Positions 1 through 64,000 of a stretch of DNA of 64,000 nucleotides are shown one piece after another (within the stretch, counting starts at the first letter, position 1; every line of letters starts with the position of its first letter). The stretch covers positions 21,910 through 85,909 of the forward strand of contig CAYTZB010000001.1 in the NCBI GenBank assembly GCA_964442455.1, given 5' to 3'. This stretch comes from an uncultured Gammaproteobacteria bacterium. GTDB taxonomy: Bacteria; Patescibacteriota; Microgenomatia; UBA8517; JACQJR01. The translations under genes and the position numbers were made by a program. The notes beneath the pieces are model-generated. The model did not search any database. It had not been told where the DNA came from and saw only the letters and a program-made list of their open reading frames with translations.

Positions 1-1
1 T

Positions 2-358
2 GTTGGAAGTCGCTATGTTAAAGGAGGCGGAATGGCTAATAAAACAAGAGAAATATTAAGTTACCTCTTTAATATACTTGTACGAATAATAATTGGTAGT
101 CCAGTGCGTGACAACTTGAGCGGTTTTTTTGCTATTAGGCGGTCAGAGCTTGATAAACTTCCTTTAGACAAAATTTTTTTTGGGTATGGGGATTATTTCA
201 TAAGACTGATATATTTAGCTAAAAAACAAGGAAATACTTTTGCGGAACTCCCTTCTTTTTATAAGGATAGAGAATATGGGGCAAGCAAATCTCAATTCCT
301 AAAGATGTTTATTGATTATTTTCAATCTACACTTAACGTCCGATTTGGTGAGGTTTAA
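2..358 (+). CDS. 5'-truncated GT2, C-terminal part of a DPM1/GtrB/ArnC-like polyprenyl-phosphate glycosyltransferase.
   Basis: Frame continues open to window start (..GSRYVKGGGMANK..). 'SGFFAIRR' and 'GYGDYF' motifs are typical of GtrB/ArnC-type GT2 C-termini. Confidence 0.5.
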   Translation, partial: VGSRYVKGGGMANKTREILSYLFNILVRIIIGSPVRDNLSGFFAIRRSELDKLPLDKIFFGYGDYFIRLIYLAKKQGNTFAELPSFYKDREYGASKSQFLKMFIDYFQSTLNVRFGEV

Positions 359-376
359 TTATGATATACTTCTTTT

Positions 377-958
377 GTGGTTATTCCCCTTAATGTAAAA
401 CATTCGATAGAAATTACTAAGATTCATGAGAAAGCACTATATGGAGATTTTCTGCCTTCTTTAGGACAATCCTTTCTTCAAACATTTTATGAGGGTGTTA
501 TTGGCAAACCAGGGGTTTATGGATTTGCAACAGCCGAAAACGGGGGAATTAGAGGTTTTGTGGTTGGAACAAAAGATTCAAATAAATTTTTTTCTCTAGC
601 TCTTCACTCAAACCTTATAAAACTTGCTTTTCTGATTTTTGTGCAGCTTATTAAGAAGCCATTACTTATAAAAAATGTTGCTGAAACTTTCCTTTACCCC
701 AAAAAGGATATTGGGCCCAAAGCAGAGCTTGTTGTTATTGCAGTTGATGGGAATTATCAAGGGAAGGGTGTTGGAAAGCAGCTCGTTCGCGCTCTTGAGA
801 GGGCGTTTAAAAAAGATGGCATTCGTCGTTACAAAGTTACTGTGCATGCCGATAAAAGGGCGGTTGGGTTTTACGAACACCTTGGCTACTCTCGTACCTC
901 GAGCTTCGGACTTTATGGTAAAATATGGTTTGTCTATGCGAAAAAAATCTCCTCCTGA
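377..958 (+). CDS. GNAT-family N-acetyltransferase.
   Basis: Acetyl-CoA binding motif 'VIAVDGNYQGKGVGKQLVRALERAF' followed by 'GFYEHLGY'; 193 aa. Confidence 0.6.
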   Translation: MVIPLNVKHSIEITKIHEKALYGDFLPSLGQSFLQTFYEGVIGKPGVYGFATAENGGIRGFVVGTKDSNKFFSLALHSNLIKLAFLIFVQLIKKPLLIKNVAETFLYPKKDIGPKAELVVIAVDGNYQGKGVGKQLVRALERAFKKDGIRRYKVTVHADKRAVGFYEHLGYSRTSSFGLYGKIWFVYAKKISS

Positions 959-1727
959 TTATCTTACCCCGCTTCTTATAAAGGCTCCGGCGGCATGGGC
1001 TTTAATCCGTGCTAACGAGATACGAGCATTAGATAAAATAAATTTTGAATCGCCGGTTTTGGATGTAGGATGCGGCGATGGTTTAGTTGCCAAGGTTTTG
1101 CTGTCAAAAAGGAAAACAACGTTTGATTGGGGGATAGATATTTCTGAAAGAGAGGTACAAAAGGCAAAAAAGCTGAAGGTTTATAAAAATTGTAAAGTTG
1201 CCGACGTCTATTCATTGCCATTTGGAGATGAAACTTTCTCAACAGTTTTTTCTAATTCGGTAATTGAGCATATTCCCAATTTGGATAGAGCACTTTCTGA
1301 GATGTCCCGAGTTCTGAAGAGAAATGGACAACTAGTTATTACTGTTCCCTCACCCTATTTAGCTAAATATCTTGTTGGAACAAGAATGTTAGGTAACTGG
1401 TATGGTTTGTTTTTTAACAAACTCTTCAAGCACTACAATTTATATAATCATAAGCAATGGGCAAAAATTTTTAAGAAATACTCCTTAAAATTGGTTTTTT
1501 ATCACTACTATCATACGCCAGAAATGATTAGAGCTCATGAGTTGTTGTCCTATTTATCTCTTCCTGTTCACCTTGCAAAACCGTTTTTGGGGTACTGGCC
1601 TGTTTTCCCAAAAATGCGAAAAGTTTTTATTGTTCCTTGGTTAAGAAAAATACTTTATAGATTCTATCTTGATGATACAAAAATGGATAAAGGGGGATCT
1701 TTACTTCTTGTTGCTAAAAAATTCTAA
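936..1727 (+). CDS. Class I SAM-dependent methyltransferase (Methyltransf_11-like). Paralog of 24177..24965.
   Basis: 'VLDVGCGDG' motif I, then 'FSTVFSNSVIEHIPNL...VLKRNGQLVITVP'. The ORF-track start at 675 overlaps the GNAT gene; an ATG at 915 or 936 is more plausible. Confidence 0.65.
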   Translation: MRKKSPPDYLTPLLIKAPAAWALIRANEIRALDKINFESPVLDVGCGDGLVAKVLLSKRKTTFDWGIDISEREVQKAKKLKVYKNCKVADVYSLPFGDETFSTVFSNSVIEHIPNLDRALSEMSRVLKRNGQLVITVPSPYLAKYLVGTRMLGNWYGLFFNKLFKHYNLYNHKQWAKIFKKYSLKLVFYHYYHTPEMIRAHELLSYLSLPVHLAKPFLGYWPVFPKMRKVFIVPWLRKILYRFYLDDTKMDKGGSLLLVAKKF

Positions 1728-4339
1728 TGAAAGCTTTAAAAAAGTTTTTCAAAAATAACCTTTTCGTAATTTTTCTAATTTTTATCCTTACTTCTATCGC
1801 ATATGGGCAAACTCTTAAGATGTATTTTCTTATAGATGACAACGCATTAATTTATAAGCTTCAGCATATTAATGAGTACACAGGTTTTTGGGGAAAAGGG
1901 ATAATTGGAGAGGGTCCATATAGACACATTGTCGATCAATTTGTTCTCTTCTATCCCATTTTTGGCGTTAACACTGCTCCATACTTTATGGTAGGGGTAT
2001 TACTTTATTTTTTCGCAGGATTGGCATTATATATTTTTGTTAATTTTCTTACTAGAAATAAACTTATTGCTCTTGGTGCTTCTGCTATTTTTGCATCTGG
2101 GTATGTTGGTTCAGAAAGTATGTTTGGAATCGTAAATTCTTGGCAAACAACACGCGGAATTATTATGGCTCTTGTAACGTTTTTTCTATTTTATCATTAC
2201 ATAAAATCGAAAAATATAATTTTTTATTTACTTTCAGTAACTCTTTTCTTTTTCTCGCTTGACACAGTTTATATTCGCGCTCATGGATTAGTTTTCGCAA
2301 TTTTGTTTTTTGATATTCTGTTCTGGCCTGTTTTGCTCAAGGTGAGCTCCATAGTGCAATTTATTGTTAGGCAAACCCCTTTTTTGTTAATTCATTATTA
2401 TGTCTATTTTAGAGCCACCGCTTATGTTAAAAGTCTGGGAATCTTTGACTTTTTACACGATATTTTTGTTGATGGAAACTTCCTGATAGCTACAATACCA
2501 CTGCAAAATTTAGGGAATTTATTTATCCCAGATATGCTTACCTCTTATGTAAATAAAATAATCTCTGACTCTGTTGTTTTGCCAAATGAATTATCAATTG
2601 GATCAATTTTGGCAGGAATTTTTATTCTATTTTTATCCATTTACATTTTGTCAAGAAGTTACAAAAGTGAAAGATTTTTAAATAAAGTTTTAATATTTAG
2701 TCTCATTTTCTCTGTTGCAAATTTTATGGTTTTCTGGGCAAGAGAGACAAATCATACTCTTTGGACTACACATAGATATTTCCTTTATTCTTTTGTAGGG
2801 GTTTCTTTATTTTGGGCAACTGCTTTTTACCTAATATCAAAAAATTTAAGATTCAAAAATGCCCTGAAAGTTTTAACATTTACAGTTATTATCGTTTATT
2901 TATTTTTAGGCATAAATTATCAGAAAGAGTTTAACGAGCGCCGCAGTTTCCCCGCCCAAAAGTTTTTTTCAAGCTTTAAAAAATCGATGCCCAGTATTCC
3001 AAAAGAAGCAGTTATTTATTTTAATTTGATGAACGATAGGCGTATTCAAGGTGAATTTGGTAGCTTTTTTGGGGGAATGTTTTCAGAAGCAGGAAATCTT
3101 GCAATCCTTGGAGACGTTGATGATTACACAAGCGATTTTCTCGTCACATACGATATTAATGAAGTTAAAAGGTTTTTAGGCGAAGGCAAGACTAGTCTTG
3201 ATAAAGTTTTTACTTTTTACTACGGAGATGAAGGTTTAATTGATACCAGTCAAATTACGCGTGAGCTTTTGATAACCAGTAAGGAAATAACGTTAGATAC
3301 CCAACAGTTTTCTTCAAGTACATCCTTTAGAACTTCCGGTGGGGTTTTTACAACCAGCACACACTTTGAGGAATCAGGTGAATTTACAACAGGAGAAAAT
3401 CCCGTCGTGACAATTTCTGTTCCTGATAATACTCCTTCACTTGTTCCATCGGTTTTATCTTTTTCTATGAGTGTTAGTCCCAATATCACTCCATTACCAT
3501 ACCAAACAAAAGGTCAAAGTTTCGACATTGATAGCAAAGAGAAAAATAAAATTTTTTCTTATCTTTTATCACAAAATAATTTTCGCAAAACAGCAGTTGG
3601 TACTTCAGCCTCTTTTTGGAAAGAGCAAGAAGCTAAATTAGCGCTGGATGGGAGGCTTGAAACGGCATGGCGTGGACATAGGGGTTATTGGGATGACATT
3701 GATAGAAATATAACCCGCAACATTGAATATTTTCAGGTTGATTTAAGGCACATAGCAACTGTTGGACAAATAATGTGGGTTTCTGCCCAGCGCCCGCTTG
3801 TCCCGACCCATTATAAAATTTTAACGTCAACTGATGGTAAAGAGTGGCAGTTGGTGAAAGAGGTAACGGGCGGAAATGTGTTGCCCGAGGGAACAGTGAT
3901 CTTTGACTCTTTCAAACCAACACCCGCTCGATATTTGAAAATGGAGATACTCGCAACTTATGGCAATGACGGACCTGAAATAAAAGAGTTTGAAGTGCTT
4001 GAAAGCCGCTTTGCAGAATTAGACAGAAAAGTTGTTGAAAAAGTAAGGCAAGCTCCGTTTGCAGAGATAGAAACATTAAGCGATTTTAATAATGCTTGGG
4101 CATTCGTTCAACAAAATGCAAGTTTGCGGTTTTATTATCAGTCGAGCGCCGATGGCAAACAGGACGAGACAAGATATGTAGATATCCCTGTCGTTATTGA
4201 CGGTAAATTGCATCAGTACTCAATAGACCTTCCGGCAACAGGGATTAACTGGACACAATTTACAATTGGCGGCTTTAACTTTCCGGCAGAAATTAAAATT
4301 AGTTCACCAAGTATTATCTACAAAACTATACAGAAGTGA
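1727..4339 (+). CDS. Large polytopic membrane protein (putative GT-C fold glycosyltransferase) with Ser/Thr-rich linker and C-terminal F5/8 type C (discoidin) domain.
   Basis: About 12 N-terminal hydrophobic helices. C-terminus 'ETAWRGHRGYWDD...FQVDLRHIATVGQIMW...YKILTSTDGKEWQ...ARYLKMEILATYGNDGPEIKEFEV' matches discoidin/galactose-binding-like domains. Confidence 0.55.
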   Translation: MKALKKFFKNNLFVIFLIFILTSIAYGQTLKMYFLIDDNALIYKLQHINEYTGFWGKGIIGEGPYRHIVDQFVLFYPIFGVNTAPYFMVGVLLYFFAGLALYIFVNFLTRNKLIALGASAIFASGYVGSESMFGIVNSWQTTRGIIMALVTFFLFYHYIKSKNIIFYLLSVTLFFFSLDTVYIRAHGLVFAILFFDILFWPVLLKVSSIVQFIVRQTPFLLIHYYVYFRATAYVKSLGIFDFLHDIFVDGNFLIATIPLQNLGNLFIPDMLTSYVNKIISDSVVLPNELSIGSILAGIFILFLSIYILSRSYKSERFLNKVLIFSLIFSVANFMVFWARETNHTLWTTHRYFLYSFVGVSLFWATAFYLISKNLRFKNALKVLTFTVIIVYLFLGINYQKEFNERRSFPAQKFFSSFKKSMPSIPKEAVIYFNLMNDRRIQGEFGSFFGGMFSEAGNLAILGDVDDYTSDFLVTYDINEVKRFLGEGKTSLDKVFTFYYGDEGLIDTSQITRELLITSKEITLDTQQFSSSTSFRTSGGVFTTSTHFEESGEFTTGENPVVTISVPDNTPSLVPSVLSFSMSVSPNITPLPYQTKGQSFDIDSKEKNKIFSYLLSQNNFRKTAVGTSASFWKEQEAKLALDGRLETAWRGHRGYWDDIDRNITRNIEYFQVDLRHIATVGQIMWVSAQRPLVPTHYKILTSTDGKEWQLVKEVTGGNVLPEGTVIFDSFKPTPARYLKMEILATYGNDGPEIKEFEVLESRFAELDRKVVEKVRQAPFAEIETLSDFNNAWAFVQQNASLRFYYQSSADGKQDETRYVDIPVVIDGKLHQYSIDLPATGINWTQFTIGGFNFPAEIKISSPSIIYKTIQK

Positions 4340-6966
4340 AGAAACGTACTATCTCTTTAAGTTTGACAATCCTGGCTTTAATAATAGCCCTTAGCTTTGG
4401 TCAGGCAATCCAGTTTACTCTTTGGCAGGATGATAATGCTTTAATTTTTAAGCTTCAACATTTAGAAGAACAAGCTGGTGTCTTTGGGCCTGGACCAGCT
4501 GGACTTGGTGCGTATCGCTACGTTGTACTCCCATACATTCCAATTTATAAAGTTTTTGGAATGAACATACCTAATTTTTATTTGTATACACTTTTCTTTT
4601 ACTTTCTCGCCGCAGCATCGGTTTTTTTGTTAACGAAATATTTAACGAAAAATAATATTGTTGCTTTGTTGTCGTGCGCAATTTTTTCTGCCGGATTTAT
4701 CGGCTCTGAAGGGATACTTAGACTTTTTAACGGTGTTCAAACAAGCTACAGCGTTTTTTTCGTGAGTTCATTCTTCTTGTTACTTTACCGGTTTATTAAG
4801 ACAAAGCACGCTATTTATTATTTCTTAGGATTATTGTTTTACTTTATTGCTCTGGAAACAGCTTTTATTCGTACGCAATATTTAATTTTACCGACCGTAA
4901 TTTTTTTTATTTTGTTTCTGGATTGGGGGAAACGGCCCTTTATTTCTTTAGAAACAAACTTGTTTATTCTAAAAAATATATTTTTAGTTGTACCCTTTTT
5001 ATTTATTTATCGTTTTGTTTTTTTGCGTAGCTCCGATGCAAGGGCCGATTTGGTTAAGGATTATGTTATGGGCATACTAAATGGAAATTTAGACTACACT
5101 CATAGTTTTTTTGGGACATTGGGAAGTATTATTTTACCTGATCCTATTACAAACTTCTTGTTTGATGCTATTGGTAATCTCAGCTTAGATTACACAAATC
5201 GCTTGTTGATGTTGGAGCTTTTATTCTTGGGGATAAGCTTTATTATTATTAATTTTGTTTTTAAAAATATCCCCAAGATTACTCGTGTCCTAATCTTTTT
5301 TCCTTTGGTAATTTGGTTTGTCTTAGGAATGATTTACTTTCAAAACTCGGAGAAGATATTTGTCCATTCGGAAATTGTAGATACCCTTGGAGTTTTTGCG
5401 AATTTTGTTGGAGGACTGTTTATTATTATTTCAACCTCTATTTTGATAACAGCATTCAAGAAAACCGCGACCCGTAATGAACAAGTGGGAAAACTTTCTT
5501 TATTCCTTTTATCATGGCTTTTAGCAAATATACTGGCATATTCAATTTATCTACCGTTTTCTCCTCTTGAAAGTATAAATCGTTATCTTGTCCACTCCTT
5601 AGCAGCTTACGCAATATTTATCCCATTGTTTTTATATTATGCTTGGGGAAGAAGAGTTACTATTGTTCTCTCAAGTTTTATTGTTTTGACAAATATTTTT
5701 TGGTCTTTAGATTACCAACAAAGATTCATAGTTGAGAGGACGGTTCCTACACGTATTTTTTATCAAGATTTAAGGAAATTTATTCCAGAATTGTCAAAGG
5801 GTGCAGTTGTTTATTTTGATGTTGCAAATGATAAAGTTTCCGAGCAGCAATTTCGCGATTTTTTTTCAGTTGGCTCTATGCCCGACGAAACTGCAATAGC
5901 TATAAGGTATGGTATTGATAGATATGATTTCAAAATAACTAAAGATTTTAATGAATTCCTTTCCCTTATTCAAGATAAATCTTTAGATCTTACTTTTTCA
6001 TTTTTTTACGATTCCACTGGTTTAAAAAATACAACCAAAATAATGAGAGTGAATTTAGTTGGCAAAGAAGTCGAAATTGACAGTAAAAATTTAAGCAATT
6101 TATCTTTAGTGACACCAGGTATATTGGAATTTAGTGCTAAAGTCATTCCAAAGATTAGTATTAAACAAAACTGCCCAAATTTTCCCGGGGACAGAGTAAA
6201 TCTTTTTAACTACCTTTTGGCTCGTGATAATTTTTATAAAAATGTTAAGGTTCAAACAAGCTCCCAGGAGAAATATCAGGCAAATGATTTTTTGAAAGAT
6301 GGTAAGTTTAATACATTATGGAGAGGTAGTAGAGGATGGTGGCATGAGAATAAGAAAGAAATAGTGACAGTTGATTTAGGAAGTCCAAAAAAAATTAATC
6401 AATTAGTCTGGATTAATGGCTATGCAAATTCTACACCCACAAAATATAAGATAGAAGTATCATTAAATGGAGAGAACTGGGATGTAGTAAGGAGAGTAGA
6501 TTCTGGTGCCAGGAAGGAAAACACAGGCCTAGTTACAGATAATTTCGAAACTTTCAAAGCCCGTTACATTAGACTAATAATAGAGGAAACTTTTGACAAT
6601 GACGCTCCTGCAATTGGTGAAATTGAGGTTGTCGAGGAAGACTTTGAAGGTATTAATAAAGAGAAAATAGAGAAACTAAAAGAAATTGCTCTTTGTGCAA
6701 ATAATCTGGAGTCTTTAAATAGTGTTAATCAGTTCATAAATAAAATTGGCATAGAAGGAGTAGTTTCCTGGAAGACAGACAAGAGTAACGACAATGTTGT
6801 TAGATTAAGTCTCCAAGCAGATGGTCTTTATCATAGCTACAAAGTTTTTTTGCCAGCAGGGGGTACTAAACTAAACGATTTAGTAATTGAACCTTGGGTA
6901 GTACCAGTGGACATTTCTGTAATTGGTTTAAAACTTATCTATCCAAATAATCTGAAAACAGATTGA
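4336..6966 (+). CDS. Tandem paralog of 1727..4339: polytopic membrane protein (putative GT-C) with C-terminal discoidin domain.
   Basis: The N-terminal regions align ('DDNALIFKLQHLEE' versus 'DDNALIYKLQHINE'). C-terminal discoidin signature 'NTLWRGSRGWWHENKKEIVTVDLG...YKIEVSLNGENWD...ARYIRLIIEETFDNDAPAIGEIEV'. ATGA overlap with the upstream gene. Confidence 0.55.
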   Translation: MKKRTISLSLTILALIIALSFGQAIQFTLWQDDNALIFKLQHLEEQAGVFGPGPAGLGAYRYVVLPYIPIYKVFGMNIPNFYLYTLFFYFLAAASVFLLTKYLTKNNIVALLSCAIFSAGFIGSEGILRLFNGVQTSYSVFFVSSFFLLLYRFIKTKHAIYYFLGLLFYFIALETAFIRTQYLILPTVIFFILFLDWGKRPFISLETNLFILKNIFLVVPFLFIYRFVFLRSSDARADLVKDYVMGILNGNLDYTHSFFGTLGSIILPDPITNFLFDAIGNLSLDYTNRLLMLELLFLGISFIIINFVFKNIPKITRVLIFFPLVIWFVLGMIYFQNSEKIFVHSEIVDTLGVFANFVGGLFIIISTSILITAFKKTATRNEQVGKLSLFLLSWLLANILAYSIYLPFSPLESINRYLVHSLAAYAIFIPLFLYYAWGRRVTIVLSSFIVLTNIFWSLDYQQRFIVERTVPTRIFYQDLRKFIPELSKGAVVYFDVANDKVSEQQFRDFFSVGSMPDETAIAIRYGIDRYDFKITKDFNEFLSLIQDKSLDLTFSFFYDSTGLKNTTKIMRVNLVGKEVEIDSKNLSNLSLVTPGILEFSAKVIPKISIKQNCPNFPGDRVNLFNYLLARDNFYKNVKVQTSSQEKYQANDFLKDGKFNTLWRGSRGWWHENKKEIVTVDLGSPKKINQLVWINGYANSTPTKYKIEVSLNGENWDVVRRVDSGARKENTGLVTDNFETFKARYIRLIIEETFDNDAPAIGEIEVVEEDFEGINKEKIEKLKEIALCANNLESLNSVNQFINKIGIEGVVSWKTDKSNDNVVRLSLQADGLYHSYKVFLPAGGTKLNDLVIEPWVVPVDISVIGLKLIYPNNLKTD

Positions 6967-6997
6967 CTAGTGTAGAATGTCTTGTTAAACTCTTAAC

Positions 6998-7987
6998 GTG
7001 ACTCATGATATAGCAATTGTAGGTTACGGATACTGGGGGCCGAACCTTTTAAGGACCTTTATAAATATTCCAGATTGTACTGTACGTTATTGTTGCGATA
7101 TTGATGAAAAAAATCTGCAAGAAGTCAAGAGAAGATATCCTCATGTTCTGACCACTACTGATTTTAAAGAGATAATTTCTGATAGTAATATTGACGGTGT
7201 AGTTTTGGCAACACCAACGAATTCGCATTTTTTGTTAGCACAGCAGGCGATAAATGCCGGCAAGGATGTTTTGGTTGAAAAGCCAATGTCCACTACTTCC
7301 CAAGAAGCTCGAAAACTTGTTAGCTTGGCCCAAAAAACAAAAAGAATCTTGATGGTTGACTATGTCCTTTTGTTCAGCCCTGCAGTATTAAAAATTAAAG
7401 AATTGATAGACAAGGGAGAAATTGGAGAGATTCTGTACATCGATTCTACACGGACAAATTTAGGTCTTTTTCAAAAAGACAGTAATGTAATTTTTGATTT
7501 AGCATCCCATGAATTTTCAATAGTTCAGTTTATTTTAGGAACAAAACCAACAAAAGTAAGTGCAACTGGTAAATCACATATAAATGATCAGGTAGATGTT
7601 GCTTATATTACAGCAGAGTATCAGAAAAATATTATTGCGCATGTTCATATTAGTTGGCTTTCTCCGGTTAAAGTTAGGAGAATGCTTATTGTCGGAAGCA
7701 AAAAAATGATAGTTTATGATGATAACGAATCATCGGAAAAGATTAAGGTTTATGATAAAGGTATAGTTAGAGAGAAATCTCACAACGAGAATGGGCAAAT
7801 TGAGATAGGTTATAGATTTGGTGATGTCTGGTTGCCCCATATAGAAACAATTGATCCATTGACCTTTATGGCTCAGAGTTTTATTGATGCGGTTTCAAGT
7901 CGCAAAGTAACAAGAAGCGACGGAAAATTCGGCGCGGAAATTGTTGAAATTTTAGAAAGAGCAACTAAATTGCTTAACGCAAAGTAG
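6998..7987 (+). CDS. Gfo/Idh/MocA-family NAD(P)-dependent sugar oxidoreductase (WbpB/WlbA-like).
   Basis: N-terminal Rossmann motif '[12 protein letters not shown]', then 'EKPM' and the C-terminal GFO_IDH_MocA_C region. GTG start. Confidence 0.7.
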
Positions 7988-7994
7988 AACAAAA

Positions 7995-8471
7995 ATGATA
8001 ACAAAGGACGTTAAACTCGGGAAAAACGTAAAGATTTATCATCCAGAACTTGTTAATTTATATGGTTGCAAAATTGGTGCGGGTTGTATTATTGGTTCTT
8101 TTGTGGAAATTGGAAGAAATGTAAGTATAGGCCGCCGAGTTAAAATACAAGCTTTTGTATATATACCTGAAGGAGTAACCATTGAGGATGAAGTTTTTAT
8201 TAGTCCCCATGTATGCTTTACAAACGATAAATATCCAAGATCAACAAATCCTGATGGATCTTTGAAAAATGCCCAAGAGTGGGAAGTTATCCCAACTAGA
8301 GTTTGTAAGGGGGCATCGATTGGGGCTAATAGCACAATTATTTGTGGGGTTACAGTTGGAGAGGGAGCAATTGTCGGTGCAGGAAGTGTAGTGACTCACG
8401 ATGTTTTGCCATGGACCATTGTTGCTGGAAACCCCGCCCGCCTGATCCGTAAAATCAAGATCTCAAAATGA
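7995..8471 (+). CDS. Hexapeptide-repeat (left-handed beta-helix) sugar N-acetyltransferase (WbpD/WlbB-like).
   Basis: Repeated [LIV]-G-x-x-x-x hexapeptides ('[25 protein letters not shown]', '[28 protein letters not shown]'); 158 aa. Confidence 0.7.
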
Positions 8472-9571
8472 AAATTCCGCTTGTTGACCTTGTAAGGCAG
8501 TATAAAAATTTAAAGGTCGAAATTGATAGTGTAGTTAAAAAAACATTCTCTAATGGTGATTTTATTCTGGGAGAAAATGTTACCGAGTTTGAAAAGGAGT
8601 TTGCACGCTTTTGTGGAGTTAATTATTGTGTTGGTGTTGCTTCGGGTACAGACGCCTTGCTCTTGTCGCTCCGTGCTTTAGGTATAGGAGCAGGGGACGA
8701 AGTTATTGCTCCCTCTTTTACTTTCATTGCCACAGTCCTGCCAACTATTTATCTTGGAGCAAAACCCGTGCTTGTTGATATTAACCCCGATACCTACCAG
8801 ATAGACGTAAGAAAAATAGAGCAAGTAATTACCAAAATGACAAAGGTGATAATTCCTGTCCACTTATTTGGCATGCCGGCTCCAATGTTGGAAATAAAAA
8901 AAATTGCCAAGAAATATAGACTGTATATTGTTGAAGATGCGTGCCAAGCACATGGAGCCTCTATTAACGGTAAAAAATGCGGTTCATTTGGGGATTTAGC
9001 AGCTTTTTCTTTTTATCCCAGCAAGGCTCTAGGAGCTTCGGGAGATGCCGGTGCTATTGTTACAAATAGTAAAAAGCTTGGAAATAACATTCGAGCGATG
9101 CGTAATGTAGGACAATTTAAAAAGTATAAACATGACATATTGGGTTATAACTCGAGACTTGATACATTGCAAGCCGGAGTTCTTTTGGTAAAGCTTAAGA
9201 AACTAGAAGAATGGAACGCCAAGAGAAAGAGATTATTCCAACTTTATAATAAACTTCTCTCGGGCTTACCAATTATTTTGCCGCCTACAACTGAGGATGG
9301 GTTTTCGCCAAATTATCTTATTTATACAATAAGAGTTAAAAAGAGAGATAAACTTTTAGATTTTCTGGCAAAATCTGGTATTAGCTGTGTAGTTTATTAC
9401 CCAATTCCTATTCATTTACAAAAAGCACTAGCACATTTGGGTTACAAAAAAGGTGATTTTCCAAATGCAGAAAGAGCGGCTCGTGAAGTTTTGTCGCTGC
9501 CTTTATACCCAGAACTCCAAGAAATAGAAATTAGATACGTTTGTAGTCGGATAAAGGAGTTCTTTAAATGA
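8468..9571 (+). CDS. DegT/DnrJ/EryC1/StrS-family PLP-dependent sugar aminotransferase (WbpE/WlbC-like).
   Basis: '[14 protein letters not shown]', '[22 protein letters not shown]' (PLP-lysine region) and a C-terminal 'SLPLYPEL' region; 367 aa. Confidence 0.8.
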
Positions 9572-10701
9572 AAATTCCACTTCATAGACCCTATTTTGAC
9601 AGTCTGGAAGAAAGAGCAATAGTTCAAGTTTTGCGCTCTGGTTGGGTAACACAAGGGCCGAAGGTTGAAGAATTTGAAGACGCTGTTTGCAAATACACGG
9701 GTTCTAAATATGCGGTTGCCACAACATCCTGCACAACCGCTCTTTTTATGAGTCTTCATATGTTGGGCATTGGTCGGGGAGATGAAGTAATTGTTCCTTC
9801 TTTAACTTTTATCGCAACTGCAAATGTTGTTGTTCATACCGGCGCAAAGCCCGTTTTTGTTGATATTGACCCGGAGACCTACAATATAAATCCTGGGAAG
9901 ATAAATGAGAAAATAACGAAAAGAACCCGTGCTATCATTCCTGTTGACCAAGTTGGACTTCCTTCTGATTTGGATAAGATTTACCAGTTAGCCAGAAAGC
10001 ATAAATTATTTGTAGTTGAGGATGCCGCTTGTGCTCTTGGAAGTAAATATCACGGAAAAAGAGTTGGTGGTTTTGGCCAGATTTCCTGTGTTAGCTTTCA
10101 TCCTAGAAAAACAATAACTACAGGGGAAGGCGGGATGATTTTAACCAATAACAAAGATTGGGCCGATAAATTGCGCATTTTACGTCATCAAGGGATGTCT
10201 ATTTCGGATGTTACGCGCCACAAAGCAAAGAGCATTATTTTTGAGAAATATCCGGTTGTTGGATATAATTTTCGTATGTCTGATTTGCAAGCCGCAGTTG
10301 GAGTGGAACAAATGAAAAAATTACCTGAAATATTAGAGAGAAGAGCAAATCTTGCTAAGCGATACACAAAAAACTTCTTGGAGACTAAGTTTATAATTCC
10401 CCCATATGTTCCTCCTGGCTATACACATAATTGGCAGTCTTATGTTATTAGAATTCGTAAAAATCGAAAAATCGAGAGAGGCGATCTTATGCAGAAATTA
10501 CTAGATGTAGGTATTGCAACTCGCATTGGCGTTATGGCAGCACACCTTGAAAAACCTTACAGAATGATGTATCCAAAGCTTGTTCTACCTGAAACAGAAA
10601 TAGCGGCAAGAGAAACTATAACAATTCCTCTTTATTTTCAAATGACAGAAAAAGAGCAAGACTATGTGATTGAAAAAATTTTAGGCTTTACGGAGGGTTG
10701 A
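9568..10701 (+). CDS. Second DegT-family sugar aminotransferase (tandem paralog).
   Basis: 'GDEVIVPSLTFIATANVV', 'SFHPRKTITTGEGGMILTN' and 'TIPLYFQMTEKEQDYVIEKI'. ATGA overlap with the upstream gene. Confidence 0.8.
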   Translation: MKIPLHRPYFDSLEERAIVQVLRSGWVTQGPKVEEFEDAVCKYTGSKYAVATTSCTTALFMSLHMLGIGRGDEVIVPSLTFIATANVVVHTGAKPVFVDIDPETYNINPGKINEKITKRTRAIIPVDQVGLPSDLDKIYQLARKHKLFVVEDAACALGSKYHGKRVGGFGQISCVSFHPRKTITTGEGGMILTNNKDWADKLRILRHQGMSISDVTRHKAKSIIFEKYPVVGYNFRMSDLQAAVGVEQMKKLPEILERRANLAKRYTKNFLETKFIIPPYVPPGYTHNWQSYVIRIRKNRKIERGDLMQKLLDVGIATRIGVMAAHLEKPYRMMYPKLVLPETEIAARETITIPLYFQMTEKEQDYVIEKILGFTEG

Positions 10702-11840
10702 TGGAAGAAAAATTTAATCATGGCTTTACTGACAATCCCTACAATGAGCACGCTTGGATTTTAGGAAACCCTGAAATTGGCGAGCGGGTTTGGATTGGCG
10801 CATTTTGTTTAATTGACGCCGCCAATGCCCCATTAAAGATTGGCAAAGGTACAGATATTTCAAGCGGTGCTCAAATCTTAACTCACTCGACAGTTAAAAG
10901 AGCTATATCAGAAAGACGTTATGGGGAAGTAGATAGTGCTGCAGTAGAAATTGGTGACTTTTGTTTTATCGGCACTAATGCTGTTGTTTTAATGGGGACA
11001 AAAATAGGCCACCATAGTGTTGTCGCAGCTGGGTCAGTTATTCCTCAATTTATGAAAGTTCCTCCATACTCAATAGTAGCTGGAGTTCCCGGCAAGATTA
11101 TCGGTTCAAGTAAAAAATTTTTGAAAGGTGTAGAGCCAGAATCTTTGTCAGTTGTTATTCCTGCATACAATGAGGCCCGAACGATAGAAGATGTAGTGAG
11201 AAATGCAATAGAGGTTCTAAAAAAAATAAGAATTGATTATGAGATAGTTTTGGTTAACGATGGTTCAACTGATCAAACAGGGAAAATCGTTGACGGTCTT
11301 GCAAGGAAAAATAAATTTATTCGCATTGTACATCATAAACAAAACAAAGGATTTACGGGAGCAATGAAAAGCGCCTTTTCCAGCGCTAAAAAACACCTGA
11401 TATTTTTAGCTCCCGCTGATGGTCAATTTGATTTTTCTGAACTCCCCAAGTTCTTAAGCGCAGTAAAAGGGTATGATGCGGCAACGGCGTACATTACTAA
11501 AAATAAAGAATCAACTTATAAAAGAGTAACTAGAGGTATCTTTCACCTGCCATTTCAATTTTTATGCCGCTATCTTTTAGGGATTAGTCTTAAAGAATTT
11601 TCTTCTGTGTCTTTGTGGAGAAGGATAGTTTTTCAATCAATTGAAATAAGTTCTGAGGACAGAAGTGCGATGTTTTTGCCAGAACTGATAAGTAAGGCAC
11701 TGAAGAAGAGATATAAATTTACGGAAGTTCCAATCAGATGGTATAGACGCAAAGGTGGTAAGGCAAAAGGCACAAGTGTAGTAGTTGCCATAAAGACTTT
11801 TTTTGCAATGGTTAAGTTATGGTTTAAATTAAGGGATTAA
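10698..11840 (+). CDS. Fusion protein: N-terminal hexapeptide-repeat acyltransferase domain joined to a C-terminal GT2 (DPM1/GtrB-like polyprenyl-phosphate sugar synthase) domain.
   Basis: Residues ~20-150 carry hexapeptide repeats ('IGERVWIGAFCLIDAANAPLKIGKGTDISSGAQIL', 'IGDFCFIGTNAVVLMGTKIGHHSVVAAGSVI'). Residues ~150-380 read 'LSVVIPAYNEARTIEDVV...YEIVLVNDGSTDQTGKIV...FTGAMKSAF...DGQFDF', a GT2 DXD-type fold. Confidence 0.6.
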   Translation: MMEEKFNHGFTDNPYNEHAWILGNPEIGERVWIGAFCLIDAANAPLKIGKGTDISSGAQILTHSTVKRAISERRYGEVDSAAVEIGDFCFIGTNAVVLMGTKIGHHSVVAAGSVIPQFMKVPPYSIVAGVPGKIIGSSKKFLKGVEPESLSVVIPAYNEARTIEDVVRNAIEVLKKIRIDYEIVLVNDGSTDQTGKIVDGLARKNKFIRIVHHKQNKGFTGAMKSAFSSAKKHLIFLAPADGQFDFSELPKFLSAVKGYDAATAYITKNKESTYKRVTRGIFHLPFQFLCRYLLGISLKEFSSVSLWRRIVFQSIEISSEDRSAMFLPELISKALKKRYKFTEVPIRWYRRKGGKAKGTSVVVAIKTFFAMVKLWFKLRD

Positions 11841-11866
11841 CTTTTGTGGAGGTAGCTCCTTAATTA

Positions 11867-13372
11867 ATGAATTCTATAAAAATAGATCTTTTTCTCATAA
11901 GTCTTGTTCTATTGCTAACTTTTTTTACCTGGAGACATATTCTCTCTTTGCAATTCACAGGGGAAAGTTGGGGTTTTATTGGCACAATTCCACCTAAGGG
12001 AAATTTGTTTGAAATAGTTTATCAGGAAGTTGCATCACTGGACGAGTTTACTATTGACAGGATACTCTCTGGAATTCTAATCCCTAAATTCGGTGACCAA
12101 ATTCATTTATATATGTGGTTTCAGCTTGTTTATATGCTTTTTATTGATTTATTATTATATTTCATAGTTAAGCAAATGACAGGTAGTAAATTGGCAGGAT
12201 TTCTCACTGCCTTTCTTTTTGGCAGTAGCTTTATAGCTAATTTTGAGACCTATTCAGGAGGAGGATATTTGTATTTTGCTGGAAGGGCAACTCTAGCTGT
12301 ACCAGCACTCATAGCTGTATATTTTTTATACTTATATCTTACGAAAAAATTTAAGCTTTATTTTTACTTCATTTCCCTTACTCTTTATGCATTTACACTA
12401 ATGATGAGTTTTTTTGGCACTTATTTTGTACCAATACTTATTACTTATCCAATTGTTTATCTTCTTTTTGGCTTAAGGGAGATAAGGCAAATTTTCTGGA
12501 AATTAATATTGTTACCCATCCCTTACATAATAATTACCCTGTATATAATTAGAGGGTCGCTTGCTTTTACTAACGAGTCTATCTTTGATTTTGTATTCGA
12601 AAAATTTTCTTATACCCTTACTGGAATTCTTCAACAACTAACTGTTCTTACTTTTCCGATGGGCGAATTGTTTTTAATCAATGATAAATTTTCTATTGAA
12701 TATTTTGGAATTTTGGTTATAACGGTATTAATCTATTGCTATGCTTTTTTCGCCAACTCAAAAATAAACACCCAGTGGAAAGTTCTTCAGATGACGGCAT
12801 TGCTAAGTGCCATAGGAATGCTTTTCTTTAATGTATATTTACAAGCTGCAGAAACACTAAATACATTTGGATCAACCAGGTACTTCTATTTTCCTTCTAT
12901 AATGGTGGCAATTTTTTTTGGTATTTTTTTAACTGGTATTCTTACCAAAGGAAGGAAATTATTGAATTTGCATCTAATAATTATTATTCTTGTTTGGTTT
13001 AGCTATAATAATGTTCATATTCAAAGACGATTGAAAACAGAAGAATGGGTACATAATGCAAACAAGCAAACCCTGGAAATATTGCGTTCTTGGGCGCCGG
13101 AAACGAAGAAAAATCCCTCTTATCTCTATTTACCTGCCACATTGGGTGGATACGGAGGTCAATTTGTCATTCAATTTTTCAGTCATCCGCAGGGAAAAGT
13201 AGATGTTGAAGGCCTTGAGTCTCTTGATCTAGATAAAGTGTCAAAATTGGGATTTTCTCCTAATAATCTTTTTGTAATGCATTTTGATCCTTTGTCAAGA
13301 AATGTTTATGATATAACAGAACAAACGAGAGCCATGTTTGCCCAAGAAAAAAGAAGAGATAAGAAATTTTGA
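11867..13372 (+). CDS. Polytopic integral membrane protein (putative GT-C-like glycosyltransferase).
   Basis: 501 aa, ten or more hydrophobic helices, GGAGG ribosome-binding site upstream. No soluble domain recognised. Confidence 0.4.
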   Translation: MNSIKIDLFLISLVLLLTFFTWRHILSLQFTGESWGFIGTIPPKGNLFEIVYQEVASLDEFTIDRILSGILIPKFGDQIHLYMWFQLVYMLFIDLLLYFIVKQMTGSKLAGFLTAFLFGSSFIANFETYSGGGYLYFAGRATLAVPALIAVYFLYLYLTKKFKLYFYFISLTLYAFTLMMSFFGTYFVPILITYPIVYLLFGLREIRQIFWKLILLPIPYIIITLYIIRGSLAFTNESIFDFVFEKFSYTLTGILQQLTVLTFPMGELFLINDKFSIEYFGILVITVLIYCYAFFANSKINTQWKVLQMTALLSAIGMLFFNVYLQAAETLNTFGSTRYFYFPSIMVAIFFGIFLTGILTKGRKLLNLHLIIIILVWFSYNNVHIQRRLKTEEWVHNANKQTLEILRSWAPETKKNPSYLYLPATLGGYGGQFVIQFFSHPQGKVDVEGLESLDLDKVSKLGFSPNNLFVMHFDPLSRNVYDITEQTRAMFAQEKRRDKKF

Positions 13373-13418
13373 TTTCTGTTGCTGGAAAGTTTAGTGCTAT
13401 ATTAAGCATGTACTATTA

Positions 13419-15245
13419 ATGAAGCATTTAGGAAAATTTTTTAATAAGTATAGTTACAAGTTAGTTTGGTTGGTGGTAATTTCCTCAATTTTATTTAATT
13501 TAGGTGCTACTTCATACGAGCTTTCAACGAAGGCAAACTTAATAGATCACTATTTTTATGGCATATTTCTCAGTCCTTTTGACAGTATTCGCTATGGACA
13601 TTTTATTGCCAGAAAACTTTTTCTTGTTGTAATCGCTTTATCAGTTTTTATCTACTGGCTAAAAAAACAAAAAAATGTTCTGCAAAATGCAAGAAAAAAC
13701 TTAAAATATATACTCGCTATTGGTCTTACTCTTTTCTTTTCGAGGATATTAACTTATGGCTTTTGGTTCTATAACGATGACCTGCGTTTTTTTCATTGGC
13801 ATCTTTTTTGCCCATCTCAGCCAATTTGTAACATACAAGGAATGTGGGGGCCAGTTGGTTCACATCCAATAGCTATACTAAATCTGGTTTTACCGTGGTT
13901 TGGAACAAACTATACCCTGTATAATAGCCTTGGCCTGTTTTTTTACTTTTTAGCAGGAGTAGCAATTTTTGCACTAATTAGCAAACTGCAAAAAAGCAAA
14001 TTTATTTCCCTTATTGCCGCAATATTTTTTCTGACAACCCCAACCTACTTTCAGGGGAGACTCCTTATAGGAGAAGTTATAAACAGTCCATTTATCGTAC
14101 TTTTAGTAGTGCTTTCCTTTTATATGCTTTTTCAGAAATTTATTCCAGGTGCGCTAATTTTTGCAGCAGCAGCTCTGGAATATGGAGTAGCTAAATCATA
14201 CTTTATTGCTTTGCCACTTACTCTTTTTGCATTATTTTTTGCTAACTCAAATCCTACAGGTAAAAAATTCATTGATCAAAAGAAAAGTATAATTTTTTTT
14301 GTTGTTGCAATTTGTTTAATTTCATTTGTTTATATGCCTATTTTTGATCGAGCGCCCGGGGGACATACCCAATTGAGTGAAATATTTGCCCTAGACCAAT
14401 TGTTTGTTTTTGGAGATGTACTTCTGGCAGTAACTTTGCCTTATGGCTTTTCGTATCCTCTTGTTCATTTATTAAGTTTGACTTTGAACAATTGGAAATA
14501 TATTACTATTGCGCTTGGATTTATAATTGTTGCGGTTTTTGCTGTTGCGAGTCTTATTTCTATACTTTCAAAAAAAATCTTTAGCGCAAAGATGTTAATA
14601 ATAGGTCTATCTATTATTCTTCCTACTGCAGCGGTAGCCTCTTTTATGGGAGTAAGAGTTGAACATAATGTAGCTAGACTTGTTGAATATCACAAAAACA
14701 GTTTAGGACCGCTTGGCGCAACAGGATATGGTATTTTTCCTGCCTTAGGTCTAGTTTTTGTATTAATGGGCTTGGCACATTTAGTTAGCAAAAGAACATT
14801 TAAAGTATCAGCTATAATTTTAATTTTTATAAACATAGTTACGTCTTTTTCGTTCGATTATAGATGGCTTATGTCTCCTTATTCTTACCCTCAGCGAAAA
14901 TATGACGAGCAGCTCCAAAAAATTCTTCCCAGGGACGGTATTAACAGATATATATTTGTTCCCGGAAGTCAGCGCCCATTATATGAAGGCGTTAGAACTT
15001 TCGGTTCTGTCTTTCAGGGAGACCAGGGTGTATATACCTTTATGGGTAAAGAAGATTTTGTCCAAGCTATCAAAGAGGATAAAGTAAGGCCAGACCATAT
15101 TTATTTTTTGATAACAAACGGGAAACCCAAATATGATATTTATGATTATTCGGAAAAGATAAGGTCAACTCCCTATAACCGACTTATTCCTCTTATCGAG
15201 TCATTAACAATAGAATTGACACCTAAAAATGTAGAATTTTGGTAG
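13419..15245 (+). CDS. Polytopic integral membrane protein (putative GT-C-like glycosyltransferase) with a C-terminal soluble region.
   Basis: 608 aa, 12 or more hydrophobic helices, then a ~120-aa hydrophilic C-terminus. Confidence 0.4.
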   Translation: MKHLGKFFNKYSYKLVWLVVISSILFNLGATSYELSTKANLIDHYFYGIFLSPFDSIRYGHFIARKLFLVVIALSVFIYWLKKQKNVLQNARKNLKYILAIGLTLFFSRILTYGFWFYNDDLRFFHWHLFCPSQPICNIQGMWGPVGSHPIAILNLVLPWFGTNYTLYNSLGLFFYFLAGVAIFALISKLQKSKFISLIAAIFFLTTPTYFQGRLLIGEVINSPFIVLLVVLSFYMLFQKFIPGALIFAAAALEYGVAKSYFIALPLTLFALFFANSNPTGKKFIDQKKSIIFFVVAICLISFVYMPIFDRAPGGHTQLSEIFALDQLFVFGDVLLAVTLPYGFSYPLVHLLSLTLNNWKYITIALGFIIVAVFAVASLISILSKKIFSAKMLIIGLSIILPTAAVASFMGVRVEHNVARLVEYHKNSLGPLGATGYGIFPALGLVFVLMGLAHLVSKRTFKVSAIILIFINIVTSFSFDYRWLMSPYSYPQRKYDEQLQKILPRDGINRYIFVPGSQRPLYEGVRTFGSVFQGDQGVYTFMGKEDFVQAIKEDKVRPDHIYFLITNGKPKYDIYDYSEKIRSTPYNRLIPLIESLTIELTPKNVEFW

Positions 15246-15260
15246 AATTTTGATTGAATT

Positions 15261-16214
15261 ATGACTAGTAACTATCTAGTAACTGGGGGAGCGGGTTTCA
15301 TCGGCAGTTTCGTAGTGGAGGAGCTTCTTGCCCGTGGTAAAAATGTGACGGTGTTGGACAACTTCAGTTCTGGTTCAAAAGAGAACCTTACCCAGGTCCA
15401 GAAGATTGTCCAGGGCCGTCTTCGAGTCCTGAAGGGCGACATCCGTAAACTGTCGGATCTTGAGAAGGTTTGTCGTGGTATCTCGGTAGTCTATCACATG
15501 GCTGTTCAACCGCTGACATTGGGACTGGAGGACCCCCTTATAATGAACGAGGTGAATAGCACTGGTACTCTCAATACTCTTCATGCTGCCCACCTTGCGG
15601 GTATTCAACGTTTTAACTATATTTCCTCTTCAGAGGTTTATGGAACAGCGCAGTATGTACCTATGGACGAGAATCATCCGCGCGTACCCCTAACCGTGTA
15701 CGCGGCCTCAAAACTTGCTGGCGAAGCGTATGTGCAAGGGTATTACAACACCTACGGTCTAACTTACACTATAATTCGCCCTTTCAACTCATATGGCCCA
15801 CGTCACCGGGACGATGGCTATTGCGCAGTATTATTTCGCTTCTTGCAATGTGTAATCAAAAACGAACCACCCCAAATTTACGGGGATGGTAAGCAGACGC
15901 GCGATATGTCTTATGTTGAGGATACCGCGCGAGGCATCGTACTCGCGGGAGAGTCTCCAAGAGTGATAAATGATGTGGTGAATATCGGTACTGGCCGGGA
16001 GGTGCAAGTTAACGAAGTGGCACAAGCAGTGCTCGAAATACTTGGCTCGAAACTCAAGCCCAGAAAGGTGGCACCCCGGCCAGGGGACGTGCGTAGACAC
16101 CTGGCTGGGATAGCAAAGGCTCAGTATTTACTCGGGTATAAGCCACGCTTCACATTCGCTGAGGGCGTACTTAAGACTATTGAATGGTATTTACAGAAAC
16201 ACTCCAAGAGGTGA
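15261..16214 (+). CDS. NAD-dependent epimerase/dehydratase (extended SDR; UDP-sugar 4-epimerase or 4,6-dehydratase-like). Lies in a GC-rich island.
   Basis: 'VTGGAGFIGS' Rossmann motif and catalytic 'YAASK' (YxxxK); 317 aa. GC content and codon usage (ctg, ggc, cgt) differ markedly from the neighbouring genes. Confidence 0.75.
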   Translation: MTSNYLVTGGAGFIGSFVVEELLARGKNVTVLDNFSSGSKENLTQVQKIVQGRLRVLKGDIRKLSDLEKVCRGISVVYHMAVQPLTLGLEDPLIMNEVNSTGTLNTLHAAHLAGIQRFNYISSSEVYGTAQYVPMDENHPRVPLTVYAASKLAGEAYVQGYYNTYGLTYTIIRPFNSYGPRHRDDGYCAVLFRFLQCVIKNEPPQIYGDGKQTRDMSYVEDTARGIVLAGESPRVINDVVNIGTGREVQVNEVAQAVLEILGSKLKPRKVAPRPGDVRRHLAGIAKAQYLLGYKPRFTFAEGVLKTIEWYLQKHSKR

Positions 16215-16263
16215 CTTCCAAAAGTTCTGGTAGAAATATCCGGTTTACATTAATGATTAAACT

Positions 16264-16770
16264 ATGTTAGGATTAAAACTAATGGTTAAGGCAATTGCTT
16301 TTTTTCTTTTATTTTTTTACATAATTTTTAGTTTACCAGGTGTTGTGTTAGCACAGGAATCACAAACTGAAACTAAAACTAAAGTCGAGGTAGACCACGT
16401 TGCGAATGTCATTGAAAAATTTAGAGAGAAAGTTGTTTTATTCTTTAAATTTTCAAAAAATACCAAAGTAGATTATCAACAATACTTGGTTGAAAAAAGA
16501 CTTGCCGAACTAAAATGGGTTGTGGATAGTAAAGAATGGCAACCGGTTGAGGAAACCTCATCTCGCTACTCAACTTATTTAGGAAATTTTACAGATTTTG
16601 TGATTAAAAACAAACTAACAAGTAAAAAAGAAGAAATTTTAAAAATGTACGAGGAACATCAAAAAATTCTCGATACGTTGCAAAGAAATTTCGAATTTGA
16701 ATCAGGGTTTTGGTTACTTTTACAGCATGATATTAATACTGTAAAAATTTTCTCCGAACGGGTTAAATAA
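16264..16770 (+). CDS. Hypothetical secreted or membrane-anchored protein.
   Basis: N-terminal signal/TM helix 'AIAFFLLFFYIIFSLPGVVLA' followed by a charged, helical 140-aa region. Confidence 0.4.
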   Translation: MLGLKLMVKAIAFFLLFFYIIFSLPGVVLAQESQTETKTKVEVDHVANVIEKFREKVVLFFKFSKNTKVDYQQYLVEKRLAELKWVVDSKEWQPVEETSSRYSTYLGNFTDFVIKNKLTSKKEEILKMYEEHQKILDTLQRNFEFESGFWLLLQHDINTVKIFSERVK

Positions 16771-16783
16771 TTAATTCTTCAGG

Positions 16784-16885
16784 GTGATATACTCATCTTA
16801 CTTGAATTTGCAACTTTTAAGGTATTCGTATATACCCGTTTTCCACAATTTCTAAATGCAAATTAGAGTTAAGCGGGTATATAAT
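16784..16885 (+). promoter_or_regulatory. Conserved ~100-nt intergenic element, copy 1. It has a 57-nt core, a stem-loop (arms 16829-16838 and 16874-16883) and a TATAAT box at 16880-16885. It sits upstream of the wzx-like gene.
   Basis: The core 'gtgatatactcatcttacttgaatttgcaacttttaaggtattcgtatatacccgtt' is 54/57 identical to the reverse complement of 21767-21823. A 10-bp perfect inverted repeat tatatacccg/cgggtatata flanks a 35-nt loop. Confidence 0.55.
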
Positions 16886-16919
16886 GGTCAATAAGTAAAA
16901 TAGTTAGTGTTCTAGTAAG

Positions 16920-18197
16920 ATGTTAAATGGCGTTAAAAATCACTTCCCGAAAAATTTCTCTTTTCAACAAGCTCAACTTTTATCAGGCAGTGCGATTATG
17001 ATTTTTGGAAGTTTTGCGACAAGCTTCATTAACTATTTGTATCACTTGATAATGGGGAGAATTTTAGAACCTGCCAATTATGGCATCTTAGCCTCTGTTA
17101 TATCTTTAGTCGGCCTATTGGTTCTGTTGCCTAATTCCATGGGGTTAGTTGTAACAAAATTAATTGCAAAAGCAAAGAACGAAAAAGAAGTTAGCGAAAA
17201 AGTTGCCACCCTTAATAAAAATGTCTTGTGGTTAGGTGTGGTTTCCTTTTCCGCTCTTGTGCTCTTGAGTCCTTTTATAGCGCAATTTATAAAAGTAGAG
17301 AAATTTCTTATAATTATTGGCCTTTTAGTATTTTTACTATCTTTTCCTTTAATGATGTTTCGTGGAACGCTTCAAGGATTGCTCAAATTTAAAGAGATGG
17401 TTATTAGTCAGACTGTAGAAAATCTCTTGCGACTGCTGGTAGCCGTAGTATTAGTGCTGGTGGGTTTTTCCATTGGTGGAGCCCTTTTCGGACTGGTTTT
17501 AGGAGTATTGGTTGGGTTTATCATTGCATGGCTTTTTGTTAAAAGTTTTTTGAGTTTGTCTAAAGGTAGGCAAAAGTTATCAGTCAATATTCTGTCAACC
17601 GTAAACCAAATATTACCCTTTTTTTTACTTTCAATTTCAATAACTTCCCTATATTCTTCAGATCTAATTTTGGTCAAACATTTTTTCGGTTCATTTGAAG
17701 CCGGAATCTATGGAGCTATGTCATTTTTGGGGAGAATAATTTTTTTTGGAGTGAGCCCTATTACGGCTGTTATGTTTCCAATAGTTGCAAAAAATTACTC
17801 CAAGGGCCAAAGCGGATTGGTCACTTTGAAATGGAGTTTATTGGGGGCATTTTTGATAGCTCTCTTTATAAATTCCATTTATGCATTTTTACCAGAGTTG
17901 GTAATTAAGCAGCTTTACGGTGAAAAATATCTTTTGTCAACTAGCCTTTTGGTATTTTTCGGAATTTTTATAACTTTTGTAACTTTGTCGTTTTTGCTAC
18001 TTAATTATGGTTTGGCGCAAGGCCAGTCACGCATCGTCTTGGCGAGTTTTCTGGCAGCATCCTTACAAATAACTTTTATCTGGATTTATCACCCGACATT
18101 ATTTGCCATTATTCTTATTTCAATTATAATTTCATTTGTCCTTTTTTTATATTTAGTTTTTTATACATTCCGCCAAAGTCTTGGACTTAAACAATGA
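16920..18197 (+). CDS. Wzx-like oligosaccharide/polysaccharide flippase (MOP superfamily, Polysacc_synt).
   Basis: 425 aa with about 12 TM helices in the N-terminal and C-terminal repeat pattern typical of Wzx. Gene context supports the call. Confidence 0.55.
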   Translation: MLNGVKNHFPKNFSFQQAQLLSGSAIMIFGSFATSFINYLYHLIMGRILEPANYGILASVISLVGLLVLLPNSMGLVVTKLIAKAKNEKEVSEKVATLNKNVLWLGVVSFSALVLLSPFIAQFIKVEKFLIIIGLLVFLLSFPLMMFRGTLQGLLKFKEMVISQTVENLLRLLVAVVLVLVGFSIGGALFGLVLGVLVGFIIAWLFVKSFLSLSKGRQKLSVNILSTVNQILPFFLLSISITSLYSSDLILVKHFFGSFEAGIYGAMSFLGRIIFFGVSPITAVMFPIVAKNYSKGQSGLVTLKWSLLGAFLIALFINSIYAFLPELVIKQLYGEKYLLSTSLLVFFGIFITFVTLSFLLLNYGLAQGQSRIVLASFLAASLQITFIWIYHPTLFAIILISIIISFVLFLYLVFYTFRQSLGLKQ

Positions 18198-20317
18198 AAT
18201 TTTTTCTGTCTCTTTTTCTAGGAATTTTATTTTTTATTTCTGGTTTCCTTACCTTAGGGAACTATGGAATATCTTGGGATGAACCAACTCATTTTAAAAG
18301 AGGGCAAGGATACCTTTGGTACCTTTTAACTGGGGATAATACTTACCAAAAACTACCACCTTATGATTTATTACGTGCTCAAAACGACTCCAGCTATCAT
18401 GAAAGAAGTATTTACCAAGATGATAAACACAACGCAGCATTTTATAGAACAATAGATGGTACTCATCCGCCCCTTGCCGATATTCTTTCCTCTAGCACAA
18501 ATATGGTTTTTTACCAGAGACTTGGGATTTTGGGAGATATTGAGAGTTATCACCTTTTTGAAATTTTTGTCGCCAGCATTGGAGTAGCTGTCTTGTTTCT
18601 GTTTGTTTATGAGAGTTTTGGGCTCATAGCAGCATTTTTTTCAACTATCATTTTTGCGACTTACCCCCTTTTTTGGGCAGAATCCCATTTTAATATAAAA
18701 GATCCGATTGAGACATCGTGGATTATTTTAACTCTTTACTTTTTATGGAAAGGTATAAAGAGTTCGTCAGCCCGCTTTATATTAATATCTTCGGTTTTTG
18801 CAGGTTTTGCACTTGCAACAAAATTCAATGTAATTTTCCTGCCGCTTATAGTACTGCCATGGTTATTCTTTGTATTTAAAACCCATAAAAAAGAATTTCT
18901 TTCATTTGTTAAAACCCGAAGATTTCTTTTATTGATTTTTCTTTATCCAATAATTGTATTTACAATTTTTTATGTTTCCTATCCATTTTTATGGGATAGC
19001 CCTATTGCTAACATTGGTAAAGTTTTGACATATTATCAAAGGAATGCACTGGACCCCACATTTGCAAATGCAGTGCTACCAAGTTGGCCATTTTATGCCA
19101 TAAGGTGGGTAATATTGACTGCTCCACCCCTAGTATTGTTAGGACTAATATTGAGCTTGGTGTTTCTCAAAAAGAATTTAACTAAATATCATGGCTTTTT
19201 CCTGCTGGTTCTTTTGTGGTTTCTTGTGCCAGTCTTGAGAGTGAGCATACCTGGAGTGAATATTTACGGGGGAGTAAGGCAAATAATGGAATACATTCCG
19301 GCAATAGCCATTCTTGCTGGAGTGGGAATAGGTAAGATGGTTACATGGTTACATGGTTACATGGTTAAGCTGAAGAAGCCATATAACTATTTAGCTATTC
19401 AGCCATTAACGTTATTAGTTATTTTTACATTTTCCATTTATCCCCTTATTAGACTTCACCCCAACGAGAACGTTTATTTTAATTTTCTTATTGGAGGTTT
19501 AAAGGGTGCAGCGGAATCCGGTGTACCAGCGGCAGGAAATTCGTTTGGTAACGCTTATTATCAAGGGGCAATGTGGATTAATGAAAATGCAATCCAGGAT
19601 GCAAAATTGACCCTTATTCAAGGGTCATCGGTTAATATACCTAAATATAAGTTACGCAGTGATATTAACTTATCGGATGACTATTTTAGCGGGATTAATC
19701 GTGATGGAGAATATTTAATGGCATTAACATACAATTATGAGCATAAAGAAAATTTCTATGCATGGGAGTATGTAGAGCGCTTCCTCGAGCCAATTTACGA
19801 GGTAAAAGCAGACAACGTGCCAATACTTAAGATCTGGAAAAATGATTTAGAACACACAAAACCAGAGTATAGATTTGAGGAAAAATCATTTAACGGAAAA
19901 ATAGTTACGGAACAAAAAAACCAAATGATTATGTTTAAAACAGAAAAAGAAGTTCTATTATCTCGACTCATTCTTTCATATGAGCCTGTAAATGGGTGTT
20001 CGCTACCCCGCGCATCGGTCATTGATACGTCTTTGGATGGGCAAACTTGGTTCAGAGAAAAAGATCCATTAGCGTTTTCTCAAGTAGGCAAAAAAAGCAG
20101 CTCTTTTAAGCCTGCCTGGGCAGATTTCTCATCTGAATCTTTATATAGCTCCGTGGTAAATGGAAATATGATACAGAGGAGCGAAACTGTATTTTACTTC
20201 GCAGCCAGAAAAGCAAAGTTCATCCGTCTTAATTTAGATAATGAGCAATCATGTATTTTACATAACCCCCTTGCTATGATTGAGCATCTAGTTCCACACA
20301 CAGGAAATGAAGATTAG
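18194..20317 (+). CDS. GT-C fold glycosyltransferase (PMT/ArnT-like, GT39/GT83-type) with a C-terminal extracytoplasmic beta-rich domain.
   Basis: N-terminal 'GNYGISWDEPTHF' resembles the DE motif in the first loop of PMT/ArnT enzymes, within a polytopic N-terminus. The last ~200 aa are hydrophilic. Contains an octamer tandem repeat at 19337-19367. Confidence 0.55.
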   Translation: MKFFLSLFLGILFFISGFLTLGNYGISWDEPTHFKRGQGYLWYLLTGDNTYQKLPPYDLLRAQNDSSYHERSIYQDDKHNAAFYRTIDGTHPPLADILSSSTNMVFYQRLGILGDIESYHLFEIFVASIGVAVLFLFVYESFGLIAAFFSTIIFATYPLFWAESHFNIKDPIETSWIILTLYFLWKGIKSSSARFILISSVFAGFALATKFNVIFLPLIVLPWLFFVFKTHKKEFLSFVKTRRFLLLIFLYPIIVFTIFYVSYPFLWDSPIANIGKVLTYYQRNALDPTFANAVLPSWPFYAIRWVILTAPPLVLLGLILSLVFLKKNLTKYHGFFLLVLLWFLVPVLRVSIPGVNIYGGVRQIMEYIPAIAILAGVGIGKMVTWLHGYMVKLKKPYNYLAIQPLTLLVIFTFSIYPLIRLHPNENVYFNFLIGGLKGAAESGVPAAGNSFGNAYYQGAMWINENAIQDAKLTLIQGSSVNIPKYKLRSDINLSDDYFSGINRDGEYLMALTYNYEHKENFYAWEYVERFLEPIYEVKADNVPILKIWKNDLEHTKPEYRFEEKSFNGKIVTEQKNQMIMFKTEKEVLLSRLILSYEPVNGCSLPRASVIDTSLDGQTWFREKDPLAFSQVGKKSSSFKPAWADFSSESLYSSVVNGNMIQRSETVFYFAARKAKFIRLNLDNEQSCILHNPLAMIEHLVPHTGNED
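19337..19367 (+). repeat. Tandem octanucleotide repeat (atggttac) x3.9 inside a GT-C coding sequence.
   Basis: Direct read: atggttac atggttac atggttac atggtta. The unit length is not a multiple of 3. Confidence 0.9.
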
Positions 20318-21023
20318 TATCCAAGACTATCAAGAGAATGCACTGGAGAATTTGGCACAGGTAGGTAATTATAACGAATGGCTCGTATCCAAATTTGAGA
20401 AGTATTTGGGGGAAAACATTTTAGAGGTAGGTAGTGGATTGGGTAATGTTACTATTAAAGTTAAGGATAAGGGTTTCAGTATTACCCCTACGGATATTAA
20501 CCGCTCTTTTCTTAAACCTTTAAAAAGAATTAACAAAAATGCGTTTTATTTTAATATCATTAATCCAAAACCCCATATAAGGGGTAAATTTGATACGATT
20601 GTCGCTATTAATGTATTGGAACATGTTCGTGATGACATCCGTGCAATTAAAAACATATATAATTTACTTCCTGATAATGGGATGTTTATAGTTCTTGTTC
20701 CCGCTCACAGCATTCTTTTCGGCTCATATGATAGATTAGCCGGTCACCATCAGCGTTATTCAAAAAGTAGTTTTTATAGGAAACTAACAAGCGCAGGTTT
20801 TTTGGTCGAAAGCATAAAATATTACAATAAATTATCAGCTTTAGGTTGGTTTATAAATGCAAGATTATTTAAACGAAAAGGATTTCCAAAATTACAATTA
20901 TCTATTCTTAAATTATTAGTTCCTTTCTTGGATTTTTTTGATAAAATAATCCCTTTTGATTTTGGTATATCAATTATATGTATTGCAAGTAAAAGCAGTG
21001 CTAATTTGAGAAGCGGTGCTTGA
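20307..21023 (+). CDS. Class I SAM-dependent methyltransferase.
   Basis: 'ILEVGSGLGNVT' motif I and 'TIVAINVLEHVRDD...NGMFIVLVPA' motifs II/III. Confidence 0.6.
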   Translation: MKISIQDYQENALENLAQVGNYNEWLVSKFEKYLGENILEVGSGLGNVTIKVKDKGFSITPTDINRSFLKPLKRINKNAFYFNIINPKPHIRGKFDTIVAINVLEHVRDDIRAIKNIYNLLPDNGMFIVLVPAHSILFGSYDRLAGHHQRYSKSSFYRKLTSAGFLVESIKYYNKLSALGWFINARLFKRKGFPKLQLSILKLLVPFLDFFDKIIPFDFGISIICIASKSSANLRSGA

Positions 21024-21708
21024 GTAATACCCAAATACCTACTAAACCGTTCCAAAAGTTAATTTTCTTTCCTTCTGAAAATTTTCTCGGATGGTAACTG
21101 ATAGGCACTTCTGCTATTTTATAACCCCTTTTTAAGAGTTTAACCACAAATTCGATATCCCACTCAAAGCTTTTACTTTTTGCAGATGCATTGTTTAAGC
21201 AATCCCTAGTATATAATTTGTAACAAGTGTATATGTCGGTAATTTTTGCACCGTAAAGAAGGTTAATCAAGTGAGTTGATAGATTTATACCCCAAACATA
21301 TATTATTTCGTCTTTTTTAGAAACGTGCGCATGTCGGGAACCAAAGATTATTTGAACATCTTTTCTTTCTAACCTCTTGAGGAGTTTAAATATGTCATTG
21401 GGGTTGTACTCTAAATCTGCGTCTTGTACTATTACTGCATCCCCGGTAACATACCTTAACGCCGTTTGTATAGCTGCCCCCTTACCATTATTTATTCTGT
21501 GCGAAATAAACTTAATTTTGGGCTTTTTGACTTTTATCAAATTTTGAATTATTTTCTTTGATTTATCAGAAGATCCGTCATCAACAATTATTATCTCCTT
21601 CTGCCACTTTCCTAATTTAGCTCGCATTACCCTCTTTAATAATTCCTCAATAGTATTTTCCTCATTAAAAACTGGTATAATTATTGATAATTTTTGCTTG
21701 GACTTCAT
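21001..21708 (-). CDS. GT2 polyprenyl-phosphate sugar synthase (DPM1/GtrB/ArnC-like).
   Basis: 'LSIIIPVFNEENTIEELL...EIIIVDDGSSDKS' with 'DADLEY' (DXD) and a C-terminal amphipathic region; 235 aa. Confidence 0.7.
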   Translation of the reverse strand: MKSKQKLSIIIPVFNEENTIEELLKRVMRAKLGKWQKEIIIVDDGSSDKSKKIIQNLIKVKKPKIKFISHRINNGKGAAIQTALRYVTGDAVIVQDADLEYNPNDIFKLLKRLERKDVQIIFGSRHAHVSKKDEIIYVWGINLSTHLINLLYGAKITDIYTCYKLYTRDCLNNASAKSKSFEWDIEFVVKLLKRGYKIAEVPISYHPRKFSEGKKINFWNGLVGIWVLLKHRFSN

Positions 21709-21720
21709 GATTACTTTTGT

Positions 21721-21823
21721 GATTATATACCTGTTTAACTTTAATCTGCACCTGCCTAATAATAAAAACAGGTATATACGAATACCTTAAAAGTTGCAAA
21801 TTAAACTAAGATGAGTATATCAC
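21721..21823 (-). promoter_or_regulatory. Conserved ~100-nt intergenic element, copy 2, in inverted orientation. Stem arms lie at 21724-21736 and 21766-21778, with TATAAT on the minus strand at 21722-21727. It sits upstream of the minus-strand GT2 gene and overlaps the start codon of the 21811 gene.
   Basis: The reverse complement of 21767-21823 is 54/57 identical to 16784-16840. A 13-bp perfect inverted repeat tatatacctgttt/aaacaggtatata flanks a 29-nt loop. Stem changes are compensatory relative to copy 1 (C/G to T/A). Confidence 0.55.
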
Positions 21824-24174
21824 TAATTGAACTACTGAATAAAATAGTGGTCTTTGTTAGAGGAAACTTCTTGTTATCACTAATTGTTATTATAGGTTTT
21901 CTTCTTCGTATTATTGGGACAAGTCCGGGTTACTACATGCATGGATATGAAGTTATATATGGGGATGCAGTATCAATGATTTTAAATAAGACGATTGGCT
22001 TAAGTCTTACCAATTTAGCTTATCCCCCTTTAGTATTTTGGATAATGGCAATAGTTTTCTTATTTTTCTTTATCCCCTTGGCGTGGCTTTTATACGCTGT
22101 TTCTCATTTTCCAGACTTTTTGCAATTAGTAGCTGATGGTATCGGTGGGAATATAAATTTTGTGGCGCAGTTAGATCAGATATTTAATAAAGAAATTTTG
22201 GGCACAAGGTATTGGCAAAATGCGATGTACTGGGGAAGATACATAACCGCTCTATTTGGAACGGCTAGTGTTATCCTTGGATATAAAGTTGTAATGGAAT
22301 ACTTTGGGAAAAGAATTATGGCACTGGTCGCAGCATTTATGTTGGCCGTAAATTACCGGCTGGTTATTAACAGCCATATGGGGTTTTTTGATATTTACAA
22401 TGTATTTTTCCTCCTTTTAGCGCTTTTTGCTGTTGGAAGATTAATTAAAAAACCAACAATGCCACGCTACATTTTTGCAGCTGTTTGCGTTGTTCTGTCA
22501 TTCTTAGTTAAGTATCAACCATCTGGCTTTGTAGTATTTGGTATCGCCCATTTACTTGTTGCTATTAAAAAATCAAAAAACAAGCGTCACCCCTTTTTAA
22601 AAAATTTCCTTAGTAAGAATATAATAATGTCCGCCATCATAATAGTTGCTATTTTTCTAATCGCGCACGTTGATTATTTTATGCGATTAGATGAGACGTT
22701 GAGCTGGTCGAAATGGGTATGGCTTGCAAACGAATTCCATAAGTATCAAATGTATCTTTTCCCTCTTTCTTATGTTTATCATACGGGTTTAGGTCCGGTT
22801 CTTACCATAATTTCATTGGGTGGTATTATTATTGGATTTCTCATCAAAAGGCACAGAGAACAAACGATTATACTGGTATCCCCAATTTTGCTGTCTTTCT
22901 ATTTGTTCGCTTATTTTTCGACAGGTGGCTACTATACTTATAATCTTCTGATCCCAATTGCTTTAATGCTTATTTTTGCCGCTTTGTTTTTTGGACAAAT
23001 ATTGGAATGGTCCATCAAAAGCTACAGAAATAAAAGTGCTCGTGTTTTCATAATTGGCTTTTATACATTAGCCTTAGTCCTTGTCCTTAAAGAGCATATT
23101 TACAATAGTGCTCTTAGCACGTACATTCTTGCTCAACCTTCTTACAGGATTGTCGCAGAAGATTGGTTAAATAAAAATATAGAGGGACCTGCTGTATTTG
23201 CTACCCATTCCAGTAATCCAAGCGTGCAAAAAGATAAGGTTCAGATTGCTGAACTCCCTAACTTACCAGAAATATTTGGTTACCGTGAGTTTTTAGAAGA
23301 GAAGTACGATTACGCACTTATAGATTTTTTTAAAATTCAGGAAAAGAATTTTTGGTGGATGCTTTCACCTCCTAGAATGCCCACCCAATTCTGGGATAAA
23401 CCGGATGGTTTGTTATCTCAAAACTATCTTGCATTAGCAACCCGTGAATTATTATGGAATCATACAATAAAAGATTTTATGCTGCCTTGGCAAGCATCTG
23501 GATATAACTATGCGGTAACTCAAATAAAGCCCCCATTAAGTTTTGGTAATGCTGCTCTTATAAAAAGATTTGACTTTGAGGGTAAAGATGACTGGACACC
23601 ACTTTTCTTTCTAGAAAAAGATAAAGATAAGTTATTCTGGTCAGAAGAAGGCAAAAAAATCAAAGGAGCATTAGTTATAAAAAAGGGTAAAGAAGCGGGG
23701 AATAATAAGTGGGTAACAGTTCCCGGAGTTATTCGTTGGGAATCGGATGCTCTGCCGGTTAAACCGGGATTCGGTTATAAAGTTACCGGTTGGATTAAAA
23801 ATAGTGAACATATAGAGAAGAAATTTAGGAATGGATTCTTAAGACTAGATTTCTATTCCGAGAGCAATCGAGGAACAAGCTCTGCTTATCAAGAAAATAA
23901 TGAACCATCGATTACAAACCGCCCAGTTATTAGTTTCGTTTCAACAAGACCTTATGGTGAGAGTCAATGGCATAAAGTAGAAGTACAGGGTATTGCACCG
24001 CAAGAGGCAAATTTTATTAAAATTGGTTTTCAAGCCGATGATTCTGTAGTAACTTTATTTTTGGACGAAGTCGAAATTTATGAGACGCTTGATGAGCAAG
24101 AGGAGATAGACATAGAACACTATATAATACCCGACGAAGATTTTTTCCGACCAAGTGACAGCAGTTTTACATGA
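21811..24174 (+). CDS. Polytopic membrane protein (putative GT-C glycosyltransferase) with a C-terminal beta-sandwich, carbohydrate-binding-like domain.
   Basis: 787 aa. N-terminal TM helix 'FLLSLIVIIGFLLRIIG' and 11 or more further helices. C-terminal ~250 aa is hydrophilic with Trp/Gly/Tyr-rich beta-like segments. The start codon lies inside the conserved element, so the true start may be downstream. Confidence 0.45.
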   Translation: MSISLIELLNKIVVFVRGNFLLSLIVIIGFLLRIIGTSPGYYMHGYEVIYGDAVSMILNKTIGLSLTNLAYPPLVFWIMAIVFLFFFIPLAWLLYAVSHFPDFLQLVADGIGGNINFVAQLDQIFNKEILGTRYWQNAMYWGRYITALFGTASVILGYKVVMEYFGKRIMALVAAFMLAVNYRLVINSHMGFFDIYNVFFLLLALFAVGRLIKKPTMPRYIFAAVCVVLSFLVKYQPSGFVVFGIAHLLVAIKKSKNKRHPFLKNFLSKNIIMSAIIIVAIFLIAHVDYFMRLDETLSWSKWVWLANEFHKYQMYLFPLSYVYHTGLGPVLTIISLGGIIIGFLIKRHREQTIILVSPILLSFYLFAYFSTGGYYTYNLLIPIALMLIFAALFFGQILEWSIKSYRNKSARVFIIGFYTLALVLVLKEHIYNSALSTYILAQPSYRIVAEDWLNKNIEGPAVFATHSSNPSVQKDKVQIAELPNLPEIFGYREFLEEKYDYALIDFFKIQEKNFWWMLSPPRMPTQFWDKPDGLLSQNYLALATRELLWNHTIKDFMLPWQASGYNYAVTQIKPPLSFGNAALIKRFDFEGKDDWTPLFFLEKDKDKLFWSEEGKKIKGALVIKKGKEAGNNKWVTVPGVIRWESDALPVKPGFGYKVTGWIKNSEHIEKKFRNGFLRLDFYSESNRGTSSAYQENNEPSITNRPVISFVSTRPYGESQWHKVEVQGIAPQEANFIKIGFQADDSVVTLFLDEVEIYETLDEQEEIDIEHYIIPDEDFFRPSDSSFT

Positions 24175-24176
24175 AG

Positions 24177-24965
24177 TTAACCGTTCTTCTTAGCAATCAC
24201 AAAAAAATTACGCCCTTCCGGATGAGTTTCTGAAAAATCGATTTTCAGACGACCTAGGACTAATTTGCTTATCTTTATTTTTTTAAGTAGAGATATTCGA
24301 TTCTGCAAAAAGGTAAATGGCATAAAAAATTCATACCAAAACGCAGATTTTGGAGAGACTATAGTACGTGTTTTTTCTAAGGATATCCCTACAGCTTGTA
24401 AATTCCGTTCCCAAGTTTCTAGACTCCAGAGAGTATTAAGCTGTAACATCCTACAGAAAGTGCTTTCGTAGATTTTAGCTAACCCATTTAACCTTAATTT
24501 TTTTAACAATTTTACTCCATAAAACTGTTTTGAGAGAGGAGAATGGGTGGTAAATATTAAAACCCCCCGGGGTTTTAGAATTCGGCTTATTTCCGATAAA
24601 ACACTGGTAAGATTTGGTATGTGCTCGAAAACACTGTTTGAAAATACTGTTTGTACAGACCCGTTGGGTAAAGGAATCTTGTGAGCGTCAGAAACAATGT
24701 AATTTTTATAGGCATTGACTTCTCGCGATTTTTCTATAGCATCTTTTGATATATCTAGACCATAATCCATTTGTCCCATAAACATTAGCTTTGTAAATTT
24801 TCCGTCTCCACATCCTAGGTCAAGAACTGGTTGTTTCAGTGTTGTTCCTGATATAGCTGTTATTTCAGAAGCTCTCCAAATAGTTCCGGAGATCGATGCG
24901 TTGTTAATAAACGCATTAAGCGTTTGTTTTAAAGGGTTAGTTTTGATAGTATTTCTTTTAAACAT
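24177..24965 (-). CDS. Class I SAM-dependent methyltransferase (paralog of 936..1727).
   Basis: 'VLDLGCGDGKFT' and 'QTVFSNSVFEHIPNL...ILKPRGVLIFTT' are nearly identical in motif to the 936..1727 protein. Confidence 0.65.
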   Translation of the reverse strand: MFKRNTIKTNPLKQTLNAFINNASISGTIWRASEITAISGTTLKQPVLDLGCGDGKFTKLMFMGQMDYGLDISKDAIEKSREVNAYKNYIVSDAHKIPLPNGSVQTVFSNSVFEHIPNLTSVLSEISRILKPRGVLIFTTHSPLSKQFYGVKLLKKLRLNGLAKIYESTFCRMLQLNTLWSLETWERNLQAVGISLEKTRTIVSPKSAFWYEFFMPFTFLQNRISLLKKIKISKLVLGRLKIDFSETHPEGRNFFVIAKKNG

Positions 24966-26423
24966 TTAGTTGCATTGCTTTTTCCAAATTTGCCAATCTT
25001 CAAAAGATGTTTTTAAAATATAGCAATTTTTCAGTTCGCTGTCTATGAACTGCACAATATCCGGTCTATTCCAATAGTTGATTAAAGTATTTATGTAGTT
25101 TCTTGAAACAATCCAAAATTCTGGTCTTTTCTCCATTATTTCTTTTTCTATCTGAAACATAGGATTCCATCCGTAAGGCATGCCCTTTGCTGGTCTAGCC
25201 GATGGTAATCTGTCGCTTCTTAGATAAAACAGGGCATCTCCCATAACCATAATTTTTGTATTTTTGGAAGTGTTATTTTTAATCCAGTCAACAGCAGCTT
25301 TCATTGGATCTTTAGAATTGGGGTATAAGTCGTTAGCAATTCTAAAACTTGGGGGGAATTTTATCCTTTCTAAATGCCACGGTAAGATTGAAGTTAATAC
25401 TATAAATAATATGATAAATCCGCCTAATCCAAATATAAGTTTGCTATCACGGGATTTGTCATATGCTATTCCTGCTGTTAAGGCCAGTATAGGTAAAGCA
25501 TAATTTAAATGATGAGGGTGAAAGATGCTAAAAATAACAAAAGGAACAGTAGATAATGAAAGGAGGATTGCATAAACTGATTGATAATTAATTTTGTGGT
25601 TTTTAATCAAAGTCACAAAGTTAATGGCAATTAATACAAGTAATGGGGCGTAAAAGCCCAAGAGTTCCTTAAATGGAAGGGATAATAGGCTATCTTTTTT
25701 ATAATCTGCATAGAGCAAATAATAGGGTACATTGTAATAAAAGAATTCTCCCAAAGCTCCTTTTGAAAAAAAGTATATGGAGATTAATAAAAATGGTAAG
25801 ACTACTCCTGCAATTAGAAAGCTAATAGTTGGGATAGAATTTTTAGCCTGCTTTTTAATAATTTCATATAAAACCAGAATCATTACAAATCCCAAGGTTA
25901 TTGTGGCAATTTGTCCTGAAAGTTGGGTAATTGCAATTAAAATACCAAGGGAGATTACAAGCCGATTATTTACTTTTCTTTCATTGTGAAGTTTGAACAA
26001 TAAGTAAATTATTATTGAAAGGGTAAAGCCGATTAATATTTCGTGGAAAAATAATATTCCGGTTGCGGCATACCAGAAAAAAATAGCAAAAAAAATGAGC
26101 GAGAGTGCTGTTCCCAAAGAAGATAGGAATCTCTTGCCAAACAAATAAATTGTAATTAAGGTTCCAATCCCGAAAGTAAGTCCTACAAAAGGATCAATTT
26201 CGAGATTCCAATTCGAGACAAGGTGAACTGGTAGCAAAATAAGTCTGCCCAAAGGAAAGTGGTAAGCGGCAAAATCTTTGTAGTATATAAGTCCTTGAAC
26301 GGAGAACCAAGTTTCAAGCACCCCTGTAAGCTCTATATAATGTGGCAGAAAAATAAAAATAATAACAAGCCATACTGCGCAAGTGTACAAAGCTATTCTT
26401 CCCATAGTTAATTTTATTCCCAT
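24966..26423 (-). CDS. Polytopic integral membrane protein (putative GT-C-like transferase).
   Basis: 485 aa with 10 or more hydrophobic helices and a ~130-aa hydrophilic C-terminus. Confidence 0.4.
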   Translation of the reverse strand: MGIKLTMGRIALYTCAVWLVIIFIFLPHYIELTGVLETWFSVQGLIYYKDFAAYHFPLGRLILLPVHLVSNWNLEIDPFVGLTFGIGTLITIYLFGKRFLSSLGTALSLIFFAIFFWYAATGILFFHEILIGFTLSIIIYLLFKLHNERKVNNRLVISLGILIAITQLSGQIATITLGFVMILVLYEIIKKQAKNSIPTISFLIAGVVLPFLLISIYFFSKGALGEFFYYNVPYYLLYADYKKDSLLSLPFKELLGFYAPLLVLIAINFVTLIKNHKINYQSVYAILLSLSTVPFVIFSIFHPHHLNYALPILALTAGIAYDKSRDSKLIFGLGGFIILFIVLTSILPWHLERIKFPPSFRIANDLYPNSKDPMKAAVDWIKNNTSKNTKIMVMGDALFYLRSDRLPSARPAKGMPYGWNPMFQIEKEIMEKRPEFWIVSRNYINTLINYWNRPDIVQFIDSELKNCYILKTSFEDWQIWKKQCN

Positions 26424-26468
26424 AATTCACTTCTTTTGTTAATCATTTTAATATATCATACTGAATAA

Positions 26469-27314
26469 ATGAAAATACCAAGCAAAGGATTTTATATTAA
26501 ACACTTAAATAAGTCTGTGCAATATTCTCACTCAAGAGAGTGGAATCTATGGTATGCCAATGTTGCAAGGCATAAGGGTTTAAGGACAGCGAAAATACTT
26601 AGTCTTTATAAAAAAAATACTGCAAAATTACTCGATTTGGGATGTGGTATAGGATTAACCTTAAGCATCATAGCCCAAAAATTTCCAAATAGCATTGGTT
26701 GCGATGTTGATAACCAAGCTATGAAAGCAACAAAAGAAATTTTTACAGAAGTTGGTGTAGATATCCCACTCATCGTCTACAACGGTAAGAAATTACCTTT
26801 TAAAAGTAACACGTTTGATATAGTTACCTTTATAGAGGTTATTGAACATGTTGATAATCCTAGCGGAGTTTTAAGAGAGATAAATAGAGTTTTAAAGAAA
26901 GATGGGATACTTCATATTACTACAGCAAATAAATGGTGGCCATATGAACCCCACTTCAAACTTTTAATGCTTTCATATCTGCCAGAAAAATGGGCTGACA
27001 TTTATGTTCGGTTAAGCGGTAGAGGAAAGGGTTATCACGGCATAAAGCTACCAAGCTACGGTGAGTTTAGAAAAATGTTGAGCGCTTATTTTGAAGTTGA
27101 GGATATTACTCTTGAGATTATTGAGGATTATAGAAAGTATAACTTTGACAAGGAACGCGGCAGTAAAGTTGTTGTGGTCGGTGAGTTCTTAAAATTTCTT
27201 AGAAGACTAGATAATACTCCTTTTGAGACCATATCCAAATTTATACGTGGTGTTCTTCTAAGAGTATCTTTGGGTTGGTTATTTATTGCAAGGCCAAAGG
27301 AAGGGATAAAATGA
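26469..27314 (+). CDS. Class I SAM-dependent methyltransferase.
   Basis: 'LLDLGCGIGLT' and 'FDIVTFIEVIEHVDNP...LKKDGILHITTANKWWPYEPHFKL'. Confidence 0.65.
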   Translation: MKIPSKGFYIKHLNKSVQYSHSREWNLWYANVARHKGLRTAKILSLYKKNTAKLLDLGCGIGLTLSIIAQKFPNSIGCDVDNQAMKATKEIFTEVGVDIPLIVYNGKKLPFKSNTFDIVTFIEVIEHVDNPSGVLREINRVLKKDGILHITTANKWWPYEPHFKLLMLSYLPEKWADIYVRLSGRGKGYHGIKLPSYGEFRKMLSAYFEVEDITLEIIEDYRKYNFDKERGSKVVVVGEFLKFLRRLDNTPFETISKFIRGVLLRVSLGWLFIARPKEGIK

Positions 27315-28087
27315 TTAATGATACTTTTGAACAGCAATACTACAAAACAAGAAACCCTAAATCGAAGAGTAAAAAGGTAATATCCTCGCATGTAAATGAA
27401 ATTTTAAGCGTGGCTAGAACCTATATAAAAAAAACTACGAAAGAAATTGACGTACTTGATGTGGGTTCGGGCCAGGGTGAATACTCATTCGAGCTGGGGA
27501 AAAAAGTTAAAAGCGTTGTCGGAGTCGAGCCTTACAAATCTGCCCATGAAGTTGCGGCAAAAAACTCTATTGGTCATTTAAAAGTTAAGTTCTTTAATAT
27601 ACCGGTAGAAGATTTAAAAATTAATAAGAAATTTGATTTGGTGATTTGCCTAACTGTAATTGAGCATATGCCCGATGCCAAAAAATCATTCAAAAAAATC
27701 TTTAAGTTGTTAAAGAGAGACGGAATTATTTATTTGACTGCCCCCAATAAGTTATGGCCCCTGGAGAGTCATCATAAATTACTATTCTTGTCATGGCTCC
27801 CTTTACCTATTGCTAATTTGTATGTTAAGTTAACCGGCAAAGCTAATTCTTATCAAGATAGTTCTTACTCAAAAACATATTTTGGCACGAGAAAATTTTT
27901 TGATTCTTTTCCTTGTAGATACGAATTTGTATTACCAAAAAATCTTGAAGGGGTATTTATGGGATGTGGAAGTGGAGGGAGGTTTTACAGATTTGTAATG
28001 AAGACGGGAATACTTTTAATACGTAAGTTTTCAGTCTTTTGGCTTTTTTCGAAAGGGTTCATTATAGTTGTTAGAAAGGAGAATTAG
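27311..28087 (+). CDS. Class I SAM-dependent methyltransferase (tandem paralog of 26469..27314).
   Basis: 'VLDVGSGQGEYS' and 'FDLVICLTVIEHMPDA...LKRDGIIYLTAPNKLWPLESHHKL' share the C-terminal motif with the upstream gene. ATGA overlap; the ORF-track start at 27275 is rejected. Confidence 0.65.
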   Translation: MINDTFEQQYYKTRNPKSKSKKVISSHVNEILSVARTYIKKTTKEIDVLDVGSGQGEYSFELGKKVKSVVGVEPYKSAHEVAAKNSIGHLKVKFFNIPVEDLKINKKFDLVICLTVIEHMPDAKKSFKKIFKLLKRDGIIYLTAPNKLWPLESHHKLLFLSWLPLPIANLYVKLTGKANSYQDSSYSKTYFGTRKFFDSFPCRYEFVLPKNLEGVFMGCGSGGRFYRFVMKTGILLIRKFSVFWLFSKGFIIVVRKEN

Positions 28088-28091
28088 TAAT

Positions 28092-29243
28092 TCATTTAGT
28101 CGCAGATCGATAAATTTTAAGGTAAGCATTTGTAACGTTCTCTATACTATAAGAGTTCAGGTTAATGTTTCTTGGCCGTATCTTTGGCTTAACTTTTAAA
28201 ATTTTTTCTATAGCTTTGCTCAGTACATCTGAATTTTTCGGAGGTAAAAGGATGTCTGGGGGTTTTACCAATTCTCTGTTGTTTAATATATCCGTCGTAA
28301 TAAGTGGTGTTTTTGAAGCAAGAACTTCCAAGATACTAATTGGTGGTATTGTGGTGCCATGTCCCGTTCGTTGCGGCAGAATAATTGCATCGCTGGCGGC
28401 AATAACTAGGGGAATATCTGTTTGCCCTTCCAACACTTTTATATGTTTTGCAATTTTCTTTAATTTGTTTATCCATACATTATGACGTCTCGAACCTTTC
28501 CACACAGAGAAAATTGCTACCAGTAGTATCTCTTTTAACCCTGTGTCTATTTTTCTCACAGCATCGAGCAAATCAGATATTCCCTTTTCTTCCGTAAGAG
28601 AGCCGAAGAAAGATATAATTTTCTTGTCTTTTGGAAGACCTAACTTTTCGCGAGCCACTGACTTTTTTGGAACTTTTCTGAAACGCCCCGCATCTATTGT
28701 GGGTGGAACAAAAGAAATTTTTCTAGATTGGATTCCAAGGTTTTTTAAATTATCTATTATTTCCTGCGAAGGAATACAATACATTTGCGAGAAGTTAAAT
28801 AGTTTAAACCAAAAAAACTTTCCTAAAAGTGTATTGTTATAAACACTTAATGTAAAAATTGTTGGAATACCAAACAAGAGTTTAATTACTAAACTTCTGA
28901 TTAAGATAATAGGCGTTGATGAGAATTCATGTATAAGATCGAATTTTTCTTTAAAAAGAAGTTTGACTGTGAAAAATGTTACGAAAAACGGCGTGAGAGC
29001 AAAATGTAGAAGCAGGCTTTTTTTTACAAAAGCCGGCGATTGTAATGAGATGATTCTAACACCATATTGTTTTTCTTGTTTCCTGGTCCATTCTCGCCAC
29101 TGAGGATGGGTATGTTTATAAATTGGATTGATGATGGTAGCCTTAATATTTTTTTTTGACAGCTCAAATATTAAATCTTGAATGAATTCTGTTCCCCAAC
29201 CCGCCGGAGGACCGATGCCGGAGACAAGATATAAAATCTTCAT
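28092..29243 (-). CDS. GT4 (GT-B fold) glycosyltransferase.
   Basis: 'MKILYLVSGIGPPAGWGTEF' N-terminus. The C-terminal domain has an E-x7-E-like region ('ILEVLASKTPLITTD'); 383 aa. Confidence 0.55.
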   Translation of the reverse strand: MKILYLVSGIGPPAGWGTEFIQDLIFELSKKNIKATIINPIYKHTHPQWREWTRKQEKQYGVRIISLQSPAFVKKSLLLHFALTPFFVTFFTVKLLFKEKFDLIHEFSSTPIILIRSLVIKLLFGIPTIFTLSVYNNTLLGKFFWFKLFNFSQMYCIPSQEIIDNLKNLGIQSRKISFVPPTIDAGRFRKVPKKSVAREKLGLPKDKKIISFFGSLTEEKGISDLLDAVRKIDTGLKEILLVAIFSVWKGSRRHNVWINKLKKIAKHIKVLEGQTDIPLVIAASDAIILPQRTGHGTTIPPISILEVLASKTPLITTDILNNRELVKPPDILLPPKNSDVLSKAIEKILKVKPKIRPRNINLNSYSIENVTNAYLKIYRSATK

Positions 29244-29246
29244 AAG

Positions 29247-29822
29247 TTATTTTGTAAAGAAGATTATAATGGACATAAAAAATAGTATGAAAATAATAGG
29301 ATAATTAATGACTTTTAACCAATAAGTACTAACCCGGATTATGCTTGTTAGGCCAAATTCCCTGTAAGATAAAGGAAAAAATGGCGTGACAACGTCAAAG
29401 TAAAAGTTAAAGAATATATGGTATAGGTTGCCTAAAAATACGTATTTGGCAATTTCGCTTCCACCCAAAAAGAAAAAAATGGCATAAGTTATAGCCGAGC
29501 CAAAAAATGAGTGAAACAAAGAGTGGTGGGCAAAAGGCGGTCCAAAGAGGAATGCAAAAAGGTCATCAAAAACTGGTAAGAGAGAGCCAATGATAAATGC
29601 AAAGAGGAAACCGTTAATTGGATATATGCTGTTTGTCGAACCATTTTTGAATAAAGAGGGAAATAGCACTGCAAATGTTAGTATTGTAATAAAAAGAATT
29701 ATCCATCCTGGAATAAACGCTACAGCACCAGGTTTCATATAATGAGCCTTTGGATGCATTGTAAAAACAGGTGGAGCCTTCTTAAACATTTTTTTGTGCC
29801 AAAACAAAAAATTTTGTACCAA
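29247..29822 (-). CDS. Hypothetical integral membrane protein.
   Basis: 191 aa, 5-6 hydrophobic helices, several conserved His and Asp ('FDDLFAFLFGPPFAHHSLFHSFFG'). Confidence 0.35.
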   Translation of the reverse strand: MVQNFLFWHKKMFKKAPPVFTMHPKAHYMKPGAVAFIPGWIILFITILTFAVLFPSLFKNGSTNSIYPINGFLFAFIIGSLLPVFDDLFAFLFGPPFAHHSLFHSFFGSAITYAIFFFLGGSEIAKYVFLGNLYHIFFNFYFDVVTPFFPLSYREFGLTSIIRVSTYWLKVINYPIIFILFFMSIIIFFTK

Positions 29823-30477
29823 TTGGAAGTCTGATTTTTGTTAGAAATTTATCAAAAAAGTTAATAAAATGTGCTCCGGGAAAATTATACACAGTCTCTC
29901 CAAGAACATGTAATGGGACAATTTCTAAGCAGTTAAATCCGTTTTTACTGAGTATTTTAATGATAGAAGGTTTAGTTAAGGCGTAACATGTACCTAAATT
30001 AAATTTAATTAAACTATTTATATTAAGAACATCGAAGATAATAAATCCCTTATTCTTTAAAATTCTATTTACCTCTTTTAGGGCTGGATTTATATCTTTA
30101 AGATGTTTGAAGACATGAAGGCTTACTACTATGTCGATGCAGTTTTTGTCTAGGGCAATTTTGTTTGCTAAGCCAACAATAACTTTAATTTGCCCTTTTT
30201 TAATTTGAGTGGGATAGTTTTCTTTAAGTAGTTTTAACATTGCAGGAGACTGGTCGAATGCATAAATTGTTTTTGGCCTGCTTTTTAAGAACACCCTTAT
30301 CGCTCTACCAGTACCTGCGCCAAGATCAAAGATGGTTTTGTTTGTTGATATTTTGTTGGAAAGCCAGTTTTCGATTATTTCCATTTCATCTTTATTTACA
30401 ATAGCAAGACCTCCCTTGAAACGATTTAAGCTATAGTCTTGTGCTCGTTTTGGTGACTTGTATTCCCCCTTAATCAT
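29782..30477 (-). CDS. Class I SAM-dependent methyltransferase.
   Basis: 'IFDLGAGTGRAI' motif I and 'IDIVVSLHVFKHLKD...LKNKGFIIFDV'. Confidence 0.6.
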   Translation of the reverse strand: MIKGEYKSPKRAQDYSLNRFKGGLAIVNKDEMEIIENWLSNKISTNKTIFDLGAGTGRAIRVFLKSRPKTIYAFDQSPAMLKLLKENYPTQIKKGQIKVIVGLANKIALDKNCIDIVVSLHVFKHLKDINPALKEVNRILKNKGFIIFDVLNINSLIKFNLGTCYALTKPSIIKILSKNGFNCLEIVPLHVLGETVYNFPGAHFINFFDKFLTKIRLPIGTKFFVLAQKNV

Positions 30478-31337
30478 AATTTTACCTTCTTTATTTTTGA
30501 CCAGGTCAGACCGGCAAAATAGGCAGCAAGCTCTGACGGCCGAAGAACTAAGAATCCAATTGTCCCAATAGGGTCGAGAATAAAAAGCTTTAAATTACGA
30601 AAGTATACAATCCGAAAAACTAAAGGAAACTCCTTTTTGAAATTAAATCCGTGTTTTTTGAATAATAAATTGAGAGTTAACCCGTAATTAAACTTTTTCT
30701 TAATTTGTGCTAGATAACTTAGTTTTCCCAAATGATGCTTCGTGACAAAGGGTAATGGTATTGAGTCAATTTTTCCTATAGCTATTACTCGTTTTGACAT
30801 ATCCCAATCTTCCGATGAGCGTAAATTTTCGTCGTAACCACCCAGCTTAAAAAAAACTTCTCGTCTGAAAAATCGAGCAGCCTCAATTGCGTCATAACCA
30901 ATATAACACTTTCTTTCTAACATCTTGGCCTTACTCCAGAAGCCTTGACCAACATCCTGCTCGTGAATTTTCAACGCTAGTATTTCAGGATTTGCCTCGA
31001 AGATATTAATTCCGGTTGAAATTACTTTTGGGGTAAGTTCCATATCAGAGTCGATATGAAGTAAGTACTTACCTTTTGAATTTTTAGCACCCATGTTTCT
31101 TGATATGGGAGGCGCGCTGTAAAAACGGTCAGCCCGTGTGCTAAATAGTTTGTTAGTAAATTTTTCTGCTATGCTGGTCGTACCATCGTTACTTTCCTGG
31201 TCAACAACAATAATTTCTATATTGGGATAAGTTTGCCTTTTTATAGATTTTAGACAAGTTTCAATTGTCCGTTTAGAGTTTCGGGTGGGGATAATAACAG
31301 ATACTAGAGGAAATTTCCTCCTAATTTTCTTTTTCAT
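30474..31337 (-). CDS. GT2 (GT-A fold) glycosyltransferase.
   Basis: 'LVSVIIPTRNSKRTIETCLKSIKRQTYPNIEIIVVDQESNDGT' and 'DSDMEL' (DXD). Confidence 0.7.
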   Translation of the reverse strand: MKKKIRRKFPLVSVIIPTRNSKRTIETCLKSIKRQTYPNIEIIVVDQESNDGTTSIAEKFTNKLFSTRADRFYSAPPISRNMGAKNSKGKYLLHIDSDMELTPKVISTGINIFEANPEILALKIHEQDVGQGFWSKAKMLERKCYIGYDAIEAARFFRREVFFKLGGYDENLRSSEDWDMSKRVIAIGKIDSIPLPFVTKHHLGKLSYLAQIKKKFNYGLTLNLLFKKHGFNFKKEFPLVFRIVYFRNLKLFILDPIGTIGFLVLRPSELAAYFAGLTWSKIKKVKL

Positions 31338-31400
31338 AACAAAACTAGTGTTAATTATATACTAAACTTAGTCTAGGGTGTATTATTTATTATTGTAGAA

Positions 31401-33479
31401 ATGTTTTACACGAAAAAAGTATTCCCACATATATCTCTAATTTTTATTCCGATATTCTTGTCCATTGTTTTCTATCTACAAAGTTTATATTCCTTTTTCC
31501 AGCAGGATGAATGGTTGGCATTTAGTCGACATATTTTATTGGAAGGCGCAGATAAAAAAGTATTTTTAGAAGATGTTTTTTTAACCGCTGGGGTTCACTA
31601 TACTCCTTTAACAGTCTTAAGTATAAACTTGCTTTTTTCTTTTTTGGGGCTTAATTATGTGGGTTATGCCTTGGTAAGTATACTTCTACATGTCATTGTG
31701 GTAATACTGGTTTTTTATCTAGCAAGAATACTTCTTCAAAATAACTTTTTAGCACTTTTTGTTTCTGCTCTTTTTGGTATTTCAGCAGCTGGTTTTCAAG
31801 CGACTAGTTGGGTGGTAGCAGATATTGCCACTCATGGAGCAACTATTTTAGGATTATTAACATTAATTTTATTTTTCGAATTTTTGAGATCTCAAAAAAT
31901 CATTTGGTTTTGGATATCCTTAATTACACTCATTATAAGTTTTTTATTTAAAGAAATAACTGTGGGGTTATTTGTAATTTTACCTCTAACGTTTTTTTTC
32001 TTTGCCAAAAATCCATTAAGAAAAAAAAACAAATTCCCACTTTTAATTTTTGGAGTTGGGATTATTTATTTTGCCTTTAGAGCAATGTTTCTAACCTCAG
32101 ATTCTTATATTTCAACTTCGAAGGGAATGAGTGTTGATTTATTATACAAGTTTGCATTTTTACCTGTAAAGACAGTTTCACAAACGCTCATTCCTCCTAG
32201 CCAAACTATTAAAATATCTTACTCGTTGGCACCTCTTTTCAAACAAGTTGCAACCGGAGAGAAAGGGAGTACGAGTTTTGATCTATTTGTCCAAAATAGA
32301 ATTTTGCCAGTTTTAGATTCGATGATTTTCCTTTTAGTTGCTGCAGTTCTTTGGTTTTTGTGGCGCAGGGGAGGTTTTAAAAGTATAAAACTACCGCTAT
32401 TTACTTTTACCTTCGTAATAATAAACAGTATTGTATATGCTATCTCACCAGAGAAGAGTGGATTGATTTCAATTATTGACTCACGCAATCTTTATTTTCC
32501 CTCAATAGGTACATTTATTTTTGTTGTTTATGTTGCGTCCTTTGTAGTGGGGAATGACTTTAGGAAAATATTTTTACTTCTTTTACCGCTTCTGGCGCTC
32601 AACACTTTTTGGCTTAATAGGGAACTTTCTTATTTGGCAGAAATAGGCTCTTTAAGAAAAAATATACTTTTCTATATCAAAGGTGAGTATCCAAATTTGT
32701 CTGATAAAACAGTGTTCTATATTGAAAGTGATACTTCTTACTATGGCTTACCAGCCCAAGAGAGAATTCTTCCATTCCAATCTGGTTTTGGTCAAACTTT
32801 ACTTGTTTGGTATTACAATACGCAACATTACCCAAGAGAATTTTATGAGAATAAATTTTTATGGGGAATTACAGAGCAAGGTTATAAAGAGTTTACCAAT
32901 CGTGGATTTGGTTATTTTAGAAATTTTGAAGAACTTGGAAAAACTGTGGAAGATAAAAATTTACCTACAGATTCAGTAATAGCATTTTCTTTTAATTCAT
33001 TCGACTCTACAACTCGTGATATTACCCAAGAGGTTAATGGTAGATTAGAAGGTTTTCTGGCACGCAAAAAGCTTATTAATAACAGCGATTACAACTTGAC
33101 TGCATCTTCTAATCCTGAAGAGGCTTATTTAGCAACTGACGGAAATAGATCTACTTTATGGAACTCCAAACTTCCTTATTCTGAATCTCAGTATTTAGAG
33201 ATAGATATTAAAAGCCTAAAGAATATTGCAGAGATAGATATAGACTCTTATAATAACAAAGATCAGAATGAGGTTGGGTATAAAATATCTTTGTCTAGTG
33301 ATAAGATTAATTGGTTAGAGGTGTTTCATTCGGCTCGCTATACACCGACCGACAGTGGTATTGTCAGAATATTTTTTAAACCTCAAACTGCTCGGTTTAT
33401 CAGAATATATCAAATCGGTTATCACAAATATGCACCTTGGGTTATCCATGAATTGAAGGTATATGAAGCAATTAATTAA
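31401..33479 (+). CDS. Polytopic membrane protein (putative GT-C) with a C-terminal F5/8 type C (discoidin) domain.
   Basis: About 11 N-terminal TM helices. C-terminus 'EAYLATDGNRSTLWNSKLPYSESQYLEIDIKSL...YKISLSSDKINW...ARFIRIYQIGYHKYAPWVIHELKVYE'. Confidence 0.55.
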   Translation: MFYTKKVFPHISLIFIPIFLSIVFYLQSLYSFFQQDEWLAFSRHILLEGADKKVFLEDVFLTAGVHYTPLTVLSINLLFSFLGLNYVGYALVSILLHVIVVILVFYLARILLQNNFLALFVSALFGISAAGFQATSWVVADIATHGATILGLLTLILFFEFLRSQKIIWFWISLITLIISFLFKEITVGLFVILPLTFFFFAKNPLRKKNKFPLLIFGVGIIYFAFRAMFLTSDSYISTSKGMSVDLLYKFAFLPVKTVSQTLIPPSQTIKISYSLAPLFKQVATGEKGSTSFDLFVQNRILPVLDSMIFLLVAAVLWFLWRRGGFKSIKLPLFTFTFVIINSIVYAISPEKSGLISIIDSRNLYFPSIGTFIFVVYVASFVVGNDFRKIFLLLLPLLALNTFWLNRELSYLAEIGSLRKNILFYIKGEYPNLSDKTVFYIESDTSYYGLPAQERILPFQSGFGQTLLVWYYNTQHYPREFYENKFLWGITEQGYKEFTNRGFGYFRNFEELGKTVEDKNLPTDSVIAFSFNSFDSTTRDITQEVNGRLEGFLARKKLINNSDYNLTASSNPEEAYLATDGNRSTLWNSKLPYSESQYLEIDIKSLKNIAEIDIDSYNNKDQNEVGYKISLSSDKINWLEVFHSARYTPTDSGIVRIFFKPQTARFIRIYQIGYHKYAPWVIHELKVYEAIN

Positions 33480-36400
33480 AAGATTTTTTGTATTTTGGAG
33501 TATTATCCCCTTTATTTTTTTAGGTCTTACTCCAATTATATGGTTTTGGGGTAAAGGGAATGTACTAGTAAATGGAATAGATACAAATTTTCCACTCAAT
33601 CCTCCGATGTGGCTTATGAGGCGTTTTTATGTCTGGACTGATTTTCCCAATGCAGGCGCTGATTTTTCTTCCTCAACTGCAGGTATTTTTTTTCACCTGA
33701 TTCAAGTTATTCCTTACAAGATTGGTCTTACCTTACAGCATGTTCAAATTGTGAGCCTTATTTTTTGGTTTGCTTTAATTGTGTTTTCTTCTTATATCTT
33801 GGCAAAAACAATTTTCCCTAAGAGGTTTTTAATTCAATTACTATTTTCGGTTCTTTATACATTTAATGTTTATATTTTCAATACATGGGAGAATGTAAAG
33901 GTTGCTAATCTTTCTTTAATCGCAGCCATACCACTTGTCTTATCAATACTTATTTTGTTAAAGGAAGAAAAGATCAAAAGATTAAAAGTTTTATTTTTCT
34001 CTTCCTTAATAGGTATTATTTTATCTGGCTCTGGGATAAATCCGTCCTATTTCTTATCATTCTTGTTTATAGTAGCAATATTTATTTTTTCTCAGATTAT
34101 AACTGGATTTAAATTTTACAAGGTAAAAACTGTTGTAACTAATAGCTTAATTGTTATTGTTCCTATAATTTTAGTCAATCTTTTTTGGATGCTTCCGACG
34201 ATTAATTTTGTATTTAACAATGTAGCACCAGGGGGAAGTATAGACAAAATTGGTTTTACAAATTGGGTTGATTCTTTATCTGAAAATACAAGTTTGTTAA
34301 ATGTAATGAGACTTCAGGGTGCATGGGATTGGTATGCATTTGATGGAATAACGGGACTACCGATTTATATACCTTATGCCTTGAATTATTTTTATAGATT
34401 TCCCTTTATTGTTTTTAGTTTCTTACTGCCTACAATTGCAATTTTAGCCCTCATTGTCCGGAAAAAAGTTAATGACTCAACTTATCTTTATATAAGTTTC
34501 TCTTTAATGTTTATTATTGGAATATTTTTAGGGGTAGGTACTCATTTGCCAACCGGTTATATCTTCAGGTGGTTAAGTAATAATATTCCATTTTTTACCC
34601 TTTTTCGTAGTCCTTGGTACATTTTTACACCCCTTGTTACGCTTTCTCTCGCAGGACTAGTTTCTCTGTTTTTATATTATTTATATGAAAATTTTGGAAA
34701 AAGATTTAGACTGATGTATCCTTTAGTTACTCTTATAGTTTTAGTTTTAATAATTGGTAACCTTGTCTATTCTTATCCACTAGTCACCGGTAAGATCTTT
34801 CGGCCAGGAAGGCCGGATAGTTTTTTTATAAATTTTCCCGAATATATTTATGATGCAGGGGATTGGTTAAGCCAAGTAAACAATAGCAGAATAGTTGTTT
34901 ATCCCGACGATGAAATAGAACAATTCAAGTGGGGTTATCGAGGAATTGAATCAATTCTGGCTTTACTCTCAAATACAGAAGTTATTTTCAATCCTCTTAA
35001 TAGTCCCGATTCCAATGTTGTTCTTCTAATTAAAGAGTTTTATAAAAATTTGAAAAAGGGCAAGATTAGTGAGGCTTTTGTTTTAGCTCAAAAACTAAAT
35101 GTAGGTTTTATTTTTGATAAGAATGATCAAGAAAGCCTTTCGCCAAGTTTATCTGATAAGGTGAAGAGTAATGAAGTTTCAAGTTTTGGGGGTTGGCATT
35201 TTTATAAATTCCCTCAAGATTCTATCCCTAAAATCTATTCTCCTACAAGTATTTTTTTGGGACCTATTCAAAAAGATGGTGCTCGGGTTCTAGGTCTAAT
35301 CCCTAAAGAAGGAGCTTTACTTAATCCGGAAGATAGTGTTGTAAAAAGTATTGATGCACTTAAAAGTTATTATGGTTTTGTTTTACTTTCAAAGAACTTT
35401 CAAGAAGAAGAGTTTAAAAATTTCGCTTACAGTGAATCAAAACTTAATAATCGTTTGGTTTCGCGAAACCTTTCAAAAGTGGATTTTAGTATAAATATTC
35501 CAGAGGAAGGTAATTATAGTCCGGTTATTGAAAGGTATGAATTAGAAGATTTTGGGATTAGAGTTGAGGAAGGTTTGGAAGTGGAAGTCGATGGAAATAA
35601 ACTAATTTGGAATGTTGAGAGTTATTCAGATTCATTTGTATACTTTAAGAAGGTTAATCTACCAAAAGGTGAGCATAAAATTAGTATAAAACTAAAAAAT
35701 GAAAACTTAGTTTTTGGGGGAGACTTTAACTCAGGTATGAACTTTAAACAAGGTGGATATGGAGAGGGGAGAGGTGAATATTCAATAAATGAAGATGGTA
35801 ATGGGAAATTCTTGCAAATCTTTAATGTTAACAAGGCTAATGTTTCAGCAGATTTTTCAGTTTCATCCTTTAATCCTTTTACCTCTTATTATGTTGAACT
35901 TGAGTATAAACAGATTTATGGTAATAATGCTAATGTGGTAGTTCTACAAGGGACGAGCAATACTCTTGTAAAAGCTCAGACAGAAAGATTGCCGAATTAC
36001 CCTGAATGGAATGTCTTTAGTTTTTACTTTGAACCAATTCAAACTAATTCATTTATGACCGTTGCTCTTGAATCTCCTTTTACAAGCGATCCATTGGGAA
36101 CGAAAATTCTCTATGATGATTTACGAGTTTTTAAGGTTTTTTCAAACAAATTATTATTTATAAAGGAGGGAAGTAATAAATTTGAAAATGTTCCTAAAAT
36201 AAAATTTGTTAAAAAGTCACCAGTAAGTTATGAGGGAGAAGTTTATGAAGTTGGAGGCCCGCATGTTATTACCTTTTCAGAAAATTATTCCCCAGAATGG
36301 GAAATTATGTTATTTGACGATGATGGTAAAAGGATTACTGGCGGCGTCAAGCATTTCTCGGCTAATATTTATGCGAATGGCTGGTTTGTAGAAGGAGTTC

Positions 36401-36546
36401 CAAACAGCTATAAATTTAAGATTTTTTATAAACCCCAGAATTTGTTTTGGTTAGGACTGGGAATATCTATAACTACTCTAATACTGTTTGCTATTTTAGC
36501 TAATTTAAATTTAGCAAAAAGATTATTTAAAGAATGGAAACATTAA
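33463..36546 (+). CDS. Very large (1027 aa) polytopic membrane protein with a ~550-aa extracytoplasmic beta-rich region and a C-terminal TM anchor (putative GT-C-like, AftD/DUF3367-like architecture).
   Basis: 12 or more N-terminal helices, a long hydrophilic middle and C-terminal region, and a final TM 'LFWLGLGISITTLILFAILANL'. Confidence 0.4.
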   Translation: MKQLIKRFFVFWSIIPFIFLGLTPIIWFWGKGNVLVNGIDTNFPLNPPMWLMRRFYVWTDFPNAGADFSSSTAGIFFHLIQVIPYKIGLTLQHVQIVSLIFWFALIVFSSYILAKTIFPKRFLIQLLFSVLYTFNVYIFNTWENVKVANLSLIAAIPLVLSILILLKEEKIKRLKVLFFSSLIGIILSGSGINPSYFLSFLFIVAIFIFSQIITGFKFYKVKTVVTNSLIVIVPIILVNLFWMLPTINFVFNNVAPGGSIDKIGFTNWVDSLSENTSLLNVMRLQGAWDWYAFDGITGLPIYIPYALNYFYRFPFIVFSFLLPTIAILALIVRKKVNDSTYLYISFSLMFIIGIFLGVGTHLPTGYIFRWLSNNIPFFTLFRSPWYIFTPLVTLSLAGLVSLFLYYLYENFGKRFRLMYPLVTLIVLVLIIGNLVYSYPLVTGKIFRPGRPDSFFINFPEYIYDAGDWLSQVNNSRIVVYPDDEIEQFKWGYRGIESILALLSNTEVIFNPLNSPDSNVVLLIKEFYKNLKKGKISEAFVLAQKLNVGFIFDKNDQESLSPSLSDKVKSNEVSSFGGWHFYKFPQDSIPKIYSPTSIFLGPIQKDGARVLGLIPKEGALLNPEDSVVKSIDALKSYYGFVLLSKNFQEEEFKNFAYSESKLNNRLVSRNLSKVDFSINIPEEGNYSPVIERYELEDFGIRVEEGLEVEVDGNKLIWNVESYSDSFVYFKKVNLPKGEHKISIKLKNENLVFGGDFNSGMNFKQGGYGEGRGEYSINEDGNGKFLQIFNVNKANVSADFSVSSFNPFTSYYVELEYKQIYGNNANVVVLQGTSNTLVKAQTERLPNYPEWNVFSFYFEPIQTNSFMTVALESPFTSDPLGTKILYDDLRVFKVFSNKLLFIKEGSNKFENVPKIKFVKKSPVSYEGEVYEVGGPHVITFSENYSPEWEIMLFDDDGKRITGGVKHFSANIYANGWFVEGVPNSYKFKIFYKPQNLFWLGLGISITTLILFAILANLNLAKRLFKEWKH

Positions 36547-36923
36547 ATTTTAAAAAGATTCAAAGTAAAGTTTTAGAGGATTTGAGCCTTTGGGCCCAAA
36601 ATAAGATATTTGGGTTATTTGTTTTTAATCTTTTAGTAATGCTTCTGATAGTACTGCGCTCGGCTGGCTATTTCGCCCCGTTTTTTCCAATTACAATCAA
36701 CTTCATAGTACTTTTATCTCTTATTCTATCGATTATTTTGCTTAGTGTAGGAAATAGAATTATGTTTTTGATTGCATTTATATTTTGGCTTTTGGCAGCA
36801 TTTTTTAAATTTTTTCAAATTGATGTTTGGGCAGAGAGAACAACAGTTTATACGTTTCAAGCTTTAGTAATAGGGGTACTTCTTTTAATAATAGAAACTA
36901 TATCAAGTAAACGCACAAGATAG
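36534..36923 (+). CDS. Small 4-TM membrane protein (possibly a GtrA-like polyprenyl-phosphate sugar flippase subunit).
   Basis: 129 aa with four hydrophobic segments. It overlaps the C-terminus of the convergent YfhO-like gene by 67 nt, so one of the two ends may be miscalled. Confidence 0.3.
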   Translation: METLNFKKIQSKVLEDLSLWAQNKIFGLFVFNLLVMLLIVLRSAGYFAPFFPITINFIVLLSLILSIILLSVGNRIMFLIAFIFWLLAAFFKFFQIDVWAERTTVYTFQALVIGVLLLIIETISSKRTR

Positions 36924-38809
36924 ATAAGCAAAAATAGCAATGTTGCTAATGTTATATATTTGCCAATAAGAAAACTTTTAGGCTCATATCTAAACTCTAC
37001 AAAGTTAGTGTCTGGTTTAATATTTACAAGCCGCAGAGTATTTGGTTTTTCTTGGACGTTCACTTTTTCTTTTCCGTTTAAGTAGGCATTCCACCAAGGA
37101 CTCCAGGTTTCGGATAGCACTAAACGAGATGATTCGTGTTTTGAGGTATCAACTTTTATATGGTTTGGGGAATATTTCAGTATTTTTACCTCGTTCCCCG
37201 GTTTTTGGTCGTCGAGTTGAAAGTATGCCCGCGGCAGATATAAAGTATTCCAATATAGCAAATATTCGCCAAATTTCTTTTCCAATGAAAACCTCTTATC
37301 CGTTAATTCGTAAGGAGAAATTACATATTTGGTATTAAATTCTCCCAGAGCAATTGGATCAGGCTGTGGTTTTTCGAAGGTGTAAGTTCCGATTGGTGGA
37401 ATTGATAAGGTGTAATAGTTCCAATATGCACCTGTTAACTGCCACGCCTGTTTGTAATAGTTTATTTGCTGGATTGTGTTATAGCCTTCGATTAATTCCA
37501 ATCCATATATGCTTGCATCTTTTTGTGATAAACAACGATTTGTGCAATAAACGCGGAATTTATCTTTGTCTTTCGCCAAAAATTCGTAAACCTCACGAGG
37601 TGCAAATTTAGAAATTTGAGGCGTAGGGATTGTGATTCTTGCCCAAGAAAGAGCCAGTGTTTCTGCTAAAGCTAAAACTGCGATAAAAAGCGTCATCTTC
37701 TTGAAACGTTTGTTTTTCGAAAGTATTTCAAGTCCCAGGGTGGCAAGAATTACTACTAAAAGTATTGTGATAAACCACACTCTTGTTGTAACTCGCAGCA
37801 TGACAAACCAGTCTTGGGTTAAAAGCAGGGAATAAATAGGAGAAAGATTATTAAGCGCCAGGAGGAAGATCATTAAACCAACCACGAGAAGCATAATTTT
37901 TAGTCGGCGCTTTAAGCTCAAAAATCCCAAAGTACCTAAGGCTATTGTCAATGTCCCCAGAGGTAGCCATTTCTCGCTGTCCAAATTCTCTATTATTCCC
38001 CATGGCCAAAATACTGCCATAAGGAACTCTTTTATTCCATTCCATTGAGGAAATACCTCACGAGTTGAAGTGAGTAATTGTCTTGTTGTATATGGTAACC
38101 ATTCAAGTTGTGGCAAAAAAGCTATTGCTGTTAGTCCAAAGGTTATAACACCGGAAAGTACTAAGTAGGGAAAACTTTTTATGCGGGATATAACTATGGT
38201 TATAACACTCGCCACTGCCACAATAAGAAAAGTTAATATATGCGTGTAGAAGGTAGCGGCAAGGAAAAGTGCAAGTGCAATGGACCAAATGACAGATGGT
38301 GATTTCACAAGCTTTATGGTGGTTAAGAATATGAAGGGAAGCCAAGCGAATGAAGTTACAAGTCCAAAATGTCCGGCTTCCAAGTATCCAAATAGCTTCG
38401 GAGTACAAATGTAAACCGCCGCTGCAAATAACGAACTAAATTGTTTCATCCCCAGGGTACGTGCTAAAAAGAACATTCCAAAGCCGCCTAAGAATGTATG
38501 CAGAATGAAGGAAGTTATGAATGCGGTTCCGATTGGCAGGAGAAGAAAAATAATGTTGGGTGGATAAAAAAGCGGCGCCTGCGGGTCAGATAAAAGCGGC
38601 ATCCCGGAAAAGAATAAATTATTCCAGAGCGGCAATTGTCCATTTTGAATTATCTGCTGCTTAACAAAAAAGAAGATCGGCCAGAAAAATTCTTGCAAAT
38701 CGTTCCCGCGGGCTAGAACTAACGATGGGTTTAGGAGTATAGGCAGATAAAGAACTATAACTGCGACAGCAATGATTAAAAAGGGAAAAGTTTTTTTCAA
38801 CTTAAGCAT
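36857..38809 (-). CDS. YfhO-family polytopic membrane protein (GT-C fold glycosyltransferase family).
   Basis: N-terminus 'LARGNDLQEFFWPIFFFVKQQIIQNGQLPLWNNLFFSGMPLLSDPQAPLFYP' matches the characteristic YfhO N-terminal signature. 650 aa with a C-terminal TM anchor. Confidence 0.6.
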   Translation of the reverse strand: MLKLKKTFPFLIIAVAVIVLYLPILLNPSLVLARGNDLQEFFWPIFFFVKQQIIQNGQLPLWNNLFFSGMPLLSDPQAPLFYPPNIIFLLLPIGTAFITSFILHTFLGGFGMFFLARTLGMKQFSSLFAAAVYICTPKLFGYLEAGHFGLVTSFAWLPFIFLTTIKLVKSPSVIWSIALALFLAATFYTHILTFLIVAVASVITIVISRIKSFPYLVLSGVITFGLTAIAFLPQLEWLPYTTRQLLTSTREVFPQWNGIKEFLMAVFWPWGIIENLDSEKWLPLGTLTIALGTLGFLSLKRRLKIMLLVVGLMIFLLALNNLSPIYSLLLTQDWFVMLRVTTRVWFITILLVVILATLGLEILSKNKRFKKMTLFIAVLALAETLALSWARITIPTPQISKFAPREVYEFLAKDKDKFRVYCTNRCLSQKDASIYGLELIEGYNTIQQINYYKQAWQLTGAYWNYYTLSIPPIGTYTFEKPQPDPIALGEFNTKYVISPYELTDKRFSLEKKFGEYLLYWNTLYLPRAYFQLDDQKPGNEVKILKYSPNHIKVDTSKHESSRLVLSETWSPWWNAYLNGKEKVNVQEKPNTLRLVNIKPDTNFVEFRYEPKSFLIGKYITLATLLFLLIYLVRLLDIVSIIKRSTPITKA

Positions 38810-39004
38810 GTCAGTGTGTAATTGAACCTGATTTTATTGTACAATTTAGTAGGATGCTTGAAAAGGTGTTATTTTCCGCATTTTTTGGAGGATTTTTGCT
38901 TCTGGGTTTCCTTCTTTTAATAAATCACCCGGGTTTTGCGATTAAAGTGGCGAATTATGTCTATCTTTTATTGGTTGTTATAGCTCTTATCAGAGCAGTT
39001 AAAT

Positions 39005-41632
39005 ATGCCAAACAGAAATAACTTGTTGTTCATGCTCGGATTATTAATACCTGCCATCTTGGTTTTCAGAGCTCTATTTCTCCCTGGTCCTGCCGTATGG
39101 GGAGACGCCCCTTATTTTTATCCCGAGAAGTTAGGTGATTTTTTGTCGGAACCTGATTCTTGGGTAAGCTGGGGAAATAATTTCGGAGGAATAAATCAAA
39201 CTTTATGGCTTACCCCCTTAATGTTATTTTATGGTATCTTGTACAAGTTTTTTGGTCTGACGAACGACGTGCTAATTAGAATTATTTTTTACTTCCCTGC
39301 CGTTTTCCTTTCAATTGTTACGCCGATAATTTTTACTCGCTCGCTCGGTTTTGGGAAACTTGTCCAATTCTTTGCGTCTTTGTTTTACGTGTTCAACACG
39401 TATTTCTTATTGCTTATTGACGGGGGACAGGTTGGAGTTGCATTGGCTTTTAGTCTCTTCCCGTTAGGTTTAACTTACCTTAGGAGTTTTTTAATTCAGC
39501 CGGTTTACAGTAAGTTCTTTTTGTCCCTTCTTGTACTAGCTGTCTTGACTTCTTTTGATCCTCGTGTGGGAGTGATTTCAGTTGTATCTATATTGGTATG
39601 GATACTACTAGAGTCTTTTTTAGAAAAAAAGGAAAGAAATTTAAAGAATTTAAAGTGGTTGATACCTTTAGTTTTAGCTACAGCTGCAGTTAATAGTTAT
39701 TGGATAATTCCGCTTTTAAATTTAAGCGAAGGCGTTGATATAACTGTTTCAAATCTCGGGTTAGTGTCGCTTCTTAATGGACTTTTTTTCTTCGGGCCGC
39801 ATTGGCCGACGAACGAATTTGGCAAAGTTGTTCCGCCGCCCTTTTATTTTTTGGGACTTCCTTTGCTTATTTTCGGAAGTATTTTCCTTAAAAAGAACAG
39901 GAAAGTATTAGCTTTAGTTTTTTGTTTATTGTTCTTTGTTTTTTTGGTTAAAGGTGCGACTCCTCCGCTGGGGGAAATGTATAATTGGGTAATTGTTAAT
40001 CTCCGTTTTGGAGCCGGTTTTAGGGACTCAACTAAGTTTTTTGCTCCCTTGTTTCTCTTTGGAGGAATATTAATTGGTGTTACTGTCGGTTACTTATCAA
40101 GTAAGTTGCCCAAATTTTCCTGGTTTCTAATTGGTTTAGTTTATGTTTATCTTCTTTTCTTAATTCATCCGGCACTTTTAGGCAGTCTTAATGGAGTCTT
40201 AGCGCAGAAGACTCTGTCCGACGATTTTAGAATTGTTCACAAGAAACTGACAGAAGAAAGTGAACTTTTAAGGGCTGCATGGTTTCCAGAACGTCATCCA
40301 TTTGGGTTTCATACAGAAGAAAAGAGCGCGATTGATGCAAAGGGTTTAATTAACGAGCGGCCCTTCGCAGCACTTAACGTTGGCAATGATCCTTTTAATT
40401 TTATGCATAGGCAAGAGTTTGTAGATTGGTTTAATTTGCTAGGAGTAAAACATCTAATTTTTTCTGGTGACCCCCGTAAAATAACTTGGAATGATGATGA
40501 AAGAGAAAATTGGAGCAATTTATTGCAGCTGACTGCTACTACTTCTGGACTCTTGAAAGAAAATTGGAATACCAGTTTTCCTGTTTACAGTTTGGAAGAT
40601 ATAAAACCAAGAATGTTTGCAACGGACAAGGTTATTGCGATTGTTGGTAGTGATGATATTTACAAAAAGATTCGAGAAAATCGCGAAGATTTTTCAGTTG
40701 GAAATCAGGCATTTGTGTTTTTTGAAGATGGTAAATTTGAACCAAGAAATTTGCAAGCAGTAGCGTCGCAATCTGCAATCCTAGTGTTTAACGGTAAATC
40801 AGAGGAAGATTTGACGATGAGTTTCCTGCAAAAATATTTTATAAATCCACTTGATGCAGATTTCTCACAATGGGCAGTTGGAGTTCCTTCTGAATACTTG
40901 ATATGGAAATATCAGTTATTGATTCGTGGGGTGGACGTACAAGAGTTTGATTATGGGGAGGGAATCGCTTTCTCAACCCAAGAAGGCGAGCGGATTTCTT
41001 TTAGTTTGCGTGCCCCAGAAAATGGAGAATATGTTTTTGCATCAAGATTGTTGTCCGCAAGTGGGAAATTTAAGTGGAACTTCGAAGAAGGGATTAATTT
41101 AAAAGAGGGTCAGTTTAAAAGAGAATTTGTGAATAATGAGGGAATAAGTGTTTTAAATACAGTTGCACTTATTCCTAAGAAAGATTGGGAAGCTGCAAAA
41201 GTTTTAACAAAACAGTTCGTCGGACATTTTCGTGTTGTTAAAATTGATGATGAAGCTGGTATTCTGGAACTTAGCTCTCTTCTGGGTGGAAACTGGTATC
41301 CCGTAAATTTCCAAAAGTTAAGTAATGAAAGATATGAAGTTATTCCACCAGAGAATGCCAACTGGATAGTTTTTACTGATAGTTACAACTCGTTTTGGAA
41401 GTTAAAAAGAGGCATGGAATATTTACCTTCCTCTGCGTTTTACTCAATGGTCAATGGATTTTATTTCGACCGAAGAGGAGAAACAAGCTCTGCTTATTTC
41501 GAACCTACTTGGACCGATACAGAAATTGTTTTTCGAGATCAAGATCAGACTCGTTGGGGATTTTATTGGTCGATTATTGCTGTTCTTTTTCTTGCAGTAA
41601 TTTTTCTAATGAAATATTCTAGAAAGGAATAG
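39005..41632 (+). CDS. Large (875 aa) polytopic membrane protein with a ~400-aa extracytoplasmic C-terminal domain and a terminal TM anchor (putative GT-C-like).
   Basis: About 13 N-terminal helices, a hydrophilic region at residues 430-840, and a final helix 'FYWSIIAVLFLAVIFLM'. The start may be at Met10 (39032). Confidence 0.4.
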   Translation: MPNRNNLLFMLGLLIPAILVFRALFLPGPAVWGDAPYFYPEKLGDFLSEPDSWVSWGNNFGGINQTLWLTPLMLFYGILYKFFGLTNDVLIRIIFYFPAVFLSIVTPIIFTRSLGFGKLVQFFASLFYVFNTYFLLLIDGGQVGVALAFSLFPLGLTYLRSFLIQPVYSKFFLSLLVLAVLTSFDPRVGVISVVSILVWILLESFLEKKERNLKNLKWLIPLVLATAAVNSYWIIPLLNLSEGVDITVSNLGLVSLLNGLFFFGPHWPTNEFGKVVPPPFYFLGLPLLIFGSIFLKKNRKVLALVFCLLFFVFLVKGATPPLGEMYNWVIVNLRFGAGFRDSTKFFAPLFLFGGILIGVTVGYLSSKLPKFSWFLIGLVYVYLLFLIHPALLGSLNGVLAQKTLSDDFRIVHKKLTEESELLRAAWFPERHPFGFHTEEKSAIDAKGLINERPFAALNVGNDPFNFMHRQEFVDWFNLLGVKHLIFSGDPRKITWNDDERENWSNLLQLTATTSGLLKENWNTSFPVYSLEDIKPRMFATDKVIAIVGSDDIYKKIRENREDFSVGNQAFVFFEDGKFEPRNLQAVASQSAILVFNGKSEEDLTMSFLQKYFINPLDADFSQWAVGVPSEYLIWKYQLLIRGVDVQEFDYGEGIAFSTQEGERISFSLRAPENGEYVFASRLLSASGKFKWNFEEGINLKEGQFKREFVNNEGISVLNTVALIPKKDWEAAKVLTKQFVGHFRVVKIDDEAGILELSSLLGGNWYPVNFQKLSNERYEVIPPENANWIVFTDSYNSFWKLKRGMEYLPSSAFYSMVNGFYFDRRGETSSAYFEPTWTDTEIVFRDQDQTRWGFYWSIIAVLFLAVIFLMKYSRKE

Positions 41633-41633
41633 T

Positions 41634-42905
41634 ATGGGAGATGTTTTTGGTCAAATCAGGGAGATTATCGGAGCGAAATTAACTAAAGATACAACTGTAG
41701 TTCTCTTTGGTAATTTAATTTCTTCTACGCTTGCTGTAGTTTTTACAATTTTAGCTGCTCGATTCCTAGGACCTGAAAATTGGGGGATTATTGCGGCAAT
41801 TGGAAGTTTAATTACAATTCTCGTTGCAGTTTCAGATTTGGGTCTGAGCTCTGCGCTTTTTCGATTTGTCTCTAAAAAATGGGTACAAGGAGAAAGGCAA
41901 GAAGCGCTAAATGTAACTCGCACGGTTTGGACGTTGAGGTTTATAAGCGTTTTGTTTTTTACCTCGATACTTTTATTTTTTTCTGATAGATTGACACAAG
42001 TTCTTTTAAAAACTGAAAATCCGATATTTATTATCTTGATCGCTCTGGGTCTGGTTGGAGCTTTATTTATCGACTTTCAAATTGCTGAAAGTGAAGCTCG
42101 ACAAGAATGGCGCAAAGCAGCAGTTTTTATATCATTGACAAATATTTTACGAGTTGCAGCTCTTTTTATCATTGGACTTGGAAATATTAATCTAATAAAC
42201 GTAGCCTTCGCTTTTACAAGCGCTCCAGTTGCTGCTTACATAATATCTCTTTTTTGGCAGCATATCCCGGTAGGTTTTGCACCAAATTGGCAGAAAATTG
42301 TTAAAGAAGTTATACCTTTTTCCGGCTTTATGGGAGCTAACAAAATAGTTTCTTCTTTTAATTCGAGAGTAGATGTTTTAATACTTATTCAATTGGCCGG
42401 AGCTTATGAAGCAGGGATTTATGGTGCAGCGAATAGATTAGCGATTGGCGTTCCATTAATTTTGGCTAGCTTCGCAACGGTTCTTGCCCCTCGTTTCTCG
42501 TCTTTGACAGCTCGTGAACTTCCGCAATTCTTTAAACGCTCTTTGGGTCTTTCGACAATTATAACTGTGGGGTTAATTATTGGAATTTTTATCGCGCCTT
42601 TCATAGTTTCATTGTTTGGACCGGCTTATTCCCAGTCAGGGCTTGTATTACAGTTGCTGTTTTTGTCTTTTGTTCCCGCAAGTATTTCTGTTCCTGCAGT
42701 TAATTTTGTGATTTACGGTATGCGTAAACCACAGATTATAACTTATATTTCGCTTGTCCAACTTCCGCTTATTGTACTATTGAATTTTTGGTTAATACCT
42801 CAACTGGGGGTTATTGCCCCTGCAATTGCTTTGACATTTGCTAACACTTTAACTGCCGTTGTTTGTTTTGCGGTTTCTTGGTCGACACTTAGAAAGAAAA
42901 AATGA
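41634..42905 (+). CDS. Wzx-like flippase (MOP superfamily), second copy.
   Basis: 'LFGNLISSTLAVVFTILAARFLGPENWGIIAAIGSLITIL' N-terminus typical of Wzx; 423 aa, about 12 TM helices. Confidence 0.55.
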   Translation: MGDVFGQIREIIGAKLTKDTTVVLFGNLISSTLAVVFTILAARFLGPENWGIIAAIGSLITILVAVSDLGLSSALFRFVSKKWVQGERQEALNVTRTVWTLRFISVLFFTSILLFFSDRLTQVLLKTENPIFIILIALGLVGALFIDFQIAESEARQEWRKAAVFISLTNILRVAALFIIGLGNINLINVAFAFTSAPVAAYIISLFWQHIPVGFAPNWQKIVKEVIPFSGFMGANKIVSSFNSRVDVLILIQLAGAYEAGIYGAANRLAIGVPLILASFATVLAPRFSSLTARELPQFFKRSLGLSTIITVGLIIGIFIAPFIVSLFGPAYSQSGLVLQLLFLSFVPASISVPAVNFVIYGMRKPQIITYISLVQLPLIVLLNFWLIPQLGVIAPAIALTFANTLTAVVCFAVSWSTLRKKK

Positions 42906-43738
42906 CTATAACAGCGCATTGTCTAGTAAAGAATGAGGCAAGGTTTGTTTGGTATGCGGTTATGTCAGTTGTGCATCACGTTGATAAGGTTTTGCTGTGG
43001 GATACGGGAAGTACGGATGGAACTTTAGAAATTGTTCGGAAAATTAAAAAGGCTGCGCCGGATAAGATTGATTTTAGAGAATACGGTTCTGTTACTCCAG
43101 AGACTTTTACAAAAGTTCGCCAGGAGATGCTGGAGCAAACCGATACTGATTGGTTTTTAATAGTTGACGGAGATGAAGTGTGGTGGGAGGAATCGATAAG
43201 AAAAGTAGTACAAGGTAGTGTGGGTAGAAATTTGGAATCAATTGTCGTGCCGACAATTAACTTGATTGGTGATATCTATCATTATCAGGAAGAAGAGGCG
43301 GGTCAGTATCATCTTACCGGAAAGAGGGGACATTTTAATTTGCGAGCAGTCAACCGCAGTATTCCGGGGTTACATTCCGCGGGCCCACATGGAACTTGGG
43401 GATGGGTGGATGCTGATAATAGAATGATTCAAGACAGGAGCACTCAAAAAATTTTATTTGTTGATGCACCATACCTTCATGCTACCTTTCTCCCCAGAAC
43501 ACTTTCGCGAGAAAAGGACTTATTAGTTCCCAAAAGGGCCCATAAATTTAAATATGAGCTGGGAATTCCTTTCCTTAGCGATTTTTATTATCCTGAAGTG
43601 TTTTTTCGCCCAAGACCTGAAATTGTTCCAAGTGTGTGGGAAAAGAGAGGTATAGCATATACACTTCGTGCAGCATTTGAGACTCCACTTAAGAAGATTA
43701 AAAGAAGATTAATTAAAGAAAGTAAGATTGGATATTAA
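42902..43738 (+). CDS. GT-A fold nucleotide-sugar transferase-like protein.
   Basis: 'LLWDTGSTDGTLEIV' and 'FLIVDGDEVWW' (DXD-like); 278 aa; ATGA overlap with the flippase gene. Confidence 0.4.
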   Translation: MTITAHCLVKNEARFVWYAVMSVVHHVDKVLLWDTGSTDGTLEIVRKIKKAAPDKIDFREYGSVTPETFTKVRQEMLEQTDTDWFLIVDGDEVWWEESIRKVVQGSVGRNLESIVVPTINLIGDIYHYQEEEAGQYHLTGKRGHFNLRAVNRSIPGLHSAGPHGTWGWVDADNRMIQDRSTQKILFVDAPYLHATFLPRTLSREKDLLVPKRAHKFKYELGIPFLSDFYYPEVFFRPRPEIVPSVWEKRGIAYTLRAAFETPLKKIKRRLIKESKIGY

Positions 43739-43755
43739 TCATCATATATGAATAT

Positions 43756-44577
43756 ATGAATAGCAAATGTATCAGTTGTGGTAAAAAGTTAAGATATTTT
43801 GGCAGAAGTGAAAGGTGGAATATCCTGCAGTGCAAAACTTGTGGTTTGGGAGTTACTCAAGGAAACGGAGAATTTACACAATACACTACTTATCACCGCG
43901 ATCCGGTATATGCGAGTGAGCAGGAGCAATTTCGTAATATTTTTGAAAAAAGAGTAGCAATACTCACAAAATTCAAACGCATCAGTCGTGCGCTTGAAGT
44001 CGGTTCATCGGTAGGAACATTCTTATCACTTCTTCAAACACGCGGATGGGAGGTGCGTGGGGTTGAACCATCGAAAGCTGCAGCGCAAGCTGCGCAAAAA
44101 GGCGGAATTCCCACAACCATCGATACATTTGAAGAAACTAATTTACCTGAAGCAACCTTTGATGTTGTAATTTTTAATCACGTGTTGGAGCATATGAGTG
44201 ACCCTTTCACTGTTCTAAGAAAGGCACATAAGGTTTTGAGAAAAGAGGGACTTGTGTTTATTGATGCACCTAATTTTGGTGGGTTGAGCGCACGGATTTT
44301 AGGTAGCCGTTGGCAATATATTTTACCAAGAGAGCACCGCTGGCATTTTACTCCTCAAGCGCTCTCACTTCTTTTGGGAAAAGCAGGATTTAAAGTGCTT
44401 TATTGGGAAACACATTCGGGAATATGGAACTATGGAAACCCCGCGAAGGAAATCTGGCAGAGTTTGATAAAACGTAGAAAACGATTTTTTATGAATATTA
44501 TAACTCTCCTTCCTTCTTTTATTGCAACCAAGATGGGAATGGGGAGCGGAGTAACAGTTATTGCACAAAAAGTATGA
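43756..44577 (+). CDS. SAM-dependent methyltransferase with an N-terminal zinc-ribbon (Methyltransf_13-type architecture).
   Basis: 'CISCGKKLRYF...CKTCGL' Cys4 ribbon, then 'ALEVGSSVGTF' and 'FDVVIFNHVLEHMSDP...LRKEGLVFIDAPNF'. Confidence 0.6.
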   Translation: MNSKCISCGKKLRYFGRSERWNILQCKTCGLGVTQGNGEFTQYTTYHRDPVYASEQEQFRNIFEKRVAILTKFKRISRALEVGSSVGTFLSLLQTRGWEVRGVEPSKAAAQAAQKGGIPTTIDTFEETNLPEATFDVVIFNHVLEHMSDPFTVLRKAHKVLRKEGLVFIDAPNFGGLSARILGSRWQYILPREHRWHFTPQALSLLLGKAGFKVLYWETHSGIWNYGNPAKEIWQSLIKRRKRFFMNIITLLPSFIATKMGMGSGVTVIAQKV

Positions 44578-46034
44578 GATATGGGACATACATGCTTGTT
44601 ATTTTACTGCTGGGACTTCATTTTTTTCCCCTAGTCAATCTTCAATTTACTGCTTGGCCGGAGATGTTCTCTTACCCCTATCTTCGCAATAATGGGTTTT
44701 TGATTTACAAAGATATGATTCATCCATATCCCCCTATTCTCACAATGGGACTTTCTTGGGTTTATTCGCTTTTTGGATATCAATTATGGGTATTAAAAGT
44801 TGTGGCATGGATGGCAGTTATCGTAAGTGATATTCTCGTGTTTATTATTACTCGTTCCATAACCCGCCGCGATGCACCGGCGTTTTTTGCCACTGCTGCC
44901 TATGTTTTTTTGCAACCCTTTTTAGATGGGAATATGCTGTGGTTTGATATTGCCATCGTTGTACCTATTCTTTTAGGAACTCTTTTTTTGTTAAGAAATA
45001 ACTTGTTTTTGACGGGATTATTTTTTGCAGCGGCTGCTCTTACTAAACAAACAGCGGGATTATATTTATTATTTACTATTTTCTATTTCGCAGTCCGCCA
45101 TTGGCGGACAAGAAATAAGACAGGGCTCCCTCTCTGGGGGATGTCTTATTTACTGCTTCTTTTTAATCAATTGAAATACTTATTTTATGGTCCTTTGATT
45201 TTAGGTATTCCACTTTTAGTTAGGCTTTTACAGGAGGGAGCGCTCGTTGATTTTCTAAATTGGACGATTATTTATCCTCTCACACAGTTTGGTAAATTTC
45301 CGGGATATGTGCATATGGAGGTGTCTTCTGGGCAAGCGTTTATAGGTATTCTTTTACTTGTGCCACTTTTAATTATCATGATTAAGAATAAGGTGATTCT
45401 TAAAGCTTCAGTATTTCAGGTTTTATTCCCCTTTCTAGTAATTGCGCTTATCATAATCTATCCTCGTTTTTCTTTTTTCCATTTTCAAACAGCTCTTGCA
45501 TTTCTGGTGATTATTTATGGTTATACAACAAAAGATATAAAAAAACTAACCCCTCGACTTATTGCCTATTGCCTATTGCCCCTTGCCTTAATTATTATTT
45601 TTATCCAAAAGCCAGTCCTTGCTCGAGAGTGGCAAAAAGAAGCACGGTTTTATAATAACCAGGAGTTGGCATTGGCGGAAATTGTTCAAGAAACAACCGG
45701 TTCCGATGATAATGTCTATTTGTTAGGTCTTAATTCCAGCATTTATGCTATAGCAAATAGGTTACCACCCGAAAGGTGGACGGATAATTTTGGCTGGTAT
45801 TTAGAAATTCCAAACGTCCAGGAGGAAATTATTGGTCGCTGGAATACTAATCCTCCCAAATATATTTTTTGGAGAACCCCTTCTCCTGGCAATTGGTTTG
45901 ACTTAGGGACTTATCAACCACAAAAAATTGTTCGTTGGATTGAGGAGAACTATACTAAAAAAGAAGAGGTTAGCCCAGGTATTTGGTTATGGACGAGGAA
46001 ACTTGTCCTGAGCTCTTCGGCAAGCTCGGGGTAA
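44574..46034 (+). CDS. Polytopic membrane protein (putative GT-C glycosyltransferase).
   Basis: 486 aa, 11 or more helices, C-terminal ~110-aa hydrophilic domain. Contains a heptamer repeat at 45560-45588. Confidence 0.4.
   Translation: MRYGTYMLVILLLGLHFFPLVNLQFTAWPEMFSYPYLRNNGFLIYKDMIHPYPPILTMGLSWVYSLFGYQLWVLKVVAWMAVIVSDILVFIITRSITRRDAPAFFATAAYVFLQPFLDGNMLWFDIAIVVPILLGTLFLLRNNLFLTGLFFAAAALTKQTAGLYLLFTIFYFAVRHWRTRNKTGLPLWGMSYLLLLFNQLKYLFYGPLILGIPLLVRLLQEGALVDFLNWTIIYPLTQFGKFPGYVHMEVSSGQAFIGILLLVPLLIIMIKNKVILKASVFQVLFPFLVIALIIIYPRFSFFHFQTALAFLVIIYGYTTKDIKKLTPRLIAYCLLPLALIIIFIQKPVLAREWQKEARFYNNQELALAEIVQETTGSDDNVYLLGLNSSIYAIANRLPPERWTDNFGWYLEIPNVQEEIIGRWNTNPPKYIFWRTPSPGNWFDLGTYQPQKIVRWIEENYTKKEEVSPGIWLWTRKLVLSSSASSG
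45560..45588 (+). repeat. Tandem heptanucleotide repeat (tattgcc) x3 plus one degenerate unit inside a coding sequence.
   Basis: Direct read: tattgcc tattgcc tattgcc ccttgcc. Confidence 0.8.
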
Positions 46035-46053
46035 ACTTGAAAGGAGCCGAAGG

Positions 46054-47094
46054 ATGAAAATAGCATTTTTAAATATTTATCAAGATCAAGTGCAGAGGGG
46101 TGCAGAGACATTTGTGCGAGAGCTCTCGGAAAGATTAAAAAGAAACCATGAGATTATGGTAACGAGTGGAGATAAAATTCCACCGAAGAGATGGTCTTTT
46201 GTCTGGCGCTTTTTTATAGATCCCAATGGTCTTTCCATATTGTGGTTTACACTTAAAAGTCTTCCTCGCCTTTGGAAGGAAAAATTTGATATTGTTATTC
46301 CTCTTAATGGTGGGTGGCAGCCGGCGCTTGTCCGTATTGTCACATGGTTATATGGTGGGAAAATGATAATCAGTGGACAATCGGGGATGGGATGGGATGA
46401 CAGAAATAATTTGTGGTGTTTCCCTGATGTCTTTGTGGCTATATCCAGCACTGCTCGTGATTGGGCAAGGAGAGCAAATCCATTTGTGAGAGTGGAATGT
46501 ATTACTAATGGCGTAGATTTGAATAAATTTTTACCAACAGGTAGTAAGTTTAAAAGTTTGCTTAAGAAGCCTATTGTGCTTTGCGTTGCAGCATTAACTG
46601 CGGGTAAAAGAGTTGACTTGGCAATTAAAGCAGTGGCAAAACTTGGGAATGTGAGCTTACTACTTGTCGGCGATGGTCCGCTAAAAAATGAGATAGAAAA
46701 CTTATGTAAAAAATTGCTTGGCGATAGATTTTCCGCCAGAGGCGAACCAACCTTTGGTTGGCAATTAATTAAAATGCCATATGAAGAGTTACCTACTGCG
46801 TATAGAGTGGCAGATGTCTTTACTATCCCCTCTGAAAGTTACCATTCTTTTGAGATTGTTCTTGTTGAAGCAATGGCGACAAATATCCCCGTGGTTGCAA
46901 ATGACGATCCAATTCGTCAGGAAATTGTAGGTGATGCGGGAATTTTGGTGGACCCGACGGATACGGATACATACGCAAGGGCGATTAAAAATGTATTGAA
47001 TGCTAAATGGGAAAGTAAACCGCGCAAACAGGCAGAAAAATTCTCATGGGATAAAATAGCAAAGCAGTATGAAGAGTTGTTTAAGAACTTATGA
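46054..47094 (+). CDS. GT4 (GT-B fold) glycosyltransferase.
   Basis: AGGAG ribosome-binding site upstream. C-terminal 'VFTIPSESYHSFEIVLVEAMATNIPVVAND' (E-x7-E region). Confidence 0.6.
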   Translation: MKIAFLNIYQDQVQRGAETFVRELSERLKRNHEIMVTSGDKIPPKRWSFVWRFFIDPNGLSILWFTLKSLPRLWKEKFDIVIPLNGGWQPALVRIVTWLYGGKMIISGQSGMGWDDRNNLWCFPDVFVAISSTARDWARRANPFVRVECITNGVDLNKFLPTGSKFKSLLKKPIVLCVAALTAGKRVDLAIKAVAKLGNVSLLLVGDGPLKNEIENLCKKLLGDRFSARGEPTFGWQLIKMPYEELPTAYRVADVFTIPSESYHSFEIVLVEAMATNIPVVANDDPIRQEIVGDAGILVDPTDTDTYARAIKNVLNAKWESKPRKQAEKFSWDKIAKQYEELFKNL

Positions 47095-47936
47095 GTAAAG
47101 TTTCTGTGATTATCCCGACATACAACGAGGAAAACACTATTGCTGAGTGTTTAGAGTCCCTTTCTCAACAAACCTACAAAGATACGGAGATAATAGTGGT
47201 TGATGACGGCTCTACAGATAATACTCTTAATGTTGTTGAGACTGTTCACTGTTCACTGTTCACTGTTCACTTGCTGCGCCAGAAGCACAAAGGTCCTGGT
47301 GAAGCGAGAAATTTGGGAGCAAAAAATGCAAAAGGTGAAATACTTGTTTTTGTTGATGCTGATATGACGTTTGAGAGGGATTTTATAGAGAAATTGGTCG
47401 CACCAATAATAAGAGGGAAGGCAAGTGGCACGTGGAGTCGCGAAGAATATGTTTTAAACTGGGATAACGTTTGGGCAAGATGTTGGAATATTAATGAGGG
47501 ATGGGAGGAGAGGAAACGCCATCCTAAAAATTACCCGCCCACACAGAAGGTTTTTAGAGCACTTTTAAAAAGTGAATTTGATAATGTAGGAGGATTTGAA
47601 CGTGGTGGGTATTATACGGATGACTGGAGTTTAAGTGAGAAACTTGGATATGAAGCAGTAGCTGCCCCTGGCGCGAAGTTTTATCATGCAAATCCCAGTA
47701 ATCTTTCTGAAGTTTTTAACCACGCCAAGTGGGTTGCGAAAAGACCCTATAAATTGGGAATCTTAGGAGCAACTTTTGCCTTTTTTCGTGCAACATTGCC
47801 AGTATCACTAGTAGTAGGACTTGTAAAATCCGTCCTTAATAAAACGCCTCATTTCTTCATCTTTAAAATTGTTTATGATTTTGGAATTTTTGTAGGAATT
47901 TTGGAATATCTGCTAACAGGTAAAGGAGCAAAGTGA
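47091..47936 (+). CDS. GT2 glycosyltransferase.
   Basis: 'VSVIIPTYNEENTIAECLESLSQQTYKDTEIIVVDDGSTDNT' and 'DADM'. Contains a heptamer repeat at 47241-47271. Confidence 0.7.
   Translation: MSKVSVIIPTYNEENTIAECLESLSQQTYKDTEIIVVDDGSTDNTLNVVETVHCSLFTVHLLRQKHKGPGEARNLGAKNAKGEILVFVDADMTFERDFIEKLVAPIIRGKASGTWSREEYVLNWDNVWARCWNINEGWEERKRHPKNYPPTQKVFRALLKSEFDNVGGFERGGYYTDDWSLSEKLGYEAVAAPGAKFYHANPSNLSEVFNHAKWVAKRPYKLGILGATFAFFRATLPVSLVVGLVKSVLNKTPHFFIFKIVYDFGIFVGILEYLLTGKGAK
47241..47271 (+). repeat. Tandem heptanucleotide repeat (actgttc) x4.4 inside a GT2 coding sequence.
   Basis: Direct read: actgttc actgttc actgttc actgttc act. Confidence 0.9.
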
Positions 47937-49396
47937 TTTTCATAATTCTTATACTTGGGTTTTTACTTAGACTGATTTCCCTTAACCAGTCTTTATGGCA
48001 TGATGAGGCGACAAGTGCGTTGGTGGCACGCGACTTTTCTGTTGCCGAAATTTTAACACAATTCTCTCCCGGTGACTTCCACCCACCGTTTTACTACTTG
48101 ATGCTCCACTTTTGGATACAAGTTTTCGGTACCTCAGAAGTTGCTATTCGAATGCTATCAATACTATTTGGTGTTGCAACGGTTTGGCTGATTTATAAAA
48201 TAGCTAAAACCATACAGCCATCTAACCATTTAGCCATTTTGTCTGCTCTCTTTCTTGCCACCGCCCCGCTCCACATCTACTATTCTCAAGAAGCACGGAT
48301 GTATGTACCTGCAGCGTTTTTTGCAGTCCTTTCAGTTTGGTTTTTCTTGAAAATTATTAAAGCGAAAAAACAAAGAGTGATGGATTGGGTGGGATTAGTA
48401 ACTGTAAGTACACTTCTTCTCTATACTGATTACCTTCCCGTTTTTCTTTTCCTCTTTTTCGCTTTGTATTTACTCGTGTTCGAAAGAAAACATCTTAAAA
48501 GGAATGTTACCAACTGGTTGTTATCTACCGGAGCCATTCTTTTCCTCTTTTTACCTTGGGTGCCGATGTTATTTGGGCAACTTGCGGCAGGTTTGGGGGT
48601 ACAAATGACTAACCCCCAATGGTGGAATGTGCTGGGCGGAACGAACGTAAAAGAGCTTGCGTTAGTACCTATTAAATTTATGATTGGGAGAATATCGTCA
48701 GAAAATGATGTGCTTTATGCCGCATCTATTGTTATTCCAACTGTACTTTTCGCGAGCGTTTTCCTCAAAAGTGTTACTCTGTGGCAGCGAACAAAGTTTG
48801 TATGGGTATGGTTTATGTTACCTATTCTCGCAGTGGCTCTGGTGGGAGTAAGACTTTCAGTCTTTTCCTATTTTCGGCTCATTTTTTTGCTGCCTCCATT
48901 TTATTTACTTGCGGCATTTGGCGCGCTTTCATTTAAAAATAGTAAAGCGAAGTTCATAGCGATGGCCGGGTTACTTTTGGTTAATATGGTTTCAAGTAGT
49001 ATATATCTTTTTAATTCGCGCTTTCATAGAGAAGATTGGAGAGGGGCGGTAAGTTTTATTGAACAAAGAGTGCAATCTCATGCTCTTGTTCTTTTTGAAA
49101 GTAAAAGTGTCTTGCCTGGTTTTTCTTGGTATTCAAAGGAAGTAGTTGACGGTGTAGGTGGTTTGACGCCACAGCTTTACCAAATTATAAAAGAAAGAGA
49201 GCAGATTTTTGTTTTTCAATACTTGGTCCAGATAAATGATCCGGAAAGGGTAGTTGAAGAAACATTGGAAGAAAATGGTTTTGTTAGGATAGCGACTTAT
49301 AATTTTCGCGGAGTGGGGTTTGTTTTCGAATATCAACGCGGGGTACAATTAACTCAAGATGAAGATTGGAATAGATATTTCGCAAATAGTTTATGA
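47933..49396 (+). CDS. GT-C glycosyltransferase of the PMT/ArnT (GT39/GT83) family.
   Basis: 'LLRLISLNQSLWHDEATSALVARDF...FHPPFYYLMLHFW' is the classic first-loop DE motif region of PMT_2/ArnT-like enzymes. Confidence 0.65.
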   Translation: MIFIILILGFLLRLISLNQSLWHDEATSALVARDFSVAEILTQFSPGDFHPPFYYLMLHFWIQVFGTSEVAIRMLSILFGVATVWLIYKIAKTIQPSNHLAILSALFLATAPLHIYYSQEARMYVPAAFFAVLSVWFFLKIIKAKKQRVMDWVGLVTVSTLLLYTDYLPVFLFLFFALYLLVFERKHLKRNVTNWLLSTGAILFLFLPWVPMLFGQLAAGLGVQMTNPQWWNVLGGTNVKELALVPIKFMIGRISSENDVLYAASIVIPTVLFASVFLKSVTLWQRTKFVWVWFMLPILAVALVGVRLSVFSYFRLIFLLPPFYLLAAFGALSFKNSKAKFIAMAGLLLVNMVSSSIYLFNSRFHREDWRGAVSFIEQRVQSHALVLFESKSVLPGFSWYSKEVVDGVGGLTPQLYQIIKEREQIFVFQYLVQINDPERVVEETLEENGFVRIATYNFRGVGFVFEYQRGVQLTQDEDWNRYFANSL

Positions 49397-50522
49397 GACT
49401 GGCGTTTCATGGTATACGAGGAGTTTGGTACATGCCCTCCTCTTGCTTAATAAAAAAGATGAGTATTTCCTCTTCGGTGGTGCCATGCGCCGTTTGCCTG
49501 ATTTAAATCATTTTAGCAAGGACCTTGGAGGCGATTTCACAAAAAAGTTTTATCCACTTTCTCCCACGATACTTGATTTTTTATGGAATCGGCTTCACAT
49601 CTCTCCAATTGAAAACTTTGTAGGAAAAGTTGAAGTATTCCATTCTTCTGATTGGGCGCAACCTCCAGCGCGACGAGCAAAAGTAGTCACAACAATCCAT
49701 GATCTCGTTCCACTTTTATATCCTGAGAGTTCGCATCCTAAAATTGTGGCTGTGCATAAAAGACGGCTTGAGTGGGTAAAGAAAGAGTGTGAGCAGGTGA
49801 TAGCAGTGTCGGAGGCTACCAAAAATGACATCATAACTTATTTGGGAATTCCGGCGAAAAAAATTTCAGTGGTGTATGAGGCACCAGATGCAATTTATAA
49901 AAAAGTAGGCCGCCGGCCCGGAGAGGCTTCTCGCCGAGTCGGAGACTCTCCAGAGTCGGAGACTGGTTCGGAGGGGGATAAGAGAGTAGGGGAGGTAAAA
50001 AAGAAATTTGGTCTTCCACGACAATTCTTGCTTGCAGTAGGAGCAGACCCGCGAAAAAATCTGTCAAACGTGGCTCAAGCACTTACACTCATTCCCGATG
50101 CGCCAAAGTTAGTAGTTGTGGGAAGGAAGTGGAACGCACCCTCCTCCGCTAAAGCTTCGGATGGGCAAGGCAATATTTTATGGCTAGGACATGTTTCCAG
50201 GACGGATCTCACTGCCTTGTATAGTGGTGCACAAGCGTTGGTATACCCTTCCCTTTATGAAGGGTTTGGTTTGCCAATACTTGAAGCTTTTGCATGTGGT
50301 TGTCCGGTGGTAACGTCGAATATCTCAAGTATGCCTGAGGTAGCAGGGGATGCAGCGGTGTTGGTAAACCCAGAGGATGTTGATGATATAAGAAGAGGAA
50401 TTGAACGAGTGCTTTCAAAAAGAGAGGAATTCATTGAAAAAGGTTTTAGGCGAGTTAAAGAATTTTCGTGGAAGAAAACAGCCCAAGAAACTCTTAGAGT
50501 TTATCGTGAGTTGATACAGTAA
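49359..50522 (+). CDS. GT4 glycosyltransferase with a GC-rich repetitive in-frame insertion in the inter-domain linker.
   Basis: 'EGFGLPILEAFACGCPVVTSN' E-x7-E motif. Linker 'RRPGEASRRVGDSPESETGSEGDKRVGEV' is encoded by 49906-49998, which contains a 17-nt direct repeat. Confidence 0.6.
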   Translation: MKIGIDISQIVYETGVSWYTRSLVHALLLLNKKDEYFLFGGAMRRLPDLNHFSKDLGGDFTKKFYPLSPTILDFLWNRLHISPIENFVGKVEVFHSSDWAQPPARRAKVVTTIHDLVPLLYPESSHPKIVAVHKRRLEWVKKECEQVIAVSEATKNDIITYLGIPAKKISVVYEAPDAIYKKVGRRPGEASRRVGDSPESETGSEGDKRVGEVKKKFGLPRQFLLAVGADPRKNLSNVAQALTLIPDAPKLVVVGRKWNAPSSAKASDGQGNILWLGHVSRTDLTALYSGAQALVYPSLYEGFGLPILEAFACGCPVVTSNISSMPEVAGDAAVLVNPEDVDDIRRGIERVLSKREEFIEKGFRRVKEFSWKKTAQETLRVYRELIQ

Positions 50523-50540
50523 ATAATCATATATTCATAT

Positions 50541-51701
50541 ATGAATAACAATATGATAATCGGAATTGATGGAAATGAAGCAAATGTAGAAAGGCGTGTT
50601 GGATCAAATCAATATGCGTTTGAGTTACTGCATGCGCTGCACGATTTAAAAGAAGCACAAAAACATCAATGGATGATTTATTTACGTGATACTCCCCTAC
50701 CTGACATGCCCCAAAAAACTTCATGGTGGAAATATAAAGTCTTCGGGCCTAAACGTTTATGGACTCAATTTGCACTTCCCTTTGCACTTTTCTTTGGAAA
50801 ACGGCCCGATGTATTTTTTACCCCAGGGCATTATCGCCCTCGGTTGTCACCTGTTCCGACAGTCGTCTCCATAATGGACCTTGGGTATTTGCGATACCCC
50901 GAGCAGTTTACACGCCGTGACCTTTACCAGTTAACTTCCTGGACCGCTCACTCTATTAAAAAGGCAGACCATATTATTGCTATTTCTGAAAGTACGAAAA
51001 GAGACATTATTAGGTATTACAAAATTCCACGTTCAAAAATTACGGTTACGTATCCGGGTTATGACAAGTCAAAATTCGAAATTCGAATATCGAAATTCGA
51101 AACAAATAAAATAAAAACAAAATACAAAATTCAAAACGACTACATTTTATTTTTGAGTACACTTAAACCGAGCAAAAATGTCGAAAGCCTTCTTGAGGCT
51201 TTTAGGCTACTAGGGCACTGGGATACTGGGAGTAATAAACCCAGTATCCCAGCAACCCAGCAACCAAGTGACCTCAAACTCGTTATTGCTGGCAAAAAAG
51301 GATGGCTTTATGAGTCAATTTTTGAGAAAGTGAAACAGCTTGCGCTAGAGGATAATGTTATTTTTACTGATTTTGTACCAGATGATGATGTGCCACATCT
51401 CCTGGCAGGAGCGCGGGTTTTTGTACTTCCGAGTTTTTGGGAGGGATTTGGGATTCCGGTAGTTGAGGCGATGGCAGTAGGAACACCGGTTGTCGTCTCG
51501 ACAGTTGGGAGTTTACCTGAAGTTGTGGGAGATACAGGAATTTTAGTGAATCCCGACGATCCAAGAGATATCGCTCGTGGGATAAAAGAGGCTCTTAAAA
51601 ATCATGACGCATTATCCAAAAAAGGTTTAGAGCGTACCAAACTCTTCGACTGGCAAAAAACAGCTAAACAAACACTTGAAGTTTTAGAAAGAGTAACTTG
51701 A
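50541..51701 (+). CDS. GT4 glycosyltransferase with an AT-rich heptamer-repeat insertion in the inter-domain linker.
   Basis: 'EGFGIPVVEAMAVGTPVVVSTVGSLPEV'. Linker 'KSKFEIRISKFETNKIKTKYKIQN' is encoded by the repeats at 51073-51100. Confidence 0.6.
   Translation: MNNNMIIGIDGNEANVERRVGSNQYAFELLHALHDLKEAQKHQWMIYLRDTPLPDMPQKTSWWKYKVFGPKRLWTQFALPFALFFGKRPDVFFTPGHYRPRLSPVPTVVSIMDLGYLRYPEQFTRRDLYQLTSWTAHSIKKADHIIAISESTKRDIIRYYKIPRSKITVTYPGYDKSKFEIRISKFETNKIKTKYKIQNDYILFLSTLKPSKNVESLLEAFRLLGHWDTGSNKPSIPATQQPSDLKLVIAGKKGWLYESIFEKVKQLALEDNVIFTDFVPDDDVPHLLAGARVFVLPSFWEGFGIPVVEAMAVGTPVVVSTVGSLPEVVGDTGILVNPDDPRDIARGIKEALKNHDALSKKGLERTKLFDWQKTAKQTLEVLERVT
51073..51100 (+). repeat. Tandem heptanucleotide repeat (aattcga) x4, one unit variant (atatcga), inside a GT4 coding sequence.
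   Basis: Direct read: aattcga aattcga atatcga aattcga. Confidence 0.8.
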
Positions 51702-51726
51702 CAAGGAGAAAAATTTTGATATATTG
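51698..51726 (+). promoter_or_regulatory. Candidate sigma70-like promoter (TTGACA, 16-nt spacer, TATATT) upstream of 51739.
   Basis: ttgaca at 51698-51703 and tatatt at 51720-51725, 13 nt before the ATG region. Confidence 0.3.
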
Positions 51727-51738
51727 ACTATATAAATT

Positions 51739-52122
51739 ATGGGTAAAGATAGAGAACAAGGGATCGGGTTAAAAGAAAAAGTTCCTGGACTTGCTATGAT
51801 TACAGCAGGTGCAACGGGTTTATGGATAGGTTGGAAAGTTAATCAGTTATGGAGGAAAGCTGTAAATGAACATCCTTCGGGATCACGGTTAAGAGAAGTA
51901 GAGAGAGAATTATCCTCGTTAAGTAAAACTAATTTTGTAGGTTACCTAAATGAATGGTCACGAAATTTTGATGAGAAGGATCGATTAGAAACAGCAATAA
52001 AAGAAGATATAGATCCTTATAACTTTCGTCTGATTGGCAGTAGAGTACTACCTCTTGTTTCGGCTATAGCAGGAGCTGCGGGAGTGTATAGACTTCTTAA
52101 ACCAGGTAGGAAAAAGGGATAG
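51739..52122 (+). CDS. Hypothetical small protein with two TM helices.
   Basis: 127 aa, hydrophobic segments at residues ~18-38 and ~100-120. Confidence 0.35.
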   Translation: MGKDREQGIGLKEKVPGLAMITAGATGLWIGWKVNQLWRKAVNEHPSGSRLREVERELSSLSKTNFVGYLNEWSRNFDEKDRLETAIKEDIDPYNFRLIGSRVLPLVSAIAGAAGVYRLLKPGRKKG

Positions 52123-52167
52123 TTATTTGTCTTCTTCTCAGTAAACCTTTATGATATCTTCCTCGCT

Positions 52168-52815
52168 ATGAATGGCGGGGTTTTCTTGAATGCTGTTATA
52201 ATAAGATTATCTATGGCTGTTTTTCGTGATCGGATGGGGAGAGAGCTGAATCTCCGACAGGTTCAGGATAAGCTCGTAAACCGTCTCTATAATTATTTAG
52301 CTGATTTTGCCTTATTTTGGCTTCATTTACTTTGCAATTTTCCCTCCCATCATTTCCGTCGCTTTTTAATGCGTCTTGGGGGTGCAAGGATTGGTGCGGG
52401 TTCGAGCATTCATATGGGTTGCCGATTTTTTTCCTTAAAAAATTTAAAGATTGGGCAAGATTCAATAATTGGCGACCACGTGTTTCTTGATGGGCGGGCG
52501 CCTCTTGCGATTGGAAACCACGTTGATATTGCTTCACAGGTGCTTATCTATAATTCAGAGCATGATGTGCATTCAGACGATTTTAGACCTACCGTGGGGC
52601 CAGTTGAAATAGAGGACTATGTATTTGTTGGACCGCGGGCAATAATCTTACCAACCGTCAAAATAAAGAAAGGTGCGGTTGTTGCTGCGGGAGCGGTCGT
52701 AACAGAGGATGTTCCTGAATTTGCAATTGTTGGAGGTGTGCCGGCAAAGGTGATTGGTGAGAGGAAAAACAAAAATCCAAACTATCGGCTTGGTCGCGCA
52801 AGACTTTTTCAGTAG
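52168..52815 (+). CDS. Hexapeptide-repeat acyltransferase (WcaF/NodL-like putative sugar O-acetyltransferase).
   Basis: 'IGAGSSIHMGCRF', 'IGQDSIIGDHVFL', 'IGNHVDIASQVLI' and 'VGPRAIILPTVKIKKGAVVAAGAVV' repeats. Confidence 0.65.
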   Translation: MNGGVFLNAVIIRLSMAVFRDRMGRELNLRQVQDKLVNRLYNYLADFALFWLHLLCNFPSHHFRRFLMRLGGARIGAGSSIHMGCRFFSLKNLKIGQDSIIGDHVFLDGRAPLAIGNHVDIASQVLIYNSEHDVHSDDFRPTVGPVEIEDYVFVGPRAIILPTVKIKKGAVVAAGAVVTEDVPEFAIVGGVPAKVIGERKNKNPNYRLGRARLFQ

Positions 52816-52819
52816 AAAT

Positions 52820-53392
52820 ATGAAAGTCATCAAATTTTTACTTTTAACCTTATTTGTTATCGCTTATACTTTTTTTTCAGGAATTTTTCTTTTTTATATC
52901 ATACTTCCTACGCCTCCTTTCCCGAGCAATCCTCCCGACTCTTTAGAGTCTACTGAGCGGGGAGACACCGAAGATTATAAAAACCGACGAGCTTATTTTA
53001 CTGATTTATCACGCGAGGAGGTTCTTACATATCATCAGAAGGAACTAAGTACCATAAGCTGGAGAAGTTTTAACATTCCTATCCCAACTTACAGGCTTAA
53101 TTACCCCCCAGAAGATGCAGCTATATTTATTAAAGATTTGACCCGAAGCGTTTTTTTGGAGGAAATAGTTCACCCCTTTAGGGAGTCGTTTTTTGTCAAC
53201 GGTTTTGTTGCGAAACAGCCAAAAGATGCAATCATAATCGAAGGGCGAGAATTTCAACAAAAAATTACCGTTCGGTATTACAGAAGTAATACATATCTAA
53301 GAGTTTCACTTGCTGCTTTTTCCCTTGGTTTGTTACTTCTCGTGATGCGTTCGTGGTACAAAACTCTTTTTAGAGCAAATGGAAATAGTTGA
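52820..53392 (+). CDS. Hypothetical membrane-anchored protein (N-terminal TM plus extracytoplasmic domain).
   Basis: The start was moved to ATG 52820 to avoid a 62-nt overlap. One N-terminal helix, a proline-rich segment and a C-terminal helix. Confidence 0.4.
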   Translation: MKVIKFLLLTLFVIAYTFFSGIFLFYIILPTPPFPSNPPDSLESTERGDTEDYKNRRAYFTDLSREEVLTYHQKELSTISWRSFNIPIPTYRLNYPPEDAAIFIKDLTRSVFLEEIVHPFRESFFVNGFVAKQPKDAIIIEGREFQQKITVRYYRSNTYLRVSLAAFSLGLLLLVMRSWYKTLFRANGNS

Positions 53393-54275
53393 TCTTTCAA
53401 TAATTATAGTGTCGTATAACACAAAAGGGTTACTCCTTGAGTGTCTTTCCTCAATTCAAAAACACACAAAGGAAGTAAGTTATGAGGTAATTGTAGTGGA
53501 TAATGCATCGAAAGATGGAAGTGTAGCTGCGCTACAAAAGTTGGAGGTAGCAGGTAAAAAGTTACAAGTTATTGCAAACAAAGAAAATTGGGGATTTGGG
53601 GCGGCAAATAATCAGGGGATGAAGAAGGCAAAGGGACGTTATATTCTGCTTCTTAATTCGGATACAAAATTAATTGAAAATTCTTTACTTAGTATGGTGA
53701 TGTTCATGGATGAGCATCCTAAAGTTGGCATTGCCAGTTGCAAATTAGTGAATGCCGATGGTACGCTCCAGACAACAGGCGGATTTTTCCCGACCTTACC
53801 GAGAGTGTTCTTGTGGGCAACACTCATTGATGATGTACCATTTGTAGGCGATTTTTTTGGCTCGTACCATCCCCATAAGTTGTTTTACTCAAAAGAACGG
53901 CCGCTTGATTGGGTAACAGGAGCATTTTTTTTAGCGAGACGAGAGGTTACCAGCGAGATTGGTTTGTTTGATGAGCGCTTCTTTCTCTATGTTGAGGAAG
54001 TTGAATATTGTATGCGGACTAGGAGCAAGGGATGGGAGGTGTGGTACGTTCCACAAACAAAAATAATCCACTTCGGGGGGGCAAGTGGAACAAGAGAGGG
54101 AACGGTTCTTCGCGAGTTCGAAGGTTTAAAAATCCTTTACAAAAAACATTATTCAAAGGTGAGCCTTGTCTTTTTACGCCTTTTCCTTTTTATAGGAAGT
54201 GTTCTTCGTATGTTTATTTTTGGTATCATTACACCAAGGAGTAGGATTTATGTTCACGCGCTTGGTAGAATTTGA
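53379..54275 (+). CDS. GT2 glycosyltransferase (paralog of 58356..59294).
   Basis: 'LSIIIVSYNTKGLLLECLSSIQKH...VIVVDNASKDGS' and 'NSDTKL'. Confidence 0.7.
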   Translation: MEIVDLSIIIVSYNTKGLLLECLSSIQKHTKEVSYEVIVVDNASKDGSVAALQKLEVAGKKLQVIANKENWGFGAANNQGMKKAKGRYILLLNSDTKLIENSLLSMVMFMDEHPKVGIASCKLVNADGTLQTTGGFFPTLPRVFLWATLIDDVPFVGDFFGSYHPHKLFYSKERPLDWVTGAFFLARREVTSEIGLFDERFFLYVEEVEYCMRTRSKGWEVWYVPQTKIIHFGGASGTREGTVLREFEGLKILYKKHYSKVSLVFLRLFLFIGSVLRMFIFGIITPRSRIYVHALGRI

Positions 54276-55605
54276 GAATTTTATTTTTAAATGGGGTCTG
54301 GCGGTAATTTTACTTGCTATACCTTTATATCCTAAGTTTCCTCTTTTTAATATACCGGGAACGTATGTTGCAGTGAGAATGGAAGATATTTTGCTTGCGG
54401 CTCTTGGGATATTTCTTTTGTTAAAAGTAGTACAAAATCATCGCTCTTTTTTTCAGAGCAGCATTACCCGTGCATTCTTTCTGTTCTTTGCGGCAGGGTT
54501 GGTGTCAATTGTGGCCGGTATCTTTTTAACCCATACCGTTGTACCACATATAGGACTGCTCCATTGGGTAAGAAGGATTGAATACGTTGTTCCTTTTTTT
54601 CTTGCGTACAGCTTCGCGCGGGTAGAGCGGCATGCATATTTCTTTATTGAGGTGCTTCTGGTTGCCGCGTTCTTAGTGTTTTTGTATGGGTTAGGGCAAA
54701 TCCATTTTGGCTTTCCGGTGATTTCAACCCAAAATGCGGAATTTTCGAAAGGATTGGCACTCCGATGGTTGCCGGGAGCGCGGCTTCATTCGACGTTCGG
54801 GGGACATTATGATTTGGCAGCATTTTTAGTGCTTGTCCTTCCGCTGGGAATTGCGTACCTTTTTGCGGTAAGGAATATTGTAGGGAGAGCGGTTATCTTT
54901 GGTGTTACTCTCTGTCTTTTGTGGCTGCTTGTGACTGCTGCCTCTCGGATTTCCGTCGCAGCGTACTTTCTAGGACTATTGGTAACTCTTTGGTTCTTGA
55001 AGCGACGAGTCTTTTTAGTGTATATGATAGCCATAAGCATCGCGTTTGTACTTACTTCGGATTTGGCTGGCAAGTATAAATTTACTCTACAGCAGCTATT
55101 CGGAAGAGTCGAGATAACAAGAATTGCGTGGGCGCAAGAAGAGAAGCTCTCTCCTACTCCCGTTCCCCCACCACCAATTTTCGAAGACCGCTCAACTGCA
55201 ATTCGTCTGAATGTTGAATGGCCGAGGGCATTGCGTGCGTTCTTTAAGAATCCTCTACTGGGGACCGGATTTTCCTCCATCACCCTTGCAACCGATAATG
55301 ATTACCTTCGCATGTTAGGGGAAGTGGGGGTGGTGGGCACGCTGGCGTTTTTCCTTGTGTTGGTAAGAATCGGACAAAAAATGTGGAAATTCCTACGGGA
55401 GTTTCGGCCAAACGGGGGCACTCTTGCCTCCCAAGATGTGTTGGTTGTGGGGGCAGTAGGGGGAGCAGTGGGACTGCTTGCGAATGCGGCATTTATTGAT
55501 GTATTCGAGGCCTCAAAGGTGGCACTTATATTTTGGACACTTCTGGGGATATCGGTAGGAATTATTAATACGCGTATGAAGAGGGAGAGTCGTGAAGAAA
55601 ATTAA
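54250..55605 (+). CDS. O-antigen ligase/polymerase-like (Wzy_C family) polytopic membrane protein.
   Basis: About 11 helices and a large loop with 'ATDNDYLRMLGEVGVVGTLAF', resembling the Wzy_C/WaaL 'HNxYLxxLxExGxxG' motif. The start was moved from 54199 to ATG 54250. Confidence 0.5.
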   Translation: MFTRLVEFENFIFKWGLAVILLAIPLYPKFPLFNIPGTYVAVRMEDILLAALGIFLLLKVVQNHRSFFQSSITRAFFLFFAAGLVSIVAGIFLTHTVVPHIGLLHWVRRIEYVVPFFLAYSFARVERHAYFFIEVLLVAAFLVFLYGLGQIHFGFPVISTQNAEFSKGLALRWLPGARLHSTFGGHYDLAAFLVLVLPLGIAYLFAVRNIVGRAVIFGVTLCLLWLLVTAASRISVAAYFLGLLVTLWFLKRRVFLVYMIAISIAFVLTSDLAGKYKFTLQQLFGRVEITRIAWAQEEKLSPTPVPPPPIFEDRSTAIRLNVEWPRALRAFFKNPLLGTGFSSITLATDNDYLRMLGEVGVVGTLAFFLVLVRIGQKMWKFLREFRPNGGTLASQDVLVVGAVGGAVGLLANAAFIDVFEASKVALIFWTLLGISVGIINTRMKRESREEN

Positions 55606-57049
55606 TAGAATAATAAAAAGGTTAGTAAAACCAGAGTATCTTTTGTTGGTGCTCATTCTTCTTATTGCACTGTGGGCCCGTCTTTACAAAATAGATAATC
55701 CTGTTGCCGACTGGCATTCTTGGCGACAGGCAGATACCGCCTCAGTCACTCAATTTTATGTTGAGCGCGGGATTGATTTACTTCGTCCTCGCTATCTTAA
55801 TATCTCAAGCAGTGCCACAGGATACGAGAATCCTAAAGGTTACCGATTTGTTGAGTTCCCCGTTTTCAATGCTGTACATGCACTCCTTTATCAGGCATTT
55901 CCTTCCTGGTCACTTGATCGATGGGGTCGACTCATCGCTGCTACTGCTTCGATTATCTCACTATTCTTTATCTTTTTAATTGGCAAACGATTTTTAGGGA
56001 CTGCGGTGGCTTTACTTGCTGCACTCTTTTTTGCCATTCTTCCCTTCAATGTTTATTTTTCCCGCGTCATACTTCCCGATCCTTTGACTGTTACTGTTGC
56101 AATTGTAAGCTTATGGTTTTTTGTCTGGTGGATTGATACCGAGCGGTCATGGAAGCTGTTTACCTCGGCATTCTTTTTTGCGACGGCCCTACTTCTTAAA
56201 CCTTACATTGTTTTTTATAGCATACCGATGCTTTACCTTGCAGTGACAAAATATGGTGTGTGGGGAGCAGTGAAAGAGGCAAAACTATGGATGTTTTTTT
56301 GTCTCTCACTTATCCCGGTTTTCTTCTGGCGTGCATGGATGGGGCACGATTATTACTTTGTGGGTATTCCTTTTTGGGAGTGGGCATTTAATGGAGATGA
56401 AATTAGGTTTAAACCCTCATTTTGGTGGTGGCTCTTTGGACAGCGTCTGGGATTGCTCATTTTAGGAGGATGGGCGCTTGTTCCATTTGTCATTGGACTG
56501 CTGTCTCCTTCCCGTGGGAAGTTCCCCTGGTTTGTACACTCTATGCTTGCGGGACAGTTGTTGTACATAGCGGTTGTGGCAACCGCAAATGTGCGACACG
56601 ATTACTACCAAACACTGCTTATTCCCGCAGTTGTCCTTCCTCTCGCGAATGGAACGTATTTGTTATGGCGGCTGCGTGCGTTCAACCAATTTCTTACCCG
56701 CGTGGCGGTGTTGGGGACTCTTGCAGCAGGATTGGCATTTTCTTTTTATCAAATTAAAGAGTTTTATAAAGTTAATCATCCCGAGATTATGATTGCCGGC
56801 GCCGCAGCTGACCGATTATTACCAAAAGACGCAAAAGTCATAGCTCCCTACAATGGTGATACCGCATTCTTGTATCAAACGAAACGTCAAGGGTGGCCGG
56901 TTGCGACGCTCCCCATGGACCAAATGATTAGTCGGCTTGATGCCGAGTATTATGTATCGGTCAATTACGATGCACAGACGAAGGAGGTAATGGAAAAATA
57001 TACGGTGCTTGAGAAAACAAATGAGTATGTGGTGGTTAAACTAAAATGA
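55592..57049 (+). CDS. GT-C glycosyltransferase of the PMT/ArnT-like family.
   Basis: 'LLIALWARLYKIDNPVADWHSWRQADTASVTQ' first-loop motif; 485 aa, about 11 helices. Confidence 0.55.
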   Translation: MKKINRIIKRLVKPEYLLLVLILLIALWARLYKIDNPVADWHSWRQADTASVTQFYVERGIDLLRPRYLNISSSATGYENPKGYRFVEFPVFNAVHALLYQAFPSWSLDRWGRLIAATASIISLFFIFLIGKRFLGTAVALLAALFFAILPFNVYFSRVILPDPLTVTVAIVSLWFFVWWIDTERSWKLFTSAFFFATALLLKPYIVFYSIPMLYLAVTKYGVWGAVKEAKLWMFFCLSLIPVFFWRAWMGHDYYFVGIPFWEWAFNGDEIRFKPSFWWWLFGQRLGLLILGGWALVPFVIGLLSPSRGKFPWFVHSMLAGQLLYIAVVATANVRHDYYQTLLIPAVVLPLANGTYLLWRLRAFNQFLTRVAVLGTLAAGLAFSFYQIKEFYKVNHPEIMIAGAAADRLLPKDAKVIAPYNGDTAFLYQTKRQGWPVATLPMDQMISRLDAEYYVSVNYDAQTKEVMEKYTVLEKTNEYVVVKLK

Positions 57050-57150
57050 GTGTCCTTGCGGGTCCTGCCCCGGGTTATCCCTCCCGCCAGTGCTCGGCAT
57101 TTGCTTGCGCGCGTGTCGGGATCCCTTCCACCCGTGTCACCCGCGGCGGA
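57050..57150. repeat. GC-rich ~100-nt intergenic element, homologous to the in-frame insertion at 62491-62604.
   Basis: Very GC-rich by eye in an AT-rich context. Shares 'gggtcctgcc', 'tccctcccgcc' and 'tccctcc..c.cg.gtcacccg' blocks with 62491-62604. Confidence 0.55.
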
Positions 57151-57168
57151 CTTTAGACTATTTTATTT

Positions 57169-58359
57169 ATGAAAATCTTGATGCTTACTCCCTACCTTCC
57201 TTATCCGCTCTTATCCGGAGGGCAAACCCGCTCGTATAACTTGCTCAAAAATTTGTCAGGTACGCACGAAATTACCCTTTTTTCCTTGGTAAAAGATGAA
57301 AGAGAGCAACGTTACATTGGGGAACTTAAGAAGTTTTGTAAAAATGTGGTGATATTTCCCCGTTCCAGTAATCCTTGGACACTGCGTAACATTTTACTTA
57401 CAGGTTTCTCTCTTTATCCCTTTTTAGTGATGAGAAATTTGTCTCCACAAGAGCGAGAGGCAGTGAGAGTACACTTGCGGGAAGTGTCGTATGATTTAAT
57501 TCACGCAGAGACATTCTATGTTATGCCGCATATTCCCAAAACATCCATTCCTATTTTACTTGTTGAGCAAACGGTAGAATATCTTGTTTATAAACATTAT
57601 GTTGAAGAACAAGCGCCGTTTCTTTTACGCCCACTCTTGTGGATTGATATTGCAAAAATAAAGTTTTGGGAGACGTACTTTTGGCAACGAGCGAACAGAG
57701 TTGTTGCGATGTCCGAGGCGGACAGACACTCAATGCAAAAACTTGTTCCTGGATTGGCAGTTGATATTGTACCTAACGGTATAGATACCGAGCACTTTTC
57801 AATAGAAAAGAAACGAAACGCCGGTCCCCAAAGAATTCTTTATGTGGGTAATTTCAAATGGCTACAAAATAGAGAAGCAGTAGATGTACTTGCAACACGC
57901 ATATGGCCACGGATTAAAAAGAGGATTCCAAATGCGAAGCTTTTGATTGTAGGTATGAGCTTAACACGAGACGTTAAAGAGTTACAAAGTAAAGATATTG
58001 AAGTTGTCGAAGGTATACCCGATATTCGTGAAGCATATGAGAGGGCAGATGTATTAGTTGCGCCAATTGAAGGTCCGGGGGGGACAAGACTTAAAATTCT
58101 TGAAGCAATGGCATCAGGCGTTCCCGTGGTAACTACAAAGATTGGTATCGAAGGATTAGATGTAAGGGATGGAATACATGCGCTTATTCGCAACACCGAG
58201 CAAGATTTGACTGCTGCGACAGTGCGTGTACTCACCGATAAAAAACTGTCAGAAAAAATTGCTACCAATGCAAAAAAATTAGTGAGAGAGAAGTATAATT
58301 GGGAAGCTTCAGCAAACGCACTCGATAAGATTTATCGCCAATTAGCAAACACACAATGA
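57169..58359 (+). CDS. GT4 glycosyltransferase.
   Basis: 'MKILMLTPYLPYPLLSGGQTRSYNL' and 'GPGGTRLKILEAMASGVPVVTT'. Confidence 0.65.
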   Translation: MKILMLTPYLPYPLLSGGQTRSYNLLKNLSGTHEITLFSLVKDEREQRYIGELKKFCKNVVIFPRSSNPWTLRNILLTGFSLYPFLVMRNLSPQEREAVRVHLREVSYDLIHAETFYVMPHIPKTSIPILLVEQTVEYLVYKHYVEEQAPFLLRPLLWIDIAKIKFWETYFWQRANRVVAMSEADRHSMQKLVPGLAVDIVPNGIDTEHFSIEKKRNAGPQRILYVGNFKWLQNREAVDVLATRIWPRIKKRIPNAKLLIVGMSLTRDVKELQSKDIEVVEGIPDIREAYERADVLVAPIEGPGGTRLKILEAMASGVPVVTTKIGIEGLDVRDGIHALIRNTEQDLTAATVRVLTDKKLSEKIATNAKKLVREKYNWEASANALDKIYRQLANTQ

Positions 58360-59294
58360 AAACACAGCCAGATCTTTCAATTGTGATTCTTAATTATAAC
58401 GCAAAAAACTTTGTTACTCAGTGTATTCAATCAATTGTCCATCAGGGGCGGATGAGCCTTTGGTCCAAAAGATCAAAAGATACTAAATATTCTTATGAAA
58501 TTATTGTGGTTGATAATGCCTCGTCAGATGGAAGCATAGAAATGCTTAGAGAAATGCGAAAGAAGACAAAGTTCCAATTAATTGAAAACAAAGAAAATTT
58601 AGGATTTTCCAAAGGGAATAATGTTGCAGTGCCTTATGCAAAAGGTCGGTATATTCTTTTTTTGAATCCGGATACAATCGTAGCCCCAAATACTTTTGTT
58701 TATATGACTCGCTTTATGTATAAACATCCACAGGTTGGGGCTGCAACTTGTAAATTAAAGTCCCCTACTGGCGGACTCGATGAAGCGGCACATCGCGGCT
58801 TTCCCACTCCCTGGAATGCTTTTTGTCACTTCTTTGGACTTGAGCGACTTTTCCCAAAATCACGTTTATTCTCCGGATATACGTTGGGGTATCTTCCAAG
58901 AACCACAATACATGAAATAGACGCGCTCAGTGGAGCGTTCATGATAGTTCGCCGCAAAGCAGGAGAAGGAGTTTCTTGGTGGGACGAGGATTATTTTTGG
59001 TATGGAGAAGATGTTGATTTTTGTTACCGATTGAAAAAAGCGGGGTGGAAAATTATGTATGTTCCCAGCGTTTCTATCTTACACTATCGAGGGGTATCCT
59101 CAGGAATTAAAAGACAAACCAGGGAAGTATCTGTGGCGACAAAAGAGACACGAAAGATGGCAGCACGCGCATCTATTGAAGCAATGAAAATTTTTTATAA
59201 GAAACATTATACAGAGAGATATCCACAGTCCGTTTTGTGGTTAGTGTGGTTTGGAATCTGGATTTTAGAAAAGTACAGACTAATATTTTGGTAG
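58356..59294 (+). CDS. GT2 glycosyltransferase.
   Basis: 'LSIVILNYNAKNFVTQCIQSIVHQ...IIVVDNASSDGS' and 'NPDTIV'. Confidence 0.7.
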   Translation: MKTQPDLSIVILNYNAKNFVTQCIQSIVHQGRMSLWSKRSKDTKYSYEIIVVDNASSDGSIEMLREMRKKTKFQLIENKENLGFSKGNNVAVPYAKGRYILFLNPDTIVAPNTFVYMTRFMYKHPQVGAATCKLKSPTGGLDEAAHRGFPTPWNAFCHFFGLERLFPKSRLFSGYTLGYLPRTTIHEIDALSGAFMIVRRKAGEGVSWWDEDYFWYGEDVDFCYRLKKAGWKIMYVPSVSILHYRGVSSGIKRQTREVSVATKETRKMAARASIEAMKIFYKKHYTERYPQSVLWLVWFGIWILEKYRLIFW

Positions 59295-59312
59295 GCATAA
59301 GCGATATATGAT

Positions 59313-60440
59313 ATGAAGATACTCATTGATGCACGAATGTATGGACTAGAGCATGCAGGTATTGGACGGTATGTAATGAACCTCGTGTCCCAGCTGGTAG
59401 AGATAGATAAAACTAACCAATATATTCTTCTCGTAAACCGAAAACTGACTACTGACTACCGACTACCAACAACCGACAACTGGGAACTGGAATTTGTTGA
59501 TGTTCCCCATTATAGTATTGCTGAACAAGTGCAGCTCCCTGCCATTCTTATAAAAGAGCAGTTTGATATTGCCCATTTCCCCCACTTTAATGTACCTATT
59601 TTTTTTAAGCGTCCATTTGTTGTCACAATTCATGATTTAATAAAACATACTTCTCGCGGTTTGGCGACTACCACGAGAGATCCACTTTTGTATTGGGTTA
59701 AATATGCAGGATACAAGATGGTATTTAGCAATGCAGTACATAAAGCTCGAAAGATTATTGTCCCAAGTAATGCTGTGAGAGATGAGCTCTTGAAGGAGTA
59801 TAGAGTTGATAGAGAGAAAGTGATGGTTATTTATGAAGGAGCAGACGAGATATTTAGTAAAACTCAAAAACTCCAGAACTCCAAACGAATAATAAATAAA
59901 TACAAAATTCCCCAACAATATGTAATTTATGCAGGCAGTGCGTATCCACACAAAAATCTAGAACGACTTATTAAAGCAGTGAAACAAAGTAGAACAAATT
60001 TAATTATCGCGAGCGCACGGAATGTTTTTACTGCCCGATTAATACAATATGTTAATAAAATCAAAGCTGATTCTTTTGTAAACTTTCTAGGGTTTGTTTC
60101 AGATGAAGATTTAGTAATACTCTATAAAAATGCGAAAGCGTTTGTTTTTCCATCTTTATCGGAAGGGTTTGGTTTACCGGGTTTGGAAGCAATGACAACA
60201 GGGTGCCCCGTAGTTTGTTCAGACATACCAGTATTTCATGAAATTTACGGTGACGCCGCAACGTATTTTAACCCCAGAGATGTAGTTGATATTGCTTCAA
60301 AAATAAATGAGGTACTCCGCTTTGATGTTTCGAAACATCAAAACATGGTTGAAAAAGGAAAAGAGCGAGCAAAACAATTCTCCTGGAAAAAAATGGCAGA
60401 AGAGACACTTCAAGTCTACAAAGAAGCTCTCTTAAGGTAG
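59313..60440 (+). CDS. GT4 glycosyltransferase.
   Basis: 'EGFGLPGLEAMTTGCPVVCSDIPVFHEI'. Contains a degenerate heptamer repeat at 59446-59480. Confidence 0.65.
   Translation: MKILIDARMYGLEHAGIGRYVMNLVSQLVEIDKTNQYILLVNRKLTTDYRLPTTDNWELEFVDVPHYSIAEQVQLPAILIKEQFDIAHFPHFNVPIFFKRPFVVTIHDLIKHTSRGLATTTRDPLLYWVKYAGYKMVFSNAVHKARKIIVPSNAVRDELLKEYRVDREKVMVIYEGADEIFSKTQKLQNSKRIINKYKIPQQYVIYAGSAYPHKNLERLIKAVKQSRTNLIIASARNVFTARLIQYVNKIKADSFVNFLGFVSDEDLVILYKNAKAFVFPSLSEGFGLPGLEAMTTGCPVVCSDIPVFHEIYGDAATYFNPRDVVDIASKINEVLRFDVSKHQNMVEKGKERAKQFSWKKMAEETLQVYKEALLR
59446..59480 (+). repeat. Degenerate tandem heptanucleotide repeat (tgactac-like) x5 inside a GT4 coding sequence.
   Basis: Direct read: tgactac tgactac cgactac caacaac cgacaac. 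Confidence 0.7.
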
Positions 60441-60492
60441 AAAATTTTCGCAGGTGTCATTGAGAATTATTTGGCCTTTCTTTAGCTAAGTA

Positions 60493-61731
60493 TTAGCTAG
60501 ATACACCCAAAGGAGACGGGGTCAAAGTAGGATATGCACTACGAATAGCACTTAATAATTCTTTTATTCTATCCTCATTTAAATCAGCGATATTGAGAAT
60601 AAGAAGTAATAACTTCTGTGTCTCCTCATCATTTTTATCATAAGCTCCCTCACGCGCCCTAGTAAAATGAGAAATTTTTTCAAGGACGCTGGGAAGTCTT
60701 TCTATGATAAACTCTCGGTTAACATCTATACCCTCTTTATTTGCTAGCTTACTTATTATTGGATTTATTATACGACGTCTCGCCTGATCATCAATTATAA
60801 CTCCAACCAACCTCCACTTATTTTCTAGTCCAGGAGCTCTTAAAATCGCACCCAAAACAATTGTATCCTCAATTGTAAACCTATATGGATTTTCAATTTC
60901 ACTTTCTGGAGTAGGAGTTAATTCTTCTGACAGTTGACGAGCACCATCCGTTATAACAACAGAAGTGGTGGGAATAGTCCCTTCTTCTAAAACACTGGCT
61001 ATTACTTCTTCTCTGGAAGTAATAGGGTCAGTTTGGACAGAAGAAGTCTCTACTCTTTCTGATTGAGTTTCATTTGTTCTTATCAAAGAATAACGAGCTT
61101 CTACACCACGACGCCGCCCACTATGATTTACAGAATTATGAATAATCGCCCCTATATTCCTTAACTTTTCATTAAGCTTCGAAATGTCAGCACTAAGTAG
61201 TTGTTTGGCCCTATCAACATCGGACTCGTCAGGACGTGCACTCTTTGCCAATTCTGATCTTGAGATTTCTTCTCCTTCTTGAAGGGTACTAAGCTTTTGC
61301 ACAATCATAAATTCTGATGGTGATAATCCTATAATTTGCTGATCCTCAAAGGTAAAAGAGTAGTGTCCTCGAGAGGATATTTTACTAGGTTCAGGAAATA
61401 TCTGAGTGGCTAGTTCATCTGGAAGATCCCCATCTTCAACAGTTACACCAGTTCCTATCTCGATTGCTCCTAAACGGGATTTATCCAAAAGTTCAATTAA
61501 TTCTCTAGGAAATGCCTCGAGGTTAAGGTTCAACTCACGCAGCTGTAGATGGCCGCTTTCAAATTGCCCCACAAGTGCATTACCAGTTCGCGGATCTCTG
61601 CCAAATGCTAGGATTCTTCCAGCTATCCCCCAGAGGTTATCTAAGACCTCTCCTAATTGTTTATTGCGCTCCCTACCTTGCTTTACCAGCTCACCGGCTT
61701 GTTGGGATAAGACTTCTTTTGAACTTGCCAT
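60493..61731 (-). CDS. Hypothetical soluble protein with an internal OmpR/PhoB-type winged-helix-like segment (possible DNA-binding regulator without a receiver domain).
   Basis: Segment 'LSPSEFMIVQKL...ISRSELAKS...VDRAKQLLSADISKLNEKL...RRRGVEARYSL' resembles the Trans_reg_C pattern 'LTPTEFxLLxxL...SRExL...VDVHIxRLRKKL...VRGxGYRL'. No TM helices. It is the only long minus-strand gene in a plus-strand block. Confidence 0.3.
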   Translation of the reverse strand: MASSKEVLSQQAGELVKQGRERNKQLGEVLDNLWGIAGRILAFGRDPRTGNALVGQFESGHLQLRELNLNLEAFPRELIELLDKSRLGAIEIGTGVTVEDGDLPDELATQIFPEPSKISSRGHYSFTFEDQQIIGLSPSEFMIVQKLSTLQEGEEISRSELAKSARPDESDVDRAKQLLSADISKLNEKLRNIGAIIHNSVNHSGRRRGVEARYSLIRTNETQSERVETSSVQTDPITSREEVIASVLEEGTIPTTSVVITDGARQLSEELTPTPESEIENPYRFTIEDTIVLGAILRAPGLENKWRLVGVIIDDQARRRIINPIISKLANKEGIDVNREFIIERLPSVLEKISHFTRAREGAYDKNDEETQKLLLLILNIADLNEDRIKELLSAIRSAYPTLTPSPLGVSS

Positions 61732-61938
61732 TTTATTAGATTTTGTGGAAGTTATTTATTTTAAACTCTAACTTGAAAGAATAAAAGAGTCAAGGGACCG
61801 ATATAAGGTATAAATACAAAAATCTATTCTTCATTTTCTTGCTATAATTCCATCATAAACGATTAAAATGAGAGTAGATTTGGTTTATTTCGAAGTACAC
61901 TATTGGCGAACGAGAGTCAAACCAAGGAGGCTTGAAGA

Positions 61939-63093
61939 ATGAAAGCCGCGTTGGTTTATGACAGAGTGAATAAGTGGGGTGGGGCGGAGAGAGTACTTTT
62001 GACGCTGCATGAGATGTTTCCCCAAGCGCCGCTTTATACATCAGTTTACAATCCTGAAACTGCACCGTGGGCTCGTGTATTTGATGTGAGAACTTCATTC
62101 CTCCAAAATTTTCCCTACGCGCCATCCACTCACGAGTTATATGCCATTCTCATGCCTCTTGCTTTTGAAAGTTTCAACTTTGACAACTATGATGTGGTGA
62201 TTTCGGTGACGAGCGAGGCAGCCAAAGGAATTATTACAAAACCAGGAACGCTCCATCTTTGCTACTGTTTAACACCGACACGATATTTATGGAGCGGTTA
62301 CGAAGATTACTTCGATAAACCCATAACAAAATTTTTCACAAAACCTATAGTCTCGTATTTGAGGAATTGGGATAAAGTGGCCGCACACAGACCAGATAAA
62401 ATTATCGCAATCTCACAAACAGTGGCTGATCGAATTAAAAAGTATTACGGAAGAGAAGCAAATGTTATTTATCCACCAGTTGGGATAATGACGGGTCCTG
62501 CCGCTCGCTCGTCCCGCCCGACGTCCTCCCCGCCAACAGTCGAGCAGTCTGGGCGGGTTGCGGGCGCTCGGTGGGACTCCCTCCGCTCGCGTCACCCGTC
62601 ATCGTTTTATGAGTACTTTTTAATCGTCTCTCGTCTTGTTCCTTACAAACGAGTTGATTTGGTAATTGAGGTGTTTAATCAATTGAAACTTCCACTTATT
62701 ATCATTGGAATCGGTAGAGAGGAAGGAAAACTGAAAAGGATGGCAGGGTCCACTATTACCTTTGTCGGCCAGTTGACAGATGAAGAGCTTGCCTTGTACT
62801 ATGAAAAGGCAGCAGCCATTATCTTCCCGCAAGAGGAAGATTTTGGTATTGTGGCAGTTGAAGCACAGAGAATGGGAACACCGGTCATTGCATATAAAGG
62901 CGGGGGAGCGCTTGAAACTGTCCGCCCTGGGCGGACCGGTGAGTTTTTTGAAGAGCAAAATGTTGATGCGTTGGCTCGGGTGATACAAAGCTTTAATAAA
63001 GCGAAGTATAAACCTGAAATTTTAAAAAAACATGCACAAAAGTTTTCTAAAGAAAGATTTAGGAGGGAATTTTTAAAAATTTCTAATTTCTAA
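61939..63093 (+). CDS. GT4 glycosyltransferase carrying a GC-rich ~114-nt in-frame insertion (62491-62604) in the inter-domain linker.
   Basis: AAGGAGG ribosome-binding site. 'EDFGIVAVEAQRMGTPVIAYKGGGALETV' E-x7-E region. The linker 'TGPAARSSRPTSSPPTVEQSGRVAGARWDSLRSRHPSS' is encoded by a very GC-rich segment. Confidence 0.65.
   Translation: MKAALVYDRVNKWGGAERVLLTLHEMFPQAPLYTSVYNPETAPWARVFDVRTSFLQNFPYAPSTHELYAILMPLAFESFNFDNYDVVISVTSEAAKGIITKPGTLHLCYCLTPTRYLWSGYEDYFDKPITKFFTKPIVSYLRNWDKVAAHRPDKIIAISQTVADRIKKYYGREANVIYPPVGIMTGPAARSSRPTSSPPTVEQSGRVAGARWDSLRSRHPSSFYEYFLIVSRLVPYKRVDLVIEVFNQLKLPLIIIGIGREEGKLKRMAGSTITFVGQLTDEELALYYEKAAAIIFPQEEDFGIVAVEAQRMGTPVIAYKGGGALETVRPGRTGEFFEEQNVDALARVIQSFNKAKYKPEILKKHAQKFSKERFRREFLKISNF
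62491..62604 (+). repeat. GC-rich repeat element inserted in-frame within a GT4 coding sequence (homolog of 57050-57150).
   Basis: See shared blocks with 57050-57150. 114 nt equals 38 codons and the ORF stays open. Confidence 0.55.
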
Positions 63094-63195
63094 TTATTCT
63101 AATTAACCTAAAGAATGTCCAAGCACCAATTTGTAATTGGGCATTGGGATTTGATTAGAAATTAGTAATTAGGTCAATTAGGTTAATCATGTATT

Positions 63196-64000
63196 ATGTA
63201 TAAAGATCATCTCTGGGTAGCAATATTGGCAGGAGGAGGTGGAACTCGTCTTTGGCCACTGTCCCGTGAAAAAAATCCAAAGCAATTTTTAAAGCTCTTT
63301 GGAAGAAAAACCCTTCTTCAGGTAACCGCAGAACGTCTTTCCCGCATTGTTCCCTGGGAGAGAATATTTGTTGTTACAACGAGTCCCCTGTATGCTCATG
63401 AAATTGAGAAAGAGTTGCGTCTCATACCCAGTGAGAATATTTTAGTTGAACCAACCAAGCGGGGTACAGCCATAGCACATGGGTTGGCTAGCGTTTATAT
63501 TCACAACCTAGATCCAGATGCGGTGATTCTTAATGAATCTGCGGACCATGTCGTGCGTCCAATTACTAAGTATCTTGATACGTTTCTTGTTGCAGCAGAG
63601 ACTGCTTTTCAAACTCGTTCTCTGGTTGCCGTTGGAATAGAGCCAGAATATCCCCATACGGGGATGGGTCATATAAAGGTTGGGAAAATTGTTCATAGGG
63701 TAAATGATAGAGTAGTTTTTCAGGTTGAAAAGTTTATTGAAAAGCCTCCACTTGGTTTGGCTCGTAGGTTTACAAACTCAGGTGATTACTACTGGAACGG
63801 CAATCTTTATGTATGGCGTGCAGACAGTATTTTAAAGTCGATAAATATCCATGCACCTAAAATTGGTCATAGTCTTAAACAAATTCAGGATGCACTTTTT
63901 TCGGGGAAAGTGGGTAATCAAGTCATGGAAGCGGCGTATCGAAATGCACCCAATATCTCAATTGATTATGCAGTTTCTGAGCGGGAGAAAAATTTCTTGG
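63196..64000 (+). CDS. manC: 3'-truncated mannose-1-phosphate guanylyltransferase-like sugar nucleotidyltransferase (ManC/CpsB N-terminal domain).
   Basis: 'VAILAGGGGTRLWPLSREKNPKQF' nucleotidyltransferase G-loop, plus 'VEPTKRGTA' and 'VAVGIEPEYPHTGMGHI'. Frame is open to the window end. Confidence 0.75.
   Translation, partial: MYKDHLWVAILAGGGGTRLWPLSREKNPKQFLKLFGRKTLLQVTAERLSRIVPWERIFVVTTSPLYAHEIEKELRLIPSENILVEPTKRGTAIAHGLASVYIHNLDPDAVILNESADHVVRPITKYLDTFLVAAETAFQTRSLVAVGIEPEYPHTGMGHIKVGKIVHRVNDRVVFQVEKFIEKPPLGLARRFTNSGDYYWNGNLYVWRADSILKSINIHAPKIGHSLKQIQDALFSGKVGNQVMEAAYRNAPNISIDYAVSEREKNFL

Follow-up and report, generated by a model that had tools for sequence, protein, structure and literature searches.

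Fourteen dissimilar GT-C-type membrane glycosyltransferases in one locus of a Microgenomates bacterium, probably for a complex surface polymer built outside the cell

Gene content of the locus

The DNA analysed here (the window, 64 kb) comes from an uncultivated groundwater Microgenomates bacterium, a member of the candidate phyla radiation (CPR) with a tiny genome. About 55 kb are given over to 14 highly dissimilar membrane glycosyltransferases and the enzymes that load lipid-linked sugar donors; by themselves the 14 account for 28,650 bp, or 52%, of the interval flagged in an initial annotation (1727-57049). The window has a coding density of 97.8% and lacks tRNA genes, its genes lie on both strands, and G+C rises from ~0.33 to 0.40-0.44 past ~38 kb. 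All window genes that could be assigned to a family are glycan-related. Genes without a glycan family are 16264 (DUF5667), an orphan 412-aa protein at 60493 (minus strand), and the small ORFs 29247, 36534, 51739 and 52754.

Most cytoplasmic functions were assigned by Pfam. At the upstream end of the forward strand, a GNAT acetyltransferase (377-958; Acetyltransf_10/1/7) is followed by a SAM methyltransferase (915-1727; Methyltransf_11/23), which has 270 aa in the gene call on L001 and a mechanical ORF starting at 675. An amino-sugar nucleotide module (6998-10701, plus strand) holds a UDP-GlcNAc 3-dehydrogenase-like oxidoreductase (from 6998; UDP-GlcNAcDh_Arch 174 bits, below the equivalog cut-off), a hexapeptide N-acetyltransferase (from 7995) and two DegT aminotransferases (from 8468 and from 9568), the second of them ArnB/PseC-like (PseC 342 bits, ArnB 325 bits, again below the equivalog cut-offs). 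An NAD-dependent sugar 4,6-dehydratase/epimerase (15261-16214, plus strand; Epimerase/GDP_Man_Dehyd) is LegB-like at 206 bits.

Two further SAM methyltransferases stand alone (20307-21023, plus; 24177-24965, minus), and three belong to a cytoplasmic tailoring block on both strands (26469-31337) in which methyltransferases at 26469(+), 27275(+) and 29782(-) surround a GT4 (28092, minus) and a 191-aa membrane protein (29247, minus), with a GT2 at 30474 (minus). One Wzx-type flippase lies at 16920-18197 (plus; Polysacc_synt 71 bits) and a second at 41634, in a forward-strand stretch (41634-44577) with a GT2 (42902) and the seventh methyltransferase (43756). Also on the forward strand are a GT4 and a GT2 (46054 and 47091, within 46054-47936) and, within 49359-54275, two GT4 genes (49359, 50541), the small ORF 51739, a WcaF-like O-acetyltransferase (52168; Pfam, NCBIfam), a 212-aa membrane protein (52754) and a GT2 (53379). 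They precede an O-antigen polymerase/ligase-like Wzy_C protein with 12 transmembrane (TM) segments (54199-55605, plus; 46.7 bits). The locus continues past 57049 (57169-64000) with GT4 genes at 57169, 59313 and 61939, a GT2 at 58356 and a ManC-like mannose-1-phosphate guanylyltransferase (from 63196; GMP_PMI 185 bits) that is cut by the window end.

The two Wzx flippases, the one Wzy_C gene and the further GT2 genes (five) of the initial annotation were all found by Pfam. Its count of seven GT4 genes was also correct, but the last three lie beyond the interval to which it had assigned them. It had passed over the seven SAM methyltransferases, the amino-sugar module, the CBM32 domains described below and a 129-aa gene. 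Neither a priming phosphoglycosyltransferase (Bac_transf or MraY-like) nor Wzz nor a flippase of the GtrA/GtcA or ArnEF type turned up in Pfam and family searches of the 64 kb; what is visible is therefore not a whole pathway, and the missing parts must be encoded elsewhere.

Fourteen membrane glycosyltransferases of the GT-C class

The initial annotation listed 14 large polytopic membrane proteins, and each was found exactly where it had been placed, with 6-12 TM segments in a Kyte-Doolittle scan. All 14 share a layout in which a K/R-rich N-terminus and a first helix (TM1) are followed by an acidic residue, a loop of 50-70 aa and a helix bundle. A GT-C fold or family was found for every one of them by at least one test. 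The GT-C identity proposed earlier was thus borne out in Pfam, in hhalign and in AlphaFold2 (AF2) models searched with Foldseek, which returned neither an absence of GT-C likeness nor a set of transporters. Pfam gathering scores were passed by five, sub-threshold PMT/PMT_2/GT87 matches occur in two (31401, 44574), and the seven whose membrane domain has no match were linked by profile comparisons and two high-confidence models. The proteins fall into four deeply divergent groups (I-IV). The families compared as profiles are those of 1727 (A1), the AftD-like 33463 (A2), 24966 (A3) and 39005 (A4).

Group I comprises five forward-strand genes. The 870-aa protein 1727-4339 was modelled at pLDDT 89.7, with a membrane domain over residues ~1-420 and an extracytoplasmic domain; Foldseek matched the model to CBM32 folds, to AftD (6wbx/6wby/6w98, E ~1e-6) and to STT3 (8pn9, 5.7e-6). 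Its paralog 4336-6966 shares 26% identity with it (phmmer 1e-88; A1 HMM 6e-243). The others are a 501-aa protein with 9 TM segments and no CBM (11867-13372; A1 HMM 5.5e-13, hhalign 97.7% over 442 columns), a 608-aa protein with two extra N-terminal TM segments (13419-15245; 5e-7, 96.5% over 423 columns) and the first conserved-core gene (31401-33479; 1e-24, 99.0%; placed also by synteny), which reaches 20 bits with PMT, a sub-threshold score. The Wzx/Wzy controls in hhalign gave 0.2-0.3%. CBM32 is present on three of the 14, in 1727 by profile (E 3e-12), in 4336 (F5_F8_type_C 60.6 bits) and at the C-terminus of 31401 (58.8 bits).

Group II consists of three proteins, each with a C-terminal TM segment: the AftD-like 33463-36546 (plus, 1027 aa, anchored by that segment), 36857-38809 (minus, 650 aa) and a second AftD-like protein, 39005-41632 (plus, 875 aa). 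PF11847 (GT-C_AftD) is matched by 11 of 29 orthologs of 33463 (best E 3.5e-8), while 33463 itself has no Pfam match, PF11847 included, and its family profile found no solved structure, AftD and Emb among them; at the sequence level the AftD link is weak. More than 320 homologs of 33463 were found, and the family of 39005 has 1,471 cluster representatives. In hhalign, A4 aligns with A2 at 99.9% (E 1.5e-32, 773 columns) and with 36857 at 93.7% (397 columns). A YfhO signature had been suggested for 36857, whose Pfam match turned out to be PTPS_related (33.6 bits, above the gathering score).

Group III contains 24966-26423 (minus, 485 aa) and 44574-46034 (plus, 486 aa), joined by hhalign (A3 against 44574, 96.9%, 387 columns); 44574 has sub-threshold matches to PMT_2 (19.3 bits) and GT87 (17.2 bits). 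24966 itself is the ORF that has no sequence match whatever, and its family lacks a model in Pfam and NCBIfam; every one of the best 30 Foldseek matches of its AF2 model (pLDDT 93.2, pTM 0.92) is a GT-C-type enzyme or a related ER membrane protein (DPY19, AglB, ArnT, STT3, PglB, ALG12/9/3, AftA/B, Pmt, EmbB/C; TMq 0.5-0.59). Group IV, on the forward strand, comprises the four proteins above the PMT_2 gathering score of 26.1 bits, namely 18194-20317 (36.5 bits), 21811-24174 (787 aa, 29.6), 47933-49396 (63.3; also PMT, 25.6 bits) and 55592-57049 (43.2).

The acidic residues after TM1 are 100% conserved in families A1 (D37 and D38 of 1727), A2 (D40 of 33463) and A4 (D34 of 39005), and occur as WQDDN in 4336, QQDEW in 31401 and YNDD at ~118-120 in 13419. 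The first-loop 'DE' motif attributed to three PMT/ArnT-like proteins was confirmed in 18194 (SWDEP) and 47933 (WHDEA); in 55592 D residues follow TM1 and the literal 'DE' is absent. As 1727 and 4336 are the sole recognisable paralog pair, the set does not reflect a recent expansion. Judged by sequence, the 14 are ancient and mutually near-unrecognisable, and to speak of a paralog expansion, as was done initially, is misleading.

Supply of polyprenyl-phosphate sugars

Three GT2 genes had been described as DPM1/GtrB/ArnC-like, and their nearest solved relatives are indeed DPMS, ArnC and GtrB. The ORF at 2-358 (plus) is the C-terminal part of a soluble 235-aa protein (whole gene L001:57-764), a candidate polyprenyl-phosphate mannose/hexose synthase that is nearest to Pyrococcus dolichol-P-mannose synthase (5mlz, E 5e-34, residues 3-216), then to ArnC and GtrB; in NCBIfam it is PgfS/ArnC/AglJ-like, below the equivalog cut-offs. 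The gene at 10698-11840 (plus) fuses a hexapeptide acyltransferase (aa ~17-140) to an ArnC/GtrB-like GT2 (aa ~148-358; Pfam Hexapep and Glycos_transf_2) and matches ArnC (2e-13), GtrB (4e-12) and DPMS (7.5e-10) in the PDB; it is a candidate polyprenyl-phosphate amino-sugar synthase. The third, at 21001-21708 (minus), is a soluble ArnC/DPMS/PpgS-like GT2 of 235 aa (ArnC 9e-17, DPMS 9e-15, GtrB 3e-13) whose closest NCBIfam model is AglJ (93.5 bits), with PpgS aligned over 4-213 of 226. PgfS is among the top NCBIfam matches for two of the GT2s. For synthases and sugar enzymes alike, every NCBIfam match stays far under its equivalog cut-off. The five further GT2s, unlike these three, resemble cytoplasmic EPS-type enzymes in NCBIfam.

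Each synthase-like gene adjoins two GT-C genes, in the orders GT2(2-358)-1727-4336, ArnB-like 9568-fusion 10698-11867-13419 and 18194-GT2 21001-21811. The two-step logic is not repeated many times, as was first proposed; as in mycobacteria, the 14 transferases appear to share three donors.

A core conserved among relatives

In the 25 related loci examined (Daviesbacteria, Woesebacteria, Blackburnbacteria) the order A1-like GT-C, AftD-like GT-C, 129-aa protein, 650-aa GT-C, A4-like GT-C, Wzx is kept. Clear synteny is limited to this core (31-46 kb) and the flanks vary in content; in relatives with complete flanks, 23 kb around the core include 5-10 polytopic proteins with a length of 400 aa or more, and complete genomes of relatives measure 0.81-0.82 Mb. 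Synteny of the core extends class-wide and suggests a conserved envelope function. The 129-aa orphan with 4 TM segments (36534-36923, plus), directly 3' of the AftD-like gene, is present in 21 of the 25 loci at 36-61% identity, with W20, Y46, F47, P49, W99, R102 and Y106 invariant, and has no match in Pfam or the PDB. Its position beside GT-C genes recalls mycobacterial Rv3789.

Comparison with known systems

The nearest likeness is to the arabinogalactan and lipoarabinomannan of mycobacteria and corynebacteria, built by EmbA/B/C, AftA-D, MptA-C and PimE from decaprenyl-P-arabinose and from polyprenyl-P-mannose made by Ppm1. Shared features are many linkage-specific GT-Cs acting outside the membrane on a polymer begun on a cytoplasmic lipid carrier, few polyprenyl-P-sugar donors for many GT-Cs, carbohydrate-binding modules in large extracytoplasmic GT-C domains, and AftD-like proteins. 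By contrast, the present organism belongs to a different phylum (CPR, ~0.8 Mb genomes), its 14 GT-Cs lie in a single locus instead of being scattered, no genes of the decaprenyl-P-arabinose pathway (UbiA-type, DprE1/E2) were found in the window, Wzx, Wzy_C and seven methyltransferases are present, and the binding module is of the CBM32 (discoidin) type.

The Arn pathway of Gram-negative bacteria (ArnB, ArnA, ArnC, ArnD, ArnE/F, ArnT) has the same order as 9568, 10698 and the pair 11867 and 13419: amination, N-acylation, loading onto undecaprenyl-P and outside transfer by a GT-C. However, scores are far below equivalog cut-offs, ArnA (formyltransferase/decarboxylase), ArnD and ArnE/F are missing, the acyltransferase, joined to the GT2 in one protein, is of the hexapeptide-repeat type, and the adjoining GT-Cs are an undescribed family instead of ArnT/PMT_2. 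If CPR bacteria have no LPS, lipid A cannot be the acceptor. O-antigen glucosylation by GtrA/GtrB/GtrC and the Gram-positive CsbB/GtcA/YfhO and PgfS/PgfM systems likewise place a GtrB-like GT2 beside a polytopic GT-C, but the locus has no GtrA/GtcA-family flippase and 14 transferases in place of one; its GT2s are soluble (235 aa) and lack GtrB's two C-terminal TM helices, and 36857 is not a YfhO. Protein O-mannosylation (eukaryotic PMT1/2/4, TMEM260; actinobacterial Pmt with Ppm1) shares PMT_2/PMT domains with a post-TM1 DE (18194, 47933), a DPMS-like synthase and a ManC-like gene, and differs in that the locus has no MIR domain, no acceptor proteins were found and the majority of the 14 fall outside the PMT family when judged by sequence.

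Proposed function

A bacterium that spends ~55 kb of a tiny genome on GT-Cs and donor-loading enzymes probably assembles a complex surface polysaccharide extracellularly, in much the way that mycobacteria make their cell wall. Gene content, the GT-C fold or family of the 14, the synthase-like nature of three GT2s, their adjacency and the class-wide synteny are directly established. On this basis we favour, with a probability of roughly 0.6, that the window holds most of a conserved Microgenomates envelope-glycan locus working in two phases, as for arabinogalactan and lipoarabinomannan, with a methylated, amino-sugar-containing surface polysaccharide as product.

In the cytoplasmic phase, with roles assigned by family membership, nucleotide sugars would be GDP-mannose, via the ManC-like enzyme, and those made by the UDP-GlcNAc 3-dehydrogenase/aminotransferase/acetyltransferase set and by the 4,6-dehydratase with the ArnB/PseC-like aminotransferase. 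A lipid-linked oligosaccharide would be assembled by the seven GT4 and five GT2 enzymes, tailored by the methyltransferases and several acetyltransferases, flipped by the two Wzx proteins and polymerised or ligated by the Wzy_C protein. In the extracytoplasmic phase the three soluble GT2s would load single sugars onto polyprenyl phosphate, with an amino-sugar branch in which the ArnB-like aminotransferase precedes the GT2 fused to an N-acyltransferase, and the products would be flipped by a factor that has no candidate in the window. The 14 GT-Cs of four groups would then move sugars onto the growing glycan outside the membrane, presumably one linkage each, and CBM32 would hold the glycan acceptor on three of them. 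Donor identity, acceptor (polysaccharide versus protein), step order and product are inferred. A polysaccharide acceptor is suggested by the CBM32 domains of 1727, 4336 and 31401, the two Wzx, Wzy_C and the many GT4 and GT2 genes. In other organisms PMT_2-type enzymes act on proteins or lipid A, so part of the 14 may have different acceptors.

In a rival reading the locus serves mainly protein glycosylation: GT-Cs would place sugars on Ser/Thr (or Asn/Trp) of secreted surface proteins such as S-layer proteins or pilins and afterwards extend these glycans, as happens in the Agl pathways of archaea or in O-mannosylation by Pmt/Ppm1 in actinobacteria. CPR cells do carry S-layers and pili, four of the ORFs are PMT_2 proteins (47933 also PMT), 47933 (59 bits, below the cut-off) and 55592 match the archaeal Agl23 subfamily, 21001 is nearest to AglJ in NCBIfam, and 24966 is structurally closest to the peptide-modifying DPY19, AglB, STT3 and PglB. 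Foldseek likeness within GT-C cannot, however, tell the type of acceptor; the window encodes no candidate S-layer protein or pilin, Pfam finds neither a MIR domain nor an STT3 C-terminal WWDYG-type domain, and CBM32, AftD-like enzymes, two Wzx, Wzy_C and twelve cytoplasmic GT2/GT4 enzymes favour a polymer over short protein-linked glycans, which makes this reading unlikely.

The locus may also combine several independent pathways instead of one line, for example a mannosylation system, a Wzx/Wzy capsule and an Arn-like pathway that adds amino sugars to a lipid or to a polymer resembling teichoic acid. Three separate synthase and GT-C modules, two Wzx, genes on both strands, the G+C step after ~38 kb and variable flanks round the 31-46 kb core are consistent with this. 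Against a mere mosaic of side-by-side pathways with no single product, which we regard as quite improbable, stand the coding density, the lack of tRNA genes, the glycan-related nature of all family-assigned genes and the 5-10 GT-C-like genes that relatives hold round the same core, while one Wzy_C and no priming enzyme speak against several self-sufficient pathways. That many of the 14 are GT-C-fold non-transferases, acting as inactive scaffolds or, in the manner of MmpA or Agl23, in lipid delivery or in association with a flippase, is hardly credible: 39005 (28.8 bits) and 36857 (21.6 bits) weakly match the MmpA family of trehalose-lipid delivery, 47933 and 55592 match 'flippase activity-associated protein Agl23', and no polyprenyl-P-sugar flippase was found in the window, but these matches fall far short of the 210 and 126 bits that the families require, all 14 keep an acidic residue after TM1, where GT-C enzymes have their catalytic position (invariant in A1, A2 and A4), and their large conserved extracytoplasmic domains and CBM32 suit enzymes that act on glycans.

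GT-C identity of the membrane proteins

At least 14 large polytopic proteins resembling GT-C enzymes, i.e. membrane glycosyltransferases, had been claimed in the initial annotation for the interval 1727-57049, supplied by three DPM1/GtrB/ArnC-like GT2 enzymes. The ORF list contains all 14 membrane genes at exactly the coordinates assigned to them, and their summed length of 28,650 bp makes up 52% of that interval, in a window that holds 53 genes and is 97.8% coding. A hydropathy scan, which is crude and gives the exact TM number only approximately, finds 6-12 hydrophobic segments in all 14 proteins and a shared layout, in which TM1 stands at the very N-terminus and is separated by 50-70 loop residues from a helix bundle; in most cases a large soluble domain follows on the C-terminal side. 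K/R abound and D/E are absent at the N-termini, and an acidic stretch comes after TM1, a pattern that fits a cytoplasmic N-terminus and an external first loop. An acidic residue follows shortly after TM1 in 14 of 14 proteins. This Asp is 100% conserved in the family alignments built around 1727 (A1; D37/D38), 33463 (A2; D40) and 39005 (A4; D34), and in the alignment built around 24966 (A3) E37 is conserved to 89% and D50 to 92%.

Pfam scans covered essentially all window ORFs of at least 150 aa. PMT_2 (PF13231, gathering threshold 26.1 bits) is matched above threshold by 18194 (36.5 bits), 21811 (29.6), 47933 (63.3) and 55592 (43.2). The YfhO family (PF09586) claimed for 36857 was not borne out, as only PTPS_related is reported for this protein at E <= 0.01, with 33.6 bits and above the gathering score. 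Below threshold, 31401 matches PMT (20 bits) and 44574 matches PMT_2 (19.3 bits) and GT87 (17.2 bits); the remaining nine of the 14 have no PMT_2 match in Pfam, and half of the 14 (seven) lack any membrane-domain match. A search of the 10 hardest ORFs against NCBIfam yielded only irrelevant matches and weak ones to MmpA, a corynebacterial membrane protein required for trehalose-lipid transport (PMC11175481).

Families A1 to A4 were built from database homologs to resolve the ORFs without a membrane-domain match. The A1 HMM matches 4336 (6e-243), 31401 (1e-24), 11867 (5.5e-13) and 13419 (5e-7), and hhalign gives A1 probabilities of 99.0% with 31401, 97.7% with 11867, 96.5% with 13419 and 70% with the PMT_2 protein 47933. 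A4 aligns with A2 at 99.9% (E 1.5e-32, 773 columns) and with 36857 at 93.7%, and A3 aligns with 44574 at 96.9%. The Wzx and Wzy_C proteins, used as hhalign controls, reach 0.2-0.3%. Between groups the values are low (A1 vs A3 0.8%, A3 vs 47933 1.3%, A4 vs 18194 5%), and sequence profiles alone cannot join the four groups. In sequence searches of solved structures A1 retrieves CBM32 domains only and the A2 profile nothing, so there is no direct sequence bridge to solved GT-C enzymes. PF11847 (GT-C_AftD) gives no match for 33463 at E <= 0.1; of its full-length orthologs, 47-64% identical, 11 of 29 match this model (best E 3.5e-8).

Similarity to solved GT-C enzymes comes from structure models, built in AlphaFold from the family alignments for two proteins, 24966 and 1727. 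The model of 24966 has a pLDDT of 93.2 and a pTM of 0.92, and each of its best 30 Foldseek matches is either an enzyme of the GT-C type or a related membrane protein of the ER, among them DPY19, AglB, ArnT, STT3, PglB, ALG12/9/3, AftA/B, Pmt1/4 and EmbB/C, with query TM-scores of 0.5-0.59 for the leading matches. In the model of 1727 (pLDDT 89.7) the C-terminal part matches CBM32 domains, and the whole chain matches AftD (E about 1e-6) and STT3 (5.7e-6), the solved AftD being the top membrane-enzyme match.

Fold and profile evidence together identify each of the 14 as a GT-C-type protein, not a transporter, and divide them into four groups: group I (1727, 4336, 31401, 11867, 13419), group II (33463, 39005, 36857), group III (24966, 44574) and group IV, the PMT_2 proteins (18194, 21811, 47933, 55592). 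Three of the four lie outside current Pfam and NCBIfam models at gathering thresholds. The locus had been read as an expansion of paralogs, and a recent expansion of this kind is rejected: all-vs-all BLASTP and phmmer comparisons leave 1727/4336 as the sole clear pair, at 26% identity, with the other pairs insignificant or marginal. As a separate observation, the family of 24966, for which DPY19, a C-mannosyltransferase, is the nearest solved fold, has an invariant His cluster (H302, H304 and H305 in the motif FHPHHLNY) which could be a metal site or an acceptor site.

Candidate polyprenyl-phosphate sugar synthases

The assignment of three GT2 enzymes to the DPM1/GtrB/ArnC-like synthases holds, as their catalytic domains are closest to that clade and align over their whole length. 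The first, cut by the start of the window (2-358), is found whole, with 235 aa, on a short Logan contig of the same strain (L001:57-761); its best solved relative is the Pyrococcus dolichol-phosphate-mannose synthase (5e-34, residues 3-216), followed by ArnC and GtrB. Among solved relatives, 21001 matches ArnC (9e-17 over 5-214), DPMS (9e-15) and then GtrB, and its alignments with PpgS and AglJ of NCBIfam run over the full length. The third, 10698, matches ArnC over 148-358 (2e-13). The NCBIfam equivalog cut-offs (ArnC 529, PpgS 370, AglJ 325 bits) are not reached by the synthases, whose best scores are 60-94 bits. The ordinary GT2 enzymes 30474 and 47091 are best matched in NCBIfam by cytoplasmic GT2 enzymes of the EPS type.

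Each of the three synthases adjoins two GT-C genes. In the middle module an ArnB/PseC-like aminotransferase (9568) is followed by the acyltransferase-GT2 fusion 10698 and the GT-C genes 11867 and 13419, an order that can be viewed, by analogy, as Arn logic in a new guise. The fusion gene (10698-11840, + strand) is a single ORF with a TTG start in which a hexapeptide-repeat acyltransferase is joined to the ArnC/GtrB-like GT2, and it overlaps the preceding aminotransferase gene by 4 nt. That the GT-C enzymes use sugar donors linked to polyprenyl phosphate (or diphosphate) is indicated only indirectly, by the three co-encoded DPMS/ArnC/GtrB-like enzymes.

Further genes of the locus and comparison with known systems

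The two predicted Wzx flippases (16920 and 41634, both Polysacc_synt) and the single Wzy_C-like gene (54199, Wzy_C) are confirmed by Pfam, as are five further, ordinary GT2 genes at 30474 (- strand), 42902, 47091, 53379 and 58356. Seven GT4 genes are likewise present, at 28092 (- strand), 46054, 49359, 50541, 57169, 59313 and 61939; the count was right, while the last three lie past 57049, where the locus had been said to end. An exact-protein look-up for 61939 gave no record. Absent from the initial annotation were an amino-sugar module (6998-10701), a sugar dehydratase gene (15261), three acetyltransferases besides the acyltransferase domain of the fusion gene 10698, a ManC-like gene that begins at 63196, at the window end, and would supply GDP-mannose, and seven class I SAM methyltransferases. 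The latter are encoded at 915-1727, 20307-21023, 24177-24965 (- strand), 26469-27314, 27275-28087, 29782-30477 (- strand) and 43756-44577, and seven such genes in one glycan locus suggest that the product carries many O- or N-methyl groups. The dehydratase and Wzx genes enclose a gene for a small DUF5667 protein (16264-16770, + strand), which has a hydrophobic segment at its N-terminus and is likely secreted or anchored. Among the GT4 genes, a soluble protein of 412 aa without Pfam or NCBIfam match (60493-61731, - strand) could, judging by its sequence alone, be a regulator. A tRNA scan of the window found none.

At the superfamily level the products belong to GT-C, to the DPMS/ArnC/GtrB clade of GT2, to Wzx and to Wzy_C, but the locus is not a member of any of the named systems with which it was compared. 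Mycobacterial arabinogalactan/LAM assembly, the Arn pathway and Gtr-type modification follow the same logic. However, the UbiA-type PRPP transferase and DprE1/DprE2, which make decaprenyl-phosphate-arabinose for arabinogalactan, are not among the Pfam matches of the 64 kb. Of the Arn pathway, an ArnB-like enzyme (325 bits vs a cut-off of 631), an ArnC-like enzyme and GT-C proteins are present in the window, whereas ArnA, ArnD and ArnE/F were not found there. Unlike GtrABC systems, no scanned window ORF matches the GtrA family, and unlike YfhO systems the window has no YfhO match. Of the Wzx/Wzy pathway, Wzx and a Wzy-type polymerase are present in the window but the priming enzyme and Wzz are not; Pfam reports no Bac_transf, Glycos_transf_4 or Wzz match for a priming phosphoglycosyltransferase or chain-length regulator.

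Proposed mechanism of glycan assembly

Best supported is a reading of the locus as an assembly line for a surface glycan that works in two phases. In the first phase, cytoplasmic GT4 and GT2 enzymes would make a glycan on a lipid carrier; this glycan would be methylated and acetylated, flipped by Wzx, and polymerised or ligated by the Wzy_C protein. In the second phase, the GT-C enzymes would elaborate this glycan outside the membrane, using polyprenyl-phosphate sugars from the three synthases. No polyprenyl-phosphate-sugar flippase is recognisable in the window. The main rival, a protein glycosylation system, draws on the PMT_2 and Agl-type matches and on the structural similarity to DPY19 and oligosaccharyltransferases. 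The CBM32 domains of 1727, 4336 and 31401 argue for a glycan acceptor, and AftD and Emb also carry carbohydrate-binding modules; protein glycosylation is considered unlikely. Somewhat less likely still is a mosaic of independent pathways, to which the three modules, the two Wzx genes and a step in G+C content would point. G+C is about 0.32-0.36 over 1-38 kb and 0.38-0.44 over 38-64 kb, and this step at about 38 kb may mean that the two halves of the locus differ in their history. That a substantial fraction of these GT-C-fold proteins are non-catalytic is very improbable; only MmpA and Agl23 matches, all very weak, suggest it.

Conservation and implications for the CPR envelope

Named homologs come from Candidatus Daviesbacteria, Blackburnbacteria, Woesebacteria and the 'Patescibacteria group', and complete genomes of relatives measure 820,589 and 810,692 bp. 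The AftD-like gene 33463 occurs in 25 loci of species-representative genomes. Where flanks are complete, the core has the order group I GT-C, AftD-like GT-C, small ORF, GT-C of about 650 aa on the opposite strand, A4-like GT-C and Wzx, and roughly 23 kb hold 5-10 polytopic proteins that are 400 aa or longer. This synteny makes the core (31401 to Wzx 41634 in the window) a class-wide conserved feature and neither an oddity of a single genome nor a recent expansion.

The small ORF (36534-36923, + strand) encodes a protein of 129 aa with 4 TM helices, and its 3' end runs 66 nt into the convergent gene 36857-38809. Its product immediately follows the AftD-like protein in 21 of the 25 loci, at 36-61% identity, and has invariant aromatic and charged positions as well as the motifs LLRSAGYFxP and WAERT. 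No Pfam, NCBIfam or PDB match was obtained, and family and structure searches do not support a GtrA/SMR identity. We infer that it is a candidate polyprenyl-phosphate-sugar flippase or a subunit of the AftD-like enzyme.

Full-text searches on GT-C enzymes, mannosyltransferases, glycosylation and the cell envelope in CPR, Patescibacteria and Microgenomates returned no description of the locus; the nearest literature is a Saccharibacteria genome paper noting Dol-P-Man synthases and a GT87 enzyme (PMC6031116). A conserved locus with half of its DNA devoted to extracytoplasmic GT-C enzymes suggests heavy investment in a complex surface glycan made by the two-phase logic of the mycobacterial wall. 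Tentatively, with a probability of roughly 0.3, Microgenomates, and perhaps other CPR, may possess a lineage-defining envelope heteropolysaccharide of arabinogalactan-like complexity; its extracytoplasmic assembly would involve 14 or more GT-C enzymes, encoded in a locus that takes up about 7% of a genome of about 0.8 Mb. Such a reading would include three GT-C families without database models: the CBM32-bearing 1727, the pair 24966/44574, and 39005 with its AftD-like relative and the dedicated 129-aa, 4-TM partner. CPR bacteria, whose genomes are tiny, are believed to live attached to other cells, while the chemistry of their envelopes is, to our knowledge, essentially unknown. If the reading is true, host attachment or phage resistance of these episymbiont-like cells could depend mainly on this polymer. 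The interest lies in the density of GT-C genes and its implications for CPR envelopes; the mechanism itself is unsurprising. Even if the enzymes glycosylate proteins, we know of few GT-C clusters as dense. The locus offers three candidate polyprenyl-phosphate-sugar synthases, four GT-C groups, three of them without family models, and a conserved pair of AftD-like enzyme and small partner, and the alignments made here could serve as a basis for new family models.

Species differ in the genes that flank the core, since a carbamoyltransferase (Carbam_trans_N/C) and a TMEM260_N/PMT_2 protein, which lie beside it in a related Daviesbacteria locus (L003, 15380-17086; also L004 and L007), are absent at the equivalent place in the window. 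Many MAGs with the Microgenomates-type core (records L005-L029) are titled 'uncultured Gammaproteobacteria bacterium' and one (L023) 'Candidatus Woesearchaeota archaeon', which are probably placeholder or wrong labels. Independent Logan assemblies of the same strain (L001 and L030) both stop some 55 nt upstream of the gene for the DPMS-like GT2, which suggests a repeat or a strain-variable junction just outside the window.

Follow-up and report, generated by a model that had tools for sequence, protein, structure and literature searches.

Five described systems come closest to the locus analyzed here. In the Arn (PmrF) pathway of Enterobacteria, comprising ArnA (decarboxylase and formyltransferase), ArnB, ArnC, and ArnT, a 4-keto sugar nucleotide from a short-chain dehydrogenase/reductase (SDR) is aminated at C4 by a DegT-type aminotransferase, N-acylated, transferred to polyprenyl phosphate by a GT2 glycosyltransferase, and used outside by a GT-C enzyme. 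Neisseria PglB combines, in one fused polypeptide, a left-handed beta-helix (LbH; Pfam Hexapep) N-acetyltransferase, which completes a 4-amino sugar nucleotide (diNAcBac), with the enzyme for loading this sugar onto the polyprenyl carrier, and its domain order is reversed relative to the fusion described below; in its PglB2 variant, an ATP-grasp domain takes the place of the acylating domain (PMC11130364). The WbpB/WbpE/WbpD (WlbA/WlbC/WlbB) and archaeal UDP-GlcNAc 3-dehydrogenase routes proceed by 3-oxidation, 3-transamination, and 3-N-acetylation, while GT2s lacking transmembrane (TM) helices (mycobacterial PpgS, haloarchaeal Dol-P-hexose transferase, and DPM1-type enzymes) are short catalytic domains that make polyprenyl-P-sugars for GT-C enzymes. 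We know of no such TM-less enzyme with an N-terminal acetyltransferase domain. The fifth, Pcryo_0619 of Psychrobacter cryohalolentis K5 (PDB 8vr6/8vr7/8vrm), whose function we take from its PDB title, is a free-standing enzyme of a Gram-negative O-antigen pathway, presumably one for a triacetamido sugar, and belongs to a PDB series that also includes an SDR (8vr2) and a DegT aminotransferase (8vr3/8vr5). The O-antigen of this strain contains 2,3,4-triacetamido-2,3,4-trideoxy-L-arabinose (PMC8040287).

The window, a 64-kb stretch of DNA from an uncultured bacterium of the CPR/Microgenomates type, contains a single-strand gene run (1727-16770) with intergenic spacing of -11 to +49 nt. Within this run, five ORFs occupy 6998-11840 on the plus strand, with the coordinates and order given by the initial annotation and with Pfam domains assigned to each; these co-directional genes, namely Gfo/Idh/MocA, small LbH, two DegT genes, and an LbH-GT2 fusion, overlap or nearly abut throughout. 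The ATGA overlaps claimed for this set were confirmed at 8468 and 9568, whereas the fusion gene likely begins through a TGATG one-base overlap. The features of the run are as follows.

1727..4339, plus strand: 870-aa paralog of the following membrane and F5/8 type C protein (F5_F8_type_C, E 4e-13)
4336..6966, plus strand: 876-aa polytopic membrane protein with a C-terminal F5/8 type C (CBM32) domain
6998..7987, plus strand: Gfo/Idh/MocA NAD-dependent oxidoreductase (Pfam GFO_IDH_MocA, N-terminal E 9e-25, C-terminal E 1e-17)
7995..8471, plus strand: small LbH N-acetyltransferase of the WlbB/QdtC/FdtD class, 158 aa (Hexapep, E 1e-22)
8468..9571, plus strand: DegT aminotransferase #1 (DegT#1), C3-type (DegT_DnrJ_EryC1, E 2e-120)
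9568..10701, plus strand: DegT aminotransferase #2 (DegT#2), C4-type, ArnB/perosamine-synthase-like (DegT_DnrJ_EryC1, E 3e-121)
10701..11126, plus strand: N-terminal LbH domain of the fusion, aa 1-142 (Hexapep, above Pfam threshold)
11127..11840, plus strand: C-terminal GT2 domain of the fusion, aa 143-379 plus stop codon (Glycos_transf_2, E 3e-24)
11867..13372, plus strand: 501-aa polytopic membrane protein directly 3' of the fusion, ~10 hydrophobic segments
13419..15245, plus strand: 608-aa polytopic membrane protein, whose ortholog follows the fusion in a relative
15261..16214, plus strand: extended SDR (Epimerase/GDP_Man_Dehyd domains)

The product of 10698-11840 had been described as a hexapeptide acyltransferase-GT2 fusion, and a Pfam scan recovered both domains, Hexapep at aa 83-116 (E 4e-11, above the gathering score) and Glycos_transf_2 at aa 151-294 (E 3e-24). 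The fusion gene junction sequence is GGTTGATGG. Its mechanical ORF starts at a TTG (10698); the likely start is the ATG at 10701, which creates the TGATG overlap, lies 5 nt downstream of a GGAGG Shine-Dalgarno sequence, and yields the 379-aa form found as database protein P0001 (100% identity). The notion that a sequencing or assembly frameshift has joined two neighboring genes draws on the relatives L014 and L022, in which an unfused LbH gene is followed by a GT2 gene, but its probability is vanishingly small: two independent assemblies (contigs of two other sequencing runs) encode the identical 379-aa product; among the 120 best homolog clusters, 114 are full-length and carry both Pfam domains (53-76% identity), with a conserved linker across >110 full-length clusters; both halves contain invariant residues in a 50-sequence alignment; and the AlphaFold2 model is confident throughout, including the junction (pLDDT 92.2, pTM 0.83). 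A frameshift-joined pair, the caveat attached to the original description, was ruled out on these grounds, and the artifact explanation is effectively refuted. A search of a paper library found no account of an LbH-GT2 fusion, in line with the earlier remark that no characterization of this architecture was known.

The LbH half of the fusion looks like an active N-acetyltransferase, and is predicted to be acetyl-CoA-dependent and to act on the C4 amino group. Among solved proteins, it comes closest to the Pcryo_0619 N-acetyltransferase (8vr6/8vr7; E 2.6e-18, 33% identity), with an rmsd of 1.4 Å over 127 columns, and W31, D39, and H62 are invariant in the fusions, 20 free homologs, and Pcryo_0619. 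Unlike the PglD/NeuD-type acetyltransferase of PglB, it reaches only 43 bits against the PglD/NeuD-family model (cut-off, 160.8). Relatives always have an N-acylase in the slot that separates the ortholog of DegT#2 from that of the GT2 (the latter with 48-70% identity). This enzyme is an ArnA-N-domain-like formyltransferase in L006/L013, L007, and L016; in L014, it is an acetyltransferase of the PglD/NeuD family (188 bits against a cut-off of 160.8); and in L022 (an Opitutae genome), it is a free Pcryo_0619-type LbH protein followed by a full-length ArnC/PgfS-like GT2. The PglB2 swap parallels these exchanges of formyltransferase, PglD-type, and Pcryo_0619-type enzymes, and the formyltransferases in the sister loci recall Arn. 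The N-acylase here differs from that of Arn in being an LbH acetyltransferase instead of a formyltransferase and in being fused to the GT2 instead of the SDR, although ArnA likewise fuses two pathway steps. In L017, the same genes occur without the GT2 adjoining the formyltransferase, and L004/L012 have an ArnA-N-domain-like formyltransferase alongside the fusion, which is one N-acylase beyond what a simple scheme needs.

The latter case, in which the amine already has its formyltransferase, speaks for a different role of the LbH half, i.e., an O-acetyltransferase for the sugar or its lipid-linked form, a catalytically silent trimerization scaffold, or a gamma-carbonic-anhydrase-like oligomerizer of the GT2, as do significant matches to LbH proteins classed with the maltose/galactoside O-acetyltransferases or the gamma-carbonic anhydrases (E 1e-12 to 1e-6). 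Moreover, six free homologs from Myxococcales/Deltaproteobacteria (56-61% identity) have no recognizable sugar genes nearby, and the one such locus examined (L025) places the gene amid TetR, efflux, and methyltransferase genes; therefore, the LbH family is not exclusively sugar-linked. We nevertheless regard all of these roles as very unlikely, since an N-acetyltransferase is the top match by sequence and by structure, the LbH half with its invariant His62 is conserved at least as strongly as the GT2 half, and two other kinds of N-acylase occupy its slot in relatives. As for the carbonic anhydrase variant, alignment with 1v3w, a protein of the gamma-carbonic-anhydrase family, leaves the histidines of 'tigHnamvHg', which we take to be metal ligands, without a counterpart.

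The C-terminal half is predicted to be a TM-less polyprenyl-phosphate glycosyltransferase. Foldseek ranks ArnC (E 3e-14), GtrB, and DPMS highest, the same three enzymes are its PDB sequence matches, and its invariant residues include PAYNE, DDGSxD, and PADG. The GtrB/ArnC-like assignment in the initial annotation thus held for fold and sequence but not for the membrane portion of these enzymes: a hydropathy search of the GT2 half for a TM segment found none (maximum KD19 1.52), which also sets it apart from the GT2 of Arn. This feature would suit a conventional soluble GT2 whose acceptor is a growing glycan, a teichoic-acid-like polymer, or a protein rather than a lipid carrier, and so would the presence of soluble RmlT and 6p61 among the fold matches and the NCBIfam scores for ArnC (60 bits), PpgS (37), and DPM-type enzymes (43), all far below cut-off (370-375 for the PpgS and haloarchaeal Dol-P-hexose transferase models, which match at 37-43 bits). 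Such an enzyme is, however, unlikely in our estimation. Every one of the 15 best fold matches is a polyprenyl-phosphate GT, and the alignments (~240 columns) reach past the GT-A core; fusions of related GT2s include one with GtrA/DPMS-TM plus PMT_2 (P0226) and one with an m876-type membrane domain (L016); in Opitutae, the unfused counterpart is the full-length ArnC/PgfS-like enzyme; and TM-less polyprenyl-phosphate GTs do exist, with PpgS and haloarchaeal DPM-type models of 213-226 positions. Another related GT2 is fused to a DegT aminotransferase (P0233). A polyprenyl-phosphate GT2 would yield a polyprenyl-P-sugar, in contrast to the loading domain of PglB, a phosphoglycosyltransferase that yields an Und-PP-sugar.

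Upstream of the fusion, DegT#2 has ArnB as its top solved relative (1mdo, E 9e-82), followed by perosamine synthase, and it scores 342 bits against PseC and 325 bits against ArnB in NCBIfam, each under its cut-off. Its ortholog invariably lies directly 5' of the N-acylase/GT2 slot. While this aminotransferase had been regarded as an addition to a Wlb-like cassette, it is the C4 aminotransferase that forms a conserved trio with an SDR and an LbH acetyltransferase. Free LbH homologs (47-61% identity) adjoin an SDR plus DegT#2-like pair in ~25 loci of four phyla, an arrangement seen in ~22 Actinomycetes; Woykebacteria and Opitutae have six-gene cassettes (Gfo, small LbH, DegT#1, SDR, DegT#2, and LbH); and Vampirovibrio has a similar cassette without DegT#1. 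The SDR/aminotransferase/acetyltransferase trio of the Pcryo_0619 PDB series mirrors this grouping, although 8vr2 and 8vr3 are not the nearest solved relatives of the SDR and DegT#2 of the window.

The corresponding SDR gene of the window (15261-16214) lies outside the originally reported 6998-11840 span, but it belongs to the pathway: a homolog sits between two DegT genes in L004, L005, L006, L009, and L011-L015 and adjoins DegT#2 in Actinomycetes. We predict that it is an NDP-HexNAc 4,6-dehydratase supplying DegT#2 with its 4-keto substrate, which would differ from the UDP-GlcA decarboxylase of Arn. Its NCBIfam scores are 206 bits for LegB 4,6-dehydratase, 176 for dTDP-glucose 4,6-dehydratase, and 38-66 for decarboxylase models, and its SSSEVYG motif contains a Glu. 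The cassette SDRs likewise score highest against 4,6-dehydratase models and possess the Ser-Glu motif, whereas the L004 SDR lacks the Glu. Because every model score is under its curated cut-off, a decarboxylase or an epimerase is also conceivable; all equivalog scores are far under their cut-offs, which is a further difference from Arn, as is the lack of an ArnD-like deacylase within the 64-kb window.

The first three genes of the set had been likened to WlbA-WlbB-WlbC. The oxidoreductase, a predicted NDP-HexNAc 3-dehydrogenase, has as its top NCBIfam model the archaeal UDP-GlcNAc 3-dehydrogenase (174 bits versus a cut-off of 450), with inositol dehydrogenase second (113). A WlbA/WbpB-type enzyme was ruled out, as these structures are missing from its best 60 PDB profile matches. 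Orthologs with 52-76% identity stand first in the cassettes of relatives, followed by a small LbH ortholog in L003-L005, L008-L012, L015, L018, L021, and L022. The small LbH protein, probably the 3-amino N-acetyltransferase, matches N-acetyltransferase 7s43 (E 3e-26), WlbB (3mqg, E 3.5e-26), WxcM-like 4mzu, and QdtC (3fs8). DegT#1 has C3 aminotransferases as its top solved relatives, namely 7b0d, QdtB (E 7e-106), DesV-type 2oga, and WbpE (E 2e-83). Homology, fold, and gene order thus uphold the 3-dehydrogenase/3-aminotransferase/3-N-acetyltransferase logic of that comparison. However, given the non-WlbA oxidoreductase and the lack of a UDP-GlcNAc 6-dehydrogenase or 2-epimerase in the window, where uronic-acid genes were also sought and not found, the resemblance is one of logic and not of membership; without a 6-dehydrogenase or 2-epimerase, a uronic-acid product is unlikely.

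Taken together, the locus fairly probably encodes an Arn-like route in which an N-acetylated amino sugar is built and placed on a polyprenyl-monophosphate carrier, with the last soluble tailoring step and lipid loading combined in one protein. This reading builds on gene content, domain integrity, fold similarity, fusion conservation, and the gene-order and fusion patterns of relatives, all observed directly. Homology, fold, and comparative gene order support the earlier proposal of an N-acyltransferase joined to an ArnC/GtrB-like GT2 in such a route, and the top solved relative of DegT#2 and the top structural match of the GT2 half are both Arn enzymes. The substrate of the SDR would be an NDP-HexNAc, with UDP-GlcNAc or a 3-acetamido derivative of it as the likeliest candidates, and its product a 4-keto-6-deoxy sugar, which DegT#2 would aminate at C4 by transamination. 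The Pcryo_0619-type LbH domain, presumably through His62, would then N-acetylate the 4-amino group with acetyl-CoA and could draw the unfavorable transamination forward, as formylation does in the Arn pathway. The GT2 domain, presumably peripheral and with an ArnC/GtrB/DPMS fold, would use polyprenyl phosphate as the acceptor for the nucleotide-bound sugar, which may plausibly be channeled from one half of the fusion to the other. Once flipped, the lipid-linked sugar may be moved to a cell-surface acceptor by a polytopic GT-C-like member of the 876-aa family, with its CBM32 domain. The fusion would thereby represent a logical, as yet uncharacterized variation on the known Arn-type pathway for surface sugars.

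The trio of Gfo, small LbH, and DegT#1 would add a 3-acetamido group by 3-oxidation, 3-transamination, and 3-N-acetylation, i.e., by WbpB/E/D logic with a non-WlbA-type dehydrogenase, and a 2,3,4-triacetamido-6-deoxyhexose would result should the trio and the 4-amino enzymes share one sugar. Parts of this module are missing in some relatives: of its three genes, the L007 block includes Gfo alone, L006/L013 are without the small LbH, and L016 consists solely of SDR, DegT#2, formyltransferase, and GT2. The 3-amino and 4-amino modules are therefore separable and may serve different sugars. It is accordingly conceivable, if doubtful, that the former makes an NDP-2,3-diacetamido sugar for another GT of the island, while SDR, DegT#2, and the fusion, in an unchanged role, produce a lipid-loaded 2,4-diacetamido-2,4,6-trideoxyhexose (bacillosamine-type), with no tri-N-acetylated sugar. 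Besides L007 and L016, this idea is favored by most Actinomycetes, which have only the SDR, DegT#2, and LbH trio side by side, by a GT2 ortholog that is 48-70% identical with or without the 3-amino module, and by the many further GT2, GT4, and GT-C genes of the window that could take a second sugar. A single sugar is favored by the position of the SDR gene, which in most cassettes separates DegT#1 from DegT#2, by the single lipid-loading GT2 within the cassette, and by a gene set that is little changed across Microgenomates, Woykebacteria, Opitutae, and Vampirovibrio (without DegT#1), which are distant lineages.

Among the membrane proteins of the run, the 876-aa protein is a candidate GT-C-like transferase that would use the lipid-linked sugar. 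Its gene (4336-6966) shares 4 nt with that of the 870-aa paralog (1727-4339), and their products are 26% identical (E 1e-92). The 501-aa protein gave no Pfam match even at E<=10 and resembles, weakly only, a 507-aa protein of L011. The 608-aa protein, also without a Pfam match, is weakly similar to the 876-aa protein and shares 64% identity with the 596-aa product of the gene directly 3' of the fusion in L003 and 53% identity with a neighbor in L008.

The fusion of a left-handed β-helix (LbH) acetyltransferase domain with a GT2 domain is real, conserved, and mechanistically sensible, and it opens a way into CPR surface glycobiology and into an unannotated family of putative membrane transferases. 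It closes a run of five + strand ORFs, which lie at the coordinates claimed in the initial annotation and whose assignments are all backed by Pfam:

6998-7987, +, Gfo/Idh/MocA oxidoreductase (Gfo); Pfam
7995-8471, +, 158-aa hexapeptide-repeat protein (small LbH); Pfam
8468-9571, +, DegT/DnrJ/EryC1 aminotransferase (DegT#1); Pfam E ~1e-120
9568-10701, +, DegT/DnrJ/EryC1 aminotransferase (DegT#2); Pfam E ~1e-120
10701-11840, +, 379-aa LbH::GT2 fusion

The ATGA overlaps at 8468 and 9568 were confirmed, and a domain scan of the 10698-11840 product returned both Hexapep (E 4e-11) and Glycos_transf_2 (E 3e-24), each above its Pfam gathering score. The most likely start codon of the fusion gene is ATG 10701, which has a GGAGG 5 nt before it, and not TTG 10698, where the ORF was called mechanically; the protein in the database (P0001) likewise begins at the ATG and has 379 aa.

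The fusion also recurs in relatives and is not a pair of frameshift-joined genes, which the initial annotation had named as the alternative. A frameshift or assembly artefact is ruled out by (i) independent assemblies, the identical product being called on contigs of two further sequencing runs, and (ii) more than 110 full-length homologues, with 114 of the 120 best homologue clusters full-length, containing both domains, and 53-76% identical to the fusion. In a 50-sequence alignment, the invariant positions include W31, H62, R67, E71, and H105-S106 in the LbH half, and the PAYNE, DDGSxD, and PADG motifs, R307, E328, R350, and K356 in the GT2 half; AlphaFold2 models the protein with confidence, the junction included (pLDDT 92.2, pTM 0.83). 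Because a single representative among the best 150 listed from a library clustered at 50% identity matches the fusion full-length, the LbH::GT2 architecture looks, from sequence, like one tight family. The named relatives carrying it are Microgenomates or Woesebacteria, that is, CPR/Patescibacteria. Four MAGs titled 'uncultured Gammaproteobacteria bacterium' (loci L009, L010, L014, and L015) contain a Microgenomates-type cassette at 52-67% identity; they are probably CPR bins with a wrong taxonomic title.

Among solved structures, the LbH half has its nearest relative in PDB 8vr6/8vr7/8vrm (E 2.6e-18, 33% identity, rmsd 1.4 Å), titled 'Pcryo_0619 N-acetyltransferase from Psychrobacter cryohalolentis K5', a title from which we take the biochemical role of Pcryo_0619; a literature search found no paper on 8VR6, Pcryo_0619, or triacetamido-arabinose enzymes. 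W31, D39, and H62 are invariant across the fusions, 20 free homologues, and Pcryo_0619. The SDR (short-chain dehydrogenase/reductase) 8vr2, the aminotransferase 8vr3/8vr5, and the acetyltransferase 8vr6 form one PDB deposition series, and the same trio is found beside free LbH homologues, where an SDR and a C4-type DegT aminotransferase are both adjacent in ~25 of 31 loci. Thus, sequence, fold, invariant residues, and SDR and DegT neighbours are common to Pcryo_0619-type N-acetyltransferases and the LbH half. Free homologues with 47-61% identity adjoin an SDR and DegT#2-like pair in ~22 Actinomycetes, belong to complete six-gene cassettes of Woykebacteria and Opitutae, and in Vampirovibrio lie in a similar cassette without DegT#1. 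The exceptions are six delta-proteobacterial/Myxococcales loci (L019, L020, L025, L028, L029, and L033) without recognisable amino-sugar genes nearby, whose LbH homologues (~134-228 aa as called by the ORF finder) are 56-61% identical to the LbH half; the neighbours in L025 are TetR, an RND-type efflux system, and a methyltransferase. A γ-carbonic anhydrase was rejected as an identity for this half: in the alignment with 1v3w, no query histidine stands opposite the two histidines of 'tigHnamvHg', and H62 is offset from the first. The 1v3w histidines used here are presumably the three metal ligands.

The GT2 half (aa ~143-379) best matches ArnC, GtrB, and dolichyl-phosphate mannose synthase (DPMS), by sequence and by fold. 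These enzymes occupy Foldseek ranks 1-15 (E 3e-14 to 1.5e-11, 231-249 aligned columns), and all 15 matches are polyprenyl-phosphate glycosyltransferases; the half has a GT-A fold with DxD-type motifs, in which D187, D191, and D240 are invariant. It would be expected to transfer a sugar from an NDP-sugar to polyprenyl phosphate, with no model scoring at equivalog level (ArnC, 60 bits vs 529; PpgS, 37 vs 370; DPhHxTase, 43 vs 375). Whereas ArnC and GtrB have C-terminal transmembrane helices, the GT2 half has no transmembrane segment (maximum 19-residue Kyte-Doolittle mean of 1.52, under the hydrophobicity threshold) and is similar in size to TM-less enzymes such as PpgS. Its C-terminal helix (aa 360-378) is hydrophobic and basic, and because a hydrophobic-moment check found it not strongly amphipathic, we infer, rather than conclude, that it attaches the fusion to the membrane. 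A second small TM-less GT2 in the window (21001-21708, - strand, 235 aa), with AglJ, PgfS, ArnC, and PpgS as top models, probably also synthesises a polyprenyl-phosphate sugar, with another sugar as its substrate; L004, L006, L013, and L014 have genes like it alongside the cassette.

DegT#2, which in every fused locus, the window included, lies directly upstream of the fusion or is split off only by a formyltransferase, is closest to C4 aminotransferases (ArnB, E 9e-82, then perosamine synthase). An extended SDR gene usually stands between the two aminotransferase genes in relatives, and its homologue in the window lies further downstream:

15261-16214, short-chain dehydrogenase/reductase (SDR)

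For the cassette SDRs, which contain a Ser-Glu motif, the top-scoring models are 4,6-dehydratases; for the window SDR, these models give 206 and 176 bits vs 38 for ArnA and 66 for PRK11908, and the curated-model scores of the cassette enzymes are all sub-threshold. A UDP-GlcA-type decarboxylase, and with it a true Arn or triacetamido-arabinose route, is accordingly disfavoured as a reading of this SDR: the family scores favour other enzymes, and a 6-dehydrogenase is absent from the window. The SDR in L004 is without the Glu at the catalytic position (SSASVYG) and scores best as GalE. A small DUF5667 protein is encoded just after the window SDR (16264-16770), and DUF5667 genes also lie near the cassette in L004 and L005.

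The initial annotation had likened Gfo, small LbH, and DegT#1 to wlbABC. For Gfo, which is without a close solved relative, a WlbA/WbpB identity was unsupported by single-sequence and profile PDB searches, these structures appearing neither among its hits at E<=1e-10 nor among the 60 best of a 12-sequence profile. Its best NCBIfam lead is an archaeal UDP-GlcNAc 3-dehydrogenase (174 bits vs a cut-off of 450), on which a literature search found no paper. Small LbH matches WlbB (3mqg) at E 3.5e-26 over aa 4-151, level with its top match and followed by QdtC and FdtD-type enzymes, and by homology is assigned to the WlbB/WbpD-type class of 3-amino-sugar N-acetyltransferases. DegT#1 is closest to C3 aminotransferases, WbpE (E 2e-83) being outscored by 7b0d, QdtB, and the DesV-type 2oga, and is predicted to be a C3-type aminotransferase. 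When nearly all ORFs >=100 aa of the 64 kb window were scanned against Pfam, none gave a UDPG_MGDP_dh (UDP-GlcNAc 6-dehydrogenase, WbpA), Epimerase_2 (2-epimerase, WbpI/WlbD), Formyl_trans, or polysaccharide-deacetylase domain. Given the relatives of Gfo and the absent 6-dehydrogenase and 2-epimerase, the wlbABC comparison therefore stands for the chemistry, as a three-step logic, and fails for membership; a uronic-acid product of the cassette is therefore also unlikely.

Among the comparison loci, the fusion-bearing relatives (L003-L005, L008-L012, and L015) share a block of Gfo, small LbH, DegT#1, (SDR), DegT#2, and fusion. Stand-alone orthologues of the GT2 half also exist (48-70% identity), and the gene between DegT#2 and GT2 then differs by locus: it encodes an ArnA-N-domain-like formyltransferase in L006/L013, L007, and L016, and a PglD/NeuD-family acetyltransferase, above the curated cut-off, in L014, while in L022 (Opitutae) a free 150-aa LbH homologue (54% identity) precedes a 313-aa full-length ArnC/PgfS-like GT2. 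Because the slot genes vary in this way, three unrelated or distantly related N-acylases share the slot directly before the lipid-loading GT2, and the fusion unites two genes that adjoin elsewhere. L017 has its GT2 away from the formyltransferase block, and parts of the 3-amino module are missing in L007 and L006/L013. In one Microgenomates genome (L004:9046-9999 / L012:9001-9978), the genes for an ArnA-like formyltransferase and the LbH::GT2 fusion follow one another; together with its SDR, which is without the Glu, this hints at another sugar, one that may combine formyl and acetyl groups. An EamA/DMT-family transporter gene lies directly 3' of the fusion in L005 (11158-12027), with none noted beside the fusion in the window; it is possibly an ArnE/F-like flippase for the lipid-linked sugar.

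The proposal of a second aminotransferase and an N-acyltransferase fused to an ArnC/GtrB-like GT2, acting in an Arn-like route, thus fits the fold, homology, and gene order. The ArnB transamination of the Arn pathway is unfavourable; N-acylation draws it forward and also labels the substrate that ArnC uses, a role that would fall here to the fused LbH. The rule that the amine is acylated before lipid loading is preserved, whereas the acylating enzyme is exchanged here and freely swapped among loci. The ArnA-type decarboxylase and formyltransferase and the ArnD deformylase were not found in the window, and a formyltransferase occurs in sister loci only. The system likewise recalls Neisseria PglB, in which one protein acts as both acetyltransferase and phosphoglycosyltransferase (PMC11130364). 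PglB, however, joins a PglD/NeuD-type LbH to a phosphoglycosyltransferase, whereas the fusion has an LbH of another class (43 bits against the NeuD/PglB/VioB model, cut-off 160.8) and a GT2 as its second domain. Because acylase type, fusion partner, carrier linkage, and membrane anchoring differ, the system is a member of neither. The fusion is an uncharacterised variant of the known Arn-type logic; a literature search found no description of Hexapep plus Glycos_transf_2 fusions.

Further fusions involve the same GT2 family. P0226 is a GT2::GtrA_DPMS_TM::PMT_2/PMT protein (923 aa), P0233 is DegT::GT2 (639 aa), and P0258 is methyltransferase::GT2 (494 aa); ~18 of the best 150 GT2 representatives (590-1055 aa) have the GT2 N-terminal to a long C-terminal extension. 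In L016 (9983-12271; Levyibacteriota MAG JACPGQ010000030.1), a GT2-half orthologue (48% identity), preceded by SDR, DegT#2, and formyltransferase genes, is fused to a ~500-aa polytopic membrane domain homologous to m876, the 876-aa membrane protein at 4336-6966 (hhalign probability 99.2%, E 1e-19). The window encodes three such paralogues with C-terminal F5/8 type C (CBM32) domains (4336-6966, 1727-4339, and 31401-33479). Just after TM1, this family shows a W-Q-D-D motif that is almost invariant; its AlphaFold2 model is confident (pLDDT 88.9), and no Pfam family covers its membrane part. Together, LbH::GT2, DegT::GT2, GT2::GtrA::PMT_2, and GT2::m876-type fusions tie the TM-less ArnC-like GT2 family to amino-sugar tailoring and to an unannotated family of putative membrane transferases. 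The fusions in P0226 and L016 are indirect evidence that GT2s of this family load sugars from NDP-sugars onto polyprenyl phosphate.

From domain identity, fold, conservation, and context, all directly observed, we infer five steps as the most likely mechanism: (i) the SDR would form a 4-keto-6-deoxy sugar; (ii) DegT#2 would aminate C4; (iii) the LbH domain of the fusion would N-acetylate the 4-amine; (iv) the GT2 domain would place the sugar on polyprenyl phosphate; and (v) after flipping, an m876-type enzyme would move it to a surface acceptor. Gfo, small LbH, and DegT#1 would introduce an acetamido group at C3. If they act on the same sugar, the product would be a 2,3,4-triacetamido-6-deoxyhexose; alternatively, they would serve a second, separate sugar. 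With a single sugar, a joint reading, which we consider rather improbable as a whole, is that Microgenomates (CPR) make a polyprenyl-monophosphate-linked 2,3,4-tri-N-acetylated 6-deoxyhexose; that the freshly acetylated nucleotide sugar passes, at the membrane, straight to the GT2 site of the fusion; that the unclassified CBM32-bearing GT-C-like family installs the sugar on the surface; and that the exchangeable N-acylase slot diversifies episymbiont surface chemistry. We know of no description of a tri-N-acetylated 6-deoxyhexose on a polyprenyl-monophosphate carrier. Should the five-step route prove wrong, the locus is still correctly annotated, as an ordinary polysaccharide gene cluster. The fusion offers a testable handle, as one soluble-expressible protein expected to convert a 4-amino nucleotide sugar, acetyl-CoA, and polyprenyl phosphate into a lipid-linked sugar.

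CPR/Patescibacteria are ultra-small and live attached to hosts, and their cell-surface glycans are, to our knowledge, almost unstudied. These bacteria devote large islands to glycosylation, and the 64 kb window is an example, being a mostly + strand glycosylation island. It encodes at least 13 large polytopic membrane proteins (five with PMT/PMT_2 matches and several without any Pfam match), at least nine class-I SAM methyltransferases, and many GT2 and GT4 genes, as well as the following:

16920-18197 and 41634-42905, two Wzx-like flippases
33463-36546, polytopic membrane protein without Pfam match, 1027 aa
39005-41632, polytopic membrane protein without Pfam match, 875 aa
54199-55605, Wzy_C / O-antigen-ligase-like gene

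A promoter and terminator scan of 4000-17200 gave counts at chance level. The G+C content is ~0.32-0.36 in 1-38000 and 0.37-0.44 in ~38000-64000, and this rise after ~38 kb suggests that the island consists of two gene blocks of different composition.

Follow-up and report, generated by a model that had tools for sequence, protein, structure and literature searches.

Gene context and structure of the repeat pair

The window (the whole stretch of 64 kb of DNA that was analyzed) contains, according to a Pfam scan, an operon at 16920–21023 on the plus strand, which consists of the genes for a Wzx-like flippase (16920–18197), a PMT_2 GT-C protein of 707 aa (18194–20317) and a methyltransferase (20307–21023). 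It is faced by the gene for a GT2 glycosyltransferase of 235 aa on the minus strand (21001–21708). As the ORFs 20307–21023 (+) and 21001–21708 (−) overlap by 23 nt, both units are indeed convergent, as had been stated in an earlier note on this DNA. A 102-nt element precedes each of them. Copy 1 (16784–16885, plus strand) lies between a DUF5667 gene (stop codon at 16770) and wzx (ATG at 16920), and copy 2 (21722–21823, minus strand) spans the divergent spacer between the GT2 gene (ATG at 21708, minus strand) and a gene for another PMT_2 GT-C protein of 787 aa (21811–24174, plus strand). The annotated ATG of the latter gene (21811) is located within the element, and its ORF shares its first 13 nt with the outer end of copy 2, an overlap which the note had already described. 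The position of this gene that aligns with the ATG of its orthologues is an ATT (21826). A local duplication including coding sequence, which according to the note would have spoken against its reading, is literally given for these 13 nt, but the same 13 nt belong to the element in other genomes.

The two units align without any gap, with 84 of 102 positions being identical and an exact run of 32 nt. The inverted repeat consists of two blocks, one of 59 nt with 95% complementarity (16784–16842 and 21765–21823) and a second one of 29 nt with 86% (16857–16885 and 21722–21750), which confirms the repeat that had been reported from inspection. When up to three mismatches were allowed, a 30-nt pattern of the core yielded exactly two matches in the window and none across 100 shuffles, and no third copy of the 102-nt element was found in the 64 kb. 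Both copies end, as noted before, with the −10-like sequence GGTATATAAT, which is followed by 34 nt up to the ATG of wzx (16920) and by 13 nt up to the ATG of the GT2 gene (21708).

Putative promoters on both strands

In all five full-length copies tested, the arrangement nTGCAA-N16-TATAxx occurs on both strands, back to back. The leftward site (P_left) has its −35 box at columns 30–25 and its −10 box at columns 8–3 of the element, while the rightward site (P_right) has the respective boxes at columns 73–78 and 95–100/97–102. The 3′ end of the window copies accordingly reads ATGCAA/GTGCAG-N16-TATATA(AT). The predicted P_right of copy 1 (16856–16885, plus strand) comprises ATGCAA (16856–16861), a 16-nt spacer and TATATA (16878–16883) overlapping with TATAAT (16880–16885), and faces wzx at a distance of 34 nt. 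In two other genomes (L034 and L045), the promoter block of mreB is homologous to the TGCAAATTAGAGTTAAGCGGGTATATAAT block of this site. For the predicted P_right of copy 2 (21722–21751, minus strand), GTGCAG (21746–21751) is separated by 16 nt from TATATA (21724–21729) and TATAAT (21722–21727), with the GT2 ATG following 13 nt on. On the other side, the predicted P_left of copy 2 (21794–21821, plus strand), with TTGCAA at 21794–21799, a 16-nt spacer and TATATC at 21816–21821, faces the GT-C gene. The −10 box of this site overlaps codons 2–4 of the annotated GT-C ORF, and the canonical distance would put the transcription start downstream of the annotated ATG at 21811. The predicted P_left of copy 1 (16786–16813, minus strand; TTGCAA at 16808–16813, a 16-nt spacer and TATATC at 16786–16791) is directed toward the DUF5667 gene and into its 3′ end, and downstream of this site the minus strand holds only a dead ORF (M-S-I-S-P-stop). 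In L024, a Patescibacteria MAG, P_left is formed by TATATT followed by 8 nt and the ATG of the divergent gene.

Between the two sites lies a nearly invariant core of 23 nt (copy 1: 16814–16836, plus strand, CTTTTAAGGTATTCGTATATACC; counterpart in copy 2: 21771–21793, minus strand), which could be an operator or an UP region. A 19-nt stretch of it, AGGTATTCGTATATACC, together with flanking T's is invariant in six of six full-length copies. Within the core, GGTAT-N6-ATACC forms a near-palindrome and GTATATAC (16828–16835) a perfect one.

The spacing between the −10 boxes of the copies and the start codons fits that of other genes of this genome and that of the GT2 genes of relatives. Other genes of the window have −10 boxes ending 9–16 nt before the ATG and no Shine-Dalgarno (SD) sequence, one of them exhibits a canonical TTGACA-16-TATATT followed by 13 nt and ATG, and the GT2 genes of relatives show TATACT, 13 nt and ATG, the same geometry as P_right of copy 2. 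A generic promoter scan of the window did not list the predicted promoters of the element, as their −35 boxes match TTGACA at fewer than four of six positions. Judging from consensus geometry, each copy is probably a bidirectional sigma-70-type promoter cassette, although this attribution is far from certain, and promoter activity as well as transcription start sites are predictions of the same kind. The earlier suggestion of a shared promoter or operator is supported by the boxes at the 3′ end, by their distance to the ATG and by the homology to the mreB promoter block. It missed the predicted mirror-image promoter in the other half and the copies in other genomes.

The hairpin and the possibility of a leader RNA

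Each copy contains an internal hairpin, in copy 1 at 16829–16883 (plus strand; 5′ arm 16829–16841, TATATACCCGTTT; loop 16842–16870; 3′ arm 16871–16883, AAGCGGGTATATA) and in copy 2 at 21724–21778 (minus strand; 5′ arm 21766–21778, TATATACCTGTTT; loop 21737–21765; 3′ arm 21724–21736, AAACAGGTATATA). The stem had been given as 10 bp long and the loops as 35 and 29 nt long and unrelated to each other. The stem actually has 13 bp (columns 46–58 with 88–100), with one G·U (G·T in the DNA) in copy 1 and 13 perfect pairs in copy 2, and the loop measures 29 nt in each copy. Only a 14-nt patch of the loop differs (16843–16856 versus 21751–21764), whereas its 3′ part, TGCA[A/G]ATTA[G/A]AGTT, is conserved. 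The compensatory exchange of a C-G for a T-A pair is real, and covariation of the stem turned out to be stronger than the two window copies alone had revealed. Across six full-length copies the arms are 94% paired with six pairs changed on both sides, while register-shift controls collapse. RNAalifold recovers the hairpin independently, and fold z-scores are −2.6 and −3.7. Covariation supports a single helix of 13–14 bp; a multi-helix architecture is absent. One population polymorphism restores an arm pair.

These data could be taken to indicate a structured 5′-leader, that is, a transcript which starts from an upstream −10 box (TATA[C/G]T at columns 5–10, or the −10 box of a preceding tandem unit) and contains core and hairpin, with selection for RNA pairing keeping a hairpin that acts on the downstream gene by modulating its stability or translation. 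The paired and covarying arms fit with this idea, as do the conservation of the TATA[C/G]T box at columns 5–10 and the presence of upstream tandem promoter units in L034, L046 and L015, which would transcribe through the hairpin of the next unit. However, the 5′ arm lies upstream of the −35 box of P_right, while the 3′ arm is formed by the end of the P_right spacer and the −10 box, so that in every copy the −35 box resides in the loop and the −10 box in the 3′ arm. Furthermore, the start codon follows the stem at varying distances (13, 34, ~60 and ~100 nt), and functional-looking units exist which have lost the 5′ arm (proximal PEGA promoter of L045) or in which the arms are decayed (unit U2 of L046, mreB side of L034). 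Imperfections of the G·U and A·C type show no strand bias, including both L034 units X1 and X2. The element matches no Rfam family at the gathering threshold, and hits at E-values up to 10 consist only of noise from eukaryotic miRNAs and snoRNAs. An expression platform, either terminator or sequestered ribosome binding site, was not found at the copies, as there is neither a U-tract nor an SD sequence. An intrinsic terminator was considered as well and discarded: the terminator scan was empty at both copies, and the stem is followed by ATGGTCAA (copy 1) or ATCACAAA (copy 2) and not by a U-tract. Hence, of the previously suggested attenuator or riboswitch-like RNA the covariation is retained, and a leader RNA as such appears improbable.

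With the bidirectional promoter cassette remaining the preferred reading, the complementarity of the arms could go back either to selection acting on a hairpin of DNA or RNA or to replication template switching, for which the conserved 8-bp core GGTATATA/TATATACC would serve as the seed. The covarying arms and the near-invariant core of 19–23 nt exceed the needs of a plain promoter and point to an extra layer, for example an operator or a structure.

Related copies in other genomes

The search for copies beyond the pair, which had been proposed as a check, revealed relatives in other contexts of Patescibacteria; each collection scan gave one true match. In L015/L044 and in L045, full-length copies lie in the divergent spacer between mreB and PEGA and face mreB, and a further one, in L024, lies between unrelated genes. 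The gene family flanking it in L024 is typical of Parcubacteria-type lineages, while the mreB<>PEGA locus is Microgenomates-like. Related tandem units, facing PEGA, occur in L034 and L046. In the orthologous spacer the orientation is hence opposite, with the copies of L015 and L045 pointing toward mreB and the full unit of L034 toward PEGA. The covariance model R1, which scores 115.6 bits for copy 1 and 113.4 bits for copy 2, gives 62–116 bits for copies in other genomes. The length of 102 nt is fixed in different genomes, and the boundaries are constant across contexts whose flanks are unrelated. The core is invariant over 19–23 nt although the flanking proteins are only ~75% identical or unrelated. 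The element is absent from the mreB<>PEGA spacer of a relative with 58% identity. The family seems to be at home in the divergent mreB<>PEGA spacer of a narrow clade of Microgenomates/Woesebacteria-like Patescibacteria, where units are single or tandem and in either orientation.

Filled and empty sites

In syntenic relatives of the window (65–72% protein identity), the spacer between the GT2 and the GT-C gene measures only 19–25 nt and has one palindromic −10 box, AGTATATC, and the 92-nt block of copy 2 is absent from L011 and L012. Given this short spacer without the element, copy 2 represents a 92-nt insertion. No copy of the element was found in ~78 kb of syntenic relatives. In L012, wzx directly abuts its upstream gene without any spacer, while the gene order of the operon is the same as in the window, where a GC-rich epimerase gene and the DUF5667 gene separate wzx from this neighbor. 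Other divergent gene pairs of the window (26424–26468 and 31338–31400) share one palindromic −10 box.

An insertion of this kind might be attributed to a promoter-carrying MITE with imperfect 29-nt terminal inverted repeats ending in TATATA and with outward promoters, which is moved by a transposase acting in trans and inserts into TATATA (−10) boxes under target duplication. The sharp, identical boundaries in unrelated contexts, the presence in at least three different genomes and the opposite orientation at the orthologous spacer are in line with this. The profile also matches its own reverse complement, albeit weakly (E-values of 0.003–0.03), with 20 of 29 terminal positions being symmetric, and partial promoters at the ends of MITEs, including Correia/CREE elements, are known (PMC3488235). 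Moreover, the A[G/T]TATAT box is present twice at the filled site, once at the empty one. Yet this box is palindromic and forms the ends of the element itself in every copy, so that the apparent target duplication is indistinguishable from these ends. Two promoters of equal design fully explain the terminal symmetry, compensatory changes are missing from the terminal pairing, in which many cells are broken, and conservation is higher in the interior core than at the termini, whereas a typical MITE shows the reverse. The copy number is likewise low, with two in 64 kb, none in the ~78 kb of close relatives and one match per collection scan, and the window does not encode a transposase. A MITE is accordingly an unlikely explanation.

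It is even harder to regard the pair as a neutral relic, a local duplication lacking present function whose stem complementarity is the mutational product of quasi-palindrome template switching. According to published evidence (PMC8794818, PMC5941160), this process can make inverted repeats perfect and preserve them in the absence of selection, the arms are decaying in older units and the leftward half of copy 1 aims at nothing. Nevertheless, a core that stays invariant next to diverged or unrelated proteins, two copies placed precisely where the respective operon requires a promoter, and a promoter geometry kept on both strands of all copies make such a relic very doubtful.

The third option of the earlier note takes the copies as the inverted-repeat ends of a 5-kb segment (16784–21823) that is invertible or mobilised. 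If invertible, it would be a phase-variable segment of the site-specific type known from fimS, hin and the Bacteroides polysaccharide promoters. This option draws on the 59-nt repeats flanking 4.9 kb and on short-read assemblies breaking at both copies, but it is rejected as highly improbable, as gene order and orientation are ancestral (L012, which has no repeats, keeps the same genes, order and orientation), neither an invertase or integrase nor any other recombinase is encoded in the 64-kb window, and the element occurs as a single copy elsewhere (L024, L045). The breaks coincide with a shared run of at least 30 nt and, being expected there for an assembly with k=31, are uninformative on orientation. 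Moreover, inversion by crossing over within the 5′ core common to both copies (columns 22–53) would not switch expression, because the proximal promoter (columns 73–102) moves together with its operon.

Proposed origin and significance of the cassette

According to the preferred reading, the pair consists of two additional copies of a compact two-way promoter module which is native to the mreB/PEGA spacer of related CPR bacteria and now lies before sugar-coat genes. The cassette would have been copied ectopically twice in the lineage of the window, from a source copy that we infer to reside in the organism's own mreB<>PEGA spacer. Copy 2 may have entered the single palindromic −10 box of the ancestral GT2<>GT-C spacer of ~25 nt and thereby split this box in two, and copy 1 would have been placed before wzx. 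As the epimerase and DUF5667 genes cut wzx off from its former neighbor, copy 1 would give the wzx operon a promoter of its own. As the copies end exactly at TATATA-type boxes, a templated insertion mediated by microhomology or recombination is favored over transposition.

A more far-reaching reading, which at present appears rather unlikely, would be a mobile, self-contained "plug-in" bidirectional promoter of Patescibacteria that homes into TATATA −10 boxes, moves between genomes and has a hairpin selected as a nucleic-acid structure. By analogy with REP/RAYT or IS200-like systems, this hairpin could be a recognition site for an enzyme of single-stranded DNA transposition or recombination; alternatively, it could be a supercoil-sensitive cruciform or an RNA element that couples both divergent promoters. 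If such a coupling holds true, mreB, the PEGA surface protein and the Wzx/GT2/GT-C glycan genes would form one regulon via the invariant site GGTATTCGTATATACC.

Apart from this wider reading, the preferred one of a copied promoter cassette is of general relevance, as knowledge of promoters and of the rewiring of regulation is extremely scarce for uncultivated Patescibacteria with their reduced genomes. The locus offers a concrete and datable case, in which a divergent spacer of ~25 nt with one −10 box appears to have been upgraded when 92 nt with a ready-made two-way promoter were inserted and a second copy would rescue an operon severed from its upstream genes. It also suggests candidate promoter features of this clade, namely TTGCAA-N16-TATAAT and leaders of few nt without SD sequence, and provides a small, clean test case for distinguishing selection from template-switch mutation in co-varying promoter inverted repeats. 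If the invariant core is an operator, genes for cell shape, surface proteins and glycans might be co-regulated.

Comparison with known systems

The layout of the cassette resembles overlapping or back-to-back divergent sigma-70 promoters, with the −35 boxes inside, the −10 boxes outside and regulatory sequence in between. Unlike such ordinary pairs, it is a discrete, copyable unit, and its third, central box GTATATAC pairs with the rightward −10 region. MITEs that bear promoters, such as the Correia elements (CREE/NEMIS) of Neisseria or ERIC, are likewise intergenic, ~100–150 nt long and of terminal inverted symmetry ending TATA-like, and they create outward promoters at their ends and give rise to RNA that can fold as a hairpin. 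Correia elements occur, however, in hundreds of copies with well-conserved terminal inverted repeats and a TA target duplication, whereas the termini are the least conserved part of the element described here, which is present in two copies in 64 kb; its terminal pairing lacks compensation, and the constrained hairpin is internal and not formed by the termini. With the quasi-palindromes that replication template switching maintains (PMC8794818, PMC5941160), the element shares complementary arms and multi-base "compensatory" differences, as its arms differ between copies by blocks such as GTTT/AAAC, AAAAT/ATTTT and ATTTA/TAAAT. Template switching is a mutational process, though, that may explain the matched arms but neither the conserved core nor the promoter boxes.

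A close counterpart is provided by putative mobile promoters and the propagation of promoters (Matus-Garcia, Nijveen and van Passel, 2012, PMC3488235; "Promoter reuse in prokaryotes," PMC3575422). These were described as highly similar upstream regions of 50–100 nt before non-homologous genes with non-homologous upstream neighbors, with most families having two members of ~92% identity and some being shared between genomes, and the proposed routes include duplication by recombination and MITE-like carriers (PMC3488235). With 59 nt at 95% (overall 84 of 102), the similarity exceeds the threshold of at least 50 nt at 80% or more, the downstream coding sequences (Polysacc_synt of the Wzx-like protein versus Glycos_transf_2) are non-homologous, and so are the upstream ones (DUF5667 versus PMT_2 GT-C). 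The pair is thus a putative mobile promoter by the operational definition (PMC3488235), with its promoter activity being predicted from sequence. In contrast to the cases described so far, the cassette is complete and bidirectional and fills divergent spacers, it contains an internal inverted repeat with co-varying arms, its host belongs to the Patescibacteria, its home locus can be traced to the mreB<>PEGA spacer of related genomes, and relatives provide an explicit empty site. All in all, the finding is best read as a clear and fairly ordinary case of promoter reuse.

Repeated element and its genomic setting

The two copies of the element, copy 1 (16784-16885, plus strand) and copy 2 (21722-21823, minus strand), are each 102 nt long, align without gaps and are identical at 84 of 102 positions, including an exact run of 32 nt (alignment columns 22-53). 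A repeat finder placed the inverted-repeat arms at 16784-16842 and 21765-21823 (59 nt, 95% complementary), where the earlier note had located the repeat, and returned a second block at 16857-16885 and 21722-21750 (29 nt, 86%). Searching the 64 kb with a 30-nt core pattern (up to three mismatches) yielded only two sites, which are the two copies, and 100 shuffles produced no match. Both copies do end in GGTATATAAT, as had been noted, 34 nt before the ATG of wzx and 13 nt before that of GT2, and the claimed overlap of copy 2 with the ATG of the 21811 gene holds, the outer 13 nt of this copy being the first 13 nt of the ORF. The element also contains a GGTATTCGTATATACC site. Rfam searches at gathering as well as permissive thresholds returned only noise and no family for the element. 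A conserved small ORF within it was rejected; the minus strand reads M-S-I-S-P-stop in copy 1 and M-T-I-stop in the groundwater copy L015.

The window (G+C ~37%) is one large glycan/cell-envelope island, encoding GT1, GT2 and GT4 transferases, many SAM methyltransferases, four F5/8-type-C proteins, at least five PMT_2 GT-C enzymes (18194, 21811, 47933, 55592 and probably others), two Wzx-like flippases (16920 and 41634) and a Wzy_C protein (54199). No recombinase, integrase or transposase is encoded in these 64 kb, neither tRNA genes nor Rfam matches were found in them, and tblastn detected no mreB or PEGA gene there. A DUF5667 gene (16264-16770, plus strand) directly precedes copy 1, which is followed by wzx, a 707-aa PMT_2 gene and a methyltransferase gene (16920-21023, plus strand). 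GT2 (21001-21708, minus strand) lies between the methyltransferase gene and copy 2, and the 787-aa PMT_2 gene (21811-24174, plus strand) comes after copy 2. As the 707-aa and 787-aa PMT_2 proteins share no similarity detectable by BLASTP, an old large duplication of the GT2/GT-C module was excluded. The methyltransferase (20307-21023) and GT2 ORFs converge with a 23-nt overlap of their 3' ends, and a terminator scan found no terminator-like site between them.

At 19337-19367, the 707-aa PMT_2 ORF (18194-20317) carries 3.9 perfect tandem copies of the 8-nt unit ATGGTTAC. The array encodes eight residues (MVTWLHGY) inserted relative to the orthologues of the related loci L012 and L013, gain or loss of a single unit would throw the ORF out of frame, and L002, a contig from another sample, stops exactly at the array. 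Taken together, these features suggest that expression of the glycosyltransferase is phase-variable by a slipped-strand mechanism.

Predicted pair of back-to-back promoters

The pattern nT[G/A]CAA-N16-TATAxx is present on both strands in each of the five full-length copies tested. The rightward promoter P_right, facing wzx in copy 1 and GT2 in copy 2, has its -35 box at columns 73-78 and its -10 box at columns 95-100, overlapping a TATAAT at columns 97-102, and the leftward promoter P_left has its -35 box at columns 30-25 and its -10 box at columns 8-3, both with consensus geometry. We infer from this arrangement that the element consists of two back-to-back promoters. These sites are missing from the output of a generic promoter scanner, as their -35 boxes match TTGACA too poorly. 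Conservation within the element is highest between the two -35 boxes, where ...AGGTATTCGTATATACC is invariant in six of six full-length copies; this core holds the near-palindrome GGTAT-N6-ATACC and the perfect palindrome GTATATAC.

The promoter geometry fits with the normal habit of the organism. In many genes of the window a -10-like box ends 9-16 nt ahead of the ATG and a Shine-Dalgarno sequence is missing, which suggests that near-leaderless mRNAs are common here. Such boxes precede 13419, 51739 (TTGACA-16-TATATT followed by 13 nt and ATG) and 52168, and the divergent pairs 24966/26469 (spacer 26424-26468) and 30474/31401 (31338-31400) share one palindromic -10-like box each (TGATATATTA and AGTATATAAT, respectively). 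GT2 genes of relatives exhibit TATACT, 13 nt and ATG, the geometry of copy 2, and in L024, a copy from another genome, the divergent gene has its ATG 8 nt from the P_left -10 box.

Distribution of the element family

The exact core 20-mer had no match in 185,579 species genomes and a single one in a metagenome collection, on a contig from Hainich groundwater (L015). This contig and the longer L044 contain a third 102-nt copy with equal boundaries and unrelated flanks, located between a PEGA-domain gene and mreB, which it faces. A looser three-anchor pattern gave 16 matches in species genomes and two in viral contigs, of which only L024, from a 'Patescibacteria group bacterium' MAG, was real (nhmmer E 8e-15). 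There, a 522-aa gene and a membrane/TPR-like gene flank the copy, which fills the spacer between them; for an empty-site comparison, the nearest full-length relatives are only 51-53% identical, and a 75% match spans the C-terminal half only.

Following the PEGA protein to its relatives, a full-length copy facing mreB was found at 75% identity (L045, E 3e-14), and two units in tandem that face PEGA, of which one is full-length, at 76% (L034 to L043). In these tandem units the 5' box of the second is the 3' box of the first, and the mreB-side promoter block TGTAAAGTAGAGTTAAATATGTATATAAT is clearly homologous to TGCAAATTAGAGTTAAGCGGGTATATAAT of copy 1. At 66% (L046) there are three tandem units with partly decayed arms, and at 58% (L047) the spacer is plain, 159 nt long and without the element. 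Judging from this distribution, the element family does not extend beyond a narrow clade, and its natural home appears to be the divergent mreB/PEGA spacer, where unit number and even orientation vary.

The mreB promoter and the ATG of this gene are ~95 nt apart (L034:5663-5760, L044:~125-215, L045:1478-1572), and this interval includes a ~60-nt block, ...GCAGGGCAGGG[C/T]TAAATTG[T/C]TA[C/T]ACTTAAT..TGTATTGTGATT.AATT.., which is well conserved between genomes with ~75% identical PEGA proteins and has no Rfam match in L015. This block may be a conserved mreB leader.

Hairpin and its covariation

The hairpin pairs columns 46-58 with columns 88-100, a helix also recovered independently by RNAalifold. 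Its stem is 13 bp long, not 10 bp as first described, and the loops, 29 nt in both copies, are not unrelated as had been thought: they differ only in a 14-nt patch and conserve the 3' part TGCA[A/G]ATTA[G/A]AGTT. The patch of copy 2 (21751-21764) contains AGGCAGGT, which nearly repeats the 3' arm AAACAGGT, and replaces this arm as the partner of the 5' arm in the MFE fold of copy 2; a small templated rearrangement seems to have occurred here.

Among three copies compared, five of the 13 pairs are changed on both sides and none is broken. In the six full-length copies 94% of cells are paired and six pairs are changed on both sides, a score reached by none of 500 shuffles (register-shift controls: 25-62% paired), and in ten units including partial ones, with the hairpin re-aligned alone on account of their mixed lengths, 92% are paired and 13 cells changed on both sides; these ~6-10 copies are partly related and few for covariation statistics. 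The distal arm occurs as three complementary alleles, CC[C/T]GTTT / AAAC[G/A]GG, CC[C/T]AAAAT / ATTTT[G/A]GG and CCTATTTA / TAAATATG. Ten near-identical strains exhibit a single polymorphism in their 338-nt mreB/PEGA spacer (L034 vs L040, locus position 5860), a C-to-T change in the 5' arm of one hairpin that turns a C.A mismatch into a T-A pair. Pairing of the terminal inverted repeats (columns 1-29 with 74-102) was rejected as a conserved structure, with no compensatory change and unpaired cells at 10 of 29 pairs.

The complementarity could have been kept by a neutral route, as template switching during replication is documented to make inverted repeats perfect and to keep them so, with multi-base 'compensatory' changes as a product (PMC8794818, PMC5941160), and the conserved 8-bp core GGTATATA/TATATACC could seed such a process. 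The helix encloses the -35 box of P_right and takes in its -10 box. A cis-regulatory leader RNA would be conceivable in the tandem arrays, where an upstream unit would transcribe the hairpin of the next, but several points speak against it: no U-tract follows the stem, the distance from stem to start codon varies from 13 to ~100 nt, the 5' arm is lost or degraded in some units, and G.U imperfections lie on the sense strand in copy 1 and L024, but on the antisense strand in units X1 and X2 of L034.

Origin of the two copies

Orthologues of the 787-aa protein (72, 68 and 65% identity) lie on L011, L012 and L013, with gene order and orientation as in the window. Their GT2/GT-C spacers measure only 19-25 nt, that of L011 reading CAT|GGACACTTTTGCAAGTATATCATTA|ATG with one palindromic AGTATATC box. 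The edges of the window's spacer, CAT GATTACTTTTGTGATTATATA... and ...GAGTATATCACTAATT, are homologous to this ancestral spacer and enclose a 92-nt block missing in L011 and L012; thus the ancestral box now occurs at both ends of the element. Opposite the orthologues' ATG the window has ATT (21826), and the annotated 787-aa protein begins with a 5-residue extension (MSISL) from the ATG at 21811 inside the element. P_left firing at canonical distance would leave this ATG untranscribed; an in-frame GTG at 21847 offers an alternative start.

At the other site, the wzx ATG of L012 lies 2 nt past the stop of a 599-aa gene, with no spacer and no element, and the counterpart in the window holds a GC-rich epimerase gene, the DUF5667 gene and copy 1. 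The NAD-dependent epimerase/dehydratase gene (15261-16214) has a G+C content of 0.494 against 0.37 for the window, shares only 28% identity with the epimerase of the relative L014 and was probably acquired horizontally. In ~78 kb of close relatives neither nhmmer nor a covariance model found the element.

A bidirectional promoter cassette would have been copied twice in the lineage of the window, most likely from its own mreB/PEGA spacer. For copy 2, the target would have been the palindromic -10 box in the GT2/GT-C spacer, and copy 1 would have been placed before wzx after separation of this operon from its upstream genes. Templated insertion mediated by microhomology or recombination is favoured, since similarity ends at TATATA-type boxes whatever the context; promoter propagation by this route, among others, has been proposed (PMC3488235). 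Transposition of the element as a MITE is a live alternative, but the low copy number, a core more conserved than the termini and the lack of a transposase in the window argue against it. The suggestion that the copies are the ends of an invertible segment fails on synteny with the relatives, on the missing recombinase and on the fact that a crossover in columns 22-53 leaves each operon with its own proximal promoter (columns 73-102). Short-read contigs were discarded as inversion evidence; all end within the 30-32-nt exact run, as a k=31 assembly requires.

Comparison with known systems

Promoter-bearing MITEs such as Correia elements resemble the 102-nt element in size and in their outward promoters, which are predicted here, but it differs from them in copy number, with two copies in the 64 kb, and probably in TIR conservation. 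Putative mobile promoters are recognized by at least 50 nt aligned at 80% identity or more, with flanking CDSs that are non-homologous on both sides (PMC3488235), and copies 1 and 2 show every one of these sequence features. By sequence, the pair is a member of this known class, within which it has the further traits of a co-varying inverted repeat and, given the predicted promoters, of being bidirectional. A site that is empty in relatives, a probable home locus and a distribution across genomes make it a well-documented member of the class.
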